A stretch of 64,000 nt of DNA from Candidatus Stammera capleta (GTDB taxonomy: Bacteria; Pseudomonadota; Gammaproteobacteria; Enterobacterales; Enterobacteriaceae): contig CP043985.1 in NCBI GenBank assembly GCA_015134415.1, positions 155,983 to 219,982 on the forward strand, in the 5' to 3' direction. Positions 1 through 64,000 of this stretch are shown piece by piece. Positions within the stretch are counted from its first letter, which is position 1; the number at the start of each line of letters is the position of its first letter. A model generated the notes under the pieces. That model saw nothing but the letters and a program-made list of their open reading frames with translations. It was not told where the DNA came from and did not search any database. Both the position numbers and the translations under genes were made by a program.

Positions 1-431
1 AAATTTTAATTCCTACTGAAGAAGTAATTGAAATAAAAAATGGAATTAAAAAAAAAAGTAAAAAAAAGTTTTTTCCTGGTTATTTTTTAATTAATATGGT
101 AATGACTAATGAAAATTGATATTTAATTCGTAATATACCTAAAATAGTTGGTTTTATTGGAGGTGATTTAGGAAATCCATTTCCTGTTAGTGAAAAAGAA
201 ATTAAAATTATTAAAAATAAATTAAATAAAATAGTTGGTAAACCTAGACCTAAAATTTTATTTGAATATGGTGAATTAATTAGAATTAATAATGGTCCTT
301 TTTGTGATTTTAGTGGAACAGTTGAAGAAATTGATTATGATAAAAATCGTTTAAAAGTATCTGTTTTAATATTTGGTAGATCTACTCCTGTAGAATTGGA
401 TTTTTCTCAAGTAGAAAAAAATAATTATTAA
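1..431 (+). CDS. nusG: Transcription antiterminator NusG, C-terminal part (5' end outside window; reading frame starts at nt 3)
   Basis: Open from the window edge to TAA at 429-431. ...[31 protein letters not shown]...[42 protein letters not shown] matches the NusG KOW/C-terminal region. The in-frame TGA at 115-117 falls on the conserved Trp. It sits directly upstream of rplK, as in nusG-rplKAJL-rpoBC. Confidence 0.92.
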
Positions 432-449
432 TATTTAAAAAAAAATAAA

Positions 450-878
450 ATGTCTAATAAAAAATATACATATATAAAATTACAAGTTTTATCTGGAATG
501 GCTAATCCAAGTCCACCTGTAGGACCTATTTTAGGTCAAAAAGGTGTTAATATTATGCAATTTTGTAAATTATTTAATAAAAAAACTTCTAATTTAGAAA
601 AAGGTATTCCTATACCAGTTATAATAAAAGTTTATTCTAATCATAGTTTTGATTTTTTTATTAAAAGTCCTCCAGTATCTTATTTAATTAAAAAAAAATT
701 ATCTATTAATTTTGGTTCTAAAAAACCTGGTCATGATATTATTGGTAGTATTAAAAAATCTTCTATTTTAGAAATTGCTAAAATAAAATTTTGTGATATG
801 AATAGTTGTGATTTAAATTCTATTTATAAATCAATTATTGGTACTGCTATTTCTATGGGAATTAAAATTAAAGATTAA
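450..878 (+). CDS. rplK: 50S ribosomal protein L11
   Basis: 142-aa ORF. ...QVLSGMANPSPPVGPILGQKGVNIMQFCKLFN... is the L11 N-terminal signature. Its position between nusG and rplA fits. Confidence 0.96.
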   Translation: MSNKKYTYIKLQVLSGMANPSPPVGPILGQKGVNIMQFCKLFNKKTSNLEKGIPIPVIIKVYSNHSFDFFIKSPPVSYLIKKKLSINFGSKKPGHDIIGSIKKSSILEIAKIKFCDMNSCDLNSIYKSIIGTAISMGIKIKD

Positions 879-884
879 ATTATT

Positions 885-1532
885 ATGAATATAAATAAAA
901 ATAAAAAAAAAATTATTAAAATATTTAATTTAATAAAAAAAAATTCTAAAAGAAAATTTAATGAATCTATAGATGTTGATATAAATTTATTATTAAATAA
1001 TAAAGATATTAATCAAATTATATGTGGAAGTGTATTATTACCTTATAGAAAAAAAAATAAAAAAAAGATAGTTGTATTTACTGATGAATCAAATTTTAAA
1101 ATTGCTTATAAATCTGGTGCTTTTTTTGTAGGAAATGATGATTTATTTAATAAAATTAAAAATAATGAAATTGAATATGATTTAGTTATTTGTAGTTGTA
1201 ATTATATTAATGTTGTTAGTAAATTAGGATATATATTAGGTCCTAAGGGGTTAATGCCTAATTTAAAATTAGGTACTATTACTAATGATATAAAAAATAC
1301 TGTTTCTGAATTTGTGGATGGTAAAATAATATATAAAACTGATAAATATGGAATTATTCATTTAAGTATAGGAAATGTTAATTTTTCTGTTAAAAAATTA
1401 TTTTCTAATTTTTTTTATTTAATAAATTCTATTTTATTAAATAAGTTAAATAAAATTAATAATAATTTTTTAATTAAGAAAATTAGTATATCTAGTACTA
1501 TGGGAAAAAGTTATATTATTAATTTAAATTAA
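885..1532 (+). CDS. rplA: 50S ribosomal protein L1
   Basis: 215-aa ORF. ...LGPKGLMPNLKLGTITNDI... and the overall layout match L1. Synteny rplK-rplA-rplJ is kept. Confidence 0.93.
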   Translation: MNINKNKKKIIKIFNLIKKNSKRKFNESIDVDINLLLNNKDINQIICGSVLLPYRKKNKKKIVVFTDESNFKIAYKSGAFFVGNDDLFNKIKNNEIEYDLVICSCNYINVVSKLGYILGPKGLMPNLKLGTITNDIKNTVSEFVDGKIIYKTDKYGIIHLSIGNVNFSVKKLFSNFFYLINSILLNKLNKINNNFLIKKISISSTMGKSYIINLN

Positions 1533-1551
1533 ATATTTTATAGGATTATTA

Positions 1552-2052
1552 ATGTCATTAAATTTAAAAGATAAGAAAAAATATATTTTAGATATGAAAA
1601 ATAAAATAAATAATTGTTTATCTATAATAATTATAAATTTTAATAAATTAAAATCTAATGATTTAGTTAATTTACGTAAAAATAGTAATAAAAAAGGATT
1701 TTATATTTCTATTATACATAATAATTTATTTAAAATTATTTTAAATAAATTGAATTTAAAATGCTTAATAAATAAAATTGTTGGTTCTATATTAATATTT
1801 TATTCTTTAAAATCTTATAGTTATCCTTCTGTAATTTTTGAAAAGTTTTTGGTTAAATATAAAGATAAAATTAAATTAAATACTGTTTATATTAATAAAA
1901 AAATAGTAAATTATAATTTCCATAAAAAAATTTCATTTTTAAATAGTACTAAAAAATCATTAGAATATTTTATTAATTATATTAGAAATATTTCTATAAT
2001 TAAATTTTTATATGTTTTATTAATTATTAAAAATAATAAATTTGGGAATTAA
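1552..2052 (+). CDS. rplJ: 50S ribosomal protein L10
   Basis: 166-aa ORF between rplA and rplL. The N-terminal LNLKDKK...DLVNLRK pattern is L10-like. The sequence is divergent, so synteny carries much of the call. Confidence 0.85.
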   Translation: MSLNLKDKKKYILDMKNKINNCLSIIIINFNKLKSNDLVNLRKNSNKKGFYISIIHNNLFKIILNKLNLKCLINKIVGSILIFYSLKSYSYPSVIFEKFLVKYKDKIKLNTVYINKKIVNYNFHKKISFLNSTKKSLEYFINYIRNISIIKFLYVLLIIKNNKFGN

Positions 2053-2053
2053 T

Positions 2054-2425
2054 ATGAAAAATAATAATAAAAAAATTTTAGATAAGATTTCATCTATGAC
2101 ATTAGTTGAAATTGTAGAATTAATTAATGATATAGAAAAAAAATTTGGTATAAGTTCTATAAATTATCAATTAAATAATAATATTAGTAAAGATAGTATT
2201 AAAGAAGTTGAAAAAAAAGAATTTGATTTATATTTAAATTCTATAGGTAATAATAAAATTGCGGTTATAAAAATAATACGTAATTTTTTAAATTTAGGTT
2301 TAAAAGAATCTAAAGATTTAGTGGAATCATGTCCTGTTTTAATAAAAAATAAAATTCAAAAAAAAGATTCAGATTTATTAAAAAAATCTTTAGAAGAAGT
2401 TGGTGCTGAAGTTATTTTAAAATAA
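2054..2425 (+). CDS. rplL: 50S ribosomal protein L7/L12
   Basis: ...MTLVEIVELINDIEKKFGIS... and the C-terminal ...KIAVIKIIRNFLNLGLKESKDLVESCPVLIKNKIQKKDSDLLKKSLEEVGAEVILK are classic L7/L12. I prefer ATG at 2054 over the TTG at 2042 used by the ORF track, because it gives the E. coli-like N-terminal length. Confidence 0.95.
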   Translation: MKNNNKKILDKISSMTLVEIVELINDIEKKFGISSINYQLNNNISKDSIKEVEKKEFDLYLNSIGNNKIAVIKIIRNFLNLGLKESKDLVESCPVLIKNKIQKKDSDLLKKSLEEVGAEVILK

Positions 2426-2446
2426 ATTGTATATGGATAAAAATAA

Positions 2447-6472
<4,026 letters not shown>

Positions 6473-6508
6473 ATATATTTATTATAAATTTTTTAGGAAT
6501 TTTTACTT

Positions 6509-10720
<4,212 letters not shown>

Positions 10721-10726
10721 ATATAT

Positions 10727-11737
10727 ATGATTATTAAAAAAAATATTTTTAGTGCTATACAACCTACAGGAAAATTAACTATAGGTCATTATATTGGGGT
10801 ATTAAAAAATTGGTTATATTATCAAAATAAATATAATTGTTTTTTTTGTATAGCTGATATGCATGCATTAACTGGTATAAAAAATAAAATTAAAATTAAA
10901 AATAATATTTATGATTTATTATCTATAATATTAGCTGTTGGAATAAATCCAATGAATTGTACTATTTTTTTACAATCTAATATTATAGAGCATATAAAAC
11001 TTTATTGATTATTAAATTGTTATACTTATATAGGAGAATTAAATCGTATGACTCAATTTAAAGATAAAATTAAAAATAAAAATAAAAATAATAACATAAA
11101 TTGTGGTTTGTTTAATTATCCTATATTAATGTCTTCTGATATATTATTATATAATACTGATTATGTTCCTATTGGATATGATCAAATACAACATTTAGAA
11201 TTAACTAGATTAATTGCTAAAAGGATTAATAAAATTTATTCTAAAAATATATTTAATATTCCTAAATATATTTTAGCAAAAAATGGTTCTAAAATAATGT
11301 CTTTATGTAATCCTTATAAAAAAATGTCTAAATCAGATATTAATAAAAATAATATTATTTTTTTATTAGATAGTTCTATTAAAATAAAAAATAAAATTAA
11401 TAATGCATTAACTGATTCTCAGTATCCCCCTAAAATATTATATAATAAAATTAAAAAACCTGGTATATCTAATTTATTAGATATATTTTCTAGTATAAAA
11501 AATATTTCTATTTATAAATTAGAAAAAAAATTTATTAATTTTTCATATAATAAATTTAAAAAAGAACTTATATTTGAATTAATTTTATTTTTAAAAAAAA
11601 TAAAAAAAAATTATATTTTTTTTAGAAAAAAAAAAAATTTTTTAAAAAAAATTTTATTAAATGGTAAATTAAAAGCTAGAAAAATAGCTAAAAAAAATAT
11701 TTTACATATATATAAAAATATTGGTATTAATTATTAA
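10727..11737 (+). CDS. trpS: Tryptophan--tRNA ligase
   Basis: ...FSAIQPTGKLTIGHYIGVLKNW... (HIGH-type), ...[23 protein letters not shown]... with TGA at 11006-11008 on the conserved Trp, and KMSKSD. A TGG Trp codon is also used at 10811-10813. The product is 336 aa. Confidence 0.96.
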
Positions 11738-11739
11738 AT

Positions 11740-12396
11740 TTATCATAATATAGGTTTTCTTTTATTTTTTATTAAAAAAATATTAGTTTTTTTAAAGTGA
11801 TTACAATTTCAGAATCCTTTTTTAAAAGAGAATTTAGAAGGATGAGAAGAGGTTAATATTAAATTTTTATTTTTATTAATTAATCTTTTTTTTTTTTGTG
11901 CAAATTTACCTCATAGTAAGAATACTATATTATTATTATTATATTTATTTATATATCTAATTATATTATCAGTAAATATTTCTCATCCTATATTTTTGTG
12001 AGATAAAATTTTTTTGTTTTCTACAGTTAGAATACTATTTAATAATAAAATTCCTTGTTTAGCCCAATTTAATAAATAACCATTTTTAGGAATTTTAAAT
12101 TTAGGATATTCATTTTTTATTTCTTTATATATATTAATTAATGATGATGTAATTTTTTTTATATTAGGTAATAAGGAAAATGCTAATCCATGTGATTGAT
12201 TTTTATTGCAATATGGATCTTGACCTATAATTACTACTTTTATATTTTTAAATTTTGTAATTTTAAATGCTTCAAAAATATTTTTTTTTTGTGGATATAT
12301 TTTTTTATATTTATATTCTTTTTTTAAAAAATATTTCATTTTTATAAAATATTTTTTTTTTTTTTCATTTTCTATAATTTTTTTTCAATTTATCAT
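11740..12396 (-). CDS. ung: Uracil-DNA glycosylase
   Basis: ...VVIIGQDPYCNKNQSHGLAFS...LLLNSILTVENKKILSHKNIG-W-EIFTD...FLLWGKFAQKK...SSHPS... match Ung motifs. The N-terminus extended to ATG at 12394-12396 (MINWKKIIENEKKKKKYF...) aligns with the E. coli N-terminus. Several in-frame TGA codons occur. It overlaps the era 3' end by 7 nt. Confidence 0.93.
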
Positions 12397-13241
12397 TTAT
12401 TTTTTACATGTATAAATAATTTTATTTTTTTTTTATAATTATAATATTTTATAATATCTATTTTAGATAAATTATTTATATATTTTATATTTTTACCTAA
12501 TTTTCCTATTATGATATTTTTATGATTTTTTTTTTTAGTATATATATTACAAAATATAATTTTTTTTTTTTTTAAATTTATTATTTTTTTTATTTTTATT
12601 GATATTAAATAAGGTATTTCTTCTCTTATAAATTTTAAAATTTTTTCTTTTATTATTTCTTTAATTATAAATTTTATATTATGTATTGTTTTAATTTTTT
12701 TATTAAAATAATGTTTAGATTTAATTAAAAAATTATTTATTATATTTTGTAAATATTTTATATGTTTTTTTTTTTTAGTAGTTATTGGTATAATATTTTT
12801 ATATATTATATTATTTTTAAACTTTTTAATAAAAGGAAGTATTAATTTTTTATTTTTTATTTTATCTATTTTATTAATTAATATTAATATTGGTATTTTT
12901 TTAAAGTTTATTTTTTTTATTATTTTTTTTTCATAAAAAAAATTTTTATTTTCTATAATTATTATTATTAAATTTATTTTATTTTTTAAATTATTTTTAT
13001 TTAAAAAATTATATGTTTTATAGAATATTTTTTTAAAATTTGTATAATTATTAAATCCAGGGGTATCAATATATATATATTGATTATTTTTTATTGTATT
13101 TATACCTAAAATGTATTTTTTAGTAGTATTTTTTCTTTTTGAAATTATAGATATTTTTTTATTTATTAATTTATTAAATAAAGTAGATTTTCCCACATTA
13201 GTTCTTCCTATTATAGAAATATAAATACATTTTTTTTGCAT
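12390..13241 (-). CDS. era: GTPase Era
   Basis: G1 IIGRTNVGKSTLFN and G3 DTPG motifs, and a position after rnc as in rnc-era. The ORF-track stop at 12393-12395 is TGA and is followed at once by TAA at 12390-12392. Confidence 0.9.
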
Positions 13242-13925
13242 CTAAATTAATCCTAAATTTATTAATATATTTTTTGCTGCTATTTGTTCTGCATTTTTTT
13301 TATTATAACTTATCCCTTTGCTGGTTTTGTTTAAATTATTAATTCTACAGTATATAGTAAATATTTGTTTATGATCTTTTCCTTTTATTTTACCTAAATA
13401 ATATTTAGGTAATGGTAATTTTATTTTTTGTAGATATTCTTGTAATAAAGTCTTATAATCTTTATAATTATATTTTTTATTTAATATTTGATTTTTAAAG
13501 AAAAGACATTTTATTATTTTTTCTATTATTTTAATATTTTTACTATCTATAAATATGGCTCCTATTATTGCTTCTAAAGTATTTGCTAAAATAGATTTTT
13601 TATTATTTTTTTTATTATTTTTTATTTCCCCATTTCCTAATAGTATATATTTATATAATTTAATTTTATTTGCAATTTTAAATAAATTTTTTTTATTTAC
13701 TAATTTAGATCTTATTCTTGTCATTAATCCTTCTTGAAAATTATAACATTTTTTATATATTCTATTTGTAATAATAAAATTTAATATTGAATCTCCTAAA
13801 AATTCTAATCTTTCATTATGGTTATTATTGTAACTTCTATGTGTTAAAGATAAAAATAATATTTTTTTATTATTAAATTTATATTTAATTCTTTTTTCTA
13901 AATAATTTATATTATTATTAATCAT
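13242..13925 (-). CDS. rnc: Ribonuclease III
   Basis: The ...NERLEFLGDSILNFIIT... RNase III signature plus a C-terminal dsRBD-like ...AEQIAAKNIL.... It abuts era with no spacer. Confidence 0.95.
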   Translation of the reverse strand: MINNNINYLEKRIKYKFNNKKILFLSLTHRSYNNNHNERLEFLGDSILNFIITNRIYKKCYNFQEGLMTRIRSKLVNKKNLFKIANKIKLYKYILLGNGEIKNNKKNNKKSILANTLEAIIGAIFIDSKNIKIIEKIIKCLFFKNQILNKKYNYKDYKTLLQEYLQKIKLPLPKYYLGKIKGKDHKQIFTIYCRINNLNKTSKGISYNKKNAEQIAAKNILINLGLI

Positions 13926-13932
13926 AAATTTT

Positions 13933-14808
13933 TTAAATAATTTTACCTATTCTATTAAATCTTATATTTATTGGTAAATAATTTTTTTTTTTTTTAATAC
14001 TCATTCATATAAGTTCAGCTTTTCCTATAATTAAATTTTTATGTACAAACCCTCAGTATCTACTATCTTTACTATTATCTCTATAATCTCCCATAACAAA
14101 ATATTTGTTTTTAGGTACAATTCATATTTTATTTTTTTTTTTATATTTATTTTTATATGGAATTAATAATATTTTATATTTTTTATTTTTAATATATTCT
14201 GTTTTTTTTATTAAAAATATTATTTTTGAAAATATTTTTTTATTTAAATTAATAAAATTTATATTTTTTATTTTTAAAAAATTTTCATATATATTGTTAT
14301 TATTATCTATATATATTTCTTCTACTGAATTATTTAATTTAGTATTTTTATATTTTATTATATTTTTTTTATTATATTTTTTTTTATTTTTATTATATTT
14401 ATATATACTAATTTTTTTATTTTTTTTATTATATATAATTTTATCATTTGGTAAAGCAATTATACGTTTTATATAATATATTTTTTTGTTTTTTGGATAT
14501 TGAAATACAATTATATCTCCATATTTTGGAGTATTTATATTTAGAATAGTTTTATTAGTAAATGGGTTTTTTATATTATATTTAATTTTATTTACTAATA
14601 TCATATCTCCAATTAATAAATTTGGTAACATTGAAGCTGATGGAATTTTAAAAGGTTCATAAATAAAAGATCTAAATATAAATATAAATATTAATATAAA
14701 AAGATTATCAATTATATTATTAAAATGTTTTTTTTTATATAATTTATTATATATTAATATTGTAATATTAATTAATATTAATATAAATAATATTTTGTTA
14801 TATATCAT
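13933..14808 (-). CDS. lepB: Signal peptidase I
   Basis: ...PSASMLPNLLIGDMILVNK... (catalytic Ser box). After read-through of TGA at 14122-14124 it continues ...VMGDYRDNSKDSRYWGFV.... lepA-lepB-rnc-era synteny is kept. Confidence 0.93.
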
Positions 14809-14809
14809 A

Positions 14810-16612
14810 TTAAAAATTTTTTTTTAATGCTTCAAAATATATATTTGGTGATATTAATATATTTCCTATTTTTTTTAATTTTTTTTTTCCTCTTTTTTGT
14901 TTTTCTAATAATTTTTTTTTTCTTGTAATATCTCCACCATAACATTTTGAAGTTACATTTTTTCTAAGAGATTTAATTATAGATGAAAAAATAATTTTAT
15001 TATTATATTTTGATTGAATTTTAATTTCAAATTGTTGTTTTTTTAAATTTTTTTTTATTATATTTATTATATTTATACTATATTTTTTTATGTTTTTTTT
15101 ATGTATTAATATTGAAAATCCTTCTAGTTTATTATTATTAATTAAAAATTCTAATAATTTAATATCTGATTTTTTATATTTTTCAAATTTATATTGAAAT
15201 GAAGCATATCCTTGTGTTATTGATTTAATAATATTACTAAAATTTGTTATTATTTCATAAGTTGGTAATTCATATTTTAAATAAATATAATTATTATTAT
15301 AATATAATATTTTTTTTTGATTTCCTCTTTTGTTAATACATAAATTTATTATTTTTCCACAATATATTTTTGGTGTAATTATTTTACATGTTGATATTGA
15401 TTCATGTATTTCTTTAATTTTATTTTTTTGTGGTAATTTATTTGGATTTTCTATATATAAAATTTTATTTTCTTTAGTTATTATTTTATATAATATTGTT
15501 GGAGAAGTTATTATTATTTTTAAATTATATTCTCTTTCTAATCTTTCTTTTATAATTTCTATATGTAAAATTCCTAAAAAACCACATCTAAATCCATTTC
15601 CTAATAAATAGGAATTTTCTGGTTTAAAAATGAAAGAATAATCGTTTAAACTTAATTTTTCAATTGATTTTTTAAAATATAAAAAATTTTTATTATTTTC
15701 AGGATATATACTAGCATATATTTGTGGTGTTATTTTTTTAAATTTAGATATTTTAATTAAATTATTATTTTTATAATTTGTTATTATTTTTCCTATTGGA
15801 TTAAAATATTTTGTTATTTTTATATTACAAGAAATTCAACCTATTTCTCCACAATATAAATTATTAATATTATTTTTATTTGGAGTATATATATGTATTG
15901 TTTTTATACGATAATTATTTTTTTTAAAATTTATTATTTTGATAATATCATTTTTTTTAATGTTTCCATTAATAATTTTAATTAATAAAAAAATTCCTAA
16001 ATAATTATCAAAATATGAATCTATTATTATTGCTTGTAAAGGTAAATTTGTATGTCCTTTAGGATAAGGTATTTTATTAATAATTTTTTTAATTATATTT
16101 TTTATTCCTATCCCTTTTTTACTAGAACATAATATTATTTTTTTTTTTTTAATTTTTAAAATATTATTTATTTGATTTTTTATATTTTTTATATCATTAT
16201 ATAAAACATCAATTTTATTTATTATAGGTATAATTTTTATATTTAATTTTTTTGCTATATTATAATTTGTAATTGTTTGTGATTGTATACCTTTAGTAGC
16301 ATCTATTAGTAATAAAGCACCATCACATATATATAATGATCTTGATACTTCATTATTAAAATCTATATGTCCTGGTGTATCTATTAAATTTAATTTATAT
16401 TTTTTATTATTTAATTTATATTTAAGTGATACGCTTTGTGATTTTATTGTTATTCCTCTTTCCTTTTCTATTTCCATTGAATCTAAAATTCTAGAATTTT
16501 TTTTATTTATTTTTTTTCCAGTACATAATTCTATTATACGATCTGATAATGTTGATTTTCCATGATCTATATGAGCTATTATAGAAAAATTTCTTATATA
16601 TTTTTTTTTCAT
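14810..16612 (-). CDS. lepA: Elongation factor 4 (LepA), 600 aa
   Basis: N-terminus IRNFSIIAHIDHGKSTLSDR, DTPGHIDF and NKID. The C-terminal ...GGDITRKKKLLEKQKRGKKKLKKIGN... is in the same frame (length divisible by 3, E. coli about 599 aa). The gene is interrupted only by TGA. Confidence 0.95.
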
Positions 16613-16711
16613 ATACTTTAATTATATTTTATATTATAAGTTTTATAAAATAAATGTATTATAATAAGATTATATAATTATAATATATAAATTTAATTTT
16701 TTAAAAAAAAT

Positions 16712-18121
16712 ATGATAACTAATATAATTACAAGATTTGCTCCTAGTCCTACTGGATATTTACATATAGGTAATATAAGAAGTGCATTATATTCTTGATT
16801 ATATGCTAGAAAAAATAATGGTAAATTTATTTTACGTATAGATGATACTGAATATAATAAATTAAATAAGAAATATTCTGATTATATATTATATTCATTA
16901 GAATGATTAGGATTATATTGAGATGATAGAGTGTATTATCAATCTGATAGAATAGAAAAATATTTAAGTATAATAAATTATATGTTATCTAATAATTTAG
17001 CATATAAGTGTTTTTGTTCTATTGATAGATTAAATAATATACGTAATATTTGTATAAAAAAAGGATTAAAACCAAAATATGATAATTTTTGTAGAAATAA
17101 AAATTTTAATTATAAAAATATACCTTATGTAGTTAGATTTAAAAATTCATTAAGTGGTAATATATCATTTAATGATTTTATATTTAAAAAAATAATTTTT
17201 AATAATAATCAATTAGATGATTTTATTATTCAACGTAGTAATGGGGCTCCAACTTATAATTTTTGCGTAACTATTGATGATTATGATATGTCTATTAGTC
17301 ATATTATAAGAGGTGAAGATCATATAAATAATACTCCTAAACAAATAAATATTTTAAAATCTTTAAAATATAATATTCCTAAATATATCCATTTACCTAT
17401 TATATTAGATGAAAATAAGAAAAAAATTTCTAAAAAAAATTTTTTATTTAATATTAAAAATTATATATATAATGGATATTTACCTGTATCTATATTAAAT
17501 TATTTATTAAATTTAGGAAGATTTTATATGAATAATAAATTTAATAATATTTATGAAATGAAATATATAAATAATTTATTTGATTTAAATAAATCTCCAT
17601 GTATAATAAATAATAAAAAAATTCTGTTTTTAAATAAATATTATTTAAACAATATATCTTATAAAAAAATTAAATTTTATTTTAAGTATTTTATTATCAA
17701 TAATAAAATATATTTAAATAATATTAAGAATTTAGATGAAATAATATCTTTTATATTAATTAGAAGTTATTTAATTAAAGATATAGTAGATTTTTGTTTA
17801 ATATTTAATAATAAAATATATTTTAATCCTTTATTAATATTAAAATATAGTAATAATAATTCTCTTTTAATATTATTATATTTATATAAAAATATATTTA
17901 ATTTATTAATTTGAGATATTAAAAGTATTAATCTGTGTATAAAAAAATTAATCAAAAAATTTAAAAAAATTAAGATAGATTATATATTTAAAATTTTACA
18001 TTTTTTTATAACTGGTAAAGAATTTTCTCCAAATATTATTAAAATAATTTTTTTATTTAAAAAAAAAAATATTTTAATAAGATTAAAATATTGTATTAAA
18101 AAATATTTATTAAAGAAATAA
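16712..18121 (+). CDS. gltX: Glutamate--tRNA ligase
   Basis: [47 protein letters not shown]... matches the GluRS N-terminus. The C-terminal ...[11 protein letters not shown]... is GluRS-like. The product is 469 aa and its 3' end overlaps the convergent ligA by 12 nt. Confidence 0.95.
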
Positions 18122-19816
18122 AATTTTATTTAGTTTATTTAAAAAAATAATATTTTTTTTTTTATTTAAAAAACTTATTATTGATTTTTGTTTTTTCTTA
18201 CTTATTTCATTTAAACGAAGAATATTTTTTTTCTTTAATTTTAAAAAATTTTTAAAAGATTTTATATTTTTACTTATTTTAATTGAAGAATATTTTCCAA
18301 TATTTGGTATTGAAAGAGAGTTTATTATATTATTTAATTTAATTTTTTTTTTTGATATATTAATAGAATTAATTATTCTATTTGATAATTTATTTTTAAT
18401 TTTAGGTATTTTAATTAATTTTTTTTTAGATATATTAAATATATCTATTATATTTTTTATACATTTATATTTTATTAATTTTTTAATTATTTTTTTACCT
18501 AATCCTATTATATTAAATGCTTCTTTTGAACAAAAAAAAACTATATTATTTATTAATTTTCCGTAACATTTATTATAATAACATTTTGGTATTTTTTCAT
18601 TAATATTTATTTTTTTATTACAAAATGGACATTTATTTATCAAATATTTTTTTTTATTTTTTTTTATTATTTTAATAATTTTAGGTATAACATTTCCACT
18701 TCTTTCTATTATAACATTATCTCCAATATTTATTTTTGTTTTATTTAAATAATTTAAATTATAAAAATTTATTTTTTTTATTTTTACACCCTGTATTTTT
18801 ATTTTTTTGATTATAATAATTGGTATTATAATTCCATTTTTACTTATTTCAAATATTATATTTTTTACTTTAGAAATTTTTTTTTTAGATTTAAATTTTC
18901 ATGCTATACATCATTTTATATATTTATTATTATTTTTTATTTTTTCTTGTATAAATTTATTATTTATTTTTATTACTATACCATCTATATTAAATTTTAT
19001 TTTTTTTTTTTTTTTTATAATTTTATTATAGTATTTTTTAATATTATTAATTTTATTAAATAATTTTGTTTTTTTATCTATTTTAAAACCTAATTTTTTT
19101 ATTTTTTTTAAACTTTCATATTGAGTTAAATAATTTTTTCTATTATTATTAATTATAATATCATAAGCTATAAATGATAATTTTCTTTTTTTTACTATTT
19201 TTTTATTTAGATGTCTTATTGTACCAGAAACTATATTTCTACTATTAGAAAATTTTTTATTTTTATTTATTTTTAAAAAATTTTTTTTAGATATATAAAT
19301 TTCTCCTCTTATTTCTAAATTATATATTTTATCTTTTGAATTTATATATTTAGGTATTGAATTTATATATTTTATATTTTTTATTACATTTTCTCCATAT
19401 ATACCATTACCTCTAGTTAAAGATTTATATAAAAAGTTATTTTTATAAATTAAACTAATTGCCATTCCATCTATTTTTAATTCACAACAAAAATTTTTTA
19501 TTTTGTATATTTTTTTTATTTTATTTATATATTTTTTTATTTTATTAAATGAATAAAAATTTTTAATTGATAACATAGGTATATTATGTTTTTTAATTGA
19601 AAAATTTTTAATAAATTTATAATATATTTTTTTTGTTGGACTATTTTTACATTTAAATAATGGATATTTTTTTTCTAATTTTTCTAATTTTTTTAATAAA
19701 TAATCATATTTTTCATTTGAAATAATGTTTTTATTTTTATAAAAATAATAATAAGAATATATTTTTATTTTTTTTCTAATTTTTAATATTTTTTTTTTAA
19801 TTTTTTTAATATTCAT
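18110..19816 (-). CDS. ligA: NAD-dependent DNA ligase, short form (568 aa; no room for a BRCT domain)
   Basis: Adenylation motif CELKIDGMAISL, Zn-finger-like CPFCNKK...CYYNKC and HhH-like IGLGKK/IPNIGK repeats. The two track ORFs (18911-19816, 18110-18643) are in one frame. Confidence 0.9.
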
Positions 19817-20001
19817 AATTATATATAAATATTTATTAATTTATATTTTAAAAATTTTTATATATAAATTATTTTTATTTTTATTTTTAATTTATTATAT
19901 AATTTTATATTTAATATTTTAATTATTGTTTATATATATTATAAAATAATAATAATATAAATTTATATTATCTATAAAAATTTTTAAAAAAAAATAATAA
20001 A

Positions 20002-20085
20002 CGGAGGCAGAGAGATTCGAACTCTCGAACGATAAACGTTGACGATTTTCAAGACCGTTGCCTTAAACCACTCGGCCACACCTCC
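20002..20085 (-). tRNA. serT: tRNA-Ser (anticodon UGA), class II with long variable arm, no encoded CCA
   Basis: The reverse complement GGAGGTGTGGCCGAGTGGTTTAAGGCAACGGTCTTGAAAATCGTCAACGTTTATCGTTCGAGAGTTCGAATCTCTCTGCCTCCG is near-identical in architecture to E. coli tRNA-Ser(UGA). It has a 7-bp acceptor stem, a CT-TGA-AA anticodon loop and a GAGAG/CTCTC T-stem. It is the only GC-rich island in the window. Confidence 0.95.
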
Positions 20086-20112
20086 TAATATTATATTAAA
20101 TAATACTATTTT

Positions 20113-20904
20113 TTATATTTTATATCTATAAAAATTTATTATTTTTATATCTTTTTTTTTTAAAAATTCTTTTACTTTAATTTTGTTATTATAAAGAAAT
20201 TTTTGTTCTAATAAAATATTTTTTTTTAATTTTTTATTAAGTTTTTTTAAAATATTTTTTTTATTATTAATTAATATTTTTTTTTTTTCATTTTCTATTA
20301 TATCTAATGGTATATTTTTAATATTTATATATTTAGGATTCATTGCTGTTATATGAATACATATTTGTTTCATATATTTTTTTATTTTTTTTCTTTTTGA
20401 GGTATTTATTTTAATTATTGTTCCTATTTTATTATTATGATGTAAATAATTTTTTATATATTTACCTTCTAAATGACAAAAATTATTTATAATAATATTT
20501 TCATTAAACTTAATTTTTAAATATTTTATTTCATTTTTAAAATATTTATTTATTTTTTTTAATTTTTTTATTTTTTTTTTAAAACAAAAATTTATTATTT
20601 TATTAGCAAATTTATTAAAATATTTATTTTTTGCTGTAAAATCCGTTTCACAAAGTAATTTTATCATTATTATATTATTATTTTTAATTTTATTTATAAT
20701 AATACCTTCTTTTGTAATATTATTTTTATTATTTATGTTTTTTTTTTTTAAATATATTAATGATTTTTCTAGATTATAGTTATTTTTTTTTAAAGCTTTT
20801 TTACATTTTATTATACTTATTTTAGTTATATATCTTAATTTTTTAATTAAATTTATATTATTTTTTTTTAATTTATTGTTTTGCATATTGTATTTAAATA
20901 TCAT
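20113..20904 (-). CDS. tsf: Elongation factor Ts
   Basis: ...INLIKKLRYITKISIIKCKKALKKNNYNLEKSLIYLKKK... matches the EF-Ts N-terminal UBA-like domain. It lies downstream of rpsB as in rpsB-tsf. An alternative start is ATG at 20884-20886. Confidence 0.9.
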   Translation of the reverse strand: MIFKYNMQNNKLKKNNINLIKKLRYITKISIIKCKKALKKNNYNLEKSLIYLKKKNINNKNNITKEGIIINKIKNNNIIMIKLLCETDFTAKNKYFNKFANKIINFCFKKKIKKLKKINKYFKNEIKYLKIKFNENIIINNFCHLEGKYIKNYLHHNNKIGTIIKINTSKRKKIKKYMKQICIHITAMNPKYINIKNIPLDIIENEKKKILINNKKNILKKLNKKLKKNILLEQKFLYNNKIKVKEFLKKKDIKIINFYRYKI

Positions 20905-21539
20905 TTTATGGATTTTATTGAATCATCATTTCCTGGGATAATATAATCTATATTATCTGGATCATTATTAGTATCTACTATTGAAAAAATTTTTATTTTT
21001 AATTGTTTTGCTTCTTTTATTGCTAACTTTTCATATCTTGCATCAATTACAAATATAGCATAAGGTAATTCTTTCATATTTTTTATTCCTTCTAAATTAT
21101 TCTTAAGTTTTTTTAATTTTTTTTTTTTTAATAATATTTCTTTTTTTTTAATATATTTATTTAAAAGTAATATTTTGTATTCTTTTTCTAGTTTTTTTAA
21201 ATATTTTATTGATTTTTTTACTGTTTTTCAATTTGTTAATGTACCCCCTAATCATCTTTTATTAATGTAAAATTGTTTACATATTATTGCTGTTTTTTTT
21301 ATTATTTTTGATGCAGCTTTTTTTGTACCTATAAATAATATTTTTTTTTTTTTTTTTTGTATTTTTTTTAATTCTTTAATTGCTATATTAAATAATTTTA
21401 TAGTTTTATTTAAATTAATAATATGTATTTTATTATATTTTGTGTAAATATAAGGTTTCATTTTTGGATTTCAATATTTTGTTTGATGACCAAAATGTAT
21501 ACCTGCTTTTATCATTTTTTTAATTGAAAAATTAATCAT
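20868..21539 (-). CDS. rpsB: 30S ribosomal protein S2
   Basis: [32 protein letters not shown]...INKR-W-LGGTLTN-W-KT... are classic S2 motifs with TGA at Trp positions. The 3' end is uncertain: an in-frame TGA at 20901-20903 is followed by 11 more codons to TAA at 20868, which overlaps tsf. Confidence 0.9.
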
Positions 21540-21614
21540 TTTTTTTACCATTTATTTAAAAAAATATATTTTTATATTATTATATACATATATTTTATAT
21601 TAAATATATATATT

Positions 21615-21620
21615 AAGGAG
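21615..21620 (+). promoter_or_regulatory. Shine-Dalgarno (AAGGAG) for map
   Basis: AAGGAG lies 7 nt upstream of the map ATG at 21628. Similar (T)AGGA elements precede rplJ, rpoC, acpP, fldA and ydjM. Confidence 0.55.
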
Positions 21621-21627
21621 TTAATTT

Positions 21628-22371
21628 ATGATTATTAAAAATAATAAAGATATTAAAAATATGTTTTTAGTAAGTAGTATAGTAAAAGATTTATTATTAT
21701 ATGTTTCAAAATATATAAAACCTGGAATTTCTACAGGTTATATAAATGATAAATGTCATAATAAAATTGTAAATTATTATAAAGCTTATCCTGCTGTTTT
21801 AGGATATATGAATTATCCTAAATCTATATGTACTTCTATAAATAATGTTGTATGTCATGGTATACCAAGTTATAATTGTATTTTGAAAAATGGAGATATT
21901 GTAAATATAGATATTTCTATTTTTAAAAATAAATATTATTCTGATTCTTCTAAAATGTTTTTTGTTGGTACACCGAATATTAATGTTTTAAAATTATGTA
22001 CTGTTACTTATAATAGTATTTTTTATGCTCTTAAGTATGTAAAAAATAATAATAAAATTAATTTAATTGGAGAAAATATACAAAATTATGTAGAAAATTA
22101 TGGTTATTCTGTAGTTAAAAATTATTGTGGTCATGGAATAGGAAAAAAGTTACATGAATTTCCTCAAATTTTACATTATAAAAATAATTATAATTTACGT
22201 ATGAAAACTGGTATGATATTTACTATTGAACCTATGGTTAATTTAGGAAATAATAAAACTTATATTGATGAAGATGGATGAACAGTTAAAACAAAAGATA
22301 ATAGTCTATCAGCTCAGTATGAACATACTATTTTAGTAACTAAAAATGGTTATAAAATTTTAACTTTATAA
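21628..22371 (+). CDS. map: Methionine aminopeptidase (type I)
   Basis: ...YPKSICTSINNVVCHGIP...GDIVNIDIS...YCGHGIGKKLHEFPQILHY...FTIEPMVN...DG-W-TVKTKDNSLSAQYEHTILVT... match the metal-ligand motifs. It is divergent from rpsB, as in E. coli. Confidence 0.96.
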
Positions 22372-22375
22372 TTTT

Positions 22376-23098
22376 TTATTTTTTATAATATATTTTTTTA
22401 AATTTTTTTCATAATGATTTTAATATATGTTTTTTTTTAATTTTATTAAAATTTGTTTTTTTATAATTAAAAATATTATTTTTTATATTTATTTTTTTAA
22501 CTATTATTTTTGTTTGAAATATATTTTCTTTATATAAATTTATATCTGATAGGTCATAAATATTTTTATATTTTTTTGATATAAAATTTTGTAAAGAATT
22601 AATTTTATAATTTATAAATATTTTTTTTTTTTTATTATTTTTTATAATTTCATAAATTTTATAATTTATTATAATTATATCTGATTTAAATTTAGAAATT
22701 AAATAATTTATTGTTTTTAGAGTGGGGGAATATATATCATATGTATATATTTCTAAATCTATTTTAATAATAAAAATTTTATCTTTAATATAATTATAAT
22801 ATATATATATATATATATGACTTTTATTTAATAGTGATATTATATTATATAAAATTTTATTTTTTTCATTTTTTTTATTATTATAATATTCCTTTTTTTC
22901 ATATATATTTAATATTTTATTATTTATAATTAATGATATATTTTTAAATATTTTTTTTAGATTATCAAAATTATATTTTTTATTGAAAAAATTTAATATT
23001 TTTTTTTTATTTTTTTTATTAAAATAATATATTTTATATATACATAAATTTAATTGTTTGCTTATATTATTATATATATTTATATTTTTTTTTTTCAT
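22376..23098 (-). CDS. Hypothetical protein (240 codons), extreme K/N/I/Y composition, no recognisable motif
   Basis: This is a long frame free of TAA/TAG in DNA where those triplets are very frequent. It follows glnS on the same strand. The protein has no Gly, Ala or Arg, one Pro, and contains the (AT)10 run. The TGA at 22409-22411 is read through to TAA at 22376. Confidence 0.5.
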
Positions 23099-24720
23099 AT
23101 TTTATATATATTATGTTTTTTTTTTAAAGATATTATTTTTCTAAAAATTATATTATTATTTTTTATTTTTTTTTTAAAATATCCTTCTCTTTCTAATTGA
23201 AATATTTTATTTTTGTTATTTAATATATCTTTATTTATATATCCTATTTTTTTTATTATAGATTTTTTATTTAAATATTTTAAGAATTTATTATTATTAT
23301 TTTTTATAATATTATTTTTTTTAAATAAATATTTAAAAAAAATAAATTTAGTTTTTATTGAATCTTTTTTTGAAATTCAATGTATTATTTTATATTTTTT
23401 CTTTATATTATTTTTTTTTAATATTTTACATTTTATATATTTAATTTTTTTTTTATTTAAAATAATATTTTTTATATATATTATTTCAGAATATTTTAAT
23501 TTAAATTTATTGTTTATTAATAATTTTAATTTATTATATTTTATATTTTTATTAATATTAATATCTTTTTTATCTATATATATTTTTTTATATAAATGTA
23601 TTTTTCTTTTACCTAAATTATTATTATTTGGATGATTAAATATATATATATTTTTTTTTTTTTTTATATTTGTTAAAATTAATTTTATAGGATTTATTAT
23701 TCCCATAGTTCTTGGAGAAATTTTATCTAAATCTTTTCTTAAAAAATTTTTTATTACATTAATGTTTATTATACTTTCTTGTTTACTTATTCCTAAAGAT
23801 TTACAAAAATCTAATATAGATTTATTAGTATAACCTTTATTTCTCATTCCTGATATTGTCATTAATCTTGGATCATTTCATTTATTAATTATTTTTTTTT
23901 TTATTAAAATATTTATCTTTCTTTTAGAAGTTATATTATTTGTAATATTTAATCTTGAAAATTCATATTGTTCTGGTTTATGTTTTATATTTATATTATT
24001 TAGAATTCAATTATATAATATTTTATTGTTTTGAAATTCTAATGTACATAGTGAATGACTTACTTTTTCTATAGAATCTGCAATACAATGAGCAAAATCA
24101 TATGTTGGGTATATACATCATTTATTTTTTGTTTTTATATGTTTAGTATATTTTATTCTATATAAAATTGGATCTCTTAATATTATATTTTTTGCTTCCA
24201 TATTAATTTTTGCTCTTAGACAAATTTTTTTTTCAGAAAAAAATCCTTTTTTCATTTTCTTAAATAAAATAATATTATCTTTAATACTTCTGTTCCTAAA
24301 AGGACTATTTTTACCTTTTTTTTTAAAATTTCCTCTATATTTTTTTATTTTTTTTATAGGTAATTCATCTATATAAGCTAATTTTTTTTTTATTAATATT
24401 AATGCATAATAATAATATTTATCAAAATAATCTGATGCATATTTTATTTTTTTATTTCATTTATAACCTAATCATTTTATATCTTTTATTATAGAATTAA
24501 TATATTTTTTTTTTATTGTATTTGGATTAGTATCATCAAATCTTAAATTACATATTCCATTATAATATTTTGCTATCTCAAAATTTATAAATATAGATTT
24601 GGCATGTCCTATATGCAAATAACCATTTGGTTCTGGTGCAAACCGTGTTATAATTTTTTTATATTTTTTATTTTTTATATCTTCATTTATTTTTTTATAT
24701 ATAAAATTTTTATTATTCAT
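23080..24720 (-). CDS. glnS: Glutamine--tRNA ligase
   Basis: ...[44 protein letters not shown]..., ...[18 protein letters not shown]..., ...[12 protein letters not shown].... Track ORFs 24472-24720 and 23377-23862 are in one frame. The product is 546 aa. The 3' tail after TGA at 23095-23097 overlaps the next ORF. Confidence 0.95.
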
Positions 24721-24916
24721 TTTATTTATTTTTATTTTTTGTAAATAATTAATTATTTAAATTAAAAATTAATATTTTTAATTAATTTATAATAATTTTT
24801 ATTGTTTTTTATTTAATTTAAAAAATTTTAATTTATTATTTTTAATATTTATAAATATTATTAATATATTTTTTGTTAATTTTATTAAAAAAAAACATAT
24901 TTTTATTAATAATATT

Positions 24917-24938
24917 CTATCAAAACTTGATAGTTTTT
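24917..24938 (+). terminator. Terminator-like hairpin (CTATCAA-AAC-TTGATAG followed by TTTTT)
   Basis: A perfect 7-bp inverted repeat with a 3-nt loop and a T-run. It is the only structured element I can see in the 836-bp spacer. No plus-strand gene ends nearby. Confidence 0.2.
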
Positions 24939-25556
24939 CTCATTTTTTAAATATATTTTAATAATGTTAATTTTATTTTTATATTAAATTTTTTCTATTT
25001 TTTAACTAATTTTGTATTATATATATTTTCTATAATTATAATTAATATATTTTTTTATTTTAATTTTTTATAGAATTATATAATTTATAAATATTAAAAT
25101 TTATATAATTACATAAATATATTTTATATGAATATAAAGTTAAATTTATATATTTTTTTATTACTTATGTAATAATGAACTATTTTCTATTTTATATATT
25201 AATTTTACTATATATTTTTAATGTAGAATAATATTTTATACTATATTTAAATTATTTATATTATTATTTATTAATATAATTATATAAAATAAATTTATTT
25301 TTTAATTTTTTTAATTATGTTATATATAAATATATTTATTCTTAGAAAATATTTTTATTTATTAATATATCTATTTTTTTTATAATTTTTTATTTTGAAT
25401 AATTTTAAAATTTTTTATTTATATTAAAATATTATTAGAATATATATAATATATATGTATATACTATTTTTTTGTTTTTTATAATAATAATATTTATTTA
25501 ATAAGATGTAATTAAAATTATTAAATAATTTATTAATTTTTATTTTGGTATTTATA

Positions 25557-26468
25557 ATGTATATTCAATTTTTAGGTACTAATGCTGGTTCTCCTTCTAT
25601 AAGAAGAAATGTTAGTAGTATAGCTCTTATTTTAAATGATAATATAAATGAAATTTGATTATTTGATTGTGGTGAAGGTACACAACATCAAATTTTATAT
25701 ACATCTATAAAATTAAATAAAATTAAAAAAATATTTATTACTCATATGCATGGTGATCATATTTTTGGTTTAATTGGTTTATTAACTAGTAGATCTATGC
25801 ATAGTTCTAGTAGTTCTTTAGAAATTTATGGTGTTAAAGGTATAAAAAAATTTATTAATTTATCTTTAAAATTAACTAATTGTTATATTAATTTTCCTTT
25901 AAAGATATTTGAAATTAAGGAGGGTAAATTATTTAATAATGGTAATTATAAAGTAAGTTGTTTTTTATTAAATCATACTTTAGAATGTTATGGTTTTTAT
26001 ATAAAGCAATGTGATAAATCTGGTCATTTAAATGTAAAAAAGTTAATATCTAAAGGTATATATCCTGGTCCTGTATATAAAATATTAAAATTAGGTAAAA
26101 AAATTATTTTAAATAATGAGATTATAAATGGTAAAAAATATTTAGGTAAAAAAAAAATTGGAAAAAAAATAGCTATTTTAGGAGATACTTCACCTTTTAA
26201 AAAAAAATGTAATTATTTATATAATTTAGATTTATTAGTATATGAATCAACTTTAGATAATAATATGTATAGAGAAGCTAATTCTAGAGGTCATTCTACT
26301 AATATACAAGCAGCTATAATTGCTAAAAAATATAATGTAAAAAAATTAATAATTACTCATTTTAGTTCTAGATATTCTTATAAAGATCTTATTATTATGT
26401 TAAATGATTGTTGTAAATATTTTACTAATACAAAAATAGCAAGAGATTTTTTTATCTTTAAAATATAA
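25557..26468 (+). CDS. rbn: Ribonuclease Z / RNase BN (metallo-beta-lactamase fold)
   Basis: MYIQFLGTNAGSPSIRRNVSSIAL...W-LFDCGEGTQHQIL...ITHMHGDHIFGLIGLL... (HxHxDH) ...ILGDT...THFSSRY. The product is 303 aa (E. coli about 305). Confidence 0.93.
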
Positions 26469-26993
26469 TAAAAATATTTTATTTATAAAAAAATTTAATA
26501 TTAAACTGAAAATTATATCTTGTAATTTATGTAAATATAATAATAATCTACTTATAATAATAATTTTTAATATATTATTTATAATATTTAAATATCATTT
26601 TTTTTTATTTTTAAATAATATAATTCAAAAACTACAAAATATTGTATGACCAGATGGAAATGAACTATCTTTTCTATTTTTTCAATTATTTCTTAATCAA
26701 AATGGTATTTTTATTTTTTTTTTTTTAATTTTATTTAATATATTTATATATGGTCTTTTTATAAATATTGTTTTTTTTATTATATTTTTTATTAATAAAG
26801 ATATTAAAGGTATTATTATTAATGATAATATTTTTTTTTTTTTAATTTTATTTTTTTTATTTTTAATATATATATATATAAATATTATATGTGTAATTAT
26901 TACTAACGGAAATTCTATTATTTTATTAATTATATATAATATATATATTATATTAAAATAAGTTTTATTTAAGAATATTAATATTTTTTTCAT
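26400..26993 (-). CDS. pgpB: PAP2-family phosphatase, PgpB-like (phosphatidylglycerophosphatase B / undecaprenyl-PP phosphatase)
   Basis: All three PAP2 motifs are present: KxxxxxxRP (KTIFIKRPY), SFPSGHT and SRLLLYLHKLQD (SRx5Hx3D). Local similarity to E. coli PgpB is clear (FPSGHTMFAASW..., SRLLLGMHWPRD). Several internal TGA codons occur. The 3' end is uncertain: the first TAA in frame is at 26400, which overlaps convergent rbn by 69 nt. Confidence 0.8.
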
Positions 26994-27163
26994 TTTTTTA
27001 TTTTTTATATATATTTTTTATAAAATATTAATGATTTATTTCATATTAAAATTTATAATAATTATTTTATATATATTTTTATAAAATATTTATTTTTTAA
27101 TATTTGAATTATTATATAATAAATCTTAAAAAAATTTAAATATTTTATTTAAATAGGAATATT

Positions 27164-27685
27164 ATGTGTAATATTGGTATATTTTATGGTAGTGATACTG
27201 GTAATACTAAAAAAATTGCTTTTAAAATCAAAAAGAAAATATCTAAATATTTTAATTCAGATGTAATAGATATTTATAAGAGTTCTAAAAATAATTTTTT
27301 AAATTATGATATATTTATATTAGGTACTTCTACATGATATTATGGTGAATTACAATATGATTGGAATATTTTTTTGAATTCATTAAAAAAAATAAATTTT
27401 TCTAATAAAATAGTTTCTTTTTTTGGTTGTGGTGATCAAAAAAAATATAGTAATTGTTTTTGTAATGGAATTTATAGATTATATAATATTATTTTAAAAA
27501 AAAATGCAAAAATAATAGGTTATTGACCATCAATAAATTATAAATTTAATAAATCTAAAAGTTTATTAAATAAAAAATATTTTTTTGGATTAATTATTGA
27601 TGAAGATAATCAAAATAATTTAACAAATAAAAGAATACGTATTTGAGTGAGTAAATTAATTTTAGATATATATAATAATATATAA
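27164..27685 (+). CDS. fldA: Flavodoxin (long-chain, FldA-type)
   Basis: MCNIGIFYGSDTGNTKKIA... (FMN phosphate loop) ...LGTST-W-YYGELQYD-W-...FFGCGDQ...Y-W-P.... The product is 173 aa. No ORF-track entry exists because of TGA codons. Confidence 0.93.
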
Positions 27686-27780
27686 TGATATTATTTTTAA
27701 TATTTTATTTATTTTTTATTGTTTTTTATAATATATAATTATATTATTATTTAATAAATTGATTTATAGGTTTAAATATA

Positions 27781-28950
27781 ATGTTGAATATTAAAAATAT
27801 TAATATATTTAATAAAAAAGTATTATTAAGATTAGATTTAAATGTTCCAATTAAAAATAAAGTTATTATGTCTTATAAACGTATAGAATTATCCTTACCT
27901 ACTATAAAATATGTTATAAAAAAAGGTGGTTATTTAATAATATTATCTCATTTAGGAAGACCAATTGAAGGTAAATATGATAAAAATTTTTCATTATTAC
28001 CGATAGTAAAATATTTAAGAAAAAAAATTAATATATCTATTAAATTAGTTAATAATTATTTAGATATTGATAATTTAAAATTAAAATATAAAAATAAAAT
28101 TTTAGTATTAGAGAATGTTAGATTTAATATTGGTGAAACTAAAAATTGTAATATTTTATCAAAAAAATATGCTAAATTATGTGATATTTTTGTTATGGAT
28201 GCTTTTGCAACTGCTCATAGAAAACATTCTTCTACATATGGAATAATAAAATATGCTCCAATATCTTGTATAGGTATTTTATTTTTAAAAGAAATTAAAA
28301 TATTATCTAAATTAATTTCGAATCCTTGCAGACCATTAATTTCTATAGTAGGTGGATCTAAAATTTCTACTAAATTTAATATATTAAATAATTTAGCTAA
28401 AAAATCAGATACTTTGATTGTTGGTGGGGGTATTTCAAATACATTTATATCTATAGATAATGAAGTAGGTAAATCTTTATATGAACCTTCTTATATTAAT
28501 AAAGCAAAAAAATTACGTAATAAATATAATATTCCTGTACCAATTGATTGTAGGGTAACAAAAAAAATTTCAAAATCTTCGAATTCTTATATTAAAAATG
28601 TTAATAATATTTCTAGTAATGAAGAAATTGTAGATTTTGGAAATGAAACTATTAAATATTTATATAAAATACTTGTAAAAGCAAAAACTATATTATGGAA
28701 TGGACCTGTAGGTATATTTGAATATCCAAATTATCGTAAAGGTACTGAAATGATAGTTAAAGCTATATTAAAAAGTAATGCTTTTAGTATAGTTGGGGGA
28801 GGGGATACAATATTAGCATTAGAATTATTTGGAATATCTGATAAAATTTCTTATATATCTAGTGGAGGTGGTTCATTTTTAGAATTTATACAAGGTAATA
28901 AATTACCTGTTATTTCTATTTTAAAAAAAAATAAAAATAAAATTAATTAA
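27781..28950 (+). CDS. pgk: Phosphoglycerate kinase
   Basis: Uninterrupted 389-aa ORF. ...RLDLNVP..., ...SHLGRP..., ...VGGSKISTK..., ...GGGDT... and ...SGGGSFLEF... are PGK motifs. Confidence 0.97.
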   Translation: MLNIKNINIFNKKVLLRLDLNVPIKNKVIMSYKRIELSLPTIKYVIKKGGYLIILSHLGRPIEGKYDKNFSLLPIVKYLRKKINISIKLVNNYLDIDNLKLKYKNKILVLENVRFNIGETKNCNILSKKYAKLCDIFVMDAFATAHRKHSSTYGIIKYAPISCIGILFLKEIKILSKLISNPCRPLISIVGGSKISTKFNILNNLAKKSDTLIVGGGISNTFISIDNEVGKSLYEPSYINKAKKLRNKYNIPVPIDCRVTKKISKSSNSYIKNVNNISSNEEIVDFGNETIKYLYKILVKAKTILWNGPVGIFEYPNYRKGTEMIVKAILKSNAFSIVGGGDTILALELFGISDKISYISSGGGSFLEFIQGNKLPVISILKKNKNKIN

Positions 28951-29103
28951 AAATTATTATTATAAATAATAATATTTTTATATAATTTAAAATAATTATA
29001 AATTTAAAAATATTTTATACAAAATATAATATTAAATTAAAATTTATAATTAATTTTTTAAAAAATAATAATTTATTTATTTTTTTATAATTTAATAAAA
29101 ATA

Positions 29104-30450
29104 TTATTTTTTATTACCTGTTATATTTATATTATTAATTAGTATTGACCCTGTTTTTATTTTAGAATTATTATTTACATCATTACTTATATTTTTTATA
29201 TTTTTATATAAATTTATTAAATTACCTGATATTGTAGCTTCATTTATATAATATTTAATTTTTCCTTTTTTTACTAAATATCCTGATATTCCTTTTGAAT
29301 ATAATCCTGAATTTATATTTAATCCTTCACCTAAAAATTTATCTATAATAATTCCATTATTCATTAATTTTATTAATTTTTTGAAAGATATATTATTTTT
29401 TTTATTTATAATTACTCAATTATGAATTCCTCCAGAATTAAATGTATTTTTTTTTTTTAATTTTTTTGAATAATATGAATTTAATATTCATGTTTTTAAT
29501 ATACCATGTTTTATTATATAATATTTTTTTGTATTTAATCCTTCATTATCAAATGGTTTTGTACCTATACCTTTATATAAATAAGGATTTTCTATAATAT
29601 TTATTCATTTAGGAAATATTTTTTTATTTAACTTTTTATATAAATAAGATATTTTATTATATATATTTTTTCCATTTATAAAATAATATAAATATTCTAA
29701 TATTTCGCTGCTTATTTCATTATTAAATATTACAGAATATTTATTAGTCTTTATATTTTTTTGTTTTATTTTTATATTTATATTTTTAGTTATTTTTTTA
29801 CTTAAATATTTATAATTTTTTAATATATCTAATAGTTTATGTCTATATAAATATATAGTATCAGATTCAATTATATTTTTATATTTTATTATAATATCAT
29901 GTATTATTAAATAATAATTACATTTATAAATTTTTATTTTTTTATAATCATTATATATAATATATATATTTTTATATTTATTAAATATAGTATTATCAAC
30001 TATAATATTTTTATTTAAATTTATTGAATTTTTTTCTATATTTTTTAATATATTAATCATTTTTTTTATATTAATATCATCTTTAAAATATATTCCTAAT
30101 TTTTTTTTTTGTTTTTTAATAAATATATTTTTATTAGGTAAATCATTATTTTTATCTATTGATATATAATTAATTGTATTATTAATATAATTAATACATT
30201 TTTTAATATTTTTTTTATTTAAATTATTTAAAATAATATTACATTTTTTTCCATTTAAATATGAAATTATATTTAGTAATATATTTTTTTTAAAGTTTAT
30301 ATTTTCTATATTTTTATTTTTTATTTTTATATTTACTTCTTTATTAATTTTTAATTTAATTTCTATTTTTGAATTTGTTTTTTTTTTAATTATTTTAAAT
30401 ATTTTTTTTATTTTTTTTGCATATTTATATATAATATTATTATTATTCAT
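29104..30450 (-). CDS. pmbA: Metalloprotease PmbA (TldE family)
   Basis: The C-terminal ...GTKPFDNEG...FNSGGIHN-W-...GEGLNINSGLYSKGISGYLVKKGKIKYYINEATISGNLINLYKNI...GSILINNINITG matches the PmbA/TldD C-terminal domain. Track ORFs 29605-30450 and 29104-29364 are in one frame. The product is 448 aa. Confidence 0.85.
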
Positions 30451-30546
30451 AATTTGTTTTTTTATTTTTATTTTAAAAATATATTATATGTATATAATAT
30501 ATATTATATTTTAATTATTTATTAATCAAATATTGTATAAAAAATT

Positions 30547-31083
30547 ATGTTAATAAAAAATAATATTCCTTCTGGAAAAAATATTCCAAATGATATTTAT
30601 GTTATTATAGAAATTCCTTTAAATACACATTATGTAAAATATGAGAAAAATAAAAAATATAATTCTATTTGGGTAGATAGATTTATTAAAATTCCTATAT
30701 TTTATCCATTTAATTATGGTTATATTAATAATTCTTTATCAAAAGATGGAGATTATTTAGATGTATTAGTAATATGTAAGCATTCATTATATATAAATTC
30801 AATTATACATTGCCGCCCTATAGGTGTATTAAAATTATTAGATGAATGTGGAGAAGATAATAAAATATTAGCAATACCTAATTATAATATCACAGATGAA
30901 TATGATTCTATACAAGATATATGTGATATATCAAAAGATATATTAAATAATATATTATATTTTTTTAAACATTATAAAGATTTAGATAAAAATAAATGGA
31001 TAAAAATTGATAATTGATATGATGTTAATGAAGCAAAAAATATTATTTTAAATTCAATAAATTTATATAAAAAAAATAAATAA
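30547..31083 (+). CDS. ppa: Inorganic pyrophosphatase
   Basis: ...VIIEIPLNT.VKYE...DRF...YPFNYGYINNSLSKDGDYLDVLVI...DECGEDNKILAIP...HYKDL... are family I PPase motifs. A TGA (Trp) lies at 31015-31017. The product is 178 aa. Confidence 0.95.
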
Positions 31084-31095
31084 AGTATTATATTT

Positions 31096-31125
31096 TTCTT
31101 ATAAGAATTAATTTTCTTATAAGAA
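31096..31125. repeat. Two copies of the perfect 12-bp palindrome TTCTTATAAGAA (31096-31107 and 31114-31125)
   Basis: Read directly from the sequence in the 46-nt spacer between the convergent stops of ppa (31083) and the yccA-like gene (31130). It could be a weak bidirectional terminator or a binding site. Confidence 0.6.
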
Positions 31126-31129
31126 AATT

Positions 31130-31807
31130 TTATTTCTTATTACCTGATAATTTTAATATTAATAAATATAAATTAATAAAATCTAAATATAAAATTAATG
31201 CTCCTAATATAGAATATTTTTTTATTTTTTCGTTATTATTTATTATATTTTTTCCTATTTCTTTTAATTTTTGTATATCTCATACTATTAGTATAGTAAA
31301 TGATAATATACTTATATATGAAGTTATAAAAATAATTAAAGAACTTTTTAATATTATATTTATTATAGTACTTATAACGCTACCTACTATTAATATTAAT
31401 GAAATATTTCCTATTTTTGTTATATCATTTTCTATTATATATTCTATGTAATTCATTATAAGAAATATGATATTACATATTAAAAATGATATTATTATTG
31501 AAATATAATTATATATTAAAAATATATTTGAAATAGATATTCCTGTTAATATTAAATATAATATATACATTAACATAATACTATTTATATTAATTTTATT
31601 TATTAAATTAGAAATTAAAAAAATATTTAATAATTGAACTACTAATATAGTAAGTAAAAATAACTTATTAAAAAAAATTATTTCTAAAAAAAAAGGTATT
31701 TTAATTATATATCATGATATAAATAATGTTATTAATAAACCAAATAATATTCAACTATATATTTTATTAATATATTTATTAATATTATAATATAAATATT
31801 TTTTCAT
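31130..31807 (-). CDS. BAX inhibitor-1/YccA-family inner membrane protein (YbhL-like)
   Basis: A multi-pass hydrophobic protein of 225 aa. The C-terminal ...LGALILYLDFINLYLLILKLSGNKK matches the family's conserved ...LYLDFINLF..L.I.G tail. The N-terminal part is joined through TGA codons. Confidence 0.8.
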
Positions 31808-31888
31808 AATAATATTTTCCTTAATTTAAAAAATATGTAATTAATTTATTTTTAATTAAATATAATTTTTTTATTTTTTTATAATATT

Positions 31889-34117
31889 TTATTTAATTAA
31901 TGCATTAAATTTTTTTTTTAATTTTTTTTTACATATATTTATAATATTATTTATTTTTTTTGTTTTTAATGTTTTTTTATTATCTTGTATATTTAATCTT
32001 AAAGTTATATTTTTTTTTTTACTATCTTTTAAATTATTATTATATATTTTAATAATATTAATTTTTTTAATTAATTTTTTATTTATTAATAAACATGATT
32101 TAATTAATTTATCTATAGATATTTTTTTATCTATAATTAGTGTTATATCTCTATTATTATTTTGATATTTTGGTATTTTTTTAATATTTATATTTTTTTT
32201 AAATAATATATTTTTAATATTTATTTCAAATAAATATATTGGATGTTTTAAAGAATATTTATATTGTATTTTTTTATTTAACATACCTATATATCCTATT
32301 TTTTTTTTTTTAAAAAATATATTTGCATTTTGATATTTATCTAATATTTGATTATTAGATTTTTTTATACTTAAATATTTTGCTTTTTTTTTTTTTTTAA
32401 ATATATATATTAAATCTCCTTTAATATCATAAAAATCAAAATAATTATTATCTGTATATCATTTATTTTTATTTTTATAACCATATATTATTAGAGATAA
32501 TTTTTTATATTCTTTTATTTTATTATTATTTTTTAATTTAAAACATGTTCCTAATTCAAAAAATTTTATGCTTTCTTGTTGTTTTTTTATATTAAAATAT
32601 AAATTATCTATCATATTTGGTATTAATGAAGTTCTTAATAATTTCATATTTTTAGATAAAGGGTTATATATTTTAATATTTTTATATTTTTTAAAAAACA
32701 AATATTCTTTATATTTATTTATAAATTGAAAGTTTATTATTTCTTTATAACCTATATTTACTATTATATTTTTTATATTATTTATTTTTTCTGATATATT
32801 TTTTTTTTTATTAATTATTATATTTGTTTTAAAACTTTTAATTGGAATTTTATTATATCCATATATTTTTAATATTTCAGATATAACATCTTCTATTATT
32901 ATAATATTTTTTTTTCATTTTGGTATTTTTATATAAAAGTATTTTTTTTTTTTTTTAATTATTTTACAATTTATTAGTTTAATAATATTTAATATTTTTT
33001 TTTTTTTAATGTAAAAACCTAATTTTTTTTTAATGTATTTATATTTAATTAATATAATTTTGTTTTTCTTTTTAATTTTTTTATTATTATATATTATATT
33101 AATTTTATTTATATTTCCTTTATATATTTTTTTTATTATTTCTGATGTTTTTTGTAAAAATATATTTTGTATGTTATTAAAATTATTACTTATATATTTA
33201 TTATTTTTTTTGTTGGAATTATTATTTTTAATAATATATTTATATTCATATAAGGGTGCAATTAAAATTAAATTTTTAGTTTTTTTTGTTATATAATATT
33301 TTTTTATATTTTTATTTATTAAAAAATTTTCTTTTATATTTATAATTTTATTATTAATTTTATTATATTTAATTATTTTATTTAGATCTAAATATATAAT
33401 TTTTTGACCAGATTGTATTAAGATATAATTTATTATATCTTTTATATTATTATTAATTTTTATATCTAATAAATTTAATTTATCTAAATATTTTATTTTT
33501 ATTTTTTTATTTATATTTTTAATATTATTTATAATTATATATTTATAATTAATTATATTTTTATTTAAATTTTTATTTTTTATTATTATATTTAATTTGT
33601 GTAATTTTTTATTTTTTTTTTTTTTAATATAAATATTTTTTTTAATTAATATTGATATTTCTTTACATATTGAATATATATTATTACAATATAATTTATT
33701 ATAAGGTATATTAATTTCTAATAAATTTATTTTATTAAAATATTTAATATTTTTTTTTAATATATATTTTTTTTTATATAATATAAAAATGTATTTTTTA
33801 TTATATTCTTTTTTTTTAAAATTAAAATAATTGTTTTTAATATCATTTTTATTAATTAAAATATATTTATTTTTTATATTTTCTTTAATATATTTTAAAT
33901 ATTTTTTATATATTTTATTTTTATATTTTATTTTTATACATATTCATTTAAATGAATATATTTTATATGATATAATTTTTTTTATTATATAATTTTTATT
34001 TTTATTTATATTAATATAATTTGTTTCAAAACCACTATTATTTAATAAATTAATTATATTTTTAATATTTAAATTATTTTTTATATATTCTTTAATTCAT
34101 TCTTTATAAAATTTCAT
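31889..34117 (-). CDS. pheT: Phenylalanine--tRNA ligase beta subunit (742 aa)
   Basis: The N-terminal MKFYKE-W-IKEYI... is PheT-like. A B5 region ...LRTSLIPNMIDNLYFN... and a C-terminal FDX-ACB-like ...RDITLIIDKKIS... follow. Three anchors (34117, 32701, 31889) are in one frame. It lies downstream of pheS. Confidence 0.9.
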
Positions 34118-34133
34118 TTTTATACCAAAAAGA

Positions 34134-35108
34134 TTAAAATTGTTTTAATAATTTAATATTATTTTCATATAATAATTTTATATTTTTTATATTATATTTT
34201 ATCATTATTAATCTTTCTATTCCTAAACCAAAAGCTATTCCTGAATATATTTTTGAATTAATATTTAAATTATTTAATATTTTTGGATGTATTAAACCAC
34301 ATCCTAATATTTCTAATCATTTATCATTTTTATTTTTTATAAATACTTCTGCTGAAGGTTCCGTAAAGGGAAAATATGATGGTAAAAATTTTATATTTAT
34401 TTTTTTTTTAAAAAAATATGTTAAAAATTTGATAATTATATATTTTAAATTAGAAAAATTTATATTCTTATCTATTAAAAATAAATCTAATTGATGAAAA
34501 ACAGGTGTATGAGTTTTATCATAATCTTTTCTGAAAACACATCCTGATGTAATTACTTTTATAGGAGGTTTATTTTTTTTCATATATTTTACTTGTGAAC
34601 ATGATGTTTGAGTACGTAATAAAATATTTTTATTAATTCAAAATGTATCTTTTTTAGATCTTGAAGGATGATATTTATTTATATTTAATAAATCAAAATT
34701 ATAATATTTATTTTCTATTTCATTACCTATTATATTTAGAAATCCTAATTCTTGAAAAAATTTTTCTATTTTGTGTAAAGTTATAGTAATAATATGTTTA
34801 TTTCCTATAGTAGGTTCTCTTCCAGGAAGGGAGATATCTATATATTCTTTATTTTTTTTAATATTTTTATTTAATATATATTTTTTTTTTAAATATATTT
34901 TATTTTTTATATATTTTTTAATTTTATTAATTATTTTACCTAATATAGGTTTTTTATTTTTTGGTATTTTTTTTATATTTTTTATTAATATATTTATATA
35001 TCCTTTTTTACCTAAATATTTTATACGTATTTTTTCTATAGATTTTATATTATTTTTATTTTTAATGTCTTTATTAAATTTATTTATATATTTATTAAAA
35101 TTTAACAT
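34134..35108 (-). CDS. pheS: Phenylalanine--tRNA ligase alpha subunit
   Basis: ...HPSRSKKDTF..., ...VITSGCVFRKDYDKTHTPVFHQLD..., ...FPFTEPSAEV... and ...GIAFGLGIERL... are class II motifs 1-3. The product is 324 aa. Confidence 0.95.
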
Positions 35109-35127
35109 TTATTTTATTTAAAATAAA

Positions 35128-35478
35128 TTATTTATTATTTTTAATTAATGATATTATTTTATCAAAACTTTTATCATTTTTATTTATTATTTCAAATAAT
35201 ATTTTTCTATTTATATTAAAAAAATTTTTTATTTTATTTATAAATTTACTATATGTTAATCCATATTTTCTTACTTTAGCGTTTATTTGTAAAATTCATA
35301 TTTTTCTAAAATATCTTTTTTTTTGTTTTCTATCTCTATAAGAATATTGTCCTGATTTAATTACTGCTTGTTTTGCTGATTTATAAGTTTTTGATCTACA
35401 AGAATAATATCCTTTAGCTTTTTTAATTATTTTTTTATGTTTTCTATGAGCAGATACTCCTTTTTTTACTCTAACCAT
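35128..35478 (-). CDS. rplT: 50S ribosomal protein L20
   Basis: [62 protein letters not shown]... matches L20. TGA at 35296-35298 sits at the conserved Trp. The product is 116 aa. Confidence 0.96.
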
Positions 35479-35501
35479 AATTTTTACCTATTAATTTATT
35501 A

Positions 35502-35699
35502 TTATAAATAAGGATTTATTTTTTTTATTTTTTTACTAATTGATTTATTTACTATCTTTTTTATTTTTAATTTTCTTTTTCTTTTTTTATTTTTTTTTGT
35601 TAAAATATGACGTAGATTACAACATTTAAATTTTAATTTTCCTAAAGAAGTTTTTTTAATTCTTTTTTTAATTGATTTAATAGTTTTTATTTTTGGCAT
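35502..35699 (-). CDS. rpmI: 50S ribosomal protein L35
   Basis: 65-aa ORF beginning MPKIKTIKSIKKRIKKT..., placed between infC and rplT. Confidence 0.93.
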   Translation of the reverse strand: MPKIKTIKSIKKRIKKTSLGKLKFKCCNLRHILTKKNKKRKRKLKIKKIVNKSISKKIKKINPYL

Positions 35700-35700
35700 A

Positions 35701-36249
35701 TTATTTGTTTTTGGATATTAATATCATTGAGATTTGTCTATTTTTTATTATTTCTTTTATAAAATTAATTTTATTATTATTTTCTTTTATATTTTCTTTA
35801 ATATCATTTAACATATTAATTGCTAAATTTTTATGTATTATTTCTCTACCTCTTAATATAATTGATATTTTTATTTTATAACCTTTATTTATAAATTTTA
35901 TTATATTTTTTATTTTTGTATTATAATCGTTTTTATCTGTATTAAATCTAAATTTTATTTCTTTTATTTGTATTTTTTTATTGTTTTTATATTTTTTAAT
36001 ATTTTTATTTTTTTTATATATATATTTTCCATAATTAAATATTTTACATATTGGTGGATTAAAATTTGGATTTATTTCTACTAAATCTAAATTTAAATTT
36101 TTAGCTATTTTTATAGCTTCTTTTGTTAGAATTATATTTTTATTTTCATTATTATTATTATTATTTATTAATTTTATCTTATAACTTTTAATTTCATTAT
36201 TAATTCTATGTTTTTTAAAATATATATTTTTTTTATAAATGTTAATAAT
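35701..36249 (-). CDS. infC: Translation initiation factor IF-3 (non-AUG, probable AUU start)
   Basis: ...HRINNEIKSYKIKLI...ILTKEAIKIAKNLNLDLVEINPNFNPPICKIFNYGKYIYKK...IKEIKFRFNTDKNDYNTKIKNI...ILRGREI... aligns along IF-3. The frame has no ATG, GTG or TTG between the upstream stop (36271-36273) and about residue 135. Candidate starts are ATT codons at 36247-36249 and 36244-36246, just after AAGGA. Confidence 0.9.
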   Translation of the reverse strand: MINIYKKNIYFKKHRINNEIKSYKIKLINNNNNNENKNIILTKEAIKIAKNLNLDLVEINPNFNPPICKIFNYGKYIYKKNKNIKKYKNNKKIQIKEIKFRFNTDKNDYNTKIKNIIKFINKGYKIKISIILRGREIIHKNLAINMLNDIKENIKENNNKINFIKEIIKNRQISMILISKNK

Positions 36250-36253
36250 ATTA

Positions 36254-36258
36254 TCCTT
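36254..36258 (-). promoter_or_regulatory. Shine-Dalgarno-like AAGGA for infC, overlapping the thrS stop codon
   Basis: The minus strand reads ...AAA TAA GGA TAAT ATT ATT.... The AAGGA lies 4-7 nt upstream of the candidate AUU starts. Confidence 0.4.
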
Positions 36259-37456
36259 ATTTAAATTTTTTTATTTTATAATTAATTTTTTTAATAAATT
36301 TTTTTAATGATATTTTATATATATTATTATTTTTATAAGATCTTACACTTATTTTTTTTAATAATTTTTCTTTGTTACCACATATTATTATATAAGGTAT
36401 TTTTTGTAAAATATATTTTCTTATTTTAAAGTTTATTTTTTTATTTTTGAAATCTCCTATAGAATTAATATTATTTTTAATTAATTTATTTAGTACATAT
36501 TTTGAATATTTTATATATTTTAATGAAATATTTATTACTACTATTTTAATAGGTGCTAATCATAAAGGAAATTTTCCATTATATTGTTCTATAATAATAC
36601 CTATAAATCTTTCTAATGAACCTAATATTGCTCTGTGTATAATTATAGGATTTTTTTTTTTATTATTTTTATTTAAATATGTAATATTTAATTTTTTAGG
36701 TAAAAAATAATCTATTTGTATAGTTCCACATTGTCATTTTCTATTTAAATAATCTTTTAAAATAAATTCTATTTTTGGTCCATAAAAAGCTCCTTCTTTT
36801 TTTTTAATTTTAAATTTTATTTTTTTTTTTTTTAATAATTTAATGATTTTTTTTTCTATTATATTTCATATTTTTTTATTACCTAAGTATTTTTTTGGTC
36901 TTGTTGATAAAAATATATTTATATTTTTAAATTTAAATATTTTATATATTTCATAAATCATTTTAATACATTTTAATATTTCTATATCAATTTTTTTAGG
37001 TATACAAAATATATGAGCATCATCTTGAATAAATGATTTTGTTCTCATTAATCCATGTAAAGATCCAGAATTTTCATTTCTATGACATATTCCAAATTCT
37101 GATATCCTAATAGGTAAATTTTTATAAGATTTTATTCCTTGTTTATATATTTCTATATGCCCTAAACAATTCATAGGTTTTATACATAATATTTTATTTT
37201 TATATTTTGTATAAAAAATATATTCTTTATAATTTTTTCAATGACCACTTTTAATTCATATATTTTTATCAATTAAAAATGTAGTACTTACTTCTTGATA
37301 TTTATATTTTTTTAATTTTTTTCTTATTATTTTTTTTATATTTTCTATAAGTATAAGTCCATTATTGTGTCAAAATACCATTCCTGGAGATATATCACTA
37401 ATATGGTATAAATTTAAATTTTTATTTAATATTCTATGATCTCTTTTTTTTAACAT
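36257..37456 (-). CDS. thrS: Threonine--tRNA ligase, catalytic and anticodon-binding domains only (399 aa; N-terminal TGS/editing region absent)
   Basis: It starts [33 protein letters not shown]..., which aligns to about residue 240 of E. coli ThrRS (RDHRKIGKQLDLYH). ...[59 protein letters not shown]... is strongly conserved. An in-frame TAA lies 15 codons upstream of the ATG. Confidence 0.93.
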
Positions 37457-37574
37457 ATTTATATTGTTTTTTTTAAATAAATTATAATTAAATTTTATTT
37501 ATTTTTTTAAAATTAATTAAATATTATTATATAATATATTATATATTAATTATTATATAATATAGTAGGATTTT

Positions 37575-38135
37575 GTGTGTATAAAAAGTCATTTAATTTT
37601 TTGTTTATTTTTTATAATATTTTTTGTAAAAATTTTAAATCTATTTAATATTTATTTAAATATATTATATATTATACCTATTTCTTTTATATCATGTATA
37701 TTACCTGATATAGATCATCCTAAATCTTTTTTAGGAAATAATTTAAAATTTATATCTATTAAAATATTTAATTTTTTTGGACATAGAACTATTACTCATA
37801 GTTTGTTTGGTTTAATTTTATTTGTTTTATTTATTATATATATAAATTTTTTTTTATTTAATTTTGATTTTGATATAATTTTTATTATATTTTTAAGTTA
37901 TTTTAGTCATATTTTATGTGATATGTTTACATATAAAGGTATAATTTTTTTATGACCATTAAAATTTAAATTTAGAATTCCTATTTTTTATTTTTTTTTA
38001 AATAAAAAAAATGAATATTATTTTTGTGTTTTTTTATTATTATTATCTATAATAATATATAAATTTATTTATATTAAAAATATATTAATAATTTATTTAA
38101 ATATATGTTTACATTATATCAATCTAATAATTTAG
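37575..38135 (+). CDS. ydjM: YdjM-family inner-membrane metal-dependent hydrolase (DUF457)
   Basis: ...ILPDIDHPKSFLGNNLKFIS...FGHRTITHSLFG...SYFSHILCDMFTYKGIIFL-W-PLKFKFRIPI... closely parallels E. coli YdjM (LLPDIDHPKSFLG..., FGHRGFTHSL, SHILADMLT...LLWP..W.FRLPI). It has a GTG start after AGGA. The 3' end runs 31 nt into recC. Confidence 0.85.
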
Positions 38136-41100
38136 ATATTTTAAAAAGAAATATATTATATATTATAAAAAATAATAAAATAAATAATATTTTTACATCA
38201 AATATATTTATATTAGTTTCTAATAAAAATATATCTTTAAATTTAAAAATTTTTTTATCAAAAGAAATAGGTATATGTGCAAATTTTAAATTTTTATTAG
38301 TTGGAAAATTTATATGAAAATTTTGTAAAAATATTATACCTGATTTATCTAAAAAATATTATTTTAATAAATATAATTTAATTTGGATAATATTTAATAT
38401 ATTACCTAAAGTTATTAATTTAAAAGAATTTTATTTTATTAAAAAATATTTAAAAAATGATTATAATTATGAAAAATTATTTAATTTATCTATAAAAATT
38501 TCTAATATATATGATGAATATTTAATGTATAGAATAGATTGATTATATGAATGAAAAAATTATAGATATATAAAAAATATAAATAATTCTATACATCAAA
38601 AATGACAATCTATATTGTGAAGAAAAATAATAAAATATTTTATTTATAATTTTTCTTATAAATGAAATAAATCAGATCTTTATTTAAAGATTTTAAAAAT
38701 ATTAAGTAATAAAAGATTTATTTTTCCTAAAAATATTATTAATTATATTTGTATATATAATATATCATCTATTCCTCCTATTTATTTAAATATTTTATAT
38801 TCAATATCTAAATATAAAAATATTTATTATTTTTTATTTAATCCATCATATAAATTTTGATATGAAAAAATTTATTTTGATGTTAAAAAAAATATATTAT
38901 TAAAAAAAAATAAAAAAAATAATTTTATTTATAAATTTTATAATAATAAAAATAATTATAATTCATTATTACTGAATTATGGAAAAAGTTTATCTGAAGT
39001 TTTATTATTATTATTACAATTTAATATTAGAGAAGTAAATTATTTTATAAAATTTAATAATATTAATGATGATAATTTAAATATTATTAAAAATAATATA
39101 TTAAATTTTAAAGATATTATTATAGATAAAAAATATAAAAATAATTCTATAATAATTAGTAAATCTTATGGTTATTTAGAAGAAATTAAAAAATTAAAAG
39201 ATTTTTTATTAAATTTAATTGTTAATAAACATTTTAATGTAAATGATATAATAGTTAATGTTACTGATGTTAATATATATTATCCTTATATTAATTCTAT
39301 ATTTTCGGATTTTGAGTGTAAAAAATATTTACCATATAAAATTTTAGAACATAATAATGTTTATGAAAATGAATTATTAAATATATTTTTAAATTTATTA
39401 AATATATCTAATTTAGAATTTAATTTTAATGAATTATTATCTTTTTTTAAAAAAAAGATAATATTTAAAAAATTTAATATAAATTATGAAGAATTAAAAC
39501 TAATTATATATATTATTAAAAATATAGGTTTAAATATAGATTTAAAAAAAGATATTTTTTATAAAAAATTTAATTATTTAACTTGAATAAATGGTTTAAG
39601 AAGAATATTGTTAGGTTTTTGTATAAATAATGAATATTGTATTTGAAATAATATTATTCCTTATACGTTTTCATCAAATAATTTTTATTATAATTTAATT
39701 GAAAAAATATGTGATTTTATTTATAAAATATTATATTGGAAAGATATTTTAAATAAAAAATATTTATTTCATGATTGAATTTTTATTTGTATAAAATTTA
39801 TAAATGTTTTTTTTTATAAAAAATATATTAATAAAAGTATATTTTTAAATAAAAAAAATTTTTTAGATGTTTTAGAAAGTTATAATATATGTAAATTCAA
39901 CAAAAATATAAATATTAATATTTTTAAAAAAATGTTAGTTAATTTTTTTAAATATAAAAATAAAAAAAAAATTTATTCTATAAATCATATAAATTTTTGC
40001 TCATTTATTTATTCTGAATCTTTATTTTTTAAAATTGTTTGTTTAATAGGTATGAATGAAAATATATATCCTAAAAATAAAATTTATTGTGATTTTAATT
40101 TAATTAATTCTAATTTAAGATTAGGTGATCGAAATAAAATAAATTATGATAAATATTTATTTTTACAAAAAATTTTATTTTGTAATAAAATATATATTAG
40201 TTATATTAATTTTTGTTTTTTAAAAAATAATTTTTGTTTTCCTTCTATACTTTTAGTATTTTTTAAAAATTATATAGATACATTTATAAATAAAATTAAT
40301 TTTTATAAACCAAATAAAAAAAAAATTATATATATTAAAAAAAATATAATTAAAAATAAATATAATTTAAATATTTTTAATTATATAAATAAAAGTAATT
40401 ATTATAATATATATAAAAATATATATATTATTAATTTAGTAGAATTACATAATTTTTGATTAAATCCTATTAAATATTTTTTATATTTTTTTTATAAAAT
40501 AAATTATTTTATTTCTGATATTTATATTAATAAAAATGAATTTTTTAATTTAAATATAAAAAAAATTTATTTAATTAGATATAAAATTATAGATATTTTG
40601 GTAAGATATGGATATAGTAAAAATATTTTTTTATATTTACAAAATTTAAATTTTTTACCCTTAAATTTTTTTGGTAACATATTATGAGAAAAAGAAAAAA
40701 AAAATATTTTATTTTTAGTTAATAATATAAAAAAATATTATTTTAATGTAAATAAAGTTAATATTAATATTAAATTTAATAATTTTTGTATTAAAGGTAA
40801 TATATATAGATATGATAAATTTGGTTTATTTCAATGATTACCTAAAAATTTAAATTTAATAGATGCTTTATTATTTTGAATAGATCATTTAATATATTGT
40901 TATATTGGAGGTAATAATTGTAGTTATTTATATGGATATAATGGTATATGATATTTTAAACCTTTAAATAAAGAAAAATCTATAAATTATATTAATAAAT
41001 ATGTAAATGCATATTTAAATGTTTATAATTATCCATTATTTTTTTTACCTAAATCTTCTAATATATGAATTTTTTCTTCTTATAATATTAATAGTAAAAA

Positions 41101-41317
41101 ATTATTGAATAAATTTAATTTAATTAAAGCTAAAAAAAAATTATTTGATAATTTATATGGAAATTTTTTTATAGAGGGAGAAATTAATAATATATATGTA
41201 TCTTATATAATTAAAAAATATTATAATTTTTTAAATATTAAATTTATAATTTCTGAAATAGAAAAGTGATTATTACCTGTTTTTAATAATTTATTAATTA
41301 ATTATAAAAAATATTAA
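38105..41317 (+). CDS. recC: Exodeoxyribonuclease V gamma subunit RecC (1070 aa)
   Basis: MFTLYQSNNLDILK...GICANFKFLLVGKFI-W-... and ...NIYDEYLMYRIDWLYEW... parallel the E. coli RecC N-terminus (MLRVYHSNRLDVLE..., DQYLVYRPDWLAQW). The 39932 ORF is in frame. There are many TGA Trp codons. recC-recB-recD order is kept. Confidence 0.93.
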
Positions 41318-41324
41318 TAATTTT

Positions 41325-44300
41325 ATGATAAATAATTTAAATTTTTTAGATATATATTTAGGAAAATCTAATTTAATAGAAGCTTCTGCTGGTACTGGAA
41401 AAACAAATATTTTATCATTATTGTATTTACGTTTTTTGTTAAATATAAATATAGAAAATAATTTTTCAAATTTATCTATAAATAATATATTAGTTGTTAC
41501 TTTTACTGATTTAGCTTGTTTAGAAATAAAAAAAAGGATATTAAATAATATAAGAAAATTACGTATTTGTTTTATAAAAAATATTTTTTTTAATGATTAT
41601 ATAAGAAATATATTTTTATATATTAAAAATATTCCTAATATATTAGATATATTAATATATTATGAAAATAATATTGATATATCTTCTATATATACTATAC
41701 ACAGTTTTTGTAAAAAAATATTATTTTCTTATTTTATAAATTCAAATATAAATAATTCTTTAAGAATTTTAGATTATGAATATGATTTTTTTTATAAAAT
41801 AATAATTTTATTTTGACGTAAATATTTTTATAATTTATCTTATAGTGTAAGTAAAATAATTTTTTTTTATTGATCTACTCCAGATAAATTATATAATTTT
41901 ATATTTCCTATTTTAAATTTTATAGATTTTAAATTTACTAATATAACTAAATATAGTTCTATAGAAGATTGTTATAATAAAATTATTATTTTTATTAATA
42001 ATTTTAAAGAATTATGAATCAAAAATTATAAAGAAATTTATAATTTTTTTATTAATTTAAATAATTTTTATAATATATATAATAAAAGAAAAATTAATAT
42101 TTGATTTTATTATATAAATTTATGATGTAATAATAAAACTGTTAATTTTTATATTCCTTATTATTTAAAAAAATTTAAATATAAATATATTATAAAATAT
42201 AAATTTTATTTTAATTTAAATATTAAAAATATTTTTTTATATGTAGAAAAATTATATATTAAAGTTAATGATTTATATAATTTTGTAATATTTAAGTGTT
42301 TAAAATATATTAAAATAAATATATTTAAATATAAAAAAAAGAATAATTTTATTAGTTTTGATGATTTAATAAGTAAAGTTAATTATATATTAAGTAATAA
42401 TAATTTATTTACTAATATTATTAGAAATAATTTTCCTATATCTTTAATTGATGAATTTCAAGATACAGATTTTTTACAATATGATATTTTTAATAAAATA
42501 TATATAAAAAATAATTTATTAAATAATACTAAAATAATATTTATAGGTGATCCTAAACAATCAATATATACTTTTAGAGGGGCTAATATATTTAATTATA
42601 TTAAATCTAAAAATAATATAGATTTTTTATATATTTTAAATATAAATTGAAGATCTTCTTATTTTTTAATAAAAAGTATAAATTTTTTATTTAATAAAAT
42701 TAATAATCCATTTATTTTTAAAGATACTAATTATTTGTTATCTTTACCTTCTTATAAAAATAAAAAATTAATTATTAGAAATAACAAAAAAATATTTAAT
42801 AGTTTTAATTTTTTTATATTAAATAATTTGAATAGTTTAAATTATAAAAATAAAATAGCTAAGTTTTGTTCAATTAAGATATATAAAATTTTAAATTCTA
42901 ATAATGTTTATTTATATAAAAATAATAATACTAAAAGAAAAATAATTCCTTCTGATATTTGTATATTAGTTCATAAAAACTATGAAATAAAAATTTTTTT
43001 TGATATTTTAAAAAAATTTTTTTTACCTATTAATTGTATATTAAATAAAAGTAATGTGTTTAATTCTTTAGAAGCTAAAGAAATTTTTTTTTTATTAAAA
43101 GCTATAATTTTTCCTAATTGTAAATCAAATATACGTAATGCTTTATCTATTGATTTATTTAATTATGATTTAAATAGTATTAATAAATTTATTAATGATA
43201 ATATTTTATATATTAAAATTATTGATGATTTTTATTTTTATAATAATTTATGAAGTAAGTATGGTATATATTATTTATTAAATTTTCTTTTAAAAAATAA
43301 AATAAGAGATAATTTTTTTAATTATAAAAATAAACAATATAATGTAAATATATTACATATAGGTGAAATTTTGCAAAAAAAATTTTATTTAATTAATGAT
43401 AAATTATTATTATTAAATTGATTAAATGAAAAAATTAATATTATATCTAATAATAATAAAGAATATTATTTACGTTCATTTTCTTATGAAAATGATGGAA
43501 TTAAAATATCTACTATTCATAAATCTAAAGGATTACAATATAATATAGTTTGAATACCTTTTTTATTTTCTTTAAATAAATATAATAATTTTAATATTTA
43601 TCATAATCGTAAAAATTGTAGAACTAATATAGATTTTTTAAATTTTGATAAATATAATAATTTAATGAATGAAGAATTAATTTCAGAAGAAATGCGTTTA
43701 TTATATGTATCTATTACTAGATCTATATATATATGTAATATTATTTTATATGAAATATTTAATAGTAATATTAAATTTTATTTTACTTCCATAGGTAGAA
43801 TTATAGGTAATAATAAAAAATTTAATTTTTCTGAAATTAACAAAAAAATTTTTGTTTTTAAAAAATGTAAATATATTAATTTTAAATTTATAAATATTAT
43901 TGATTATATTAAAAAAAATAATTTTTATATTATTAAGTATTTTTTATATAAAAAAAATAAAGAATATAGAAATATTTCAAATATTAATAAAATAATTAAT
44001 TATTCAAAAATTATTTTATTAAATAAAAAAAAAAAAATATTACATAATAATTTTATTAATAATTTAAATAATAATATTTTTTTTTTAAATTTATCTAAAG
44101 GAAAAAAAATAGGTTTATTTTTTCATAAAGTTTTAGAAAAAATTAATTTTAATATTAATATAGATAATAATTTTTTATTAAAATATATATATAATTATAA
44201 TATTAAAAAAAAATACTTTTTTAATATTAAAAAAATATTATTTAATTTATTAAATGTAATTTTATATCCATTAAATATAAATTTAAAAAGTATTAAATCT

Positions 44301-44798
44301 AATAGTATATTAAAAGAATTTGATTTTTTTTTAAGTATAAATAAAATAAATTTTTTAAAATATAATAATATTATTAAAAAATATGATAAAATTTCATATT
44401 TATGTGATGATTTAAATATAAAAAATTCTATTAAAGGGTATTTAAATGGTGTTATAGATTTAATTTTTTTTTATAAAAATAAATATTATATTATTGATTA
44501 TAAATCTAATTGATTTGGTAATAATATTTTATATTATAATAAAAATAATATTATAAATAATATAATTTTAAGAAGATATGATATTCAATATCAAATATAT
44601 TCTATTGCTTTACATAATTATTTAAAATTAAATATTAATAATTATAATTATTCTACTAATTTTGGGGGTATATATTATATTTTTTTAAGAGGTTTATTTA
44701 TTGAAAATAATTATAGATCTTATAATGGTATTTTATATATTAAACCTAATGAAAAATTAATTTTAAAATTAAATAATTTATTTAAAAATGGAAATTAA
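41325..44798 (+). CDS. recB: Exodeoxyribonuclease V beta subunit RecB (1157 aa), helicase and nuclease motifs intact
   Basis: Walker A LIEASAGTGKTNIL, motif II IDEFQDTDFLQY, ...GDPKQSIYTFRGA..., and the nuclease motif GYLNGVIDLIFFYKNKYYIIDYKSN-W- (E. coli GFIDLVF...YYLLDYKSNW). Track ORFs 41325, 42735 and 43665 share one frame. Confidence 0.95.
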
Positions 44799-44800
44799 TT

Positions 44801-46672
44801 ATGTATTTTAATGAAATAGAAAATTTTTTATGAACATGTTATAAAAGAAAAGAAGCTAATTTATTAGATATATATTTTTCTAAATTTTATTTTAAAAAAA
44901 ATAATTTTGATTATTCTATAATTATGTTATTTAGTTTTTTAATTAGTTTGTCTAGTAGATTAGGACATATATGTCTTCCAATTTTTAAGATTTTAAGTAA
45001 AGATATATTTACTAAATATATATATAATTTTTTAATATATTTTTTTAATAAATATATAAGTATATATGATAGTATAAATATTTTATTTAAATATAATTTT
45101 ATAAGTTTTTTTTATAAGAAGAATATAACCCCTTTTATATTGTATAAAAATTATATTTATTTATATAAATTTTGAATTTATGAAAATTATATAGTTAAAT
45201 TTTTTAAAAAAAATTTAGTTAAAAATGATATTATAAAAAATAGTAAAATTTTTTATATATTTAAATATTTTAAAAAATTTAATTTTAATATATATGAAAA
45301 AATTTGTATTTTAAATGTTTTTTTTAATAAAATATCTTTTATATCTGGTTCCCCGGGTACTGGAAAAACTACTATTATTATTAAGTTAATTTATATTTTA
45401 TATAAATTATATAAAATAAAAAATAAAAATTTTATTAAAATAGTTTCTTTTACTGGAAAATCTTGTTCTAATTTAACTAATATTTTAAAGAAAAATTATA
45501 AAATATTTAATATTAAAAAAAATATTAATTTACCTAATAAAGTAATAACAATACATAAATTATTAAATTATAATTTAGATTTTAATAAAATGAATATTAA
45601 AAAAAATAATAATTTACAGTTTAATATTTTAATAATAGATGAATTTTCTATGATTGATGTTTTTACATTATATAATATTTTTTTATTATTAAATAAAAAT
45701 TTTTTAAAAATAATATTTTTAGGTGATAGTAATCAAATAGGTCCTATAGAATCTTGTTCGTTATTGAATGAAATATGTAATTATAATTTTTCTTTTTTTA
45801 ATAAAAGAAAAAATATATTAAAATTTTTATTTAAATATAAATTTAATTTTAATAAGTTTTTTATAAATATTAATAAATTAAATAATAATATATCATTTTT
45901 ATTAAAGAATTATCGTTTTAAAAAAAATAAATATTTTAATATATTTTCTAATTTTATAAATTGTGGTAATTATAATGAAATTGATAAATTTATTATTAAT
46001 AATAATTTTAATTGTAATATAAATTTTTATGATTCAGATAAATTTAATTATAATTTTTTAGTTAATTTTTGTTTAAAAAAATATAAAAATTATATTAATT
46101 ATTTAAATAATAATAATATGAAATATAATAAATTATTATATTATTTTAATAAATTTCAAATTATTTCTATAATTAAAAATTCAAAGTTAGGTATTAATTA
46201 TTTAAATAAATATATAAATAATTTATTTTTAAATAAATATATAAAAAAATATATAATTAAAAAAAATAAAATTTATTATATTGGTCAACCTATTATTATT
46301 ACTAAAAATAATGATGATTTAGATATATTTAATGGAGACGTAGGTTTTATTATTTATATAAATAATATAATAAAAATTTTTTTTTCTAATTTTAATAATG
46401 ATTGTAAAATTATTTATTTTAATGATTTTATTAATTGACAATTAACTTGAGTAATTACTGTACATAAATCTCAAGGATCTGAATTTGATCATATTTTATT
46501 AATTATACCTAATTATTTTTCTTCTATATTAAATAGAGAAATATTATATACTGCTATTACTAGAGCTAAAAAAAAAATTACTATTTATTCTAATAAAAAT
46601 ATATTTTTAAATAGTATAAAAAGAGAAAATAAAAAGTATAATAATATTATTAATAAGTTAAATTCTTTTTAA
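44801..46672 (+). CDS. recD: Exodeoxyribonuclease V alpha subunit RecD (623 aa)
   Basis: Walker A ISGSPGTGKTT, Walker B/motif II LIIDEFSMID, ...GDSNQIGPIESCS..., and C-terminal ...TVHKSQGSEFDHILLI...ILYTAITRAKKK.... Track ORFs 44924 and 45590 are in frame with ATG 44801. Confidence 0.94.
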
Positions 46673-46690
46673 TAATATATATATTATATA

Positions 46691-47446
46691 TTAATATATA
46701 TATAATATATTTTTATTTAAAATTATTAATAATAATATTTTTAAATTAATTCAATCTATATTAATATTTTTTTTAATATTTATTTCATTTTTTTTTATTA
46801 AATTTAATATTTTTTTAATTTCAGAATTATTATATTTATATAAATTTTTTATAAAATATTTAAATAAAATATTTAATAATATTATTTTAATATAGTTTTC
46901 ATTTTTAATTTTATCTATTATATATAATATTTTTTCTATTTTTTTTTTATAAATTAATAAAATTATATTTTTAATATAATTATAATTACTATATTTATAA
47001 TAAAAGATATCATTTTTATAATTAATTTTATTTTTATTACATATTATTATTAGTATGTTTTTTTTTTTTAAATATATTTTATCTATATTATTAAAATCAT
47101 AATTTATTATTATATATATATTATTATTTTTGTTTATTTTTTTTAATATATTATTATATATATAATTATTTATTTTATTTATTTTTTCTATTATATTTAT
47201 AATAAGTAATTTTTTGTTTGAAAATAAACTTTTATTTATTAAAATATTTTTTAATTTACTTCATTTATATTTATTATCTATTATAATATTTATAATATTA
47301 TTTTTTTTCATAAATAATAATATTTTTTTTTTTATATATATTTTACAATTTTGTTTATTTATATAATCATTTCCCATTATAAAAAAAATTTTATATTTTT
47401 TATTTATATTTATATTTTTTAATTTATAAAAATATATTTTTTTCAT
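46691..47446 (-). CDS. holA: DNA polymerase III delta subunit (short, about 251 aa; 3' end uncertain)
   Basis: It lies directly (3 nt) downstream of leuS, as in leuS-lptE-holA. The N-terminus MKKIYFYKLKN...YKIFFIMGNDYIN...DNKYK-W-SKLKNILINKSLFSNKKLLII parallels E. coli HolA (...YLLLGNDPLL...DW..IF.....SLFA...LL). The C-terminal half is very degenerate. Confidence 0.7.
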
Positions 47447-47449
47447 ATA

Positions 47450-49927
<2,478 letters not shown>

Positions 49928-49997
49928 TTTATTTATAATTTTATTTTATTACTATTTTTATGTATTAATATATAATATATTTTGTATATTATATTTT

Positions 49998-51533
49998 TTA
50001 AAAAAAAATTATTCTATTTTTAATATTATTAAATATTTTTTTTTTATTAAAATTTTTATTTAATGAATATTTTTTATTAAAATATTTATTTTTTTTCTTT
50101 ATTCTTAATATAGAATAATTTGGTATTTTAATATTTTTATCTAAAATAATTATTATTTTAATTATTTTTTTTTTTTTATTTTTTATTAAATATGTATTAT
50201 TTTTTTTATTTTTTAATAAATATTTACCCATATTAATAGGTACTTTAACATGTATTTCTTTAGTATCTTTTTTATATGATTTTTCTTCTATAATTTTTAA
50301 TATAGAATTTAATATAGATTTATTATTTCTTATATTACCAGATCCATTACATTTTGGACATATATAATAATTTGATTTTATAAAAGAATTATTTACTCTT
50401 TGTCTTGACATTTCTAATAAACCAAATTTAGATATATATCCTATATGTATTTTTGCTTTATCTTCTTTTATTATATTTTTAAAATTATTTTCTACAATTT
50501 TTTGGTTTTTAATTGATATCATATCTATAAAATCTATTACTATTAATCCTCCTATATTTCTTAAACGTAATTGTCTTATTATTTCTTCAGAAGCTTCTAA
50601 ATTTGTTTTTAAAGCTGTGATTTCTATATTTAATCCTTTTGTATATTTTGAAGAATTTATATCTATTGATGTTAATGCTTCTGTAGTATCAATAATTATT
50701 GATCCTCCTGAAGGTAATGTTATTTTTCTTTTATGTATTAATTCTATTTGTTTTTCTATTTCAAAATAATTAAATAATGGTATTTTTTTTTTATATAAAT
50801 TTATTTTATTTTTGAATTTACTTTTATCTATTTTTTTAATATACTTTATTACTAATTTATATATATTATAATTATCTATTAATATTTCATCTATATTTTC
50901 ATATAAATAATCTCTTAATATTTTTGTTAATAAATTATTTTGCTTATATATTAAACATGGTTTTTTTTTTTCATTTACTATTTTTTGTATTTTACGTCAT
51001 TTTTTTATACTTAATTTTAAATCTAATTTTAGTGATTTTAATGATTTATTTATACTTGATGTACGTATTATAATTCCCATATTTTTTGGTAAATTTAGTT
51101 TTTTTATAATTAATTTTGTTTTATATCTATTTTCTCCAGTTATTTTTTTTGATATACCAATTAATTTAGGATTATTTGGCATTAATATTAAATTATCTTT
51201 TATTATTGTAATAAATGTAGTTAAAAATGCACCTTTATTATTTCTTTCTTCTTTATTTATTTGTACTATTAATTCTTGACCTTCATATAAATTGTTTTTT
51301 AAATATTTTTTTGATATTTCTTTTATAGGTAAAAAACCATTTTTTTTTTCTCCATAATTTACAAATACTGCTTCTAATCCTGGTTGTATTTTAGATATTA
51401 TTCCTTTGTATATATTTAATTTTTTTTGTTTATATTTTTTATTTTCTATATTTAAATCATATAATTTTTTATTTTTTATTAAAGCTATACGTAATTCTTT
51501 TTTTTCTGTAAGATTAATTAAAATTTTTTTCAT
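49998..51533 (-). CDS. rne: Ribonuclease E, catalytic N-terminal half only (511 aa)
   Basis: MKKILINLTEKKELRIALIKNKKLYDLNIENKKYKQKKLNIYKGIISKIQPGLEAVFVNYGEKKNGFLPIKEI... parallels the E. coli Rne N-terminus, and the Zn-link CPKCNGSG is present. It ends at a true TAA and is divergent from rluC, as in E. coli. Confidence 0.93.
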
Positions 51534-51621
51534 TATTATTCTCTAAATTTTTTTATATTTTATTAAAGTTATTTTTATTAAAATAATAGTTTATTGTTAA
51601 ACAATTATTTATAATAATTAT

Positions 51622-52551
51622 ATGGTTAAAGATTTTTTTTTAAATTTTATTAAAGTTAATATTAATAGTGTAAATCAAAGAATTGATAATTATTTATTTA
51701 AAATAATTAAAATTTTACCTAAAAGTAAGATATATTCTTTATTACGTAAAGGAAATATTAGAGTAAATAAAAAACGTATTTCTCATAATTATAGATTAAA
51801 AATAAATGATATAATTAGAATTCCTTTAATAAATATTAAAAAAAAAGAAATATATATTGATAAATATATCATAGATAAATTTAAAAAATATATTATCTAT
51901 GAAGATAAATATATTTTAGCTATTAATAAACCTTATGGTATTTCTGTTCATAAAGGTAGTAAAATTAATTTAAATATCATAGATATTTATAGATCTATTT
52001 ATAAAAATGAAAATTTTTTAGAATTAGTTCATCGTATTGATAAAAGTACTTCTGGTGTTTTGTTAATATCTAAAAATTTAAATATATTACGTTATTTACA
52101 TAAAGATTTTAAAGAAAATAAAATTAAAAAAAAATATATAGCTTTAGTTCATGGGATTTGACCAAGTAATTTTAAGAAAATAGAAAATTATATATCTAGA
52201 AATAGATATATTTCTTATATTACAAGAAATTTTAATAATGGTAAATTATCTAAAACTTTATTTTCTGTAAATAAATATTTTAATCAATATACTTTATTAG
52301 ATATTATTCCTCTTTCTGGAAGAAATCATCAAATAAGATTACAAACTAGTTATTTAGGTTATCCAATAGTTGGAGATAATATTTATGGTAATAAAAAGAT
52401 AAATTATTTATTTTTTAAAAAATTTGGAATAAAAAGATTATTTTTACATTCTTATTTTTTATCTTTTTTTCACCCATTTTATAAAAAAAATATAAAATTA
52501 TGTGCTAATTTAAATAATGATTTTTTATTAATTTTAAGTAATTTAATTTAA
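51622..52551 (+). CDS. rluC: 23S rRNA pseudouridine synthase RluC
   Basis: An S4-like N-terminus (...QRIDNYLFKI...LLRKGNIRVNKKR...) and the catalytic ...FLELVHRIDKSTSGVLLISK.... ...YIALVHGI-W- matches E. coli YLALVRGQW. The product is 309 aa. Confidence 0.9.
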
Positions 52552-52560
52552 GGTTATTTT

Positions 52561-52725
52561 ATGGCAGTACAAAAAAGTAAAAAGAGTAGATCTAAAAGAG
52601 GACATCGTAGATCACATAGTAGTTTAAAATTACCTACTTTATATAAAAATAAAAAAAGTAATGAAATAAGTTTATATCATCATATTAGTAAAAATGGTTT
52701 CTATAAAGATATTAAAGTTATATAA
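52561..52725 (+). CDS. rpmF: 50S ribosomal protein L32
   Basis: [19 protein letters not shown]...[15 protein letters not shown] parallels E. coli L32 (MAVQQNKPTRSKRGMRRSH...HHIT.DGYYRGRKVI). It is 54 aa, below the ORF-track length cutoff. Confidence 0.93.
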
Positions 52726-52830
52726 TATATTTTATATATTATTTAAAAAATATATATAAATATATATAAAATTTATTTATATTAATTTAAAATATTATTA
52801 ATTTATTATAATTTTTATAGGATTTTAAAT

Positions 52831-53073
52831 ATGTGTAATACAGAAAATCGTATTAAAAAAATAATTAGTGATCAATTAAATGTTAAATTAGAAGATGTAA
52901 AAAATGAAAAATCTTTTGTTAATGATTTAGGAGCTGATTCTTTAGATGTAATAGAATTAATTATGGCTTTAGAAGAAGAATTTAATATAGAAATATCTGA
53001 TGATAAAGCTGAAAAAATAAATACTGTTCAATCAGCTATAGATTGTATAAATTCTATAAAAACAAAGAAGTAA
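52831..53073 (+). CDS. acpP: Acyl carrier protein
   Basis: 80-aa ORF. ...[63 protein letters not shown]... carries the DSL phosphopantetheine-attachment Ser motif. Confidence 0.96.
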
Positions 53074-53176
53074 TATAATTTTTACTTTATTAGAAATTTA
53101 ATAATATACATATATATGTTAATGTACTAATAGTAAATATTATCAATAATTTTATTAATCTGGATATTATATTCAG

Positions 53177-54589
53177 GTTAATAAAATTTATTGTTAATTT
53201 TTTAGTTATATAATTTAATATTAAAATCATTGTTATGGAAGATAATATTATTTTGAAAAATATTTTTCTTCATTTATATTTAAAATTTATTATTTTTTTT
53301 TTTTTTAATTGTAAATATAATATAAATATATTTATATAATAAGATAAACTTATAGATAAAGATAATCCTGAATGTTTAAATATTTTAATAGTAAAAATAT
53401 TTAGTATTTGTGTAATTATTAATGTAAATATTGCTATATTATTTAGTATATTATTATTATTCATAGAATAAAAACATGGTGTTAGTATTCTAATTATTAT
53501 TAATGGTAATAATCCTATTGAATAAGTTATTAATATTTTTGATGTCATAATTACATCAATAAAATTAAACTTTCCATATTTAAATAAAGTTATTATTAAT
53601 ATTTTAGATAAATATATTAATATAATTGATATAGGTATACTAAATAATAATGTTATTTTTAAGTATTTATTTATTATTTTATTACATTTTTTTTTATTTT
53701 TATTATGAAAATTTTTAGATAATTTAGGTAATAATATTGTACTTGTTGTATTACCTAATATACTTACTGGTAATTCTAATAATTTATCTGCATAATATAT
53801 TCATGATATTGAACCTGATTTAAAATATGAACATATATTATTATTAATAATTTGAGATGTTTGATATATAGATATTTCAAATATAATTGGAATAATATTT
53901 TTTATTATTTTATATATATTTTTATTATGTATATTTAAAATATTAAATTTTATATTTAAATATATATTTTTTATGCTTATTTTTTGAATTAATAATTGTA
54001 TTATCCCTCCTATTATTATAGATCATGCTAAAGAAAAAATTGTAGATTTAAAATATTTATTTATGAATAGTATATATAATATAATTATTATATTTAATAT
54101 AATTGGTGAAAAATTTGGTATTAAAAACATATCTCATATATTTAATATAGATGATATATATGATGTTAATGATATTAATATTATATATGGAAATGTAATT
54201 TTTAATAATTTATCTATTGTTTTTAATTTTAAATTATTTTTAAAAAATCCAGGTGATATTATATATATAATATTTTTAGAGAAATTTATACCTAATATAG
54301 TTATTATTATTAATATAAAAAATAATACAAAATATATTGATGAAATTAATTCGATTATTTTTTTTTTAGTTTTTTTTTCTTTATATTTACTTAATATTGG
54401 TATAAATACATATGAAAATGCTCCTTCTGCGAATATTCTTCTTAACATATTTGATATTTTAAATACAGTATAGAAAGCATCTGTTTTAAAATTTATACCA
54501 AATTTATTTGCTATTATTATATCTCTTATAAAACCTATTATTTTAGATATAAATATTAAACAACTTATTTTTATAATATTTAATAACAT
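53177..54589 (-). CDS. murJ: Lipid II flippase MurJ (MviN), about 470 aa
   Basis: The N-terminus ...[56 protein letters not shown] parallels E. coli MurJ ([56 protein letters not shown]). It is multi-pass and hydrophobic throughout. The tail after TGA at 53270-53272 is uncertain. Confidence 0.9.
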
Positions 54590-54719
54590 ATTATTATTTT
54601 AAAGATTATAATTTTTATTAATATTTTAAGTAATTAATTTTAATTTAATTATTTTATATTTTATTTTAAAATAATTATTCTTATTTTAATATTATTATAT
54701 ATAACATAATATTATTATT

Positions 54720-55121
54720 TTAAGTAATTTTTTTTTTTAAATAAAATATAATAGATTTAAATCCTAAAATTTTAGAATTTAATATTTTTTTAAATGAATA
54801 TATTTTTTTAAATATATTATTGATATTTTTTTTTACATATATATTTTTCTTTTTATTTAGAATTATAATTATTAATGATAAAACTCCTTTAATAATTAAT
54901 GAATCACTGTCACCATTTAAATTTATTATATTATTTTTATTTTTTATATTTAATCAAACATTAGTTTGGCATCCATATATTATATTATTTTGATAACGTA
55001 TATTTTTGTTTTTTAATGGTAGTTTTTTTCCTAATTCTATTAAATATATTAATTTATCTTTATATTTTTTTAATAAATTTATTTCTTTAAATATTTTTTT
55101 TTTAAATAATAAATTTTTCAT
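54720..55121 (-). CDS. sufE: Cysteine desulfuration protein SufE
   Basis: 133 aa. ...IIYGCQTNV-W-LNI...GDSDSLIIKGVLSLI... carries the SufE active-site Cys context. It lies 1 nt downstream of sufS. Confidence 0.88.
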
Positions 55122-55122
55122 T

Positions 55123-56355
55123 TTATTTTATTAATTTAATAATTTTTTTTAATCTATATATAAACATATTAATATCTTTTTTTGAAGTATACATAGCAAT
55201 AGATATTCTACATATTCCTGATATATTATATAATTTTATTGTTGGTATAGCACATTGATTACCTGTTCTAATAAATATTCCTTGTTGATCAAGTAACATA
55301 CCTATATCATAAGAATGTTGGTTTTTAATATTAAATGATATTATACTTATTTTTTTTTTATAACCATATATTTTAATTTCAGGAATATTTTTTAATTTAT
55401 TTAATATATATTTAATTATTTTTTTTTCATAATTTATAATATTTTTTATTCCTATTTTATTTATATAATCTATAGCATTTCCTAATCCTATAATAGATTC
55501 TATGTTTGGAGTTCCAGCTTCAAATTTTCATGGAGAGTTTATAAATTGTATATTATTTATGTTATATTTTTTTATATCTATATTAGATATTATTCCTCCT
55601 CCTGATTTTCATATTTCAAGATTATCTATATTTTTTTTTTTACCATATATTATTCCAACTCCAGTTGGAGCATACATTTTATGTCCTGAAAATATATAAA
55701 AATTACAATCAATTTTTTGTACATTTATTTTTAAATGTGATATTGCTTGTGAACCATCTATTATAGATATTATATTTTTTTTTTTAGCTATTTTTATTAT
55801 TTTTTCTATAGGATTTTTAATACCTATTACATTAGATATATGAGTAATAGATATTATTTTAGTATTTTTGTTAATTATTTTTTTTAAATGATTTATATCT
55901 ATATAACCTTTTTTATCAATTTTTAATATTTTTAGTTTAAATTTAATTTCTTTAGATAATAAATATCAAGGAATTATATTTGCATGATGTTCTATTATTG
56001 AAATAATTATATTATTTTTTTTTTTTATATTTTTTTTAGTTAAACTATATGATAAAAAATTAAATGATTCTGTACTATTATTTGTAAATATTATTTCTTC
56101 TGGAGATTTTGCGTTTATAAATTTTGCTATTTTAATTCTTATATCTTCTATTTTATTAGAATTTATATTACTTAATGTATATATACTTCTATTAATTGAA
56201 GAATAATAATTTTTATAAAATTTGGTTTGGTTATTTATTACAATTTTTGGTTTTTGAGATGTAGAGGCATTATCTAAATATATTATTCTTTTATTGTTTA
56301 TTTTTTTTTTTAATATTGGAAAATCTAATCTTATTTTTTTTATATTATAATTCAT
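55123..56355 (-). CDS. sufS: Cysteine desulfurase SufS (410 aa)
   Basis: The N-terminus ...IRLDFPILKKKINNKRIIYLDNASTSQKPKIVI...EHHANIIP-W-... is SufS/CsdB-like. Start and the C-terminal ...YTSKKDINMFIYRLKK are in one frame. It sits in sufBCDSE order. Confidence 0.93.
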
Positions 56356-56356
56356 T

Positions 56357-57334
56357 TTATTTATATTTATTTAATATTATTTTATATATTTTTTTGCTTA
56401 TTATTTTATTTTTTATTTTTTTTATTATATCATTAATAAATATTATAAAAATTATTTTTTTTATTTTATTTTTATTTAAACATCTACTAGATAAATAAAA
56501 ATATATTTTTTTATCAATATTATTAATTGTTACTTTATGTTTGCATTTAGTTTTTTTATTTTTAATATTTAATTGAGGTTTTGTAAAAATAAAATTTGGT
56601 TTATTAAAATATAAATTATTATTTTCTAATATTGCAATTGAATTATTTGCTTTTTTAAGTATTGTTATTATACCAATAAATTTTATTATTCCAGAAGATA
56701 ATATTATATTTTTGTGTTTTTGATAACTTTTTGAATTAGATTTATTGTGAATAATATTTATTTTATAAAAAATATTATTTTTTTTTTTAATCATAGAAAT
56801 ATTATTTATGTTTATAACAGAATTTTTATATAAATTTACTTTGTTTTTAATAGATATTTTTTTTGAATTAATTAGAAAAATATTTTCATAAAATTTAGAA
56901 TTTTTTTTAATTTTAATATTTTTTTTACATAAAAATTTAATTTTTTTATTTAAATTAATTATTTTAAAATAATTTAATATTATATTTTTATGTAATTTTA
57001 TATTATATCTATAATTTATATATTTATTATTACAATTATTATATATATAATATTCTTCTATAAGAGTTATATTATTATTATTTTTAATTTTTATATTTAT
57101 ATTATATTTTTTTTTATTTATATATTTATTTTTATAAATATATATTATATATATAGGAATATTTTTATTTTTTAGTTTATATATTATTATATTTATTTTT
57201 TTTTTTTTTTTTAGAATTATTAATTTTATATTTATTAAATTATTTATATTTTTATTTTTATATATTTTTTTATTATTTAAAATAATAATTTTAATTAATT
57301 TTATTTTTATGTTTTTTTTTAATAAATTTTTCAT
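56357..57334 (-). CDS. sufD: Fe-S cluster assembly protein SufD (short, 325 aa)
   Basis: It lies between sufC and sufS. The C-terminal ...LENNNLYFNKPNFIFTKPQLNIKNKKTKCKHKVTINNIDKKIYFYLSSRCLNK... parallels the SufB/D signature (...TKPELEI.ADDVKCSHGAT.G.ID..QLFYL.SRGI). The ATG at 57334 overlaps the sufC 3' end by 44 nt. Confidence 0.85.
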   Translation of the reverse strand: MKNLLKKNIKIKLIKIIILNNKKIYKNKNINNLINIKLIILKKKKKINIIIYKLKNKNIPIYIIYIYKNKYINKKKYNINIKIKNNNNITLIEEYYIYNNCNNKYINYRYNIKLHKNIILNYFKIINLNKKIKFLCKKNIKIKKNSKFYENIFLINSKKISIKNKVNLYKNSVININNISMIKKKNNIFYKINIIHNKSNSKSYQKHKNIILSSGIIKFIGIITILKKANNSIAILENNNLYFNKPNFIFTKPQLNIKNKKTKCKHKVTINNIDKKIYFYLSSRCLNKNKIKKIIFIIFINDIIKKIKNKIISKKIYKIILNKYK

Positions 57335-58061
57335 AACCTTTTTTTTCTATTATTTTAGAAATATTTTTATTACTAGATTTTATTATTTTTCCTTTATTTA
57401 TAATATGAATATAATTTATATTAAGATTATTAATAATTTTTGGATTATGTGTTATTATTAAAAAAGATTTATTTTTTTTTTTTAATTTATTAATAATTTT
57501 TAAAATTAAATTTAAACTATTTATATCTAATCCTGAATCTATTTCATCTAATATAATCATATTAGGTTTTAATAAAAGTATTTGAAGTATATCATTTTTT
57601 TTTTTTTCACCGCCAGAAAAACCTTCATTTAAAGATCTATATAAAAAATCTTTATTAAAATTTAGTTTTTTAAGTATTTTATATATTCTTTCTCTTATTT
57701 CTATTATATTAAGTTTTTTTTTTTGGTTATATTCTCTTATTGAATTTAAGGATTGTTGTAAGAAAAATTCGTTATTTAAACCAGGTATTTCAATAGAATT
57801 TTGAAATGATATAAAAATTCCCTTTTTTGCTCTTTTTTCTGTAGAAATTTTATTTATATTAATATTATTAAATAATATATTTCCTTTAATTATTTTATAT
57901 TTTTTATTACCCGCTATTGCTAAAGATAAGGTACTTTTTCCTGATCCATTTGGTCCCATTAATATATGTATTTCTCCTTTTTTTATTTTTAAATTTAAAT
58001 TATTAATTATTTTTTTTTTTTTAATTTTTATATTTAATTTTTTTATATTTAATATATACAT
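57291..58061 (-). CDS. sufC: Fe-S cluster assembly ATPase SufC
   Basis: Walker A GPNGSGKSTL, ABC signature LNEGFSGGEKKK and Walker B ILDEIDSGLD. The ORF is 256 aa. Confidence 0.96.
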   Translation of the reverse strand: MYILNIKKLNIKIKKKKIINNLNLKIKKGEIHILMGPNGSGKSTLSLAIAGNKKYKIIKGNILFNNININKISTEKRAKKGIFISFQNSIEIPGLNNEFFLQQSLNSIREYNQKKKLNIIEIRERIYKILKKLNFNKDFLYRSLNEGFSGGEKKKNDILQILLLKPNMIILDEIDSGLDINSLNLILKIINKLKKKNKSFLIITHNPKIINNLNINYIHIINKGKIIKSSNKNISKIIEKKGYEKFIKKKHKNKIN

Positions 58062-58074
58062 AATTATTTTTATT

Positions 58075-59463
58075 TTAATTATTAAATAAATTATATTCTA
58101 ATTCTAAAGAATGTTCTATAGGTAACATATTTAATATTTTTTTACAAAAACCATTTATAATCATATATTTTGCATTTTTTTTATTTATACCTCTTTGTAA
58201 TAAAAAAAATATTTGTTCTTTATTTATATAAGATGAATATGCTTCATGTTCGATATTACAATATTTACTTTTTGATTGTATACATGGTATTGTATATGCA
58301 GAAGAATTTTTATTCATTATTAATGAATTACATTGAGTAAAATTTTTAGATTTTATTGATGATTTATTTATTTTTACTATACTTCTATGTGTATTTCTAC
58401 TATTATCTTTACAAATACTTTTAGCTAAAATTATAGATTTTGTTTTTTTTCCTATATGTATCATCTTTGTTCCTGTATCTGCTTGTTGATTTAATTTTGT
58501 TATAGATAAAGAATAAAAATTACCTATAGATTTATTTCCTAATAATATTGCACTAGGATATTTTCATGTTATATTTGCTCCTTTTTCTATTTGTACTCAA
58601 GATATTTTACTATTATTACCTTTACATAAAGCTCTTTTTGTTACAAAATTATATATACCTCCTTTTTTTAAATTTCCTGAAAATCAATTTTGTATAGTAG
58701 AATATTTTATTTCTGCATTTTTATATAAAATTATTTCTACGACTGCTGCATGTAATTGATTTTTTTTTCTTTCTGGAGATGAACATCCTTCAGTATAATT
58801 TAAATAACTATTTTTTTTTAAAATTATTATAGTTCTTTCAAATTGTCCTATATTTTTAGCATTTATTCTAAAATATGAAGATAAATTTATTGGACAACAA
58901 GTATTTTTAGGAATATATATAAATGTTCCATCTGATAATACTGCTGTATTTAATGAAGAAAAAAAATTATCATTTATTGGTACTACTTTACAAATATATT
59001 TTTTTACTAATTTTGGATATTTTTTAATAGCTTCATTAATAGAACAAAATATAATTCCTAATTTTAAGAGTTTTTTTTTATAAGTTGTTTTTATTGATAT
59101 AGAGTCTAATATTGCATCTACAGCTAAATTATTTATATTTTTTTTTAAAGGAATTTCAAGTTTATTAAAAGTTTTTTTTATTTTTTTATTAAGTATTTTT
59201 TTATTATTTATTTTTGGAATAGAATAATATATAATTTTTTTATAATTTATTTTTTTATATTTTCCATTAAATCATTTTGGTTCTTTCATTTTTCTTCATA
59301 TATTAAACGCTTTTAATCTTAAATTAAGCATTCATTTTGGTTCTTTTCTTTTTTTTGATATTTTTATTATATTCTTTTTATTTATTCCTTTTTTAATATT
59401 ATAATTTTTTATATTTGTTTTAAATCCTTGTTTATATATATATTTTTGTTTTTTTTTTGACAT
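58075..59463 (-). CDS. sufB: Fe-S cluster assembly scaffold SufB (462 aa)
   Basis: The C-terminal ORF ...KNFTQCNSLIMNKNSSAYTIPCIQSKSKYCNIEHEAYSSYINKEQIFFLLQRGINKKNA...GF... is SufB-like. The N-terminal MSKKKQKYIYKQGF... and ...YTEGCSSP... are joined in the same frame through TGA codons. Confidence 0.93.
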
Positions 59464-59865
59464 TTTATATTAAATTATTATATTTTTTTAAAAAATTTTA
59501 TTTATATTATTTAAAGTGATATTAATTATACTTAATAAAAATTTTTATTAAAATATTTAAAAAATTAATAAAATATTATTATATATTAATAATAAATTTA
59601 AATATATTATTATAATATTTTTAAAAATATTTTTATTTTTTATAAGTATTAATTTTAATAAAAATTATTTTTTATTTTTATTATTTTATTTAGTTATTTT
59701 TTATGTATTTTTAAAATTATTTTTATTTATCAAATAAAATATTTTTTTAATATTATTTCTTAAATTTATAATTTATTATTATAATTTTGTAATATATATA
59801 TTATAATATATATGTATATTATATATTTATTTATAATATTTTTAATAATTTTTATAATTTATAAT

Positions 59866-60294
59866 ATGTTTATTATTTCTTTTGATTTTGGAATGAAAAA
59901 TATAGGTATTGCTATAGGTCAATTTTATACTAAAACAGCTAATCCTTTAATTTCAATAAATGCAAAACAAGGAATTCCAATAAATTGAATGGATATAAAA
60001 AAAATATTAGATATTTGGTTAATTAAAATTGCTGTTATTGGATATCCTTATTATTATAATATTAAGAATAATAATTGTAAATTAATTAAATTATATATAA
60101 GAAAATTTGCAAATAATTTAATTAATAAATTCAATTTACAAATTTTTTTTTCAGATGAAAGATTTACTTCTTGTGATGCTAGAAATTTTATAAGTAATAA
60201 TTTTAAGTTATATAATTCATTTTATTCAAATTATAATATTCATACTATTTCTGCTGTAATAATTTTAGAAAGATGATTAAAATTAAATTCTTAA
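59866..60294 (+). CDS. ruvX: YqgF/RuvX putative pre-16S rRNA nuclease (Holliday-junction-resolvase-like)
   Basis: [41 protein letters not shown]-...IAVIGYP...[28 protein letters not shown]...[10 protein letters not shown]- parallels E. coli YqgF (LLAFDFGTKSIGVAVGQ...ARKFANRI...HDERLST.EAR...SAVIILE). Its 3' end overlaps convergent rluD by 4 nt. Confidence 0.92.
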
Positions 60295-61244
60295 ATATAT
60301 CTTTTTTTTTCCATTCTTAACCAAAAAATTATATTTAATATATCTTTAGGAAGATTACAATTAATAACTATTTTATTTTTATTTATTGGATGTTTAAATA
60401 TTAATGTTGTTGCATGTAAAGCTTGTCTATTTAATTTTTTTATTTTATTTTTTATTAATTTTGAAATTTTTTTTTTATTAGTTATTTTTTTTGTTGTATA
60501 TATTTTTTCCCCTACTATTGGATGATTTATATAGTTCATATGTAATCTAATTTGATGAGTTCTACCAGTTTCTAATTTAATTTCTAATAATGTAAAAAAA
60601 TTAAATTTTTCTAGTACTCTAAAATAAGTAATTGCTTTTTTACCATTTTTTTCTACAGACATTATTTTTCTATTATATTTATTTCTTTTTATATATGTTT
60701 TGATAATACCTAATTTTTTTTTAATATTACCATATACTAAAGTTTTATATATACGAATTATTTTTCTTTTTTTTATTTTTTTAATTAATTTTTTATAACT
60801 ATTTTTTTTTTTTGCTATTATTAATAACCCAGTTGTATCTTTATCCAATCTATGTACTATTCCTCATCTTGGAATTTTATTATATATATTAGGATATAAA
60901 TATATTAATTTATTTATTAATGTATCATTTAAATGACCTGCTCCCGGATGTATAATTATATTTTTTTTTTTATCTATTATTAGTAAATATTTATCTTCAT
61001 AAATTTTATTTATTTTAATATTTTTATTTTTTTTATATATATATGTATCTTCTTTTATAATTATTTTTATTATATCTTTAGGAAAAATTTTTGTATTATT
61101 TTTATTTACTATTTTATTATTTAAGTAGATTTTTTTATTTTTTATTAATTTTTGTATTTTATTTCTTGAATATTTTTTTATTTTTTTTGATAAAAATATA
61201 TCTATTCTTTTATTAAAATGTTTATTTTTTATAATTAGAAACAT
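60291..61244 (-). CDS. rluD: 23S rRNA pseudouridine synthase RluD
   Basis: ...[51 protein letters not shown]...ETGRTHQIRLHM... parallels E. coli RluD (VHPGAGNPDGTVLNALLHYYP...[22 protein letters not shown]). Two track ORFs are joined by one TGA. Confidence 0.92.
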
Positions 61245-61271
61245 ATTTATTTATTTTTTTTATTTATATTT

Positions 61272-62669
61272 TTATTTACCTATACAAAATTTTGAAAATA
61301 TATTTTTTATAATATTTTGCGATAAAATTTTATTTTTTCCTATAATTTCACATAAAAATTTTTGTGTTTCAAATAAATTTTCATATATTAAATCTAAATT
61401 TATTTTTTTATTTAAATAATATGTTTTAATTAATTTTTTTATTTTTTTAAAATTATTTAAACTTAATTTAATTAACTTAATATGTCTTTTTTTTGTTAAG
61501 AAATTACTTTTATTGTTTTTATTTTTTACTTTTTTTTTAATTACTTTTATTATTTTATTAATTCCAATTTTTTTTTTAATTGATATATTTAATATTATAT
61601 ATTTTTTTTTTTTGATAATATTAAATTTTTCATTTGTTAAATCTATTTTATTACGTAATAATATATGTATTTTTTTTTTTCTTTTTATTTTATTTAATAT
61701 TTTTTTTTTATAATATTTTATAATATTTTTTTCAGATATTTTGTATGAGTTTTCTATAAATATTATTATATTTGATTTATTAATTTCTTTTCATGTTTTT
61801 TTAATTCCTATTTTTTCTATTTTATTTTTTGTATTATGTATTCCTGCTGTATCTAATATTTTGAAATTTTTGTTATTTATTTTTATATTTTCTTTTATTA
61901 TATCTCTTGTAGTTCCTTTTATATTTGTTATGATTGATGTATTATTTAATGTTAAAAAGTTCATTAAACTTGATTTTCCAACATTTGGTTTACCTATAAT
62001 TATTATTTTATTTTTATTATTATTTAGTAAATTTTTTTTAGTATTTATATATAATTTTTTAATTTTTCTATGAATTTTTATTATTTTTTTTTTTATATTA
62101 TTTACAATATTTGTATTAATTTCTTTTTCTGAAAAATTTATTTCTTTTTCTATATTAATTAAATTGTTTTTAATAATTTTTATTATTTTTTTAATTTTAT
62201 TAGAAAATTTTCCTTTAAAAGATTGTATAGCTGAAAAAATTTGATTTTTAGAATTTGAATATATAAGTTCTTTTATAGATTCTGCTTGAATTAAATCTAT
62301 TTTTTTATTTATAAACGCTCTTTCGGTAAATTCTCCTGCATATGCTATTCTTACATTTTTTATTTTTAATTTTATTATAGATTTTATAATTAATTCTATT
62401 ATTTTTTGACCCCCATGACTATGAATTTCTAAAATATCTTCTCCAGTAAATGAATTAGGTTTTTTAAAATATATAATTATTCCATAATCTATAATTATAT
62501 TATTTTTATTTTTTATAGGTAAATATGTTGCATATCTATTTTTTGTTATTTTTCCTATTATTATTTTAGATATTTTTTTTACTTTATTTCCTGATATTCT
62601 TACTATCCCTATCCCCCCATATCCTATAGGAGTAGATTGAGCTAATATAGTGTCTTTTATATTATTCAT
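61272..62669 (-). CDS. mnmE: tRNA modification GTPase MnmE (TrmE), 465 aa
   Basis: The N-terminus ...DTILAQSTPIGYGGIGIVRISG...FTGEDILEIHSHGG...AGEFTERAFINKKIDLIQAESI..., the G-domain GKPNVGKSSLMN...DTAG, and the diagnostic C-terminal ...FCIGK motif just before TAA. Confidence 0.95.
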
Positions 62670-63029
62670 TATTTTTTGTTATTTTTTATATATTAATTAA
62701 TTAATAAATATAATATTAATATATTATTAAATTTAATATAATAATAATATTATTATATTTATTTTTTATTATTATTTTTATATATTGTTATAAATTATAT
62801 TTATAATAATTAATGATATTTATTATATTTTTATAAATTATTTACTTATAAATTAATTTTATGTTTTAAAATTATTTTATTTTTTTAGTATAATATATTA
62901 TATGTAAAATTAAAAATTAATATTTTTATTTTTTAATAATGATAAATTTAAAATATATTAGTTATATTTTTTATTTATATTAAATATTTTATATTTTTTT
63001 TAACTTTTTATTTTTTATATTTTATATTT

Positions 63030-63383
63030 TTATATATAATATTTTTTTCAAATTTTTTTGAAGTAATTAAATATATTTTTTTTTTTTAATAATAATATAT
63101 TTTTTTTTAAAATTATTAAATAATTTAATTTTTTTATTTTATATTGGTTTATTCTAAATGTTTCTAATATTATTCTTTTGTATTTATTTCTTAATGTAGA
63201 TAATTTTATATATTTTTTTTTTATTAAAGTAGCTATTTTAGGACTTTTATTTTTATTATGTAAATATTTTATTATTATATATTTATATATATTTATTTTA
63301 ATATTATTTTTTTTTTTATAAATTTTATTGAAATATTTTATTTTTATTTTTTTTTCTTTTGTAAGAGATAATTTTTCTTCCAT
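63030..63383 (-). CDS. rnpA: RNase P protein component
   Basis: ...[39 protein letters not shown]... parallels the RnpA RNR motif region (...AHERNRIKRLTRESFRL...DFVVVAKK). It is downstream of and overlapping rpmH. A TGA at 63048-63050 is followed by 5 codons, then TAA. Confidence 0.85.
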
Positions 63384-63459
63384 TTTTAGTTTTCATTCTT
63401 TTTCTAAAACCATGTTTACGTTTTTTTTTTATATTTGATGGTTGAAATGTTCTTTTCAT
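63325..63459 (-). CDS. rpmH: 50S ribosomal protein L34
   Basis: [32 protein letters not shown]... parallels E. coli L34 ([31 protein letters not shown]). It is 44 aa and below the ORF-track cutoff. It overlaps the rnpA start by 59 nt in another frame. Confidence 0.93.
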
Positions 63460-63850
63460 ATTTATATTTTAAATTATTTTTAGTTTAAATTATTTTTAAT
63501 AATATTTTATTTTTATTATAAATAAATATTTAATTAAAATAAAATATTATTAAAATATGAGTTTAACATGTGAATGATATTATTACAAGTTGTTTAATAA
63601 TAAATTAATTATTTTTTATTTATATTAATTTAATATCATAATTTATGTAATTAATTAATTTATTTATTATATTATATTAATAAATATATTTTTAAATATT
63701 TTAAAATATATAAAAATTTATTTAAATATAAAATATATTTTAGTTAAATTTTAATTTGTTAAAATTAAATATTATTATATTTATAATATAATTGATAATA
63801 TTATAATATAAAATTTAATAATTTATTAGAAATAATATTAAAGTGTAAAT

Positions 63851-63999
63851 ATGCATTTTATAATAGAAAAAGAAAAAATTGTTATTTTATTAAGTAAGTT
63901 TAATACATATATAGGTAATTCTTTAAAAAATCCAATTTTATCAAATATTTTATTAATTTTAAAAGGTAATAAATTGATTTTTATAGTAACTAATTTAGA
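63851..63999 (+). CDS. dnaN: DNA polymerase III beta sliding clamp, 5' end (runs off window), with an apparent -1 frame break at 63958-63964
   Basis: MHFIIEKEKIVILLSKFNTYIGNSLKNPILSNILLIL matches the DnaN N-terminus (MKFTVEREHLL...LPILGNLLLQV). The expected continuation KGNKLIFIVTNLD (E. coli ..DGTLSLTGTDLE) is in the -1 frame from 63961. The zero frame hits TAG at 63983-63985. Confidence 0.85.
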   Translation, partial: MHFIIEKEKIVILLSKFNTYIGNSLKNPILSNILLILKGNKLIFIVTNL

Positions 64000-64000
64000 T

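Follow-up and report, generated by a model that had tools for sequence, protein, structure and literature searches.

UGA as a tryptophan codon in a 64-kb genomic window of Candidatus Stammera capleta, a recoding already known for the species

In the window analysed here, a stretch of 64 kb with a G+C content of 13.5% from the genome of Candidatus Stammera capleta, UGA is almost certainly an ordinary tryptophan codon, with UAA and rarely UAG serving as terminators. The finding is correct and is not new, since the use of code 4 in Stammera has been known since 2017 (Salem et al. 2017, as cited in PMC8629427 Table 1, PMC10540940 and bioRxiv 10.1101/2023.12.12.571295). A preliminary description of the same DNA had read UGA as Trp in a gammaproteobacterial gene set, and the TGA-Trp alignment, the stop codons and the gene order all agree with that reading. 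Its view that code 4 was unexpected in such a gene set, based on a list of mollicutes, Hodgkinia, Zinderia and Nasuia, does not hold for a lineage recognised since 2017.

When only TAA and TAG were allowed as stops, 51 full-length genes covered 93% of the window, and the longest ORFs increased from 626 aa to 1408, 1342, 1167 and 1080 aa. Table 11 broke 39 of these genes (76%), always at TGA, as had been claimed from the letters alone for the breaks checked there. No frameshifts and no in-frame TAA or TAG were found across the full-length alignments to E. coli. The 51 genes ended with TAA (50) or TAG (1) and never with TGA, as had also been noted before, and no table-4 ORF ran past the C-terminus of its E. 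coli orthologue. The Trp codons of the 51 genes (n=158) comprised 148 TGA and 10 TGG, a TGA share of 93.7%, which is close to the share of A-ending codons in the other A/G-ending two-codon sets (96-97.5%). The base after TGA was A in 49%, T in 30%, G in 14% and C in 7%, matching the overall distribution without bias. The load per gene reached 22 in leuS, the densest. The genes carrying in-frame TGA are listed below, with sites off Trp named.

nusG, 3..431, plus strand: truncated at the 5' end by the edge of the window; 59% identity to E. coli NusG; TGA at 117-119, aligned to Trp, TGG in CP144813.1
rpoB, 2447..6472, plus: 1341 aa; 59% identity to E. coli RpoB over the full length; TGAs at 2993, 4871 and 6269, all 3 opposite Trp; 2993 is TGG in the sister genome
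rpoC, 6497..10720, plus: 1407 aa; 65% identity to E. coli RpoC; 9 TGA, 8 opposite Trp, the ninth (9713) opposite Leu yet TGG in the sister genome
trpS, 10721..11737, plus: 1 TGA (11006-11008), 1 TGG (10811-10813)
ung, 11740..12396, minus: 5 TGA, 1 TGG
era, 12390..13241, minus: 1 TGA
lepB, 13933..14823, minus: 3 TGA, 3/3 opposite Trp
lepA, 14810..16621, minus: 1 TGA, opposite Trp
gltX, 16697..18121, plus: 4 TGA; 3 aligned, 3/3 opposite Trp
ligA, 18110..19840, minus: 2 TGA, opposite Trp and Phe
rpsB, 20868..21551, minus: 4 TGA, 3 opposite Trp and 1 Leu
map, 21625..22371, plus: 1 TGA, opposite Trp
ORF of 240 aa, 22376..23101, minus: 1 TGA; without Pfam or E. coli match
glnS, 23080..24756, minus: 7 TGA; 6 aligned, 6/6 opposite Trp
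RNase Z/BN-type metallo-beta-lactamase gene, 25512..26468, plus: 1 TGA; Pfam Lactamase_B_2 and tRNase Z domains
PAP2-family phosphatase gene, 26400..27017, minus: 4 TGA; Pfam PAP2, E = 7e-12
fldA, 27140..27685, plus: 3 TGA, 3/3 opposite Trp; 1 TGG
pmbA/tldD-family gene, 29104..30483, minus: 3 TGA; Pfam PmbA_TldD_3rd, E = 5e-56
ppa, 30541..31083, plus: 1 TGA, opposite Trp; 2 TGG
Bax1-I (yccA-like) membrane protein gene, 31130..31825, minus: 3 TGA; Pfam Bax1-I, E = 3e-30
pheT, 31889..34144, minus: 4 TGA; 2 aligned, 2/2 opposite Trp
pheS, 34134..35108, minus: 2 TGA, 2/2 opposite Trp
rplT, 35128..35487, minus: 1 TGA (35296-35298), opposite Trp
thrS, catalytic and anticodon-binding parts only, 36257..37498, minus: 6 TGA, 6/6 opposite Trp; the compared ORF aligned to residues 244-636 of E. 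coli ThrRS
recC, 38078..41317, plus: 17 TGA, 15 opposite Trp, 1 Tyr, 1 Phe; 2 TGG
recB, 41298..44798, plus: 10 TGA, 10/10 opposite Trp, including 44511-44513
recD, 44786..46672, plus: 4 TGA, 2 opposite Trp, 1 Leu, 1 His
ORF adjoining leuS, 46691..47449, minus: 2 TGA; without Pfam or E. coli match; a putative occupant, by position, of the lptE/holA slot
leuS, 47450..49945, minus: 22 TGA, 21 opposite Trp and 1 Lys
rne, N-terminal catalytic half only, 49998..51542, minus: 1 TGA, opposite Trp
rluC, 51601..52551, plus: 1 TGA, opposite Trp
murJ, 53090..54598, minus: 4 TGA, 4/4 opposite Trp
sufE, 54720..55127, minus: 1 TGA, opposite Trp
sufS, 55123..56370, minus: 3 TGA, 3/3 opposite Trp
sufB, 58075..59469, minus: 6 TGA, 6/6 opposite Trp
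ruvX (yqgF), 59785..60294, plus: 2 TGA, 1 TGG; Pfam RuvX, E = 1e-26
rluD, 60291..61250, minus: 1 TGA, opposite Ala; 1 TGG
mnmE, 61272..62678, minus: 1 TGA, opposite Trp
rnpA, 63030..63428, minus: 2 TGA; 1 aligned, opposite Trp

In-frame TGA was masked as X before the proteins were aligned to their E. coli K-12 orthologues, and the residues opposite TGA were tabulated, as the preliminary description had proposed. E. coli Trp was found opposite 114 of the 124 aligned TGAs (92%), while it occupies 1.05% of the 16,785 aligned columns, a coincidence far beyond chance. Seen from the E. coli side, 114 Trp positions aligned to TGA and 7 to TGG. None of the 124 faced Gly or Cys. The individual sites named earlier were recovered as in-frame TGAs in rpoB (2993-2995, YRGS-W-LDFEFD), rpoC (6596-6598, IIKS-W-SYGEV; 6842-6844, AHI-W-FLKSLPS), trpS (11006-11008, KLY-W-LLNCYTY), rplT on the minus strand, and recB (DYKSN-W, placed near 44510), together with the in-frame TGG of trpS. 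For nusG the in-frame TGA on Trp was confirmed, whereas its position is 117-119 and not 115-117.

Of the remaining 10 TGAs, seven face L (3), F (3) or Y (1), and three face H, K or A, one each.

The sister genome CP144813.1 ('MAG: Candidatus Stammera capleta isolate DOCHLPPF', 246,187 bp) was compared with positions 1-10857 of the window, giving 95.0% nucleotide identity over 10,868 aligned bases; the two RpoB proteins were 94% identical. Three of the 13 TGAs in nusG, rpoB and rpoC were TGG in the sister genome. TGA and TGG are interchanged between Stammera strains as synonymous codons. In rpoB, dN/dS was 0.20 for the part upstream of the first TGA and 0.21 for the part downstream, and the rpoC value was 0.17; purifying selection is equal before and after the TGAs.

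Since 39 of 51 genes are broken under table 11 in an extremely reduced, A+T-rich genome, one might take the genes for pseudogenes of a decaying genome and the TGAs for true nonsense mutations. The probability of this is practically nil, as it is refuted by the Trp alignment, by the TGA/TGG swaps between strains and by a dN/dS of about 0.2 downstream of the TGAs. All breaks are TGA, with neither in-frame TAA or TAG nor frameshifts, 92% of the TGAs fall exactly on Trp columns, and essential genes such as rpoB, rpoC and those of aminoacyl-tRNA synthetases are hit. Hardly more credible is that UGA specifies a residue other than Trp, be it glycine (as in code 25), cysteine or selenocysteine, or that mRNA editing turns it into UGG. 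Recodings of UGA to Gly and to Sec occur in other bacteria, and editing is compatible with the DNA data alone; bacteria, however, are not known to have a UGA-to-UGG editing system. The absence of Gly and Cys opposite the 124 aligned TGAs argues against the first two residues, and 148 sites in 39 genes are incompatible with SECIS-dependent insertion of selenocysteine; neither tRNA-Sec nor selB is reported from Stammera in published surveys.

An ambiguous or transitional UGA, mostly Trp but with RF2 still present and some termination or lower yield, is less remote than these two and still very improbable. A similar state has been suggested for the symbiont Providencia siddallii PSAC, some code-4 Stammera strains keep prfB, and tRNA-Trp(CCA) is the only tRNA-Trp. 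On the other hand, none of the 51 window genes ends in TGA, no ORF overshoots the E. coli C-terminus, and appreciable termination would be ruinous where in-frame TGA occurs in 76% of the genes and reaches 22 copies in one of them. The TGA share near the neutral A/G expectation and the unbiased following base also speak against it.

The chromosome holding the window is of roughly 245 kb, and sister contigs in NCBI are 244-246 kb. Published Stammera genomes are 0.22-0.34 Mb with a G+C content of 13.9-20.4%; about 245 kb fits these sizes, and the 13.5% of the window lies near the low end of the range, a window being compared here with whole genomes. The table-4 RpoB, RplK, RplL, AcpP and RpmI of the window have exact matches already in NCBI (245,213-bp contig). 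Judged from sequence identity, the window is assigned to Candidatus Stammera capleta at the species level as one more strain. Stammera lives extracellularly as a pectin-digesting gammaproteobacterial symbiont of tortoise beetles (cassidine leaf beetles); neither polygalacturonase nor rhamnogalacturonan lyase is encoded within the 64-kb window.

The operon architecture, described earlier as gammaproteobacterial or enterobacterial, was indeed collinear with E. coli K-12 in the blocks nusG-rplKAJL-rpoBC, era-rnc-lepB-lepA and thrS-infC-rpmI-rplT-pheST, and E. coli-like order was also found for rpsB-tsf/map, recC-recB-recD, leuS, rne<>rluC (divergent) and sufBCDSE. In a further comparison, RpoB identity was higher to E. 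coli (66.5%) and Ca. Pantoea edessiphila (65.6%) than to Thiotrichaceae (61.9%) and Hydrogenophaga (60.3%). In a crude NJ tree of RpoB the long Stammera branch fell outside the E. coli/Pantoea pair.

The sole tRNA in the window was a tRNA-Ser whose UGA anticodon reads UCN codons. Neither tRNA-Trp nor prfB was found within the 64 kb of the window, nor in the sister genome over 9.5 kb upstream; the decoding mechanism and RF2 status of the window strain are therefore taken from published surveys. According to these, Stammera genomes have only tRNA-Trp(CCA), never UCA, with a normal 5-bp anticodon stem, and prfB is kept in 15 of 49 assemblies, just 5 of which use code 11; some code-4 strains therefore keep prfB, and tRNA-Trp(UCA) is not universal for code 4. 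For the same reason an intact prfB together with only tRNA-Trp(CCA), offered previously as grounds for rejecting the recoding, is an unsound test in this lineage.

From the species literature, loss of RF2 (prfB) in most strains would have ended the reading of UGA as a stop. As the sole tRNA-Trp keeps CCA and a normal stem, it would then read UGA by near-cognate C34-A pairing or through an uncharacterised modification, and extreme A+T mutational pressure would have turned nearly all TGG into TGA. Decoding appears efficient, because TGA makes up nearly the neutral share of Trp codons in the window and shows no context bias there. We consider it rather unlikely, although worth naming, that UGA decoding uses an undescribed device and not simple near-cognate misreading after RF2 loss; such a device might be, for example, a modified C34, an altered tRNA body outside the anticodon, or an adaptation of the ribosome or of EF-Tu. 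The puzzle of efficient decoding concerns the Stammera species as a whole and is not newly revealed by the window.

The window strain shares UGA-to-Trp, very low G+C and UAA-dominated stops with published Stammera, and nothing of substance differs. Among other code-4 insect symbionts, Hodgkinia cicadicola and Nasuia deltocephalinicola likewise have tiny genomes with UGA in >50% of genes, but they belong to the Alpha- and Betaproteobacteria and lack prfB, and their tRNA-Trp anticodon has changed to UCA, whereas Stammera, a gammaproteobacterium, keeps CCA. Zinderia insecticola (Betaproteobacteria, 13.5% G+C, code 4) shares the CCA anticodon and extreme A+T with Stammera. The anticodon stem of the Zinderia tRNA-Trp(CCA) is 4 bp long, which has been proposed as a device for reading UGA; the Stammera stem is a normal 5 bp, so decoding in Stammera is less well explained. 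Gammaproteobacterial steps toward UGA-to-Trp are represented by the basal code-11 Stammera clade and by the leech symbiont Providencia siddallii PSAC, which still possesses prfB, has UGA within only ~20% of its genes and ends some genes with it, compared with 76% and 0 genes in the window strain. In the Mycoplasmatales/Entomoplasmatales (phylum Bacillota) UGA is also Trp and RF2 is lost, normally with tRNA-Trp(UCA).

For annotation, the window needs table 4. As had been predicted, the standard code miscalls most genes, three quarters of them, as pseudogenes, and the casualties of table 11 include rpoB, rpoC, recBCD and six aminoacyl-tRNA synthetase genes. For biology, the window adds a further case to a recoding already on record. 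Stammera is a useful model, since its basal clade uses code 11, its code-4 strains differ in whether they keep prfB, and tRNA-Trp(UCA) is absent, points that come from published whole-genome surveys and not from the window.

The G+C content of the window was 13.5%. When TAA and TAG were taken as the sole stop codons, protein genes numbered 51 and took up 93% of the window; two genes for small ribosomal proteins and a single tRNA gene were found beyond these. With table 4, in which UGA is read as Trp, the longest ORFs were rpoC (1408 aa), rpoB (1342 aa), recB (1167 aa) and recC (1080 aa); the longest ORF with table 11, the standard bacterial code with UGA as a stop, was 626 aa. Using BLASTP against the ORFs of 13 E. 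coli K-12 regions, orthologues were assigned to 44 genes. Further genes, for RNase Z/BN, a PAP2 phosphatase, PmbA, a Bax1-I protein and RuvX, were identified from Pfam. The orthologues reproduced E. coli operon order as listed here, bearing out the gammaproteobacterial synteny recognized in the preliminary description.

Gene arrangements matching E. coli, from BLASTP orthologues
nusG-rplKAJL-rpoBC: order as in E. coli
era-rnc-lepB-lepA: order as in E. coli
rpsB-tsf adjoining map: order as in E. coli
thrS-infC-rpmI-rplT-pheST: order as in E. coli
recC-recB-recD: order as in E. coli
leuS: E. coli arrangement matched
rne<>rluC: order as in E. coli
sufBCDSE: order as in E. coli
rnpA and mnmE: E. 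coli arrangement matched

To guard against circularity, each in-frame TGA was masked as X before alignment with E. coli. Of 124 aligned TGAs, 114 were found opposite an E. coli Trp, while Trp made up 1.05% of the 16,785 aligned E. coli residues. The other ten were opposite Leu (3), Phe (3), Tyr, His, Lys and Ala (1 each), and none of the 124 was opposite Gly or Cys. At E. coli Trp columns, the window had TGA in 114 cases and TGG in 7. TGA was present in 39 of the 51 genes, with the highest numbers in leuS (22) and recC (17), and none of the 51 ended with it (TAA 50, TAG 1, TGA 0). The 51 genes contained 148 TGA and 10 TGG codons in total. The share of TGA among Trp codons was thus 93.7%, and A-ending codons made up 96-97.5% of those for Lys, Glu, Gln, Leu(TTR) and Arg(AGR). 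A context signal after TGA was sought and none was found, the next-base frequencies being those of the overall distribution. Taken together, these codon-usage results indicate that TGA behaves as a normal sense codon close to mutational equilibrium.

When RplK was compared with genome contigs, 92% protein identity was found to CP144813.1 (MAG: Candidatus Stammera capleta isolate DOCHLPPF chromosome, 246,187 bp). This match was followed, at 55-56% identity, by two Enterobacterales symbionts, Ca. Pantoea edessiphila and Ca. Dasytiphilus stammeri. A quick RpoB NJ tree was unresolved owing to the long Stammera branch and was not used for placement. Positions 1-10857 of the window were 95.0% identical to CP144813.1, in which ten of the 13 in-frame TGAs of nusG, rpoB and rpoC were also TGA and three were TGG, one of them at the rpoC site aligned with an E. 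coli Leu. For rpoB, dN/dS between the two strains was 0.20 before the first TGA and 0.21 after it; for rpoC it was 0.17. The similar values on either side indicate that the sequence past these putative stops is under the same purifying selection as that before them. Differences between the strains (window 1-10857 vs positions 9534-20396 of L002, the sister locus) were mostly G<->A on the coding strand (186 + 174) compared with 58 C<->T, a marked strand asymmetry that is partly expected from the positive GC skew (G > C) there.

These results showed that UGA is translated as Trp and does not terminate genes, with about 94% of UGG replaced. The preliminary description had proposed this reading, and it was confirmed by the 114/124 TGAs on E. 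coli Trp, the 0/51 TGA stops and the TGA/TGG swaps between strains. All the codons it cited were in-frame TGAs in the peptide context described, but the one in nusG lies at 117-119 and not at 115-117. Pseudogenisation, with the TGAs as true nonsense mutations, was excluded, since every break was a TGA on a Trp column, neither frameshifts nor in-frame stops of another kind occurred in the alignments, and the sequence past the TGAs is still under purifying selection. Recoding of UGA to Gly, Cys or Sec was likewise excluded, being contradicted by the aligned residues. UGA-to-UGG mRNA editing was rejected along with these two readings. With no TGA stop in the 51 genes and as many as 22 TGAs within a single essential gene, it is unlikely that UGA is in transition and read ambiguously.

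Stammera capleta, to which the window belongs, is a gammaproteobacterial symbiont and a textbook case of code 4. NCBI holds exact table-4 translations of rpoB, rplK, rplL, acpP and rpmI on a 245,213-bp contig, so the public annotation of this genome already uses code 4; sister contigs there are of 244,218, 245,958 and 246,187 bp. A lookup of rplL gave only a 910-bp Logan contig from SRR20326211. The UGA-to-Trp reassignment is already known in this species. Stammera capleta is listed among UGA-to-Trp lineages by Shulgina and Eddy 2021 (PMC8629427) and Manzano-Marín et al. 2023 (PMC10540940), both of which cite Salem et al. 2017 as the source, and code 4 was used to annotate all genomes of a 50-genome Stammera study (bioRxiv 10.1101/2023.12.12.571295).

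The conserved E. coli gene orders had lost genes at several places. recC and recB have overlapping reading frames with no ptrA between them (41298-41317), sufA was absent upstream of sufB (59469-59785), and yidD and yidC were absent between rnpA and mnmE (62678-63030). Neither lptE nor holA was recognisable beside leuS (46672-47450). Two Lys/Asn/Ile-rich ORFs, both with in-frame TGA, had no Pfam or E. coli match: 22376-23101 (-) of 240 aa, and 46691-47449 (-) of 251 aa, which occupies the holA/lptE slot. Two genes were reduced. thrS (36257-37498, -) encodes about 400 aa, which aligned to the catalytic and anticodon-binding domains of E. coli ThrRS, starting near residue 244. The roughly 240 aa on the N-terminal side, which include the editing domain of ThrRS, were absent, and no remnant of them was detected in the 580-bp, 10% G+C upstream spacer (37499-38077). 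rne (49998-51542, -) encodes about 511 aa compared with 1061 aa for E. coli RNase E, comprising the N-terminal catalytic half and lacking the C-terminal half, the degradosome scaffold. Searching the larger intergenic gaps for genes yielded only rpmF and rpmH, both shorter than the ORF length cut-off.

~52550-52730, + strand: rpmF-like ORF, 57 aa, E = 4e-13 vs E. coli L32
~63430-63580, - strand: rpmH-like ORF, 47 aa, E = 5e-15 vs E. coli L34

Spacers 24757-25511, 59469-59785 and 28950-29104 had G+C down to 4-5%, far below coding sequence, and gave no Rfam match at gathering thresholds.

ARAGORN and Rfam detected no tRNA-Trp in the window, where tRNA-Ser(UGA anticodon) was the only tRNA, and ARAGORN detected none in L002, which has tRNA-Leu, tRNA-Gln and tRNA-Met. 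Neither the window nor the 9.5 kb preceding nusG in the sister genome, CP144813.1, contained prfB, the release factor 2 (RF2) gene. In Table 2 of PMC10540940, Stammera (15.4% G+C, UGA in 62% of CDSs) lacks prfB and has a trnW reading UGG (anticodon CCA). A 2026 survey of 49 Stammera genomes (0.22-0.34 Mb, 13.9-20.4% G+C, 88-97% UAA stops) reported tRNA-Trp(CCA) present, tRNA-Trp(UCA) absent and prfB in 15 of the 49 (PMC13462651). According to a 2026 preprint, five Stammera genomes form a basal clade that kept code 11 and prfB, and prfB is still present in some code-4 assemblies. An intact prfB with only tRNA-Trp(CCA), proposed in the preliminary description as evidence against reassignment, is unsuited to the Stammera lineage and would misfire as a test. 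The literature and general codon reassignment models suggest that RF2 may have been lost or disabled within the lineage, that the single tRNA-Trp(CCA) would decode UGA by near-cognate C34-A pairing or with the help of some modification, and that extreme A+T pressure would afterwards have converted TGG to TGA. The anticodon stem of this tRNA has the usual 5 bp in Stammera, in contrast to the 4-bp variant in Zinderia (2026 NAR paper).

The sister 9.5 kb upstream of nusG was annotated by reading table-4 ORF translations, in which no ORF of release-factor length was seen. Tentatively identified genes were the dnaE 3' end, a peroxiredoxin, a tatD-like gene, an NPPY methyltransferase, miaB, phoH/ybeZ, ybeY, murB and secE. 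In the methyltransferase ORF (L002 4293-5171, -; 293 aa), about 4.4 kb upstream of nusG, an NPPY motif was noted by eye, as is typical for N5-glutamine methyltransferases of the PrmC/PrmB type. Should this ORF encode PrmC, the release-factor methylase, its retention would be relevant to termination under code 4.

What the first reader, a model, noticed from the sequence alone, without database searches (positions are those of the whole stretch)
63460..63850. No dnaA at the rpmH | dnaN junction
In most bacteria dnaA lies between the divergent rpmH and dnaN genes. Here rpmH (minus strand, start 63459) and dnaN (plus strand, start 63851) are separated by only 391 bp of almost pure A/T. This spacer has no ORF and no convincing DnaA box; the best candidate, TGTGAATGA at 63569-63577, has a mismatch. 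Loss of dnaA is known from a few obligate symbionts (Wigglesworthia, Blochmannia, Carsonella and others). How replication starts in such genomes is still unresolved. This spacer is a natural candidate for a DnaA-independent origin or for the eroded remnant of dnaA.
Basis: partly seen in the sequence, partly recalled or inferred. Interest (0 to 1): 0.7.

Follow-up and report, generated by a model that had tools for sequence, protein, structure and literature searches.

The report
Decayed dnaA gene in beetle symbiont
The 391-bp A/T spacer between rpmH and dnaN is the decayed stub of the replication-initiator gene dnaA in a small-genome strain of the leaf-beetle gut symbiont Stammera; sister strains still carry the gene at this spot, and the strand asymmetry shows no replication origin here.

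Summary
rpmH (63325-63459, -) and dnaN (63851 on, +) are separated by 391 bp of 95.4% A+T, with no ORF and no consensus DnaA box.

The window is not from a sap-feeder symbiont. It is Candidatus Stammera capleta (Enterobacterales, genetic code 4), from a 245,213-bp genome. Five other Stammera genomes (258-302 kb) carry an intact 443-469 aa dnaA exactly between rpmH and dnaN. The window, a ~93%-identical sister (CP144813.1) and CP144769.1 do not.

The spacer still holds dnaA wreckage:
- a 24-nt exact match (63552-63575) to codons K-Y-E-F-N-M-W-I of a relative's dnaA;
- a 3' stub (63799-63850) reading KFNNLLEIILKCKY.

Skew split by gene strand keeps one polarity from about 74 kb left to 10 kb right of the junction, so this is not an origin. 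The depositors' skew-set origin lies about 100 kb away.

All 21 Stammera DnaA proteins examined lack sensor-II Arg334, and most lack the arginine finger.

This is a new case of a known pattern (Blochmannia, Baumannia). How replication starts remains open.

The parts
63325..63459 (-). rpmH (ribosomal protein L34, 44 aa)
   Evidence: ORF; Pfam Ribosomal_L34, E 3.6e-17. Orthologous rpmH found in all relatives.
63030..63413 (-). rnpA (RNase P protein). The start is uncertain (63383 or 63413) and it overlaps the 3' end of rpmH.
   Evidence: Pfam Ribonuclease_P, E 3.1e-12. This was the query that identified the organism as Stammera.
63460..63508 (.). Original rpmH-dnaA intergenic stretch, about 49 bp here and 63-82 bp in dnaA-bearing strains. 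Presumed rpmH promoter and leader.
   Evidence: Alignment anchored at the rpmH start. 83% identical to the sister L011. The promoter function is inferred, not shown.
63509..63597 (+). 5' relic of dnaA (domain I, codons ~1-32). The start codon is lost, there are 3-nt and 4-nt deletions, and a stop sits at 63595-63597.
   Evidence: Collinear alignment with the 5' ends of dnaA in L007 and L003. Window 63553-63597 reads K Y E F N M W M I L L Q V V *; L007 reads K Y E F N M W I L P L Q V L I. The sister L011 has the same relic with the same indels.
63552..63575 (+). Core of the 5' relic: a 24-nt exact match to nt 51-74 of L007 dnaA.
   Evidence: Maximal exact match of 42.8 bits; a 13-nt exact match to L003. 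The spacer has no match of >=30 bits against about 190 kb of other Stammera sequence on both strands. The Trp corresponds to W25, which is invariant in the DnaA alignment.
63598..63798 (.). Middle of the spacer: nearly pure A/T with no assignable homology. Possibly further decayed dnaA sequence.
   Evidence: Alignment to dnaA beyond ~63600 is A/T-only and not distinguishable from chance. Protein-level Smith-Waterman scores fall within the shuffle range. 94% identical to the sister, against 92.5% at third codon positions.
63799..63850 (+). 3' relic of dnaA. The open frame reads YYNIKFNNLLEIILKCKY and runs on into dnaN to a stop at 63895-63897, the same 47-nt overlap as in L007. Presumed to carry the dnaN promoter and ribosome-binding region.
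   Evidence: Frame translation compared with DnaA C-termini such as EFNNLIKLVLISKY in L002. Anchored ungapped identity to dnaA+ strains is 31-37 of 60, against 24 +/- 4 at random positions (empirical p 0.001-0.04). tblastn gives 45% identity over 22 aa. The regulatory role is inferred.
63851..64000 (+). dnaN (beta sliding clamp), first 50 codons; cut by the window end.
   Evidence: Pfam DNA_pol3_beta, E 1.1e-6. The full-length orthologue in L001 has all three clamp domains.
62670..63029 (.). Neighbouring deletion scar where yidC sits in larger Stammera genomes.
   Evidence: yidC (461-488 aa) lies between rnpA and mnmE in L002, L003, L007 and L009. It is absent in the window, L001, L006 and L011. 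No sequence relic was found.

Best explanation
**What it is.** The spacer is what remains of dnaA after gene death in one clade of Candidatus Stammera capleta (genomes of about 240-246 kb). About 1 kb of the ~1.35-kb gene has been deleted. The rest has drifted to almost pure A/T. What survives is a frameshifted 5' relic (~63509-63597) and a 3' stub (63799-63850) that abuts dnaN.

**What it does now (inferred).** The DNA probably serves only as the divergent promoter and leader region for rpmH-rnpA and dnaN-gyrB.

**Replication.**
- Shown: it is not a replication origin. Forks cross it from left to right in window orientation.
- Shown: the depositors' skew-defined origin lies about 100 kb to the left and the inferred terminus about 20 kb to the right.
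- Inferred: this lineage starts replication without DnaA, as other dnaA-less insect symbionts do.
- Inferred: DnaA was already being released from constraint across the genus before it was lost.
- Not determinable from this sequence: the initiation mechanism itself. Candidates are recombination- or R-loop-primed PriA-type loading, or transcription-driven opening at the old oriC.
For: **Organism and genome**
- The RnpA query hits only Stammera genomes.
- Exact window proteins sit on an NCBI contig of 245,213 bp.
- Code 4 is documented for Stammera.

**Homologous position**
- L002, L003, L006, L007 and L009 carry intact dnaA (DnaA_N, Bac_DnaA, Bac_DnaA_C) between rpmH and dnaN, 63-82 bp from rpmH and overlapping dnaN.
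- The window, L011 (CP144813.1) and L001 (CP144769.1) instead have spacers of 391, ~390 and 467 bp.

**Relic**
- A 24-nt exact match of 42.8 bits at the collinear place, with no comparable match elsewhere.
- Alignments and translations.
- The same relic with the same indels in the sister L011.

**No other dnaA**
- None in the window or in L001.
- Two database searches with Stammera DnaA return about 22 Stammera-type DnaA proteins. All on long contigs come from genomes of 258-326 kb. None comes from the 239-246 kb genomes, whose other proteins are in the same collection.

**Not an origin**
- The + strand carries G>C and T>A irrespective of gene orientation in every quarter of the window. The same holds on both sides of the junction in L001, L002, L003 and L011, and 10 kb left of the window in L013.
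- In CP144xxx records set to a GC-skew origin, the junction is at 58-59%.
- Spacer identity to the sister is 93-94%, against 92.5% at third codon positions.

**Relaxation of DnaA**
- All 21 Stammera DnaA proteins lack R334, and 16 of 21 lack R285.
- The closest dnaA+ relatives (L007/P0024, P0139, L003) also lack H434 or T435-type DNA contacts.
- Buchnera and Serratia symbiotica keep all of these residues.
Against: - The rest of the window's own genome (about 181 kb) was not read. Absence of dnaA there rests on annotated proteins and on synteny.
- The window's own right flank is only 150 bp. The absence of a skew switch is shown in relatives, not in this genome.
- Skew records long-term history and would lag behind a recently moved origin.
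- The 3' relic is only modestly significant (p 0.001-0.04). A protein-level shuffle test did not detect either relic.
- The promoter assignment rests on position only. Promoter-like motifs are at chance level in this composition.
- That the deposited records begin at the skew origin is taken from the preprint's methods, not checked here.
Confidence: 0.85

Rival explanations
1. The spacer is a DnaA-independent replication origin that arose, or was retained, where dnaA used to be.
For: The spacer is extremely A/T-rich and so easy to melt. It sits at the dnaA-dnaN locus, which hosts oriC in many non-enterobacterial bacteria (general knowledge). Skew cannot exclude a very recent origin shift.
Against: - Skew polarity does not switch at the junction in four relatives, including the ~93%-identical sister. 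Polarity is uniform from about 74 kb left to 10 kb right of the junction.
- The junction is at 58-59% of records rotated to the skew origin.
- There are no DnaA boxes or direct repeats beyond chance.
- The spacer is no more conserved than third codon positions and is poorly conserved against L001.
- Other intergenic scars in the window are just as A/T-rich, at 2.6-4.9% GC.
- In Enterobacterales the ancestral oriC is at mnmG-mioC, not at dnaA.
Confidence: 0.06
2. A functional dnaA, or a highly diverged copy, sits elsewhere in this genome, so the strain is not DnaA-free.
For: Only 64 of 245 kb were read directly. Stammera DnaA is so diverged (24-32% identity to E. coli) that a further diverged copy could escape searches.
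Against: - There is a decayed relic at the ancestral locus.
- No hit in the window or in the relatives' flanks.
- No DnaA-type protein from any 239-246 kb Stammera contig in two collection-wide searches. Other proteins of this genome are present in that collection.
- Stammera chromosomes are reported as highly syntenic, with differences driven by loss.
Confidence: 0.04
3. The missing gene is an assembly or curation artefact, i.e. a collapsed or mis-joined region.
For: The genome is extremely A/T-rich and derived from a metagenome. Half of the Stammera assemblies needed scaffolding and gap filling.
Against: The same gene-less junction occurs in three independently assembled genomes (window, CP144813.1, CP144769.1). 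Two of them share the relic indels. The spacer shows graded decay rather than a clean join.
Confidence: 0.01
4. The surviving relic pieces are kept because they have acquired a function of their own, such as the dnaN promoter or ribosome-binding site in the 3' stub, or a regulatory element in the 5' G/C island.
For: - The 3' stub is the best conserved sub-region against the sister (49 of 51 aligned bases).
- It corresponds to the part of dnaA that overlaps dnaN in dnaA+ strains.
- In E. coli, dnaN promoters lie inside dnaA (general knowledge).
- A TATAAT at 63802-63807 is shared with L001.
Against: The conservation differences rest on small counts. In L001 every G/C of the 5' island has mutated away. 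Promoter-like motifs are at chance level.
Confidence: 0.3

Closest known systems
Differential dnaA loss in Candidatus Blochmannia (Williams and Wernegreen 2015, PMC4389277)
   Same: A single genus of enterobacterial insect symbionts has dnaA intact in one lineage (B. turneri), present as a detectable pseudogene in another (B. obliquus) and absent in others. Consensus DnaA boxes are uninformative there too.
   Different: Blochmannia is intracellular with genomes of ~700-790 kb. Stammera is extracellular with genomes of 216-340 kb and uses code 4. In Blochmannia the skew origin is next to mnmG; the origin neighbourhood in Stammera was not read here.
Baumannia cicadellinicola, B-GWSS versus B-BGSS (Bennett et al. 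2014, PMC4196230)
   Same: Sister symbiont strains differ in retention of dnaA and other initiation genes.
   Different: No obvious GC skew was reported in Baumannia. The Stammera sequences read here show clear strand asymmetry once it is split by gene orientation.
Wigglesworthia glossinidia (PMC3280448)
   Same: An enterobacterial symbiont without dnaA. Its origin was assigned without diagnostic DnaA boxes.
   Different: Both sequenced Wigglesworthia lack dnaA, so there is no intact within-genus comparator. No relic was described in the passages read.
E. coli K-12 rpmH | dnaA-dnaN-recF-gyrB locus, and oriC between mnmG and mioC
   Same: The same ancestral gene order: gyrB-(recF)-dnaN-dnaA | rpmH-rnpA-(yidD-yidC)-mnmE.
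   Different: The window lacks dnaA, recF, yidD and yidC. E. coli oriC is about 42 kb from dnaA, between mnmG and mioC. No mnmG, rsmG, mioC or atpB homologue occurs in the window or the fetched loci.

Membership tests
dnaA-less obligate insect symbiont genome | No intact dnaA at the ancestral rpmH-dnaN position | tested here: met
   391-bp spacer with no ORF over 23 codons. Intact dnaA occupies this position in five relatives.
dnaA-less obligate insect symbiont genome | No dnaA anywhere else in the genome | tested here: inconclusive
   None in the 64-kb window. No DnaA-type protein from the 245,213-bp contig or its 239-246 kb sisters in two collection searches. The remaining ~181 kb of DNA was not read.
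dnaA-less obligate insect symbiont genome | Host-restricted bacterium with a strongly reduced genome | tested here: met
   Stammera capleta identity. 245-kb contig, 13.5% GC, code 4. Symbiont biology from the preprint.
Pseudogene relic of dnaA | Lies at the collinear position of the intact orthologue | tested here: met
   The relic core begins 93 nt from the rpmH start in the window. The matching dnaA segment in L007 begins 114 nt from the rpmH start.
Pseudogene relic of dnaA | Sequence similarity to intact orthologues beyond chance | tested here: met
   24-nt exact match of 42.8 bits, with none of >=30 bits in ~190 kb of control sequence. The 3' stub gives 31-37 of 60 against 24 +/- 4. A protein-level shuffle test was not significant.
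Pseudogene relic of dnaA | Reading frame destroyed | tested here: met
   Start codon lost, 3-nt and 4-nt deletions, stop at 63595-63597, and about 1 kb missing.
Bacterial chromosomal origin (oriC-type) | Cluster of DnaA boxes | tested here: not met
   No exact box in the spacer. One 1-mismatch site against 1.24 expected, and that site is relic coding sequence.
Bacterial chromosomal origin (oriC-type) | Switch of strand compositional asymmetry at the site | tested here: not met
   The sign of replication-linked GC and AT skew is the same on both sides in L001, L002, L003 and L011, through the window, and in L013. The window's own right flank is too short to test.
Bacterial chromosomal origin (oriC-type) | Purifying selection on the non-coding element | tested here: not met
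   93-94% identity to the sister against 92.5% at third codon positions. Other spacers range from 82 to 96%. The spacer is poorly alignable to L001.
DnaA-independent origin (R-loop or D-loop primed, PriA-dependent) | Replication demonstrably starts at the site; PriA, RecA and RNase H status of the genome | not testable with these tools
   Needs read-depth profiles and the full gene list. Only recBCD (38105-46672) was confirmed in the window.

The most novel reading that the evidence does not exclude
Stammera would be a genus of extracellular, experimentally transferable gut symbionts in which the canonical initiator is dispensable.
- DnaA would already be crippled in every strain. Sensor-II Arg334 is lost in all strains examined and the arginine finger in most.
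- DnaA has then been deleted in the smallest-genome clade.
- The syntenic dnaA+ and dnaA- strains would form a natural experiment for locating and dissecting a DnaA-independent origin.
- If true, loss of dnaA cannot be explained by intracellular host control of symbiont replication.

That no other extracellular symbiont lacks dnaA is my recollection and was not checked.
Probability: 0.3. Interest if true: 0.6.

Novelty: new member of a known kind. Interest (0 to 1): 0.4.

Why it matters
Loss of dnaA is known from several insect symbionts, and how they initiate replication is unsolved. Stammera adds three things.
- **A graded series within one syntenic genus.** It runs from intact but degenerate DnaA, through a recognisable relic (window, CP144813.1), to a nearly erased relic (CP144769.1). 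Such a series lets comparative and read-depth analyses ask whether the origin stays put when DnaA disappears.
- **An extracellular case.** Stammera lives outside host cells. This bears on the older idea, cited in PMC4389277, that dnaA loss hands replication control to the host cytosol.
- **A caution for annotation.** A near-consensus DnaA box in such a spacer can be leftover coding sequence.

In the literature I could search, no paper mentions dnaA together with Stammera. The fact is nevertheless implicit in the public annotations.

Tried and rejected
- **Zinderia.** My first guess from 13.5% GC and code 4 was Candidatus Zinderia. The genome-contig scan hit only Stammera, so I rejected it.
- **Uncorrected tblastn.** Without composition correction every gene of the window 'matches' DnaA. 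Only composition-corrected results were used.
- **Protein-level relic test.** Smith-Waterman of spacer translations against five DnaA proteins, with 200 shuffles, was not significant. It was too noisy in this composition, and DNA-level anchored alignment and exact-match information content found the relic instead.
- **Motif and RNA scans.** DnaA boxes, promoter and terminator scan, repeats and Rfam on the spacer gave nothing beyond chance.
- **yidC scar.** I looked for a yidC relic in 62670-63029 and found none.
- **Relative divergence.** Divergence from E. coli of DnaA compared with its neighbours is not informative, because all are 24-49% identical.
- **Extending the window's own genome.** rpmH and SufC of this strain are not in the gene-position index. 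I therefore used the sister CP144813.1.
- **Walking to the origin.** Reaching the depositors' origin (~28 kb beyond L013) would have used all remaining large searches, so I did not do it.
- **oriC neighbours.** mnmG, rsmG, mioC and atpB are absent from all sequence held.
- **Papers not held.** Salem et al. 2017 and 2020 are not in the library.

Full report
**The observation**

The window has 13.5% G+C and reads sensibly only with TGA as tryptophan.
- rpmH occupies 63325-63459 on the minus strand (Pfam L34, E 3.6e-17).
- rnpA follows rpmH. dnaN begins at 63851 on the plus strand.
- The 391 bp between them contain 15 G and 3 C.
- The spacer has no start-initiated ORF longer than 23 codons under code 4.
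- It has no Rfam match, no direct repeats and promoter-like motifs at chance frequency.
- The consensus DnaA box TTWTNCACA is absent from the spacer. It occurs 8 times in the window, against 4.5 +/- 2.3 in shuffles.

The description is accurate.

**Which organism this is**

I first suspected Candidatus Zinderia. A scan of one genome per species with the RnpA sequence returned only three Candidatus Stammera capleta chromosomes. Stammera is the extracellular pectinolytic symbiont of cassidine leaf beetles, and it is documented to use code 4.

Exact copies of six window proteins are on an NCBI contig of 245,213 bp. Near-identical proteins are on contigs of 246,187, 245,958 and 244,218 bp.

**What occupies this position in relatives**

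Eight Stammera junctions were read.
- **With dnaA.** Five genomes carry an intact dnaA of 443-469 codons with DnaA_N, Bac_DnaA and Bac_DnaA_C domains. They are CP144856.1 (302 kb), CP144785.1 (283 kb), CP062308.1 (283 kb), CP144780.1 (268 kb) and CP043973.1 (258 kb). In each, dnaA starts 63-82 bp from rpmH and overlaps the start of dnaN.
- **Without dnaA.** Three have only a spacer: the window (391 bp), CP144813.1 (246 kb, ~390 bp) and CP144769.1 (240 kb, 467 bp).

By protein identity the window is closest to CP144813.1 (codon positions 1 and 2 about 95.5% identical). Next come CP144769.1 (79-89% amino-acid identity) and the dnaA-bearing CP144785.1 and CP144780.1 (63-80%).

**The spacer is dnaA wreckage**

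The evidence comes from aligning the rpmH-proximal DNA of all strains.
- The small G/C island in the window's spacer holds 9 of its 18 G/C bases within 63559-63592. It lines up with the 5' end of dnaA.
- Window 63552-63575 is identical over 24 nt to nt 51-74 of the CP144780.1 gene.
- That match carries 42.8 bits under the window's base composition.
- The spacer has no match of 30 bits or more to about 190 kb of other Stammera sequence on both strands.

In the dnaA frame the window reads K Y E F N M W M I L L Q V V stop, against K Y E F N M W I L P L Q V L I in the relative. The Trp is the invariant W25 of DnaA domain I. Upstream of the match the start codon is gone, and 3-nt and 4-nt deletions break the frame.

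At the other end, 63799-63850 is an open stretch in the old dnaA frame. It reads YYNIKFNNLLEIILKCKY, compared with EFNNLIKLVLISKY and similar C-termini in relatives. It ends at a stop inside dnaN, with the same 47-nt overlap as in CP144780.1. Its anchored identity to dnaA-bearing strains is 31-37 of 60, against 24 +/- 4 for random positions.

The middle 200 bp cannot be assigned. A protein-level shuffle test detected neither relic, so the case rests on the DNA-level evidence.

CP144813.1 carries the same relic with the same indels, so the gene died before these two strains split. In CP144769.1 the homologous stretch has lost every G/C.

**Is dnaA elsewhere in the genome?**

- Composition-corrected tblastn under code 4 finds no DnaA in the 64-kb window or in the 20 kb read from CP144769.1.
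- Two searches of the large protein collection used Stammera DnaA queries, one of them the closest available relative. They return about 22 Stammera-type DnaA proteins.
- All those on long contigs come from genomes of 258-326 kb. None comes from the 239-246 kb genomes, although other proteins of those genomes are in the same collection.
- Stammera chromosomes are described as highly syntenic, with gene loss driving the differences between them.

I could not read the remaining ~181 kb of this genome. Complete absence is very likely but not proven.

**Is the spacer an origin?**

I separated replication-linked from coding-linked skew by comparing genes on the two strands.
- Throughout the window the plus strand has an excess of G over C (+0.06 to +0.14).
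- It also has an excess of T over A. Third-position AT skew is negative for genes in both orientations.
- The plus strand is therefore the leading strand, and forks run left to right.
- The same polarity holds on both sides of the junction in CP144769.1, CP144856.1 and CP144785.1 (10 kb each side).
- It also holds in the sister CP144813.1 (4.3 kb to the right) and in the 10 kb left of the window start in that sister.

No polarity switch therefore occurs from about 74 kb left to 10 kb right of the junction.

Independently, the depositors state that they set position 1 of their records at the GC-skew origin. In four such records the junction lies at 58-59% of the circle, with dnaN on the minus strand. 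This agrees with my polarity. It places the origin roughly 100 kb to the left and the expected terminus some 20 kb to the right.

The spacer diverges from the sister at 93-94% identity. Third codon positions are at 92.5% and other spacers at 82-96%. It is not under visible constraint.

The ancestral enterobacterial oriC is not next to dnaA but between mnmG and mioC. None of those genes is in the sequence I hold.

Skew reflects history and cannot exclude a very recent origin shift. Nothing positive supports one.

**State of DnaA in strains that keep it**

I aligned 21 Stammera DnaA proteins with those of E. coli, Buchnera and Serratia symbiotica.
- **Kept in all 21:** Walker A K178, R399 and R407.
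- **Lost in all 21:** sensor-II R334 and R432.
- **Lost in 16 of 21:** the arginine finger R285.
- **Closest relatives of the dnaA-less clade** (P0024 from CP144780.1, P0139, and CP144785.1): these also have non-conservative changes at H434 or T435/T436, and at D236 or D235.
- **Buchnera and Serratia symbiotica:** both keep every one of these residues.

I read this as relaxation of DnaA's ATP-switch and DNA-recognition functions before the gene was lost. This is an inference from residues, not a functional test.

**Mechanism**

- **Shown:** the gene is dead here, the relic sits at the orthologous place, and forks pass through it.
- **Inferred:** the DNA now serves as a divergent promoter and leader region. 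The 3' stub likely supplies dnaN's expression signals, since dnaN overlaps dnaA in strains that keep it.
- **Open:** how initiation occurs. The window retains intact recC, recB and recD (38105-46672) and ligA. These are compatible with recombination-linked priming but are also retained in dnaA-bearing symbionts. They do not discriminate.

**Comparison and novelty**

The same triad has been described in Blochmannia: intact in one lineage, pseudogene in another, absent in others. There too DnaA boxes were uninformative. Baumannia strains differ in dnaA, and both sequenced Wigglesworthia lack it.

This is therefore a new member of a known kind. Its particular value is a 50-genome syntenic series in an extracellular symbiont. 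I found no paper mentioning dnaA together with Stammera, and the two key Stammera papers are not held.

**Verdict**

The 'eroded dnaA' reading is supported and the 'origin' reading is not. Interest is moderate (0.4).

Noticed in passing
window 62670-63029: A 360-bp spacer (2.8% GC) between mnmE and rnpA marks the loss of yidC, and of yidD. A 461-488 aa yidC sits here in CP144856.1, CP144785.1, CP144780.1 and CP062308.1. It is missing in the window, CP144769.1, CP144813.1 and CP043973.1. No sequence relic was detectable.
   Followed up: partly
window 59464-59811: A 348-bp spacer (2.6% GC) between sufB and ruvX/yqgF. Some relatives carry a 2-hydroxyacid dehydrogenase plus pntA-pntB here (L002, L009), or the dehydrogenase alone (L003, L006). 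This is another deletion scar.
   Followed up: partly
window 38105-46672: recC, recB and recD are intact (Pfam). Together they take up 8.6 kb of a 245-kb genome that has lost dnaA, recF and yidC.
   Followed up: partly
all Stammera loci (L001-L003, L006, L007, L009, L011), dnaN-gyrB junction: recF lies between dnaN and gyrB in E. coli but is absent in every Stammera genome read.
   Followed up: no
L001 (CP144769.1), gyrB, locus coordinates about 5859-8280: gyrB is split into two ORFs (263 + 486 aa) by a frame break near codon 263. This could be a pseudogene, a slippage-tolerated homopolymer or an assembly error.
   Followed up: no
L011 (CP144813.1) 13340-14698, corresponding to window 53090-54589: The sister genome has no called gene where the window has a 499-aa murJ-like ORF. 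murJ may be decaying in the sister.
   Followed up: no
window 24721-25544 and 26469-27163: Two unusually long spacers (824 and 695 bp in a crude ORF-based gene map, 4.9% and 7.3% GC). They may be further gene-loss scars.
   Followed up: no
DnaA proteins P0001-P0024, P0139 and L003 (alignment A2): All 21 Stammera DnaA proteins lack sensor-II Arg334, and only 5 keep the arginine finger Arg285. Buchnera and Serratia symbiotica keep both.
   Followed up: yes
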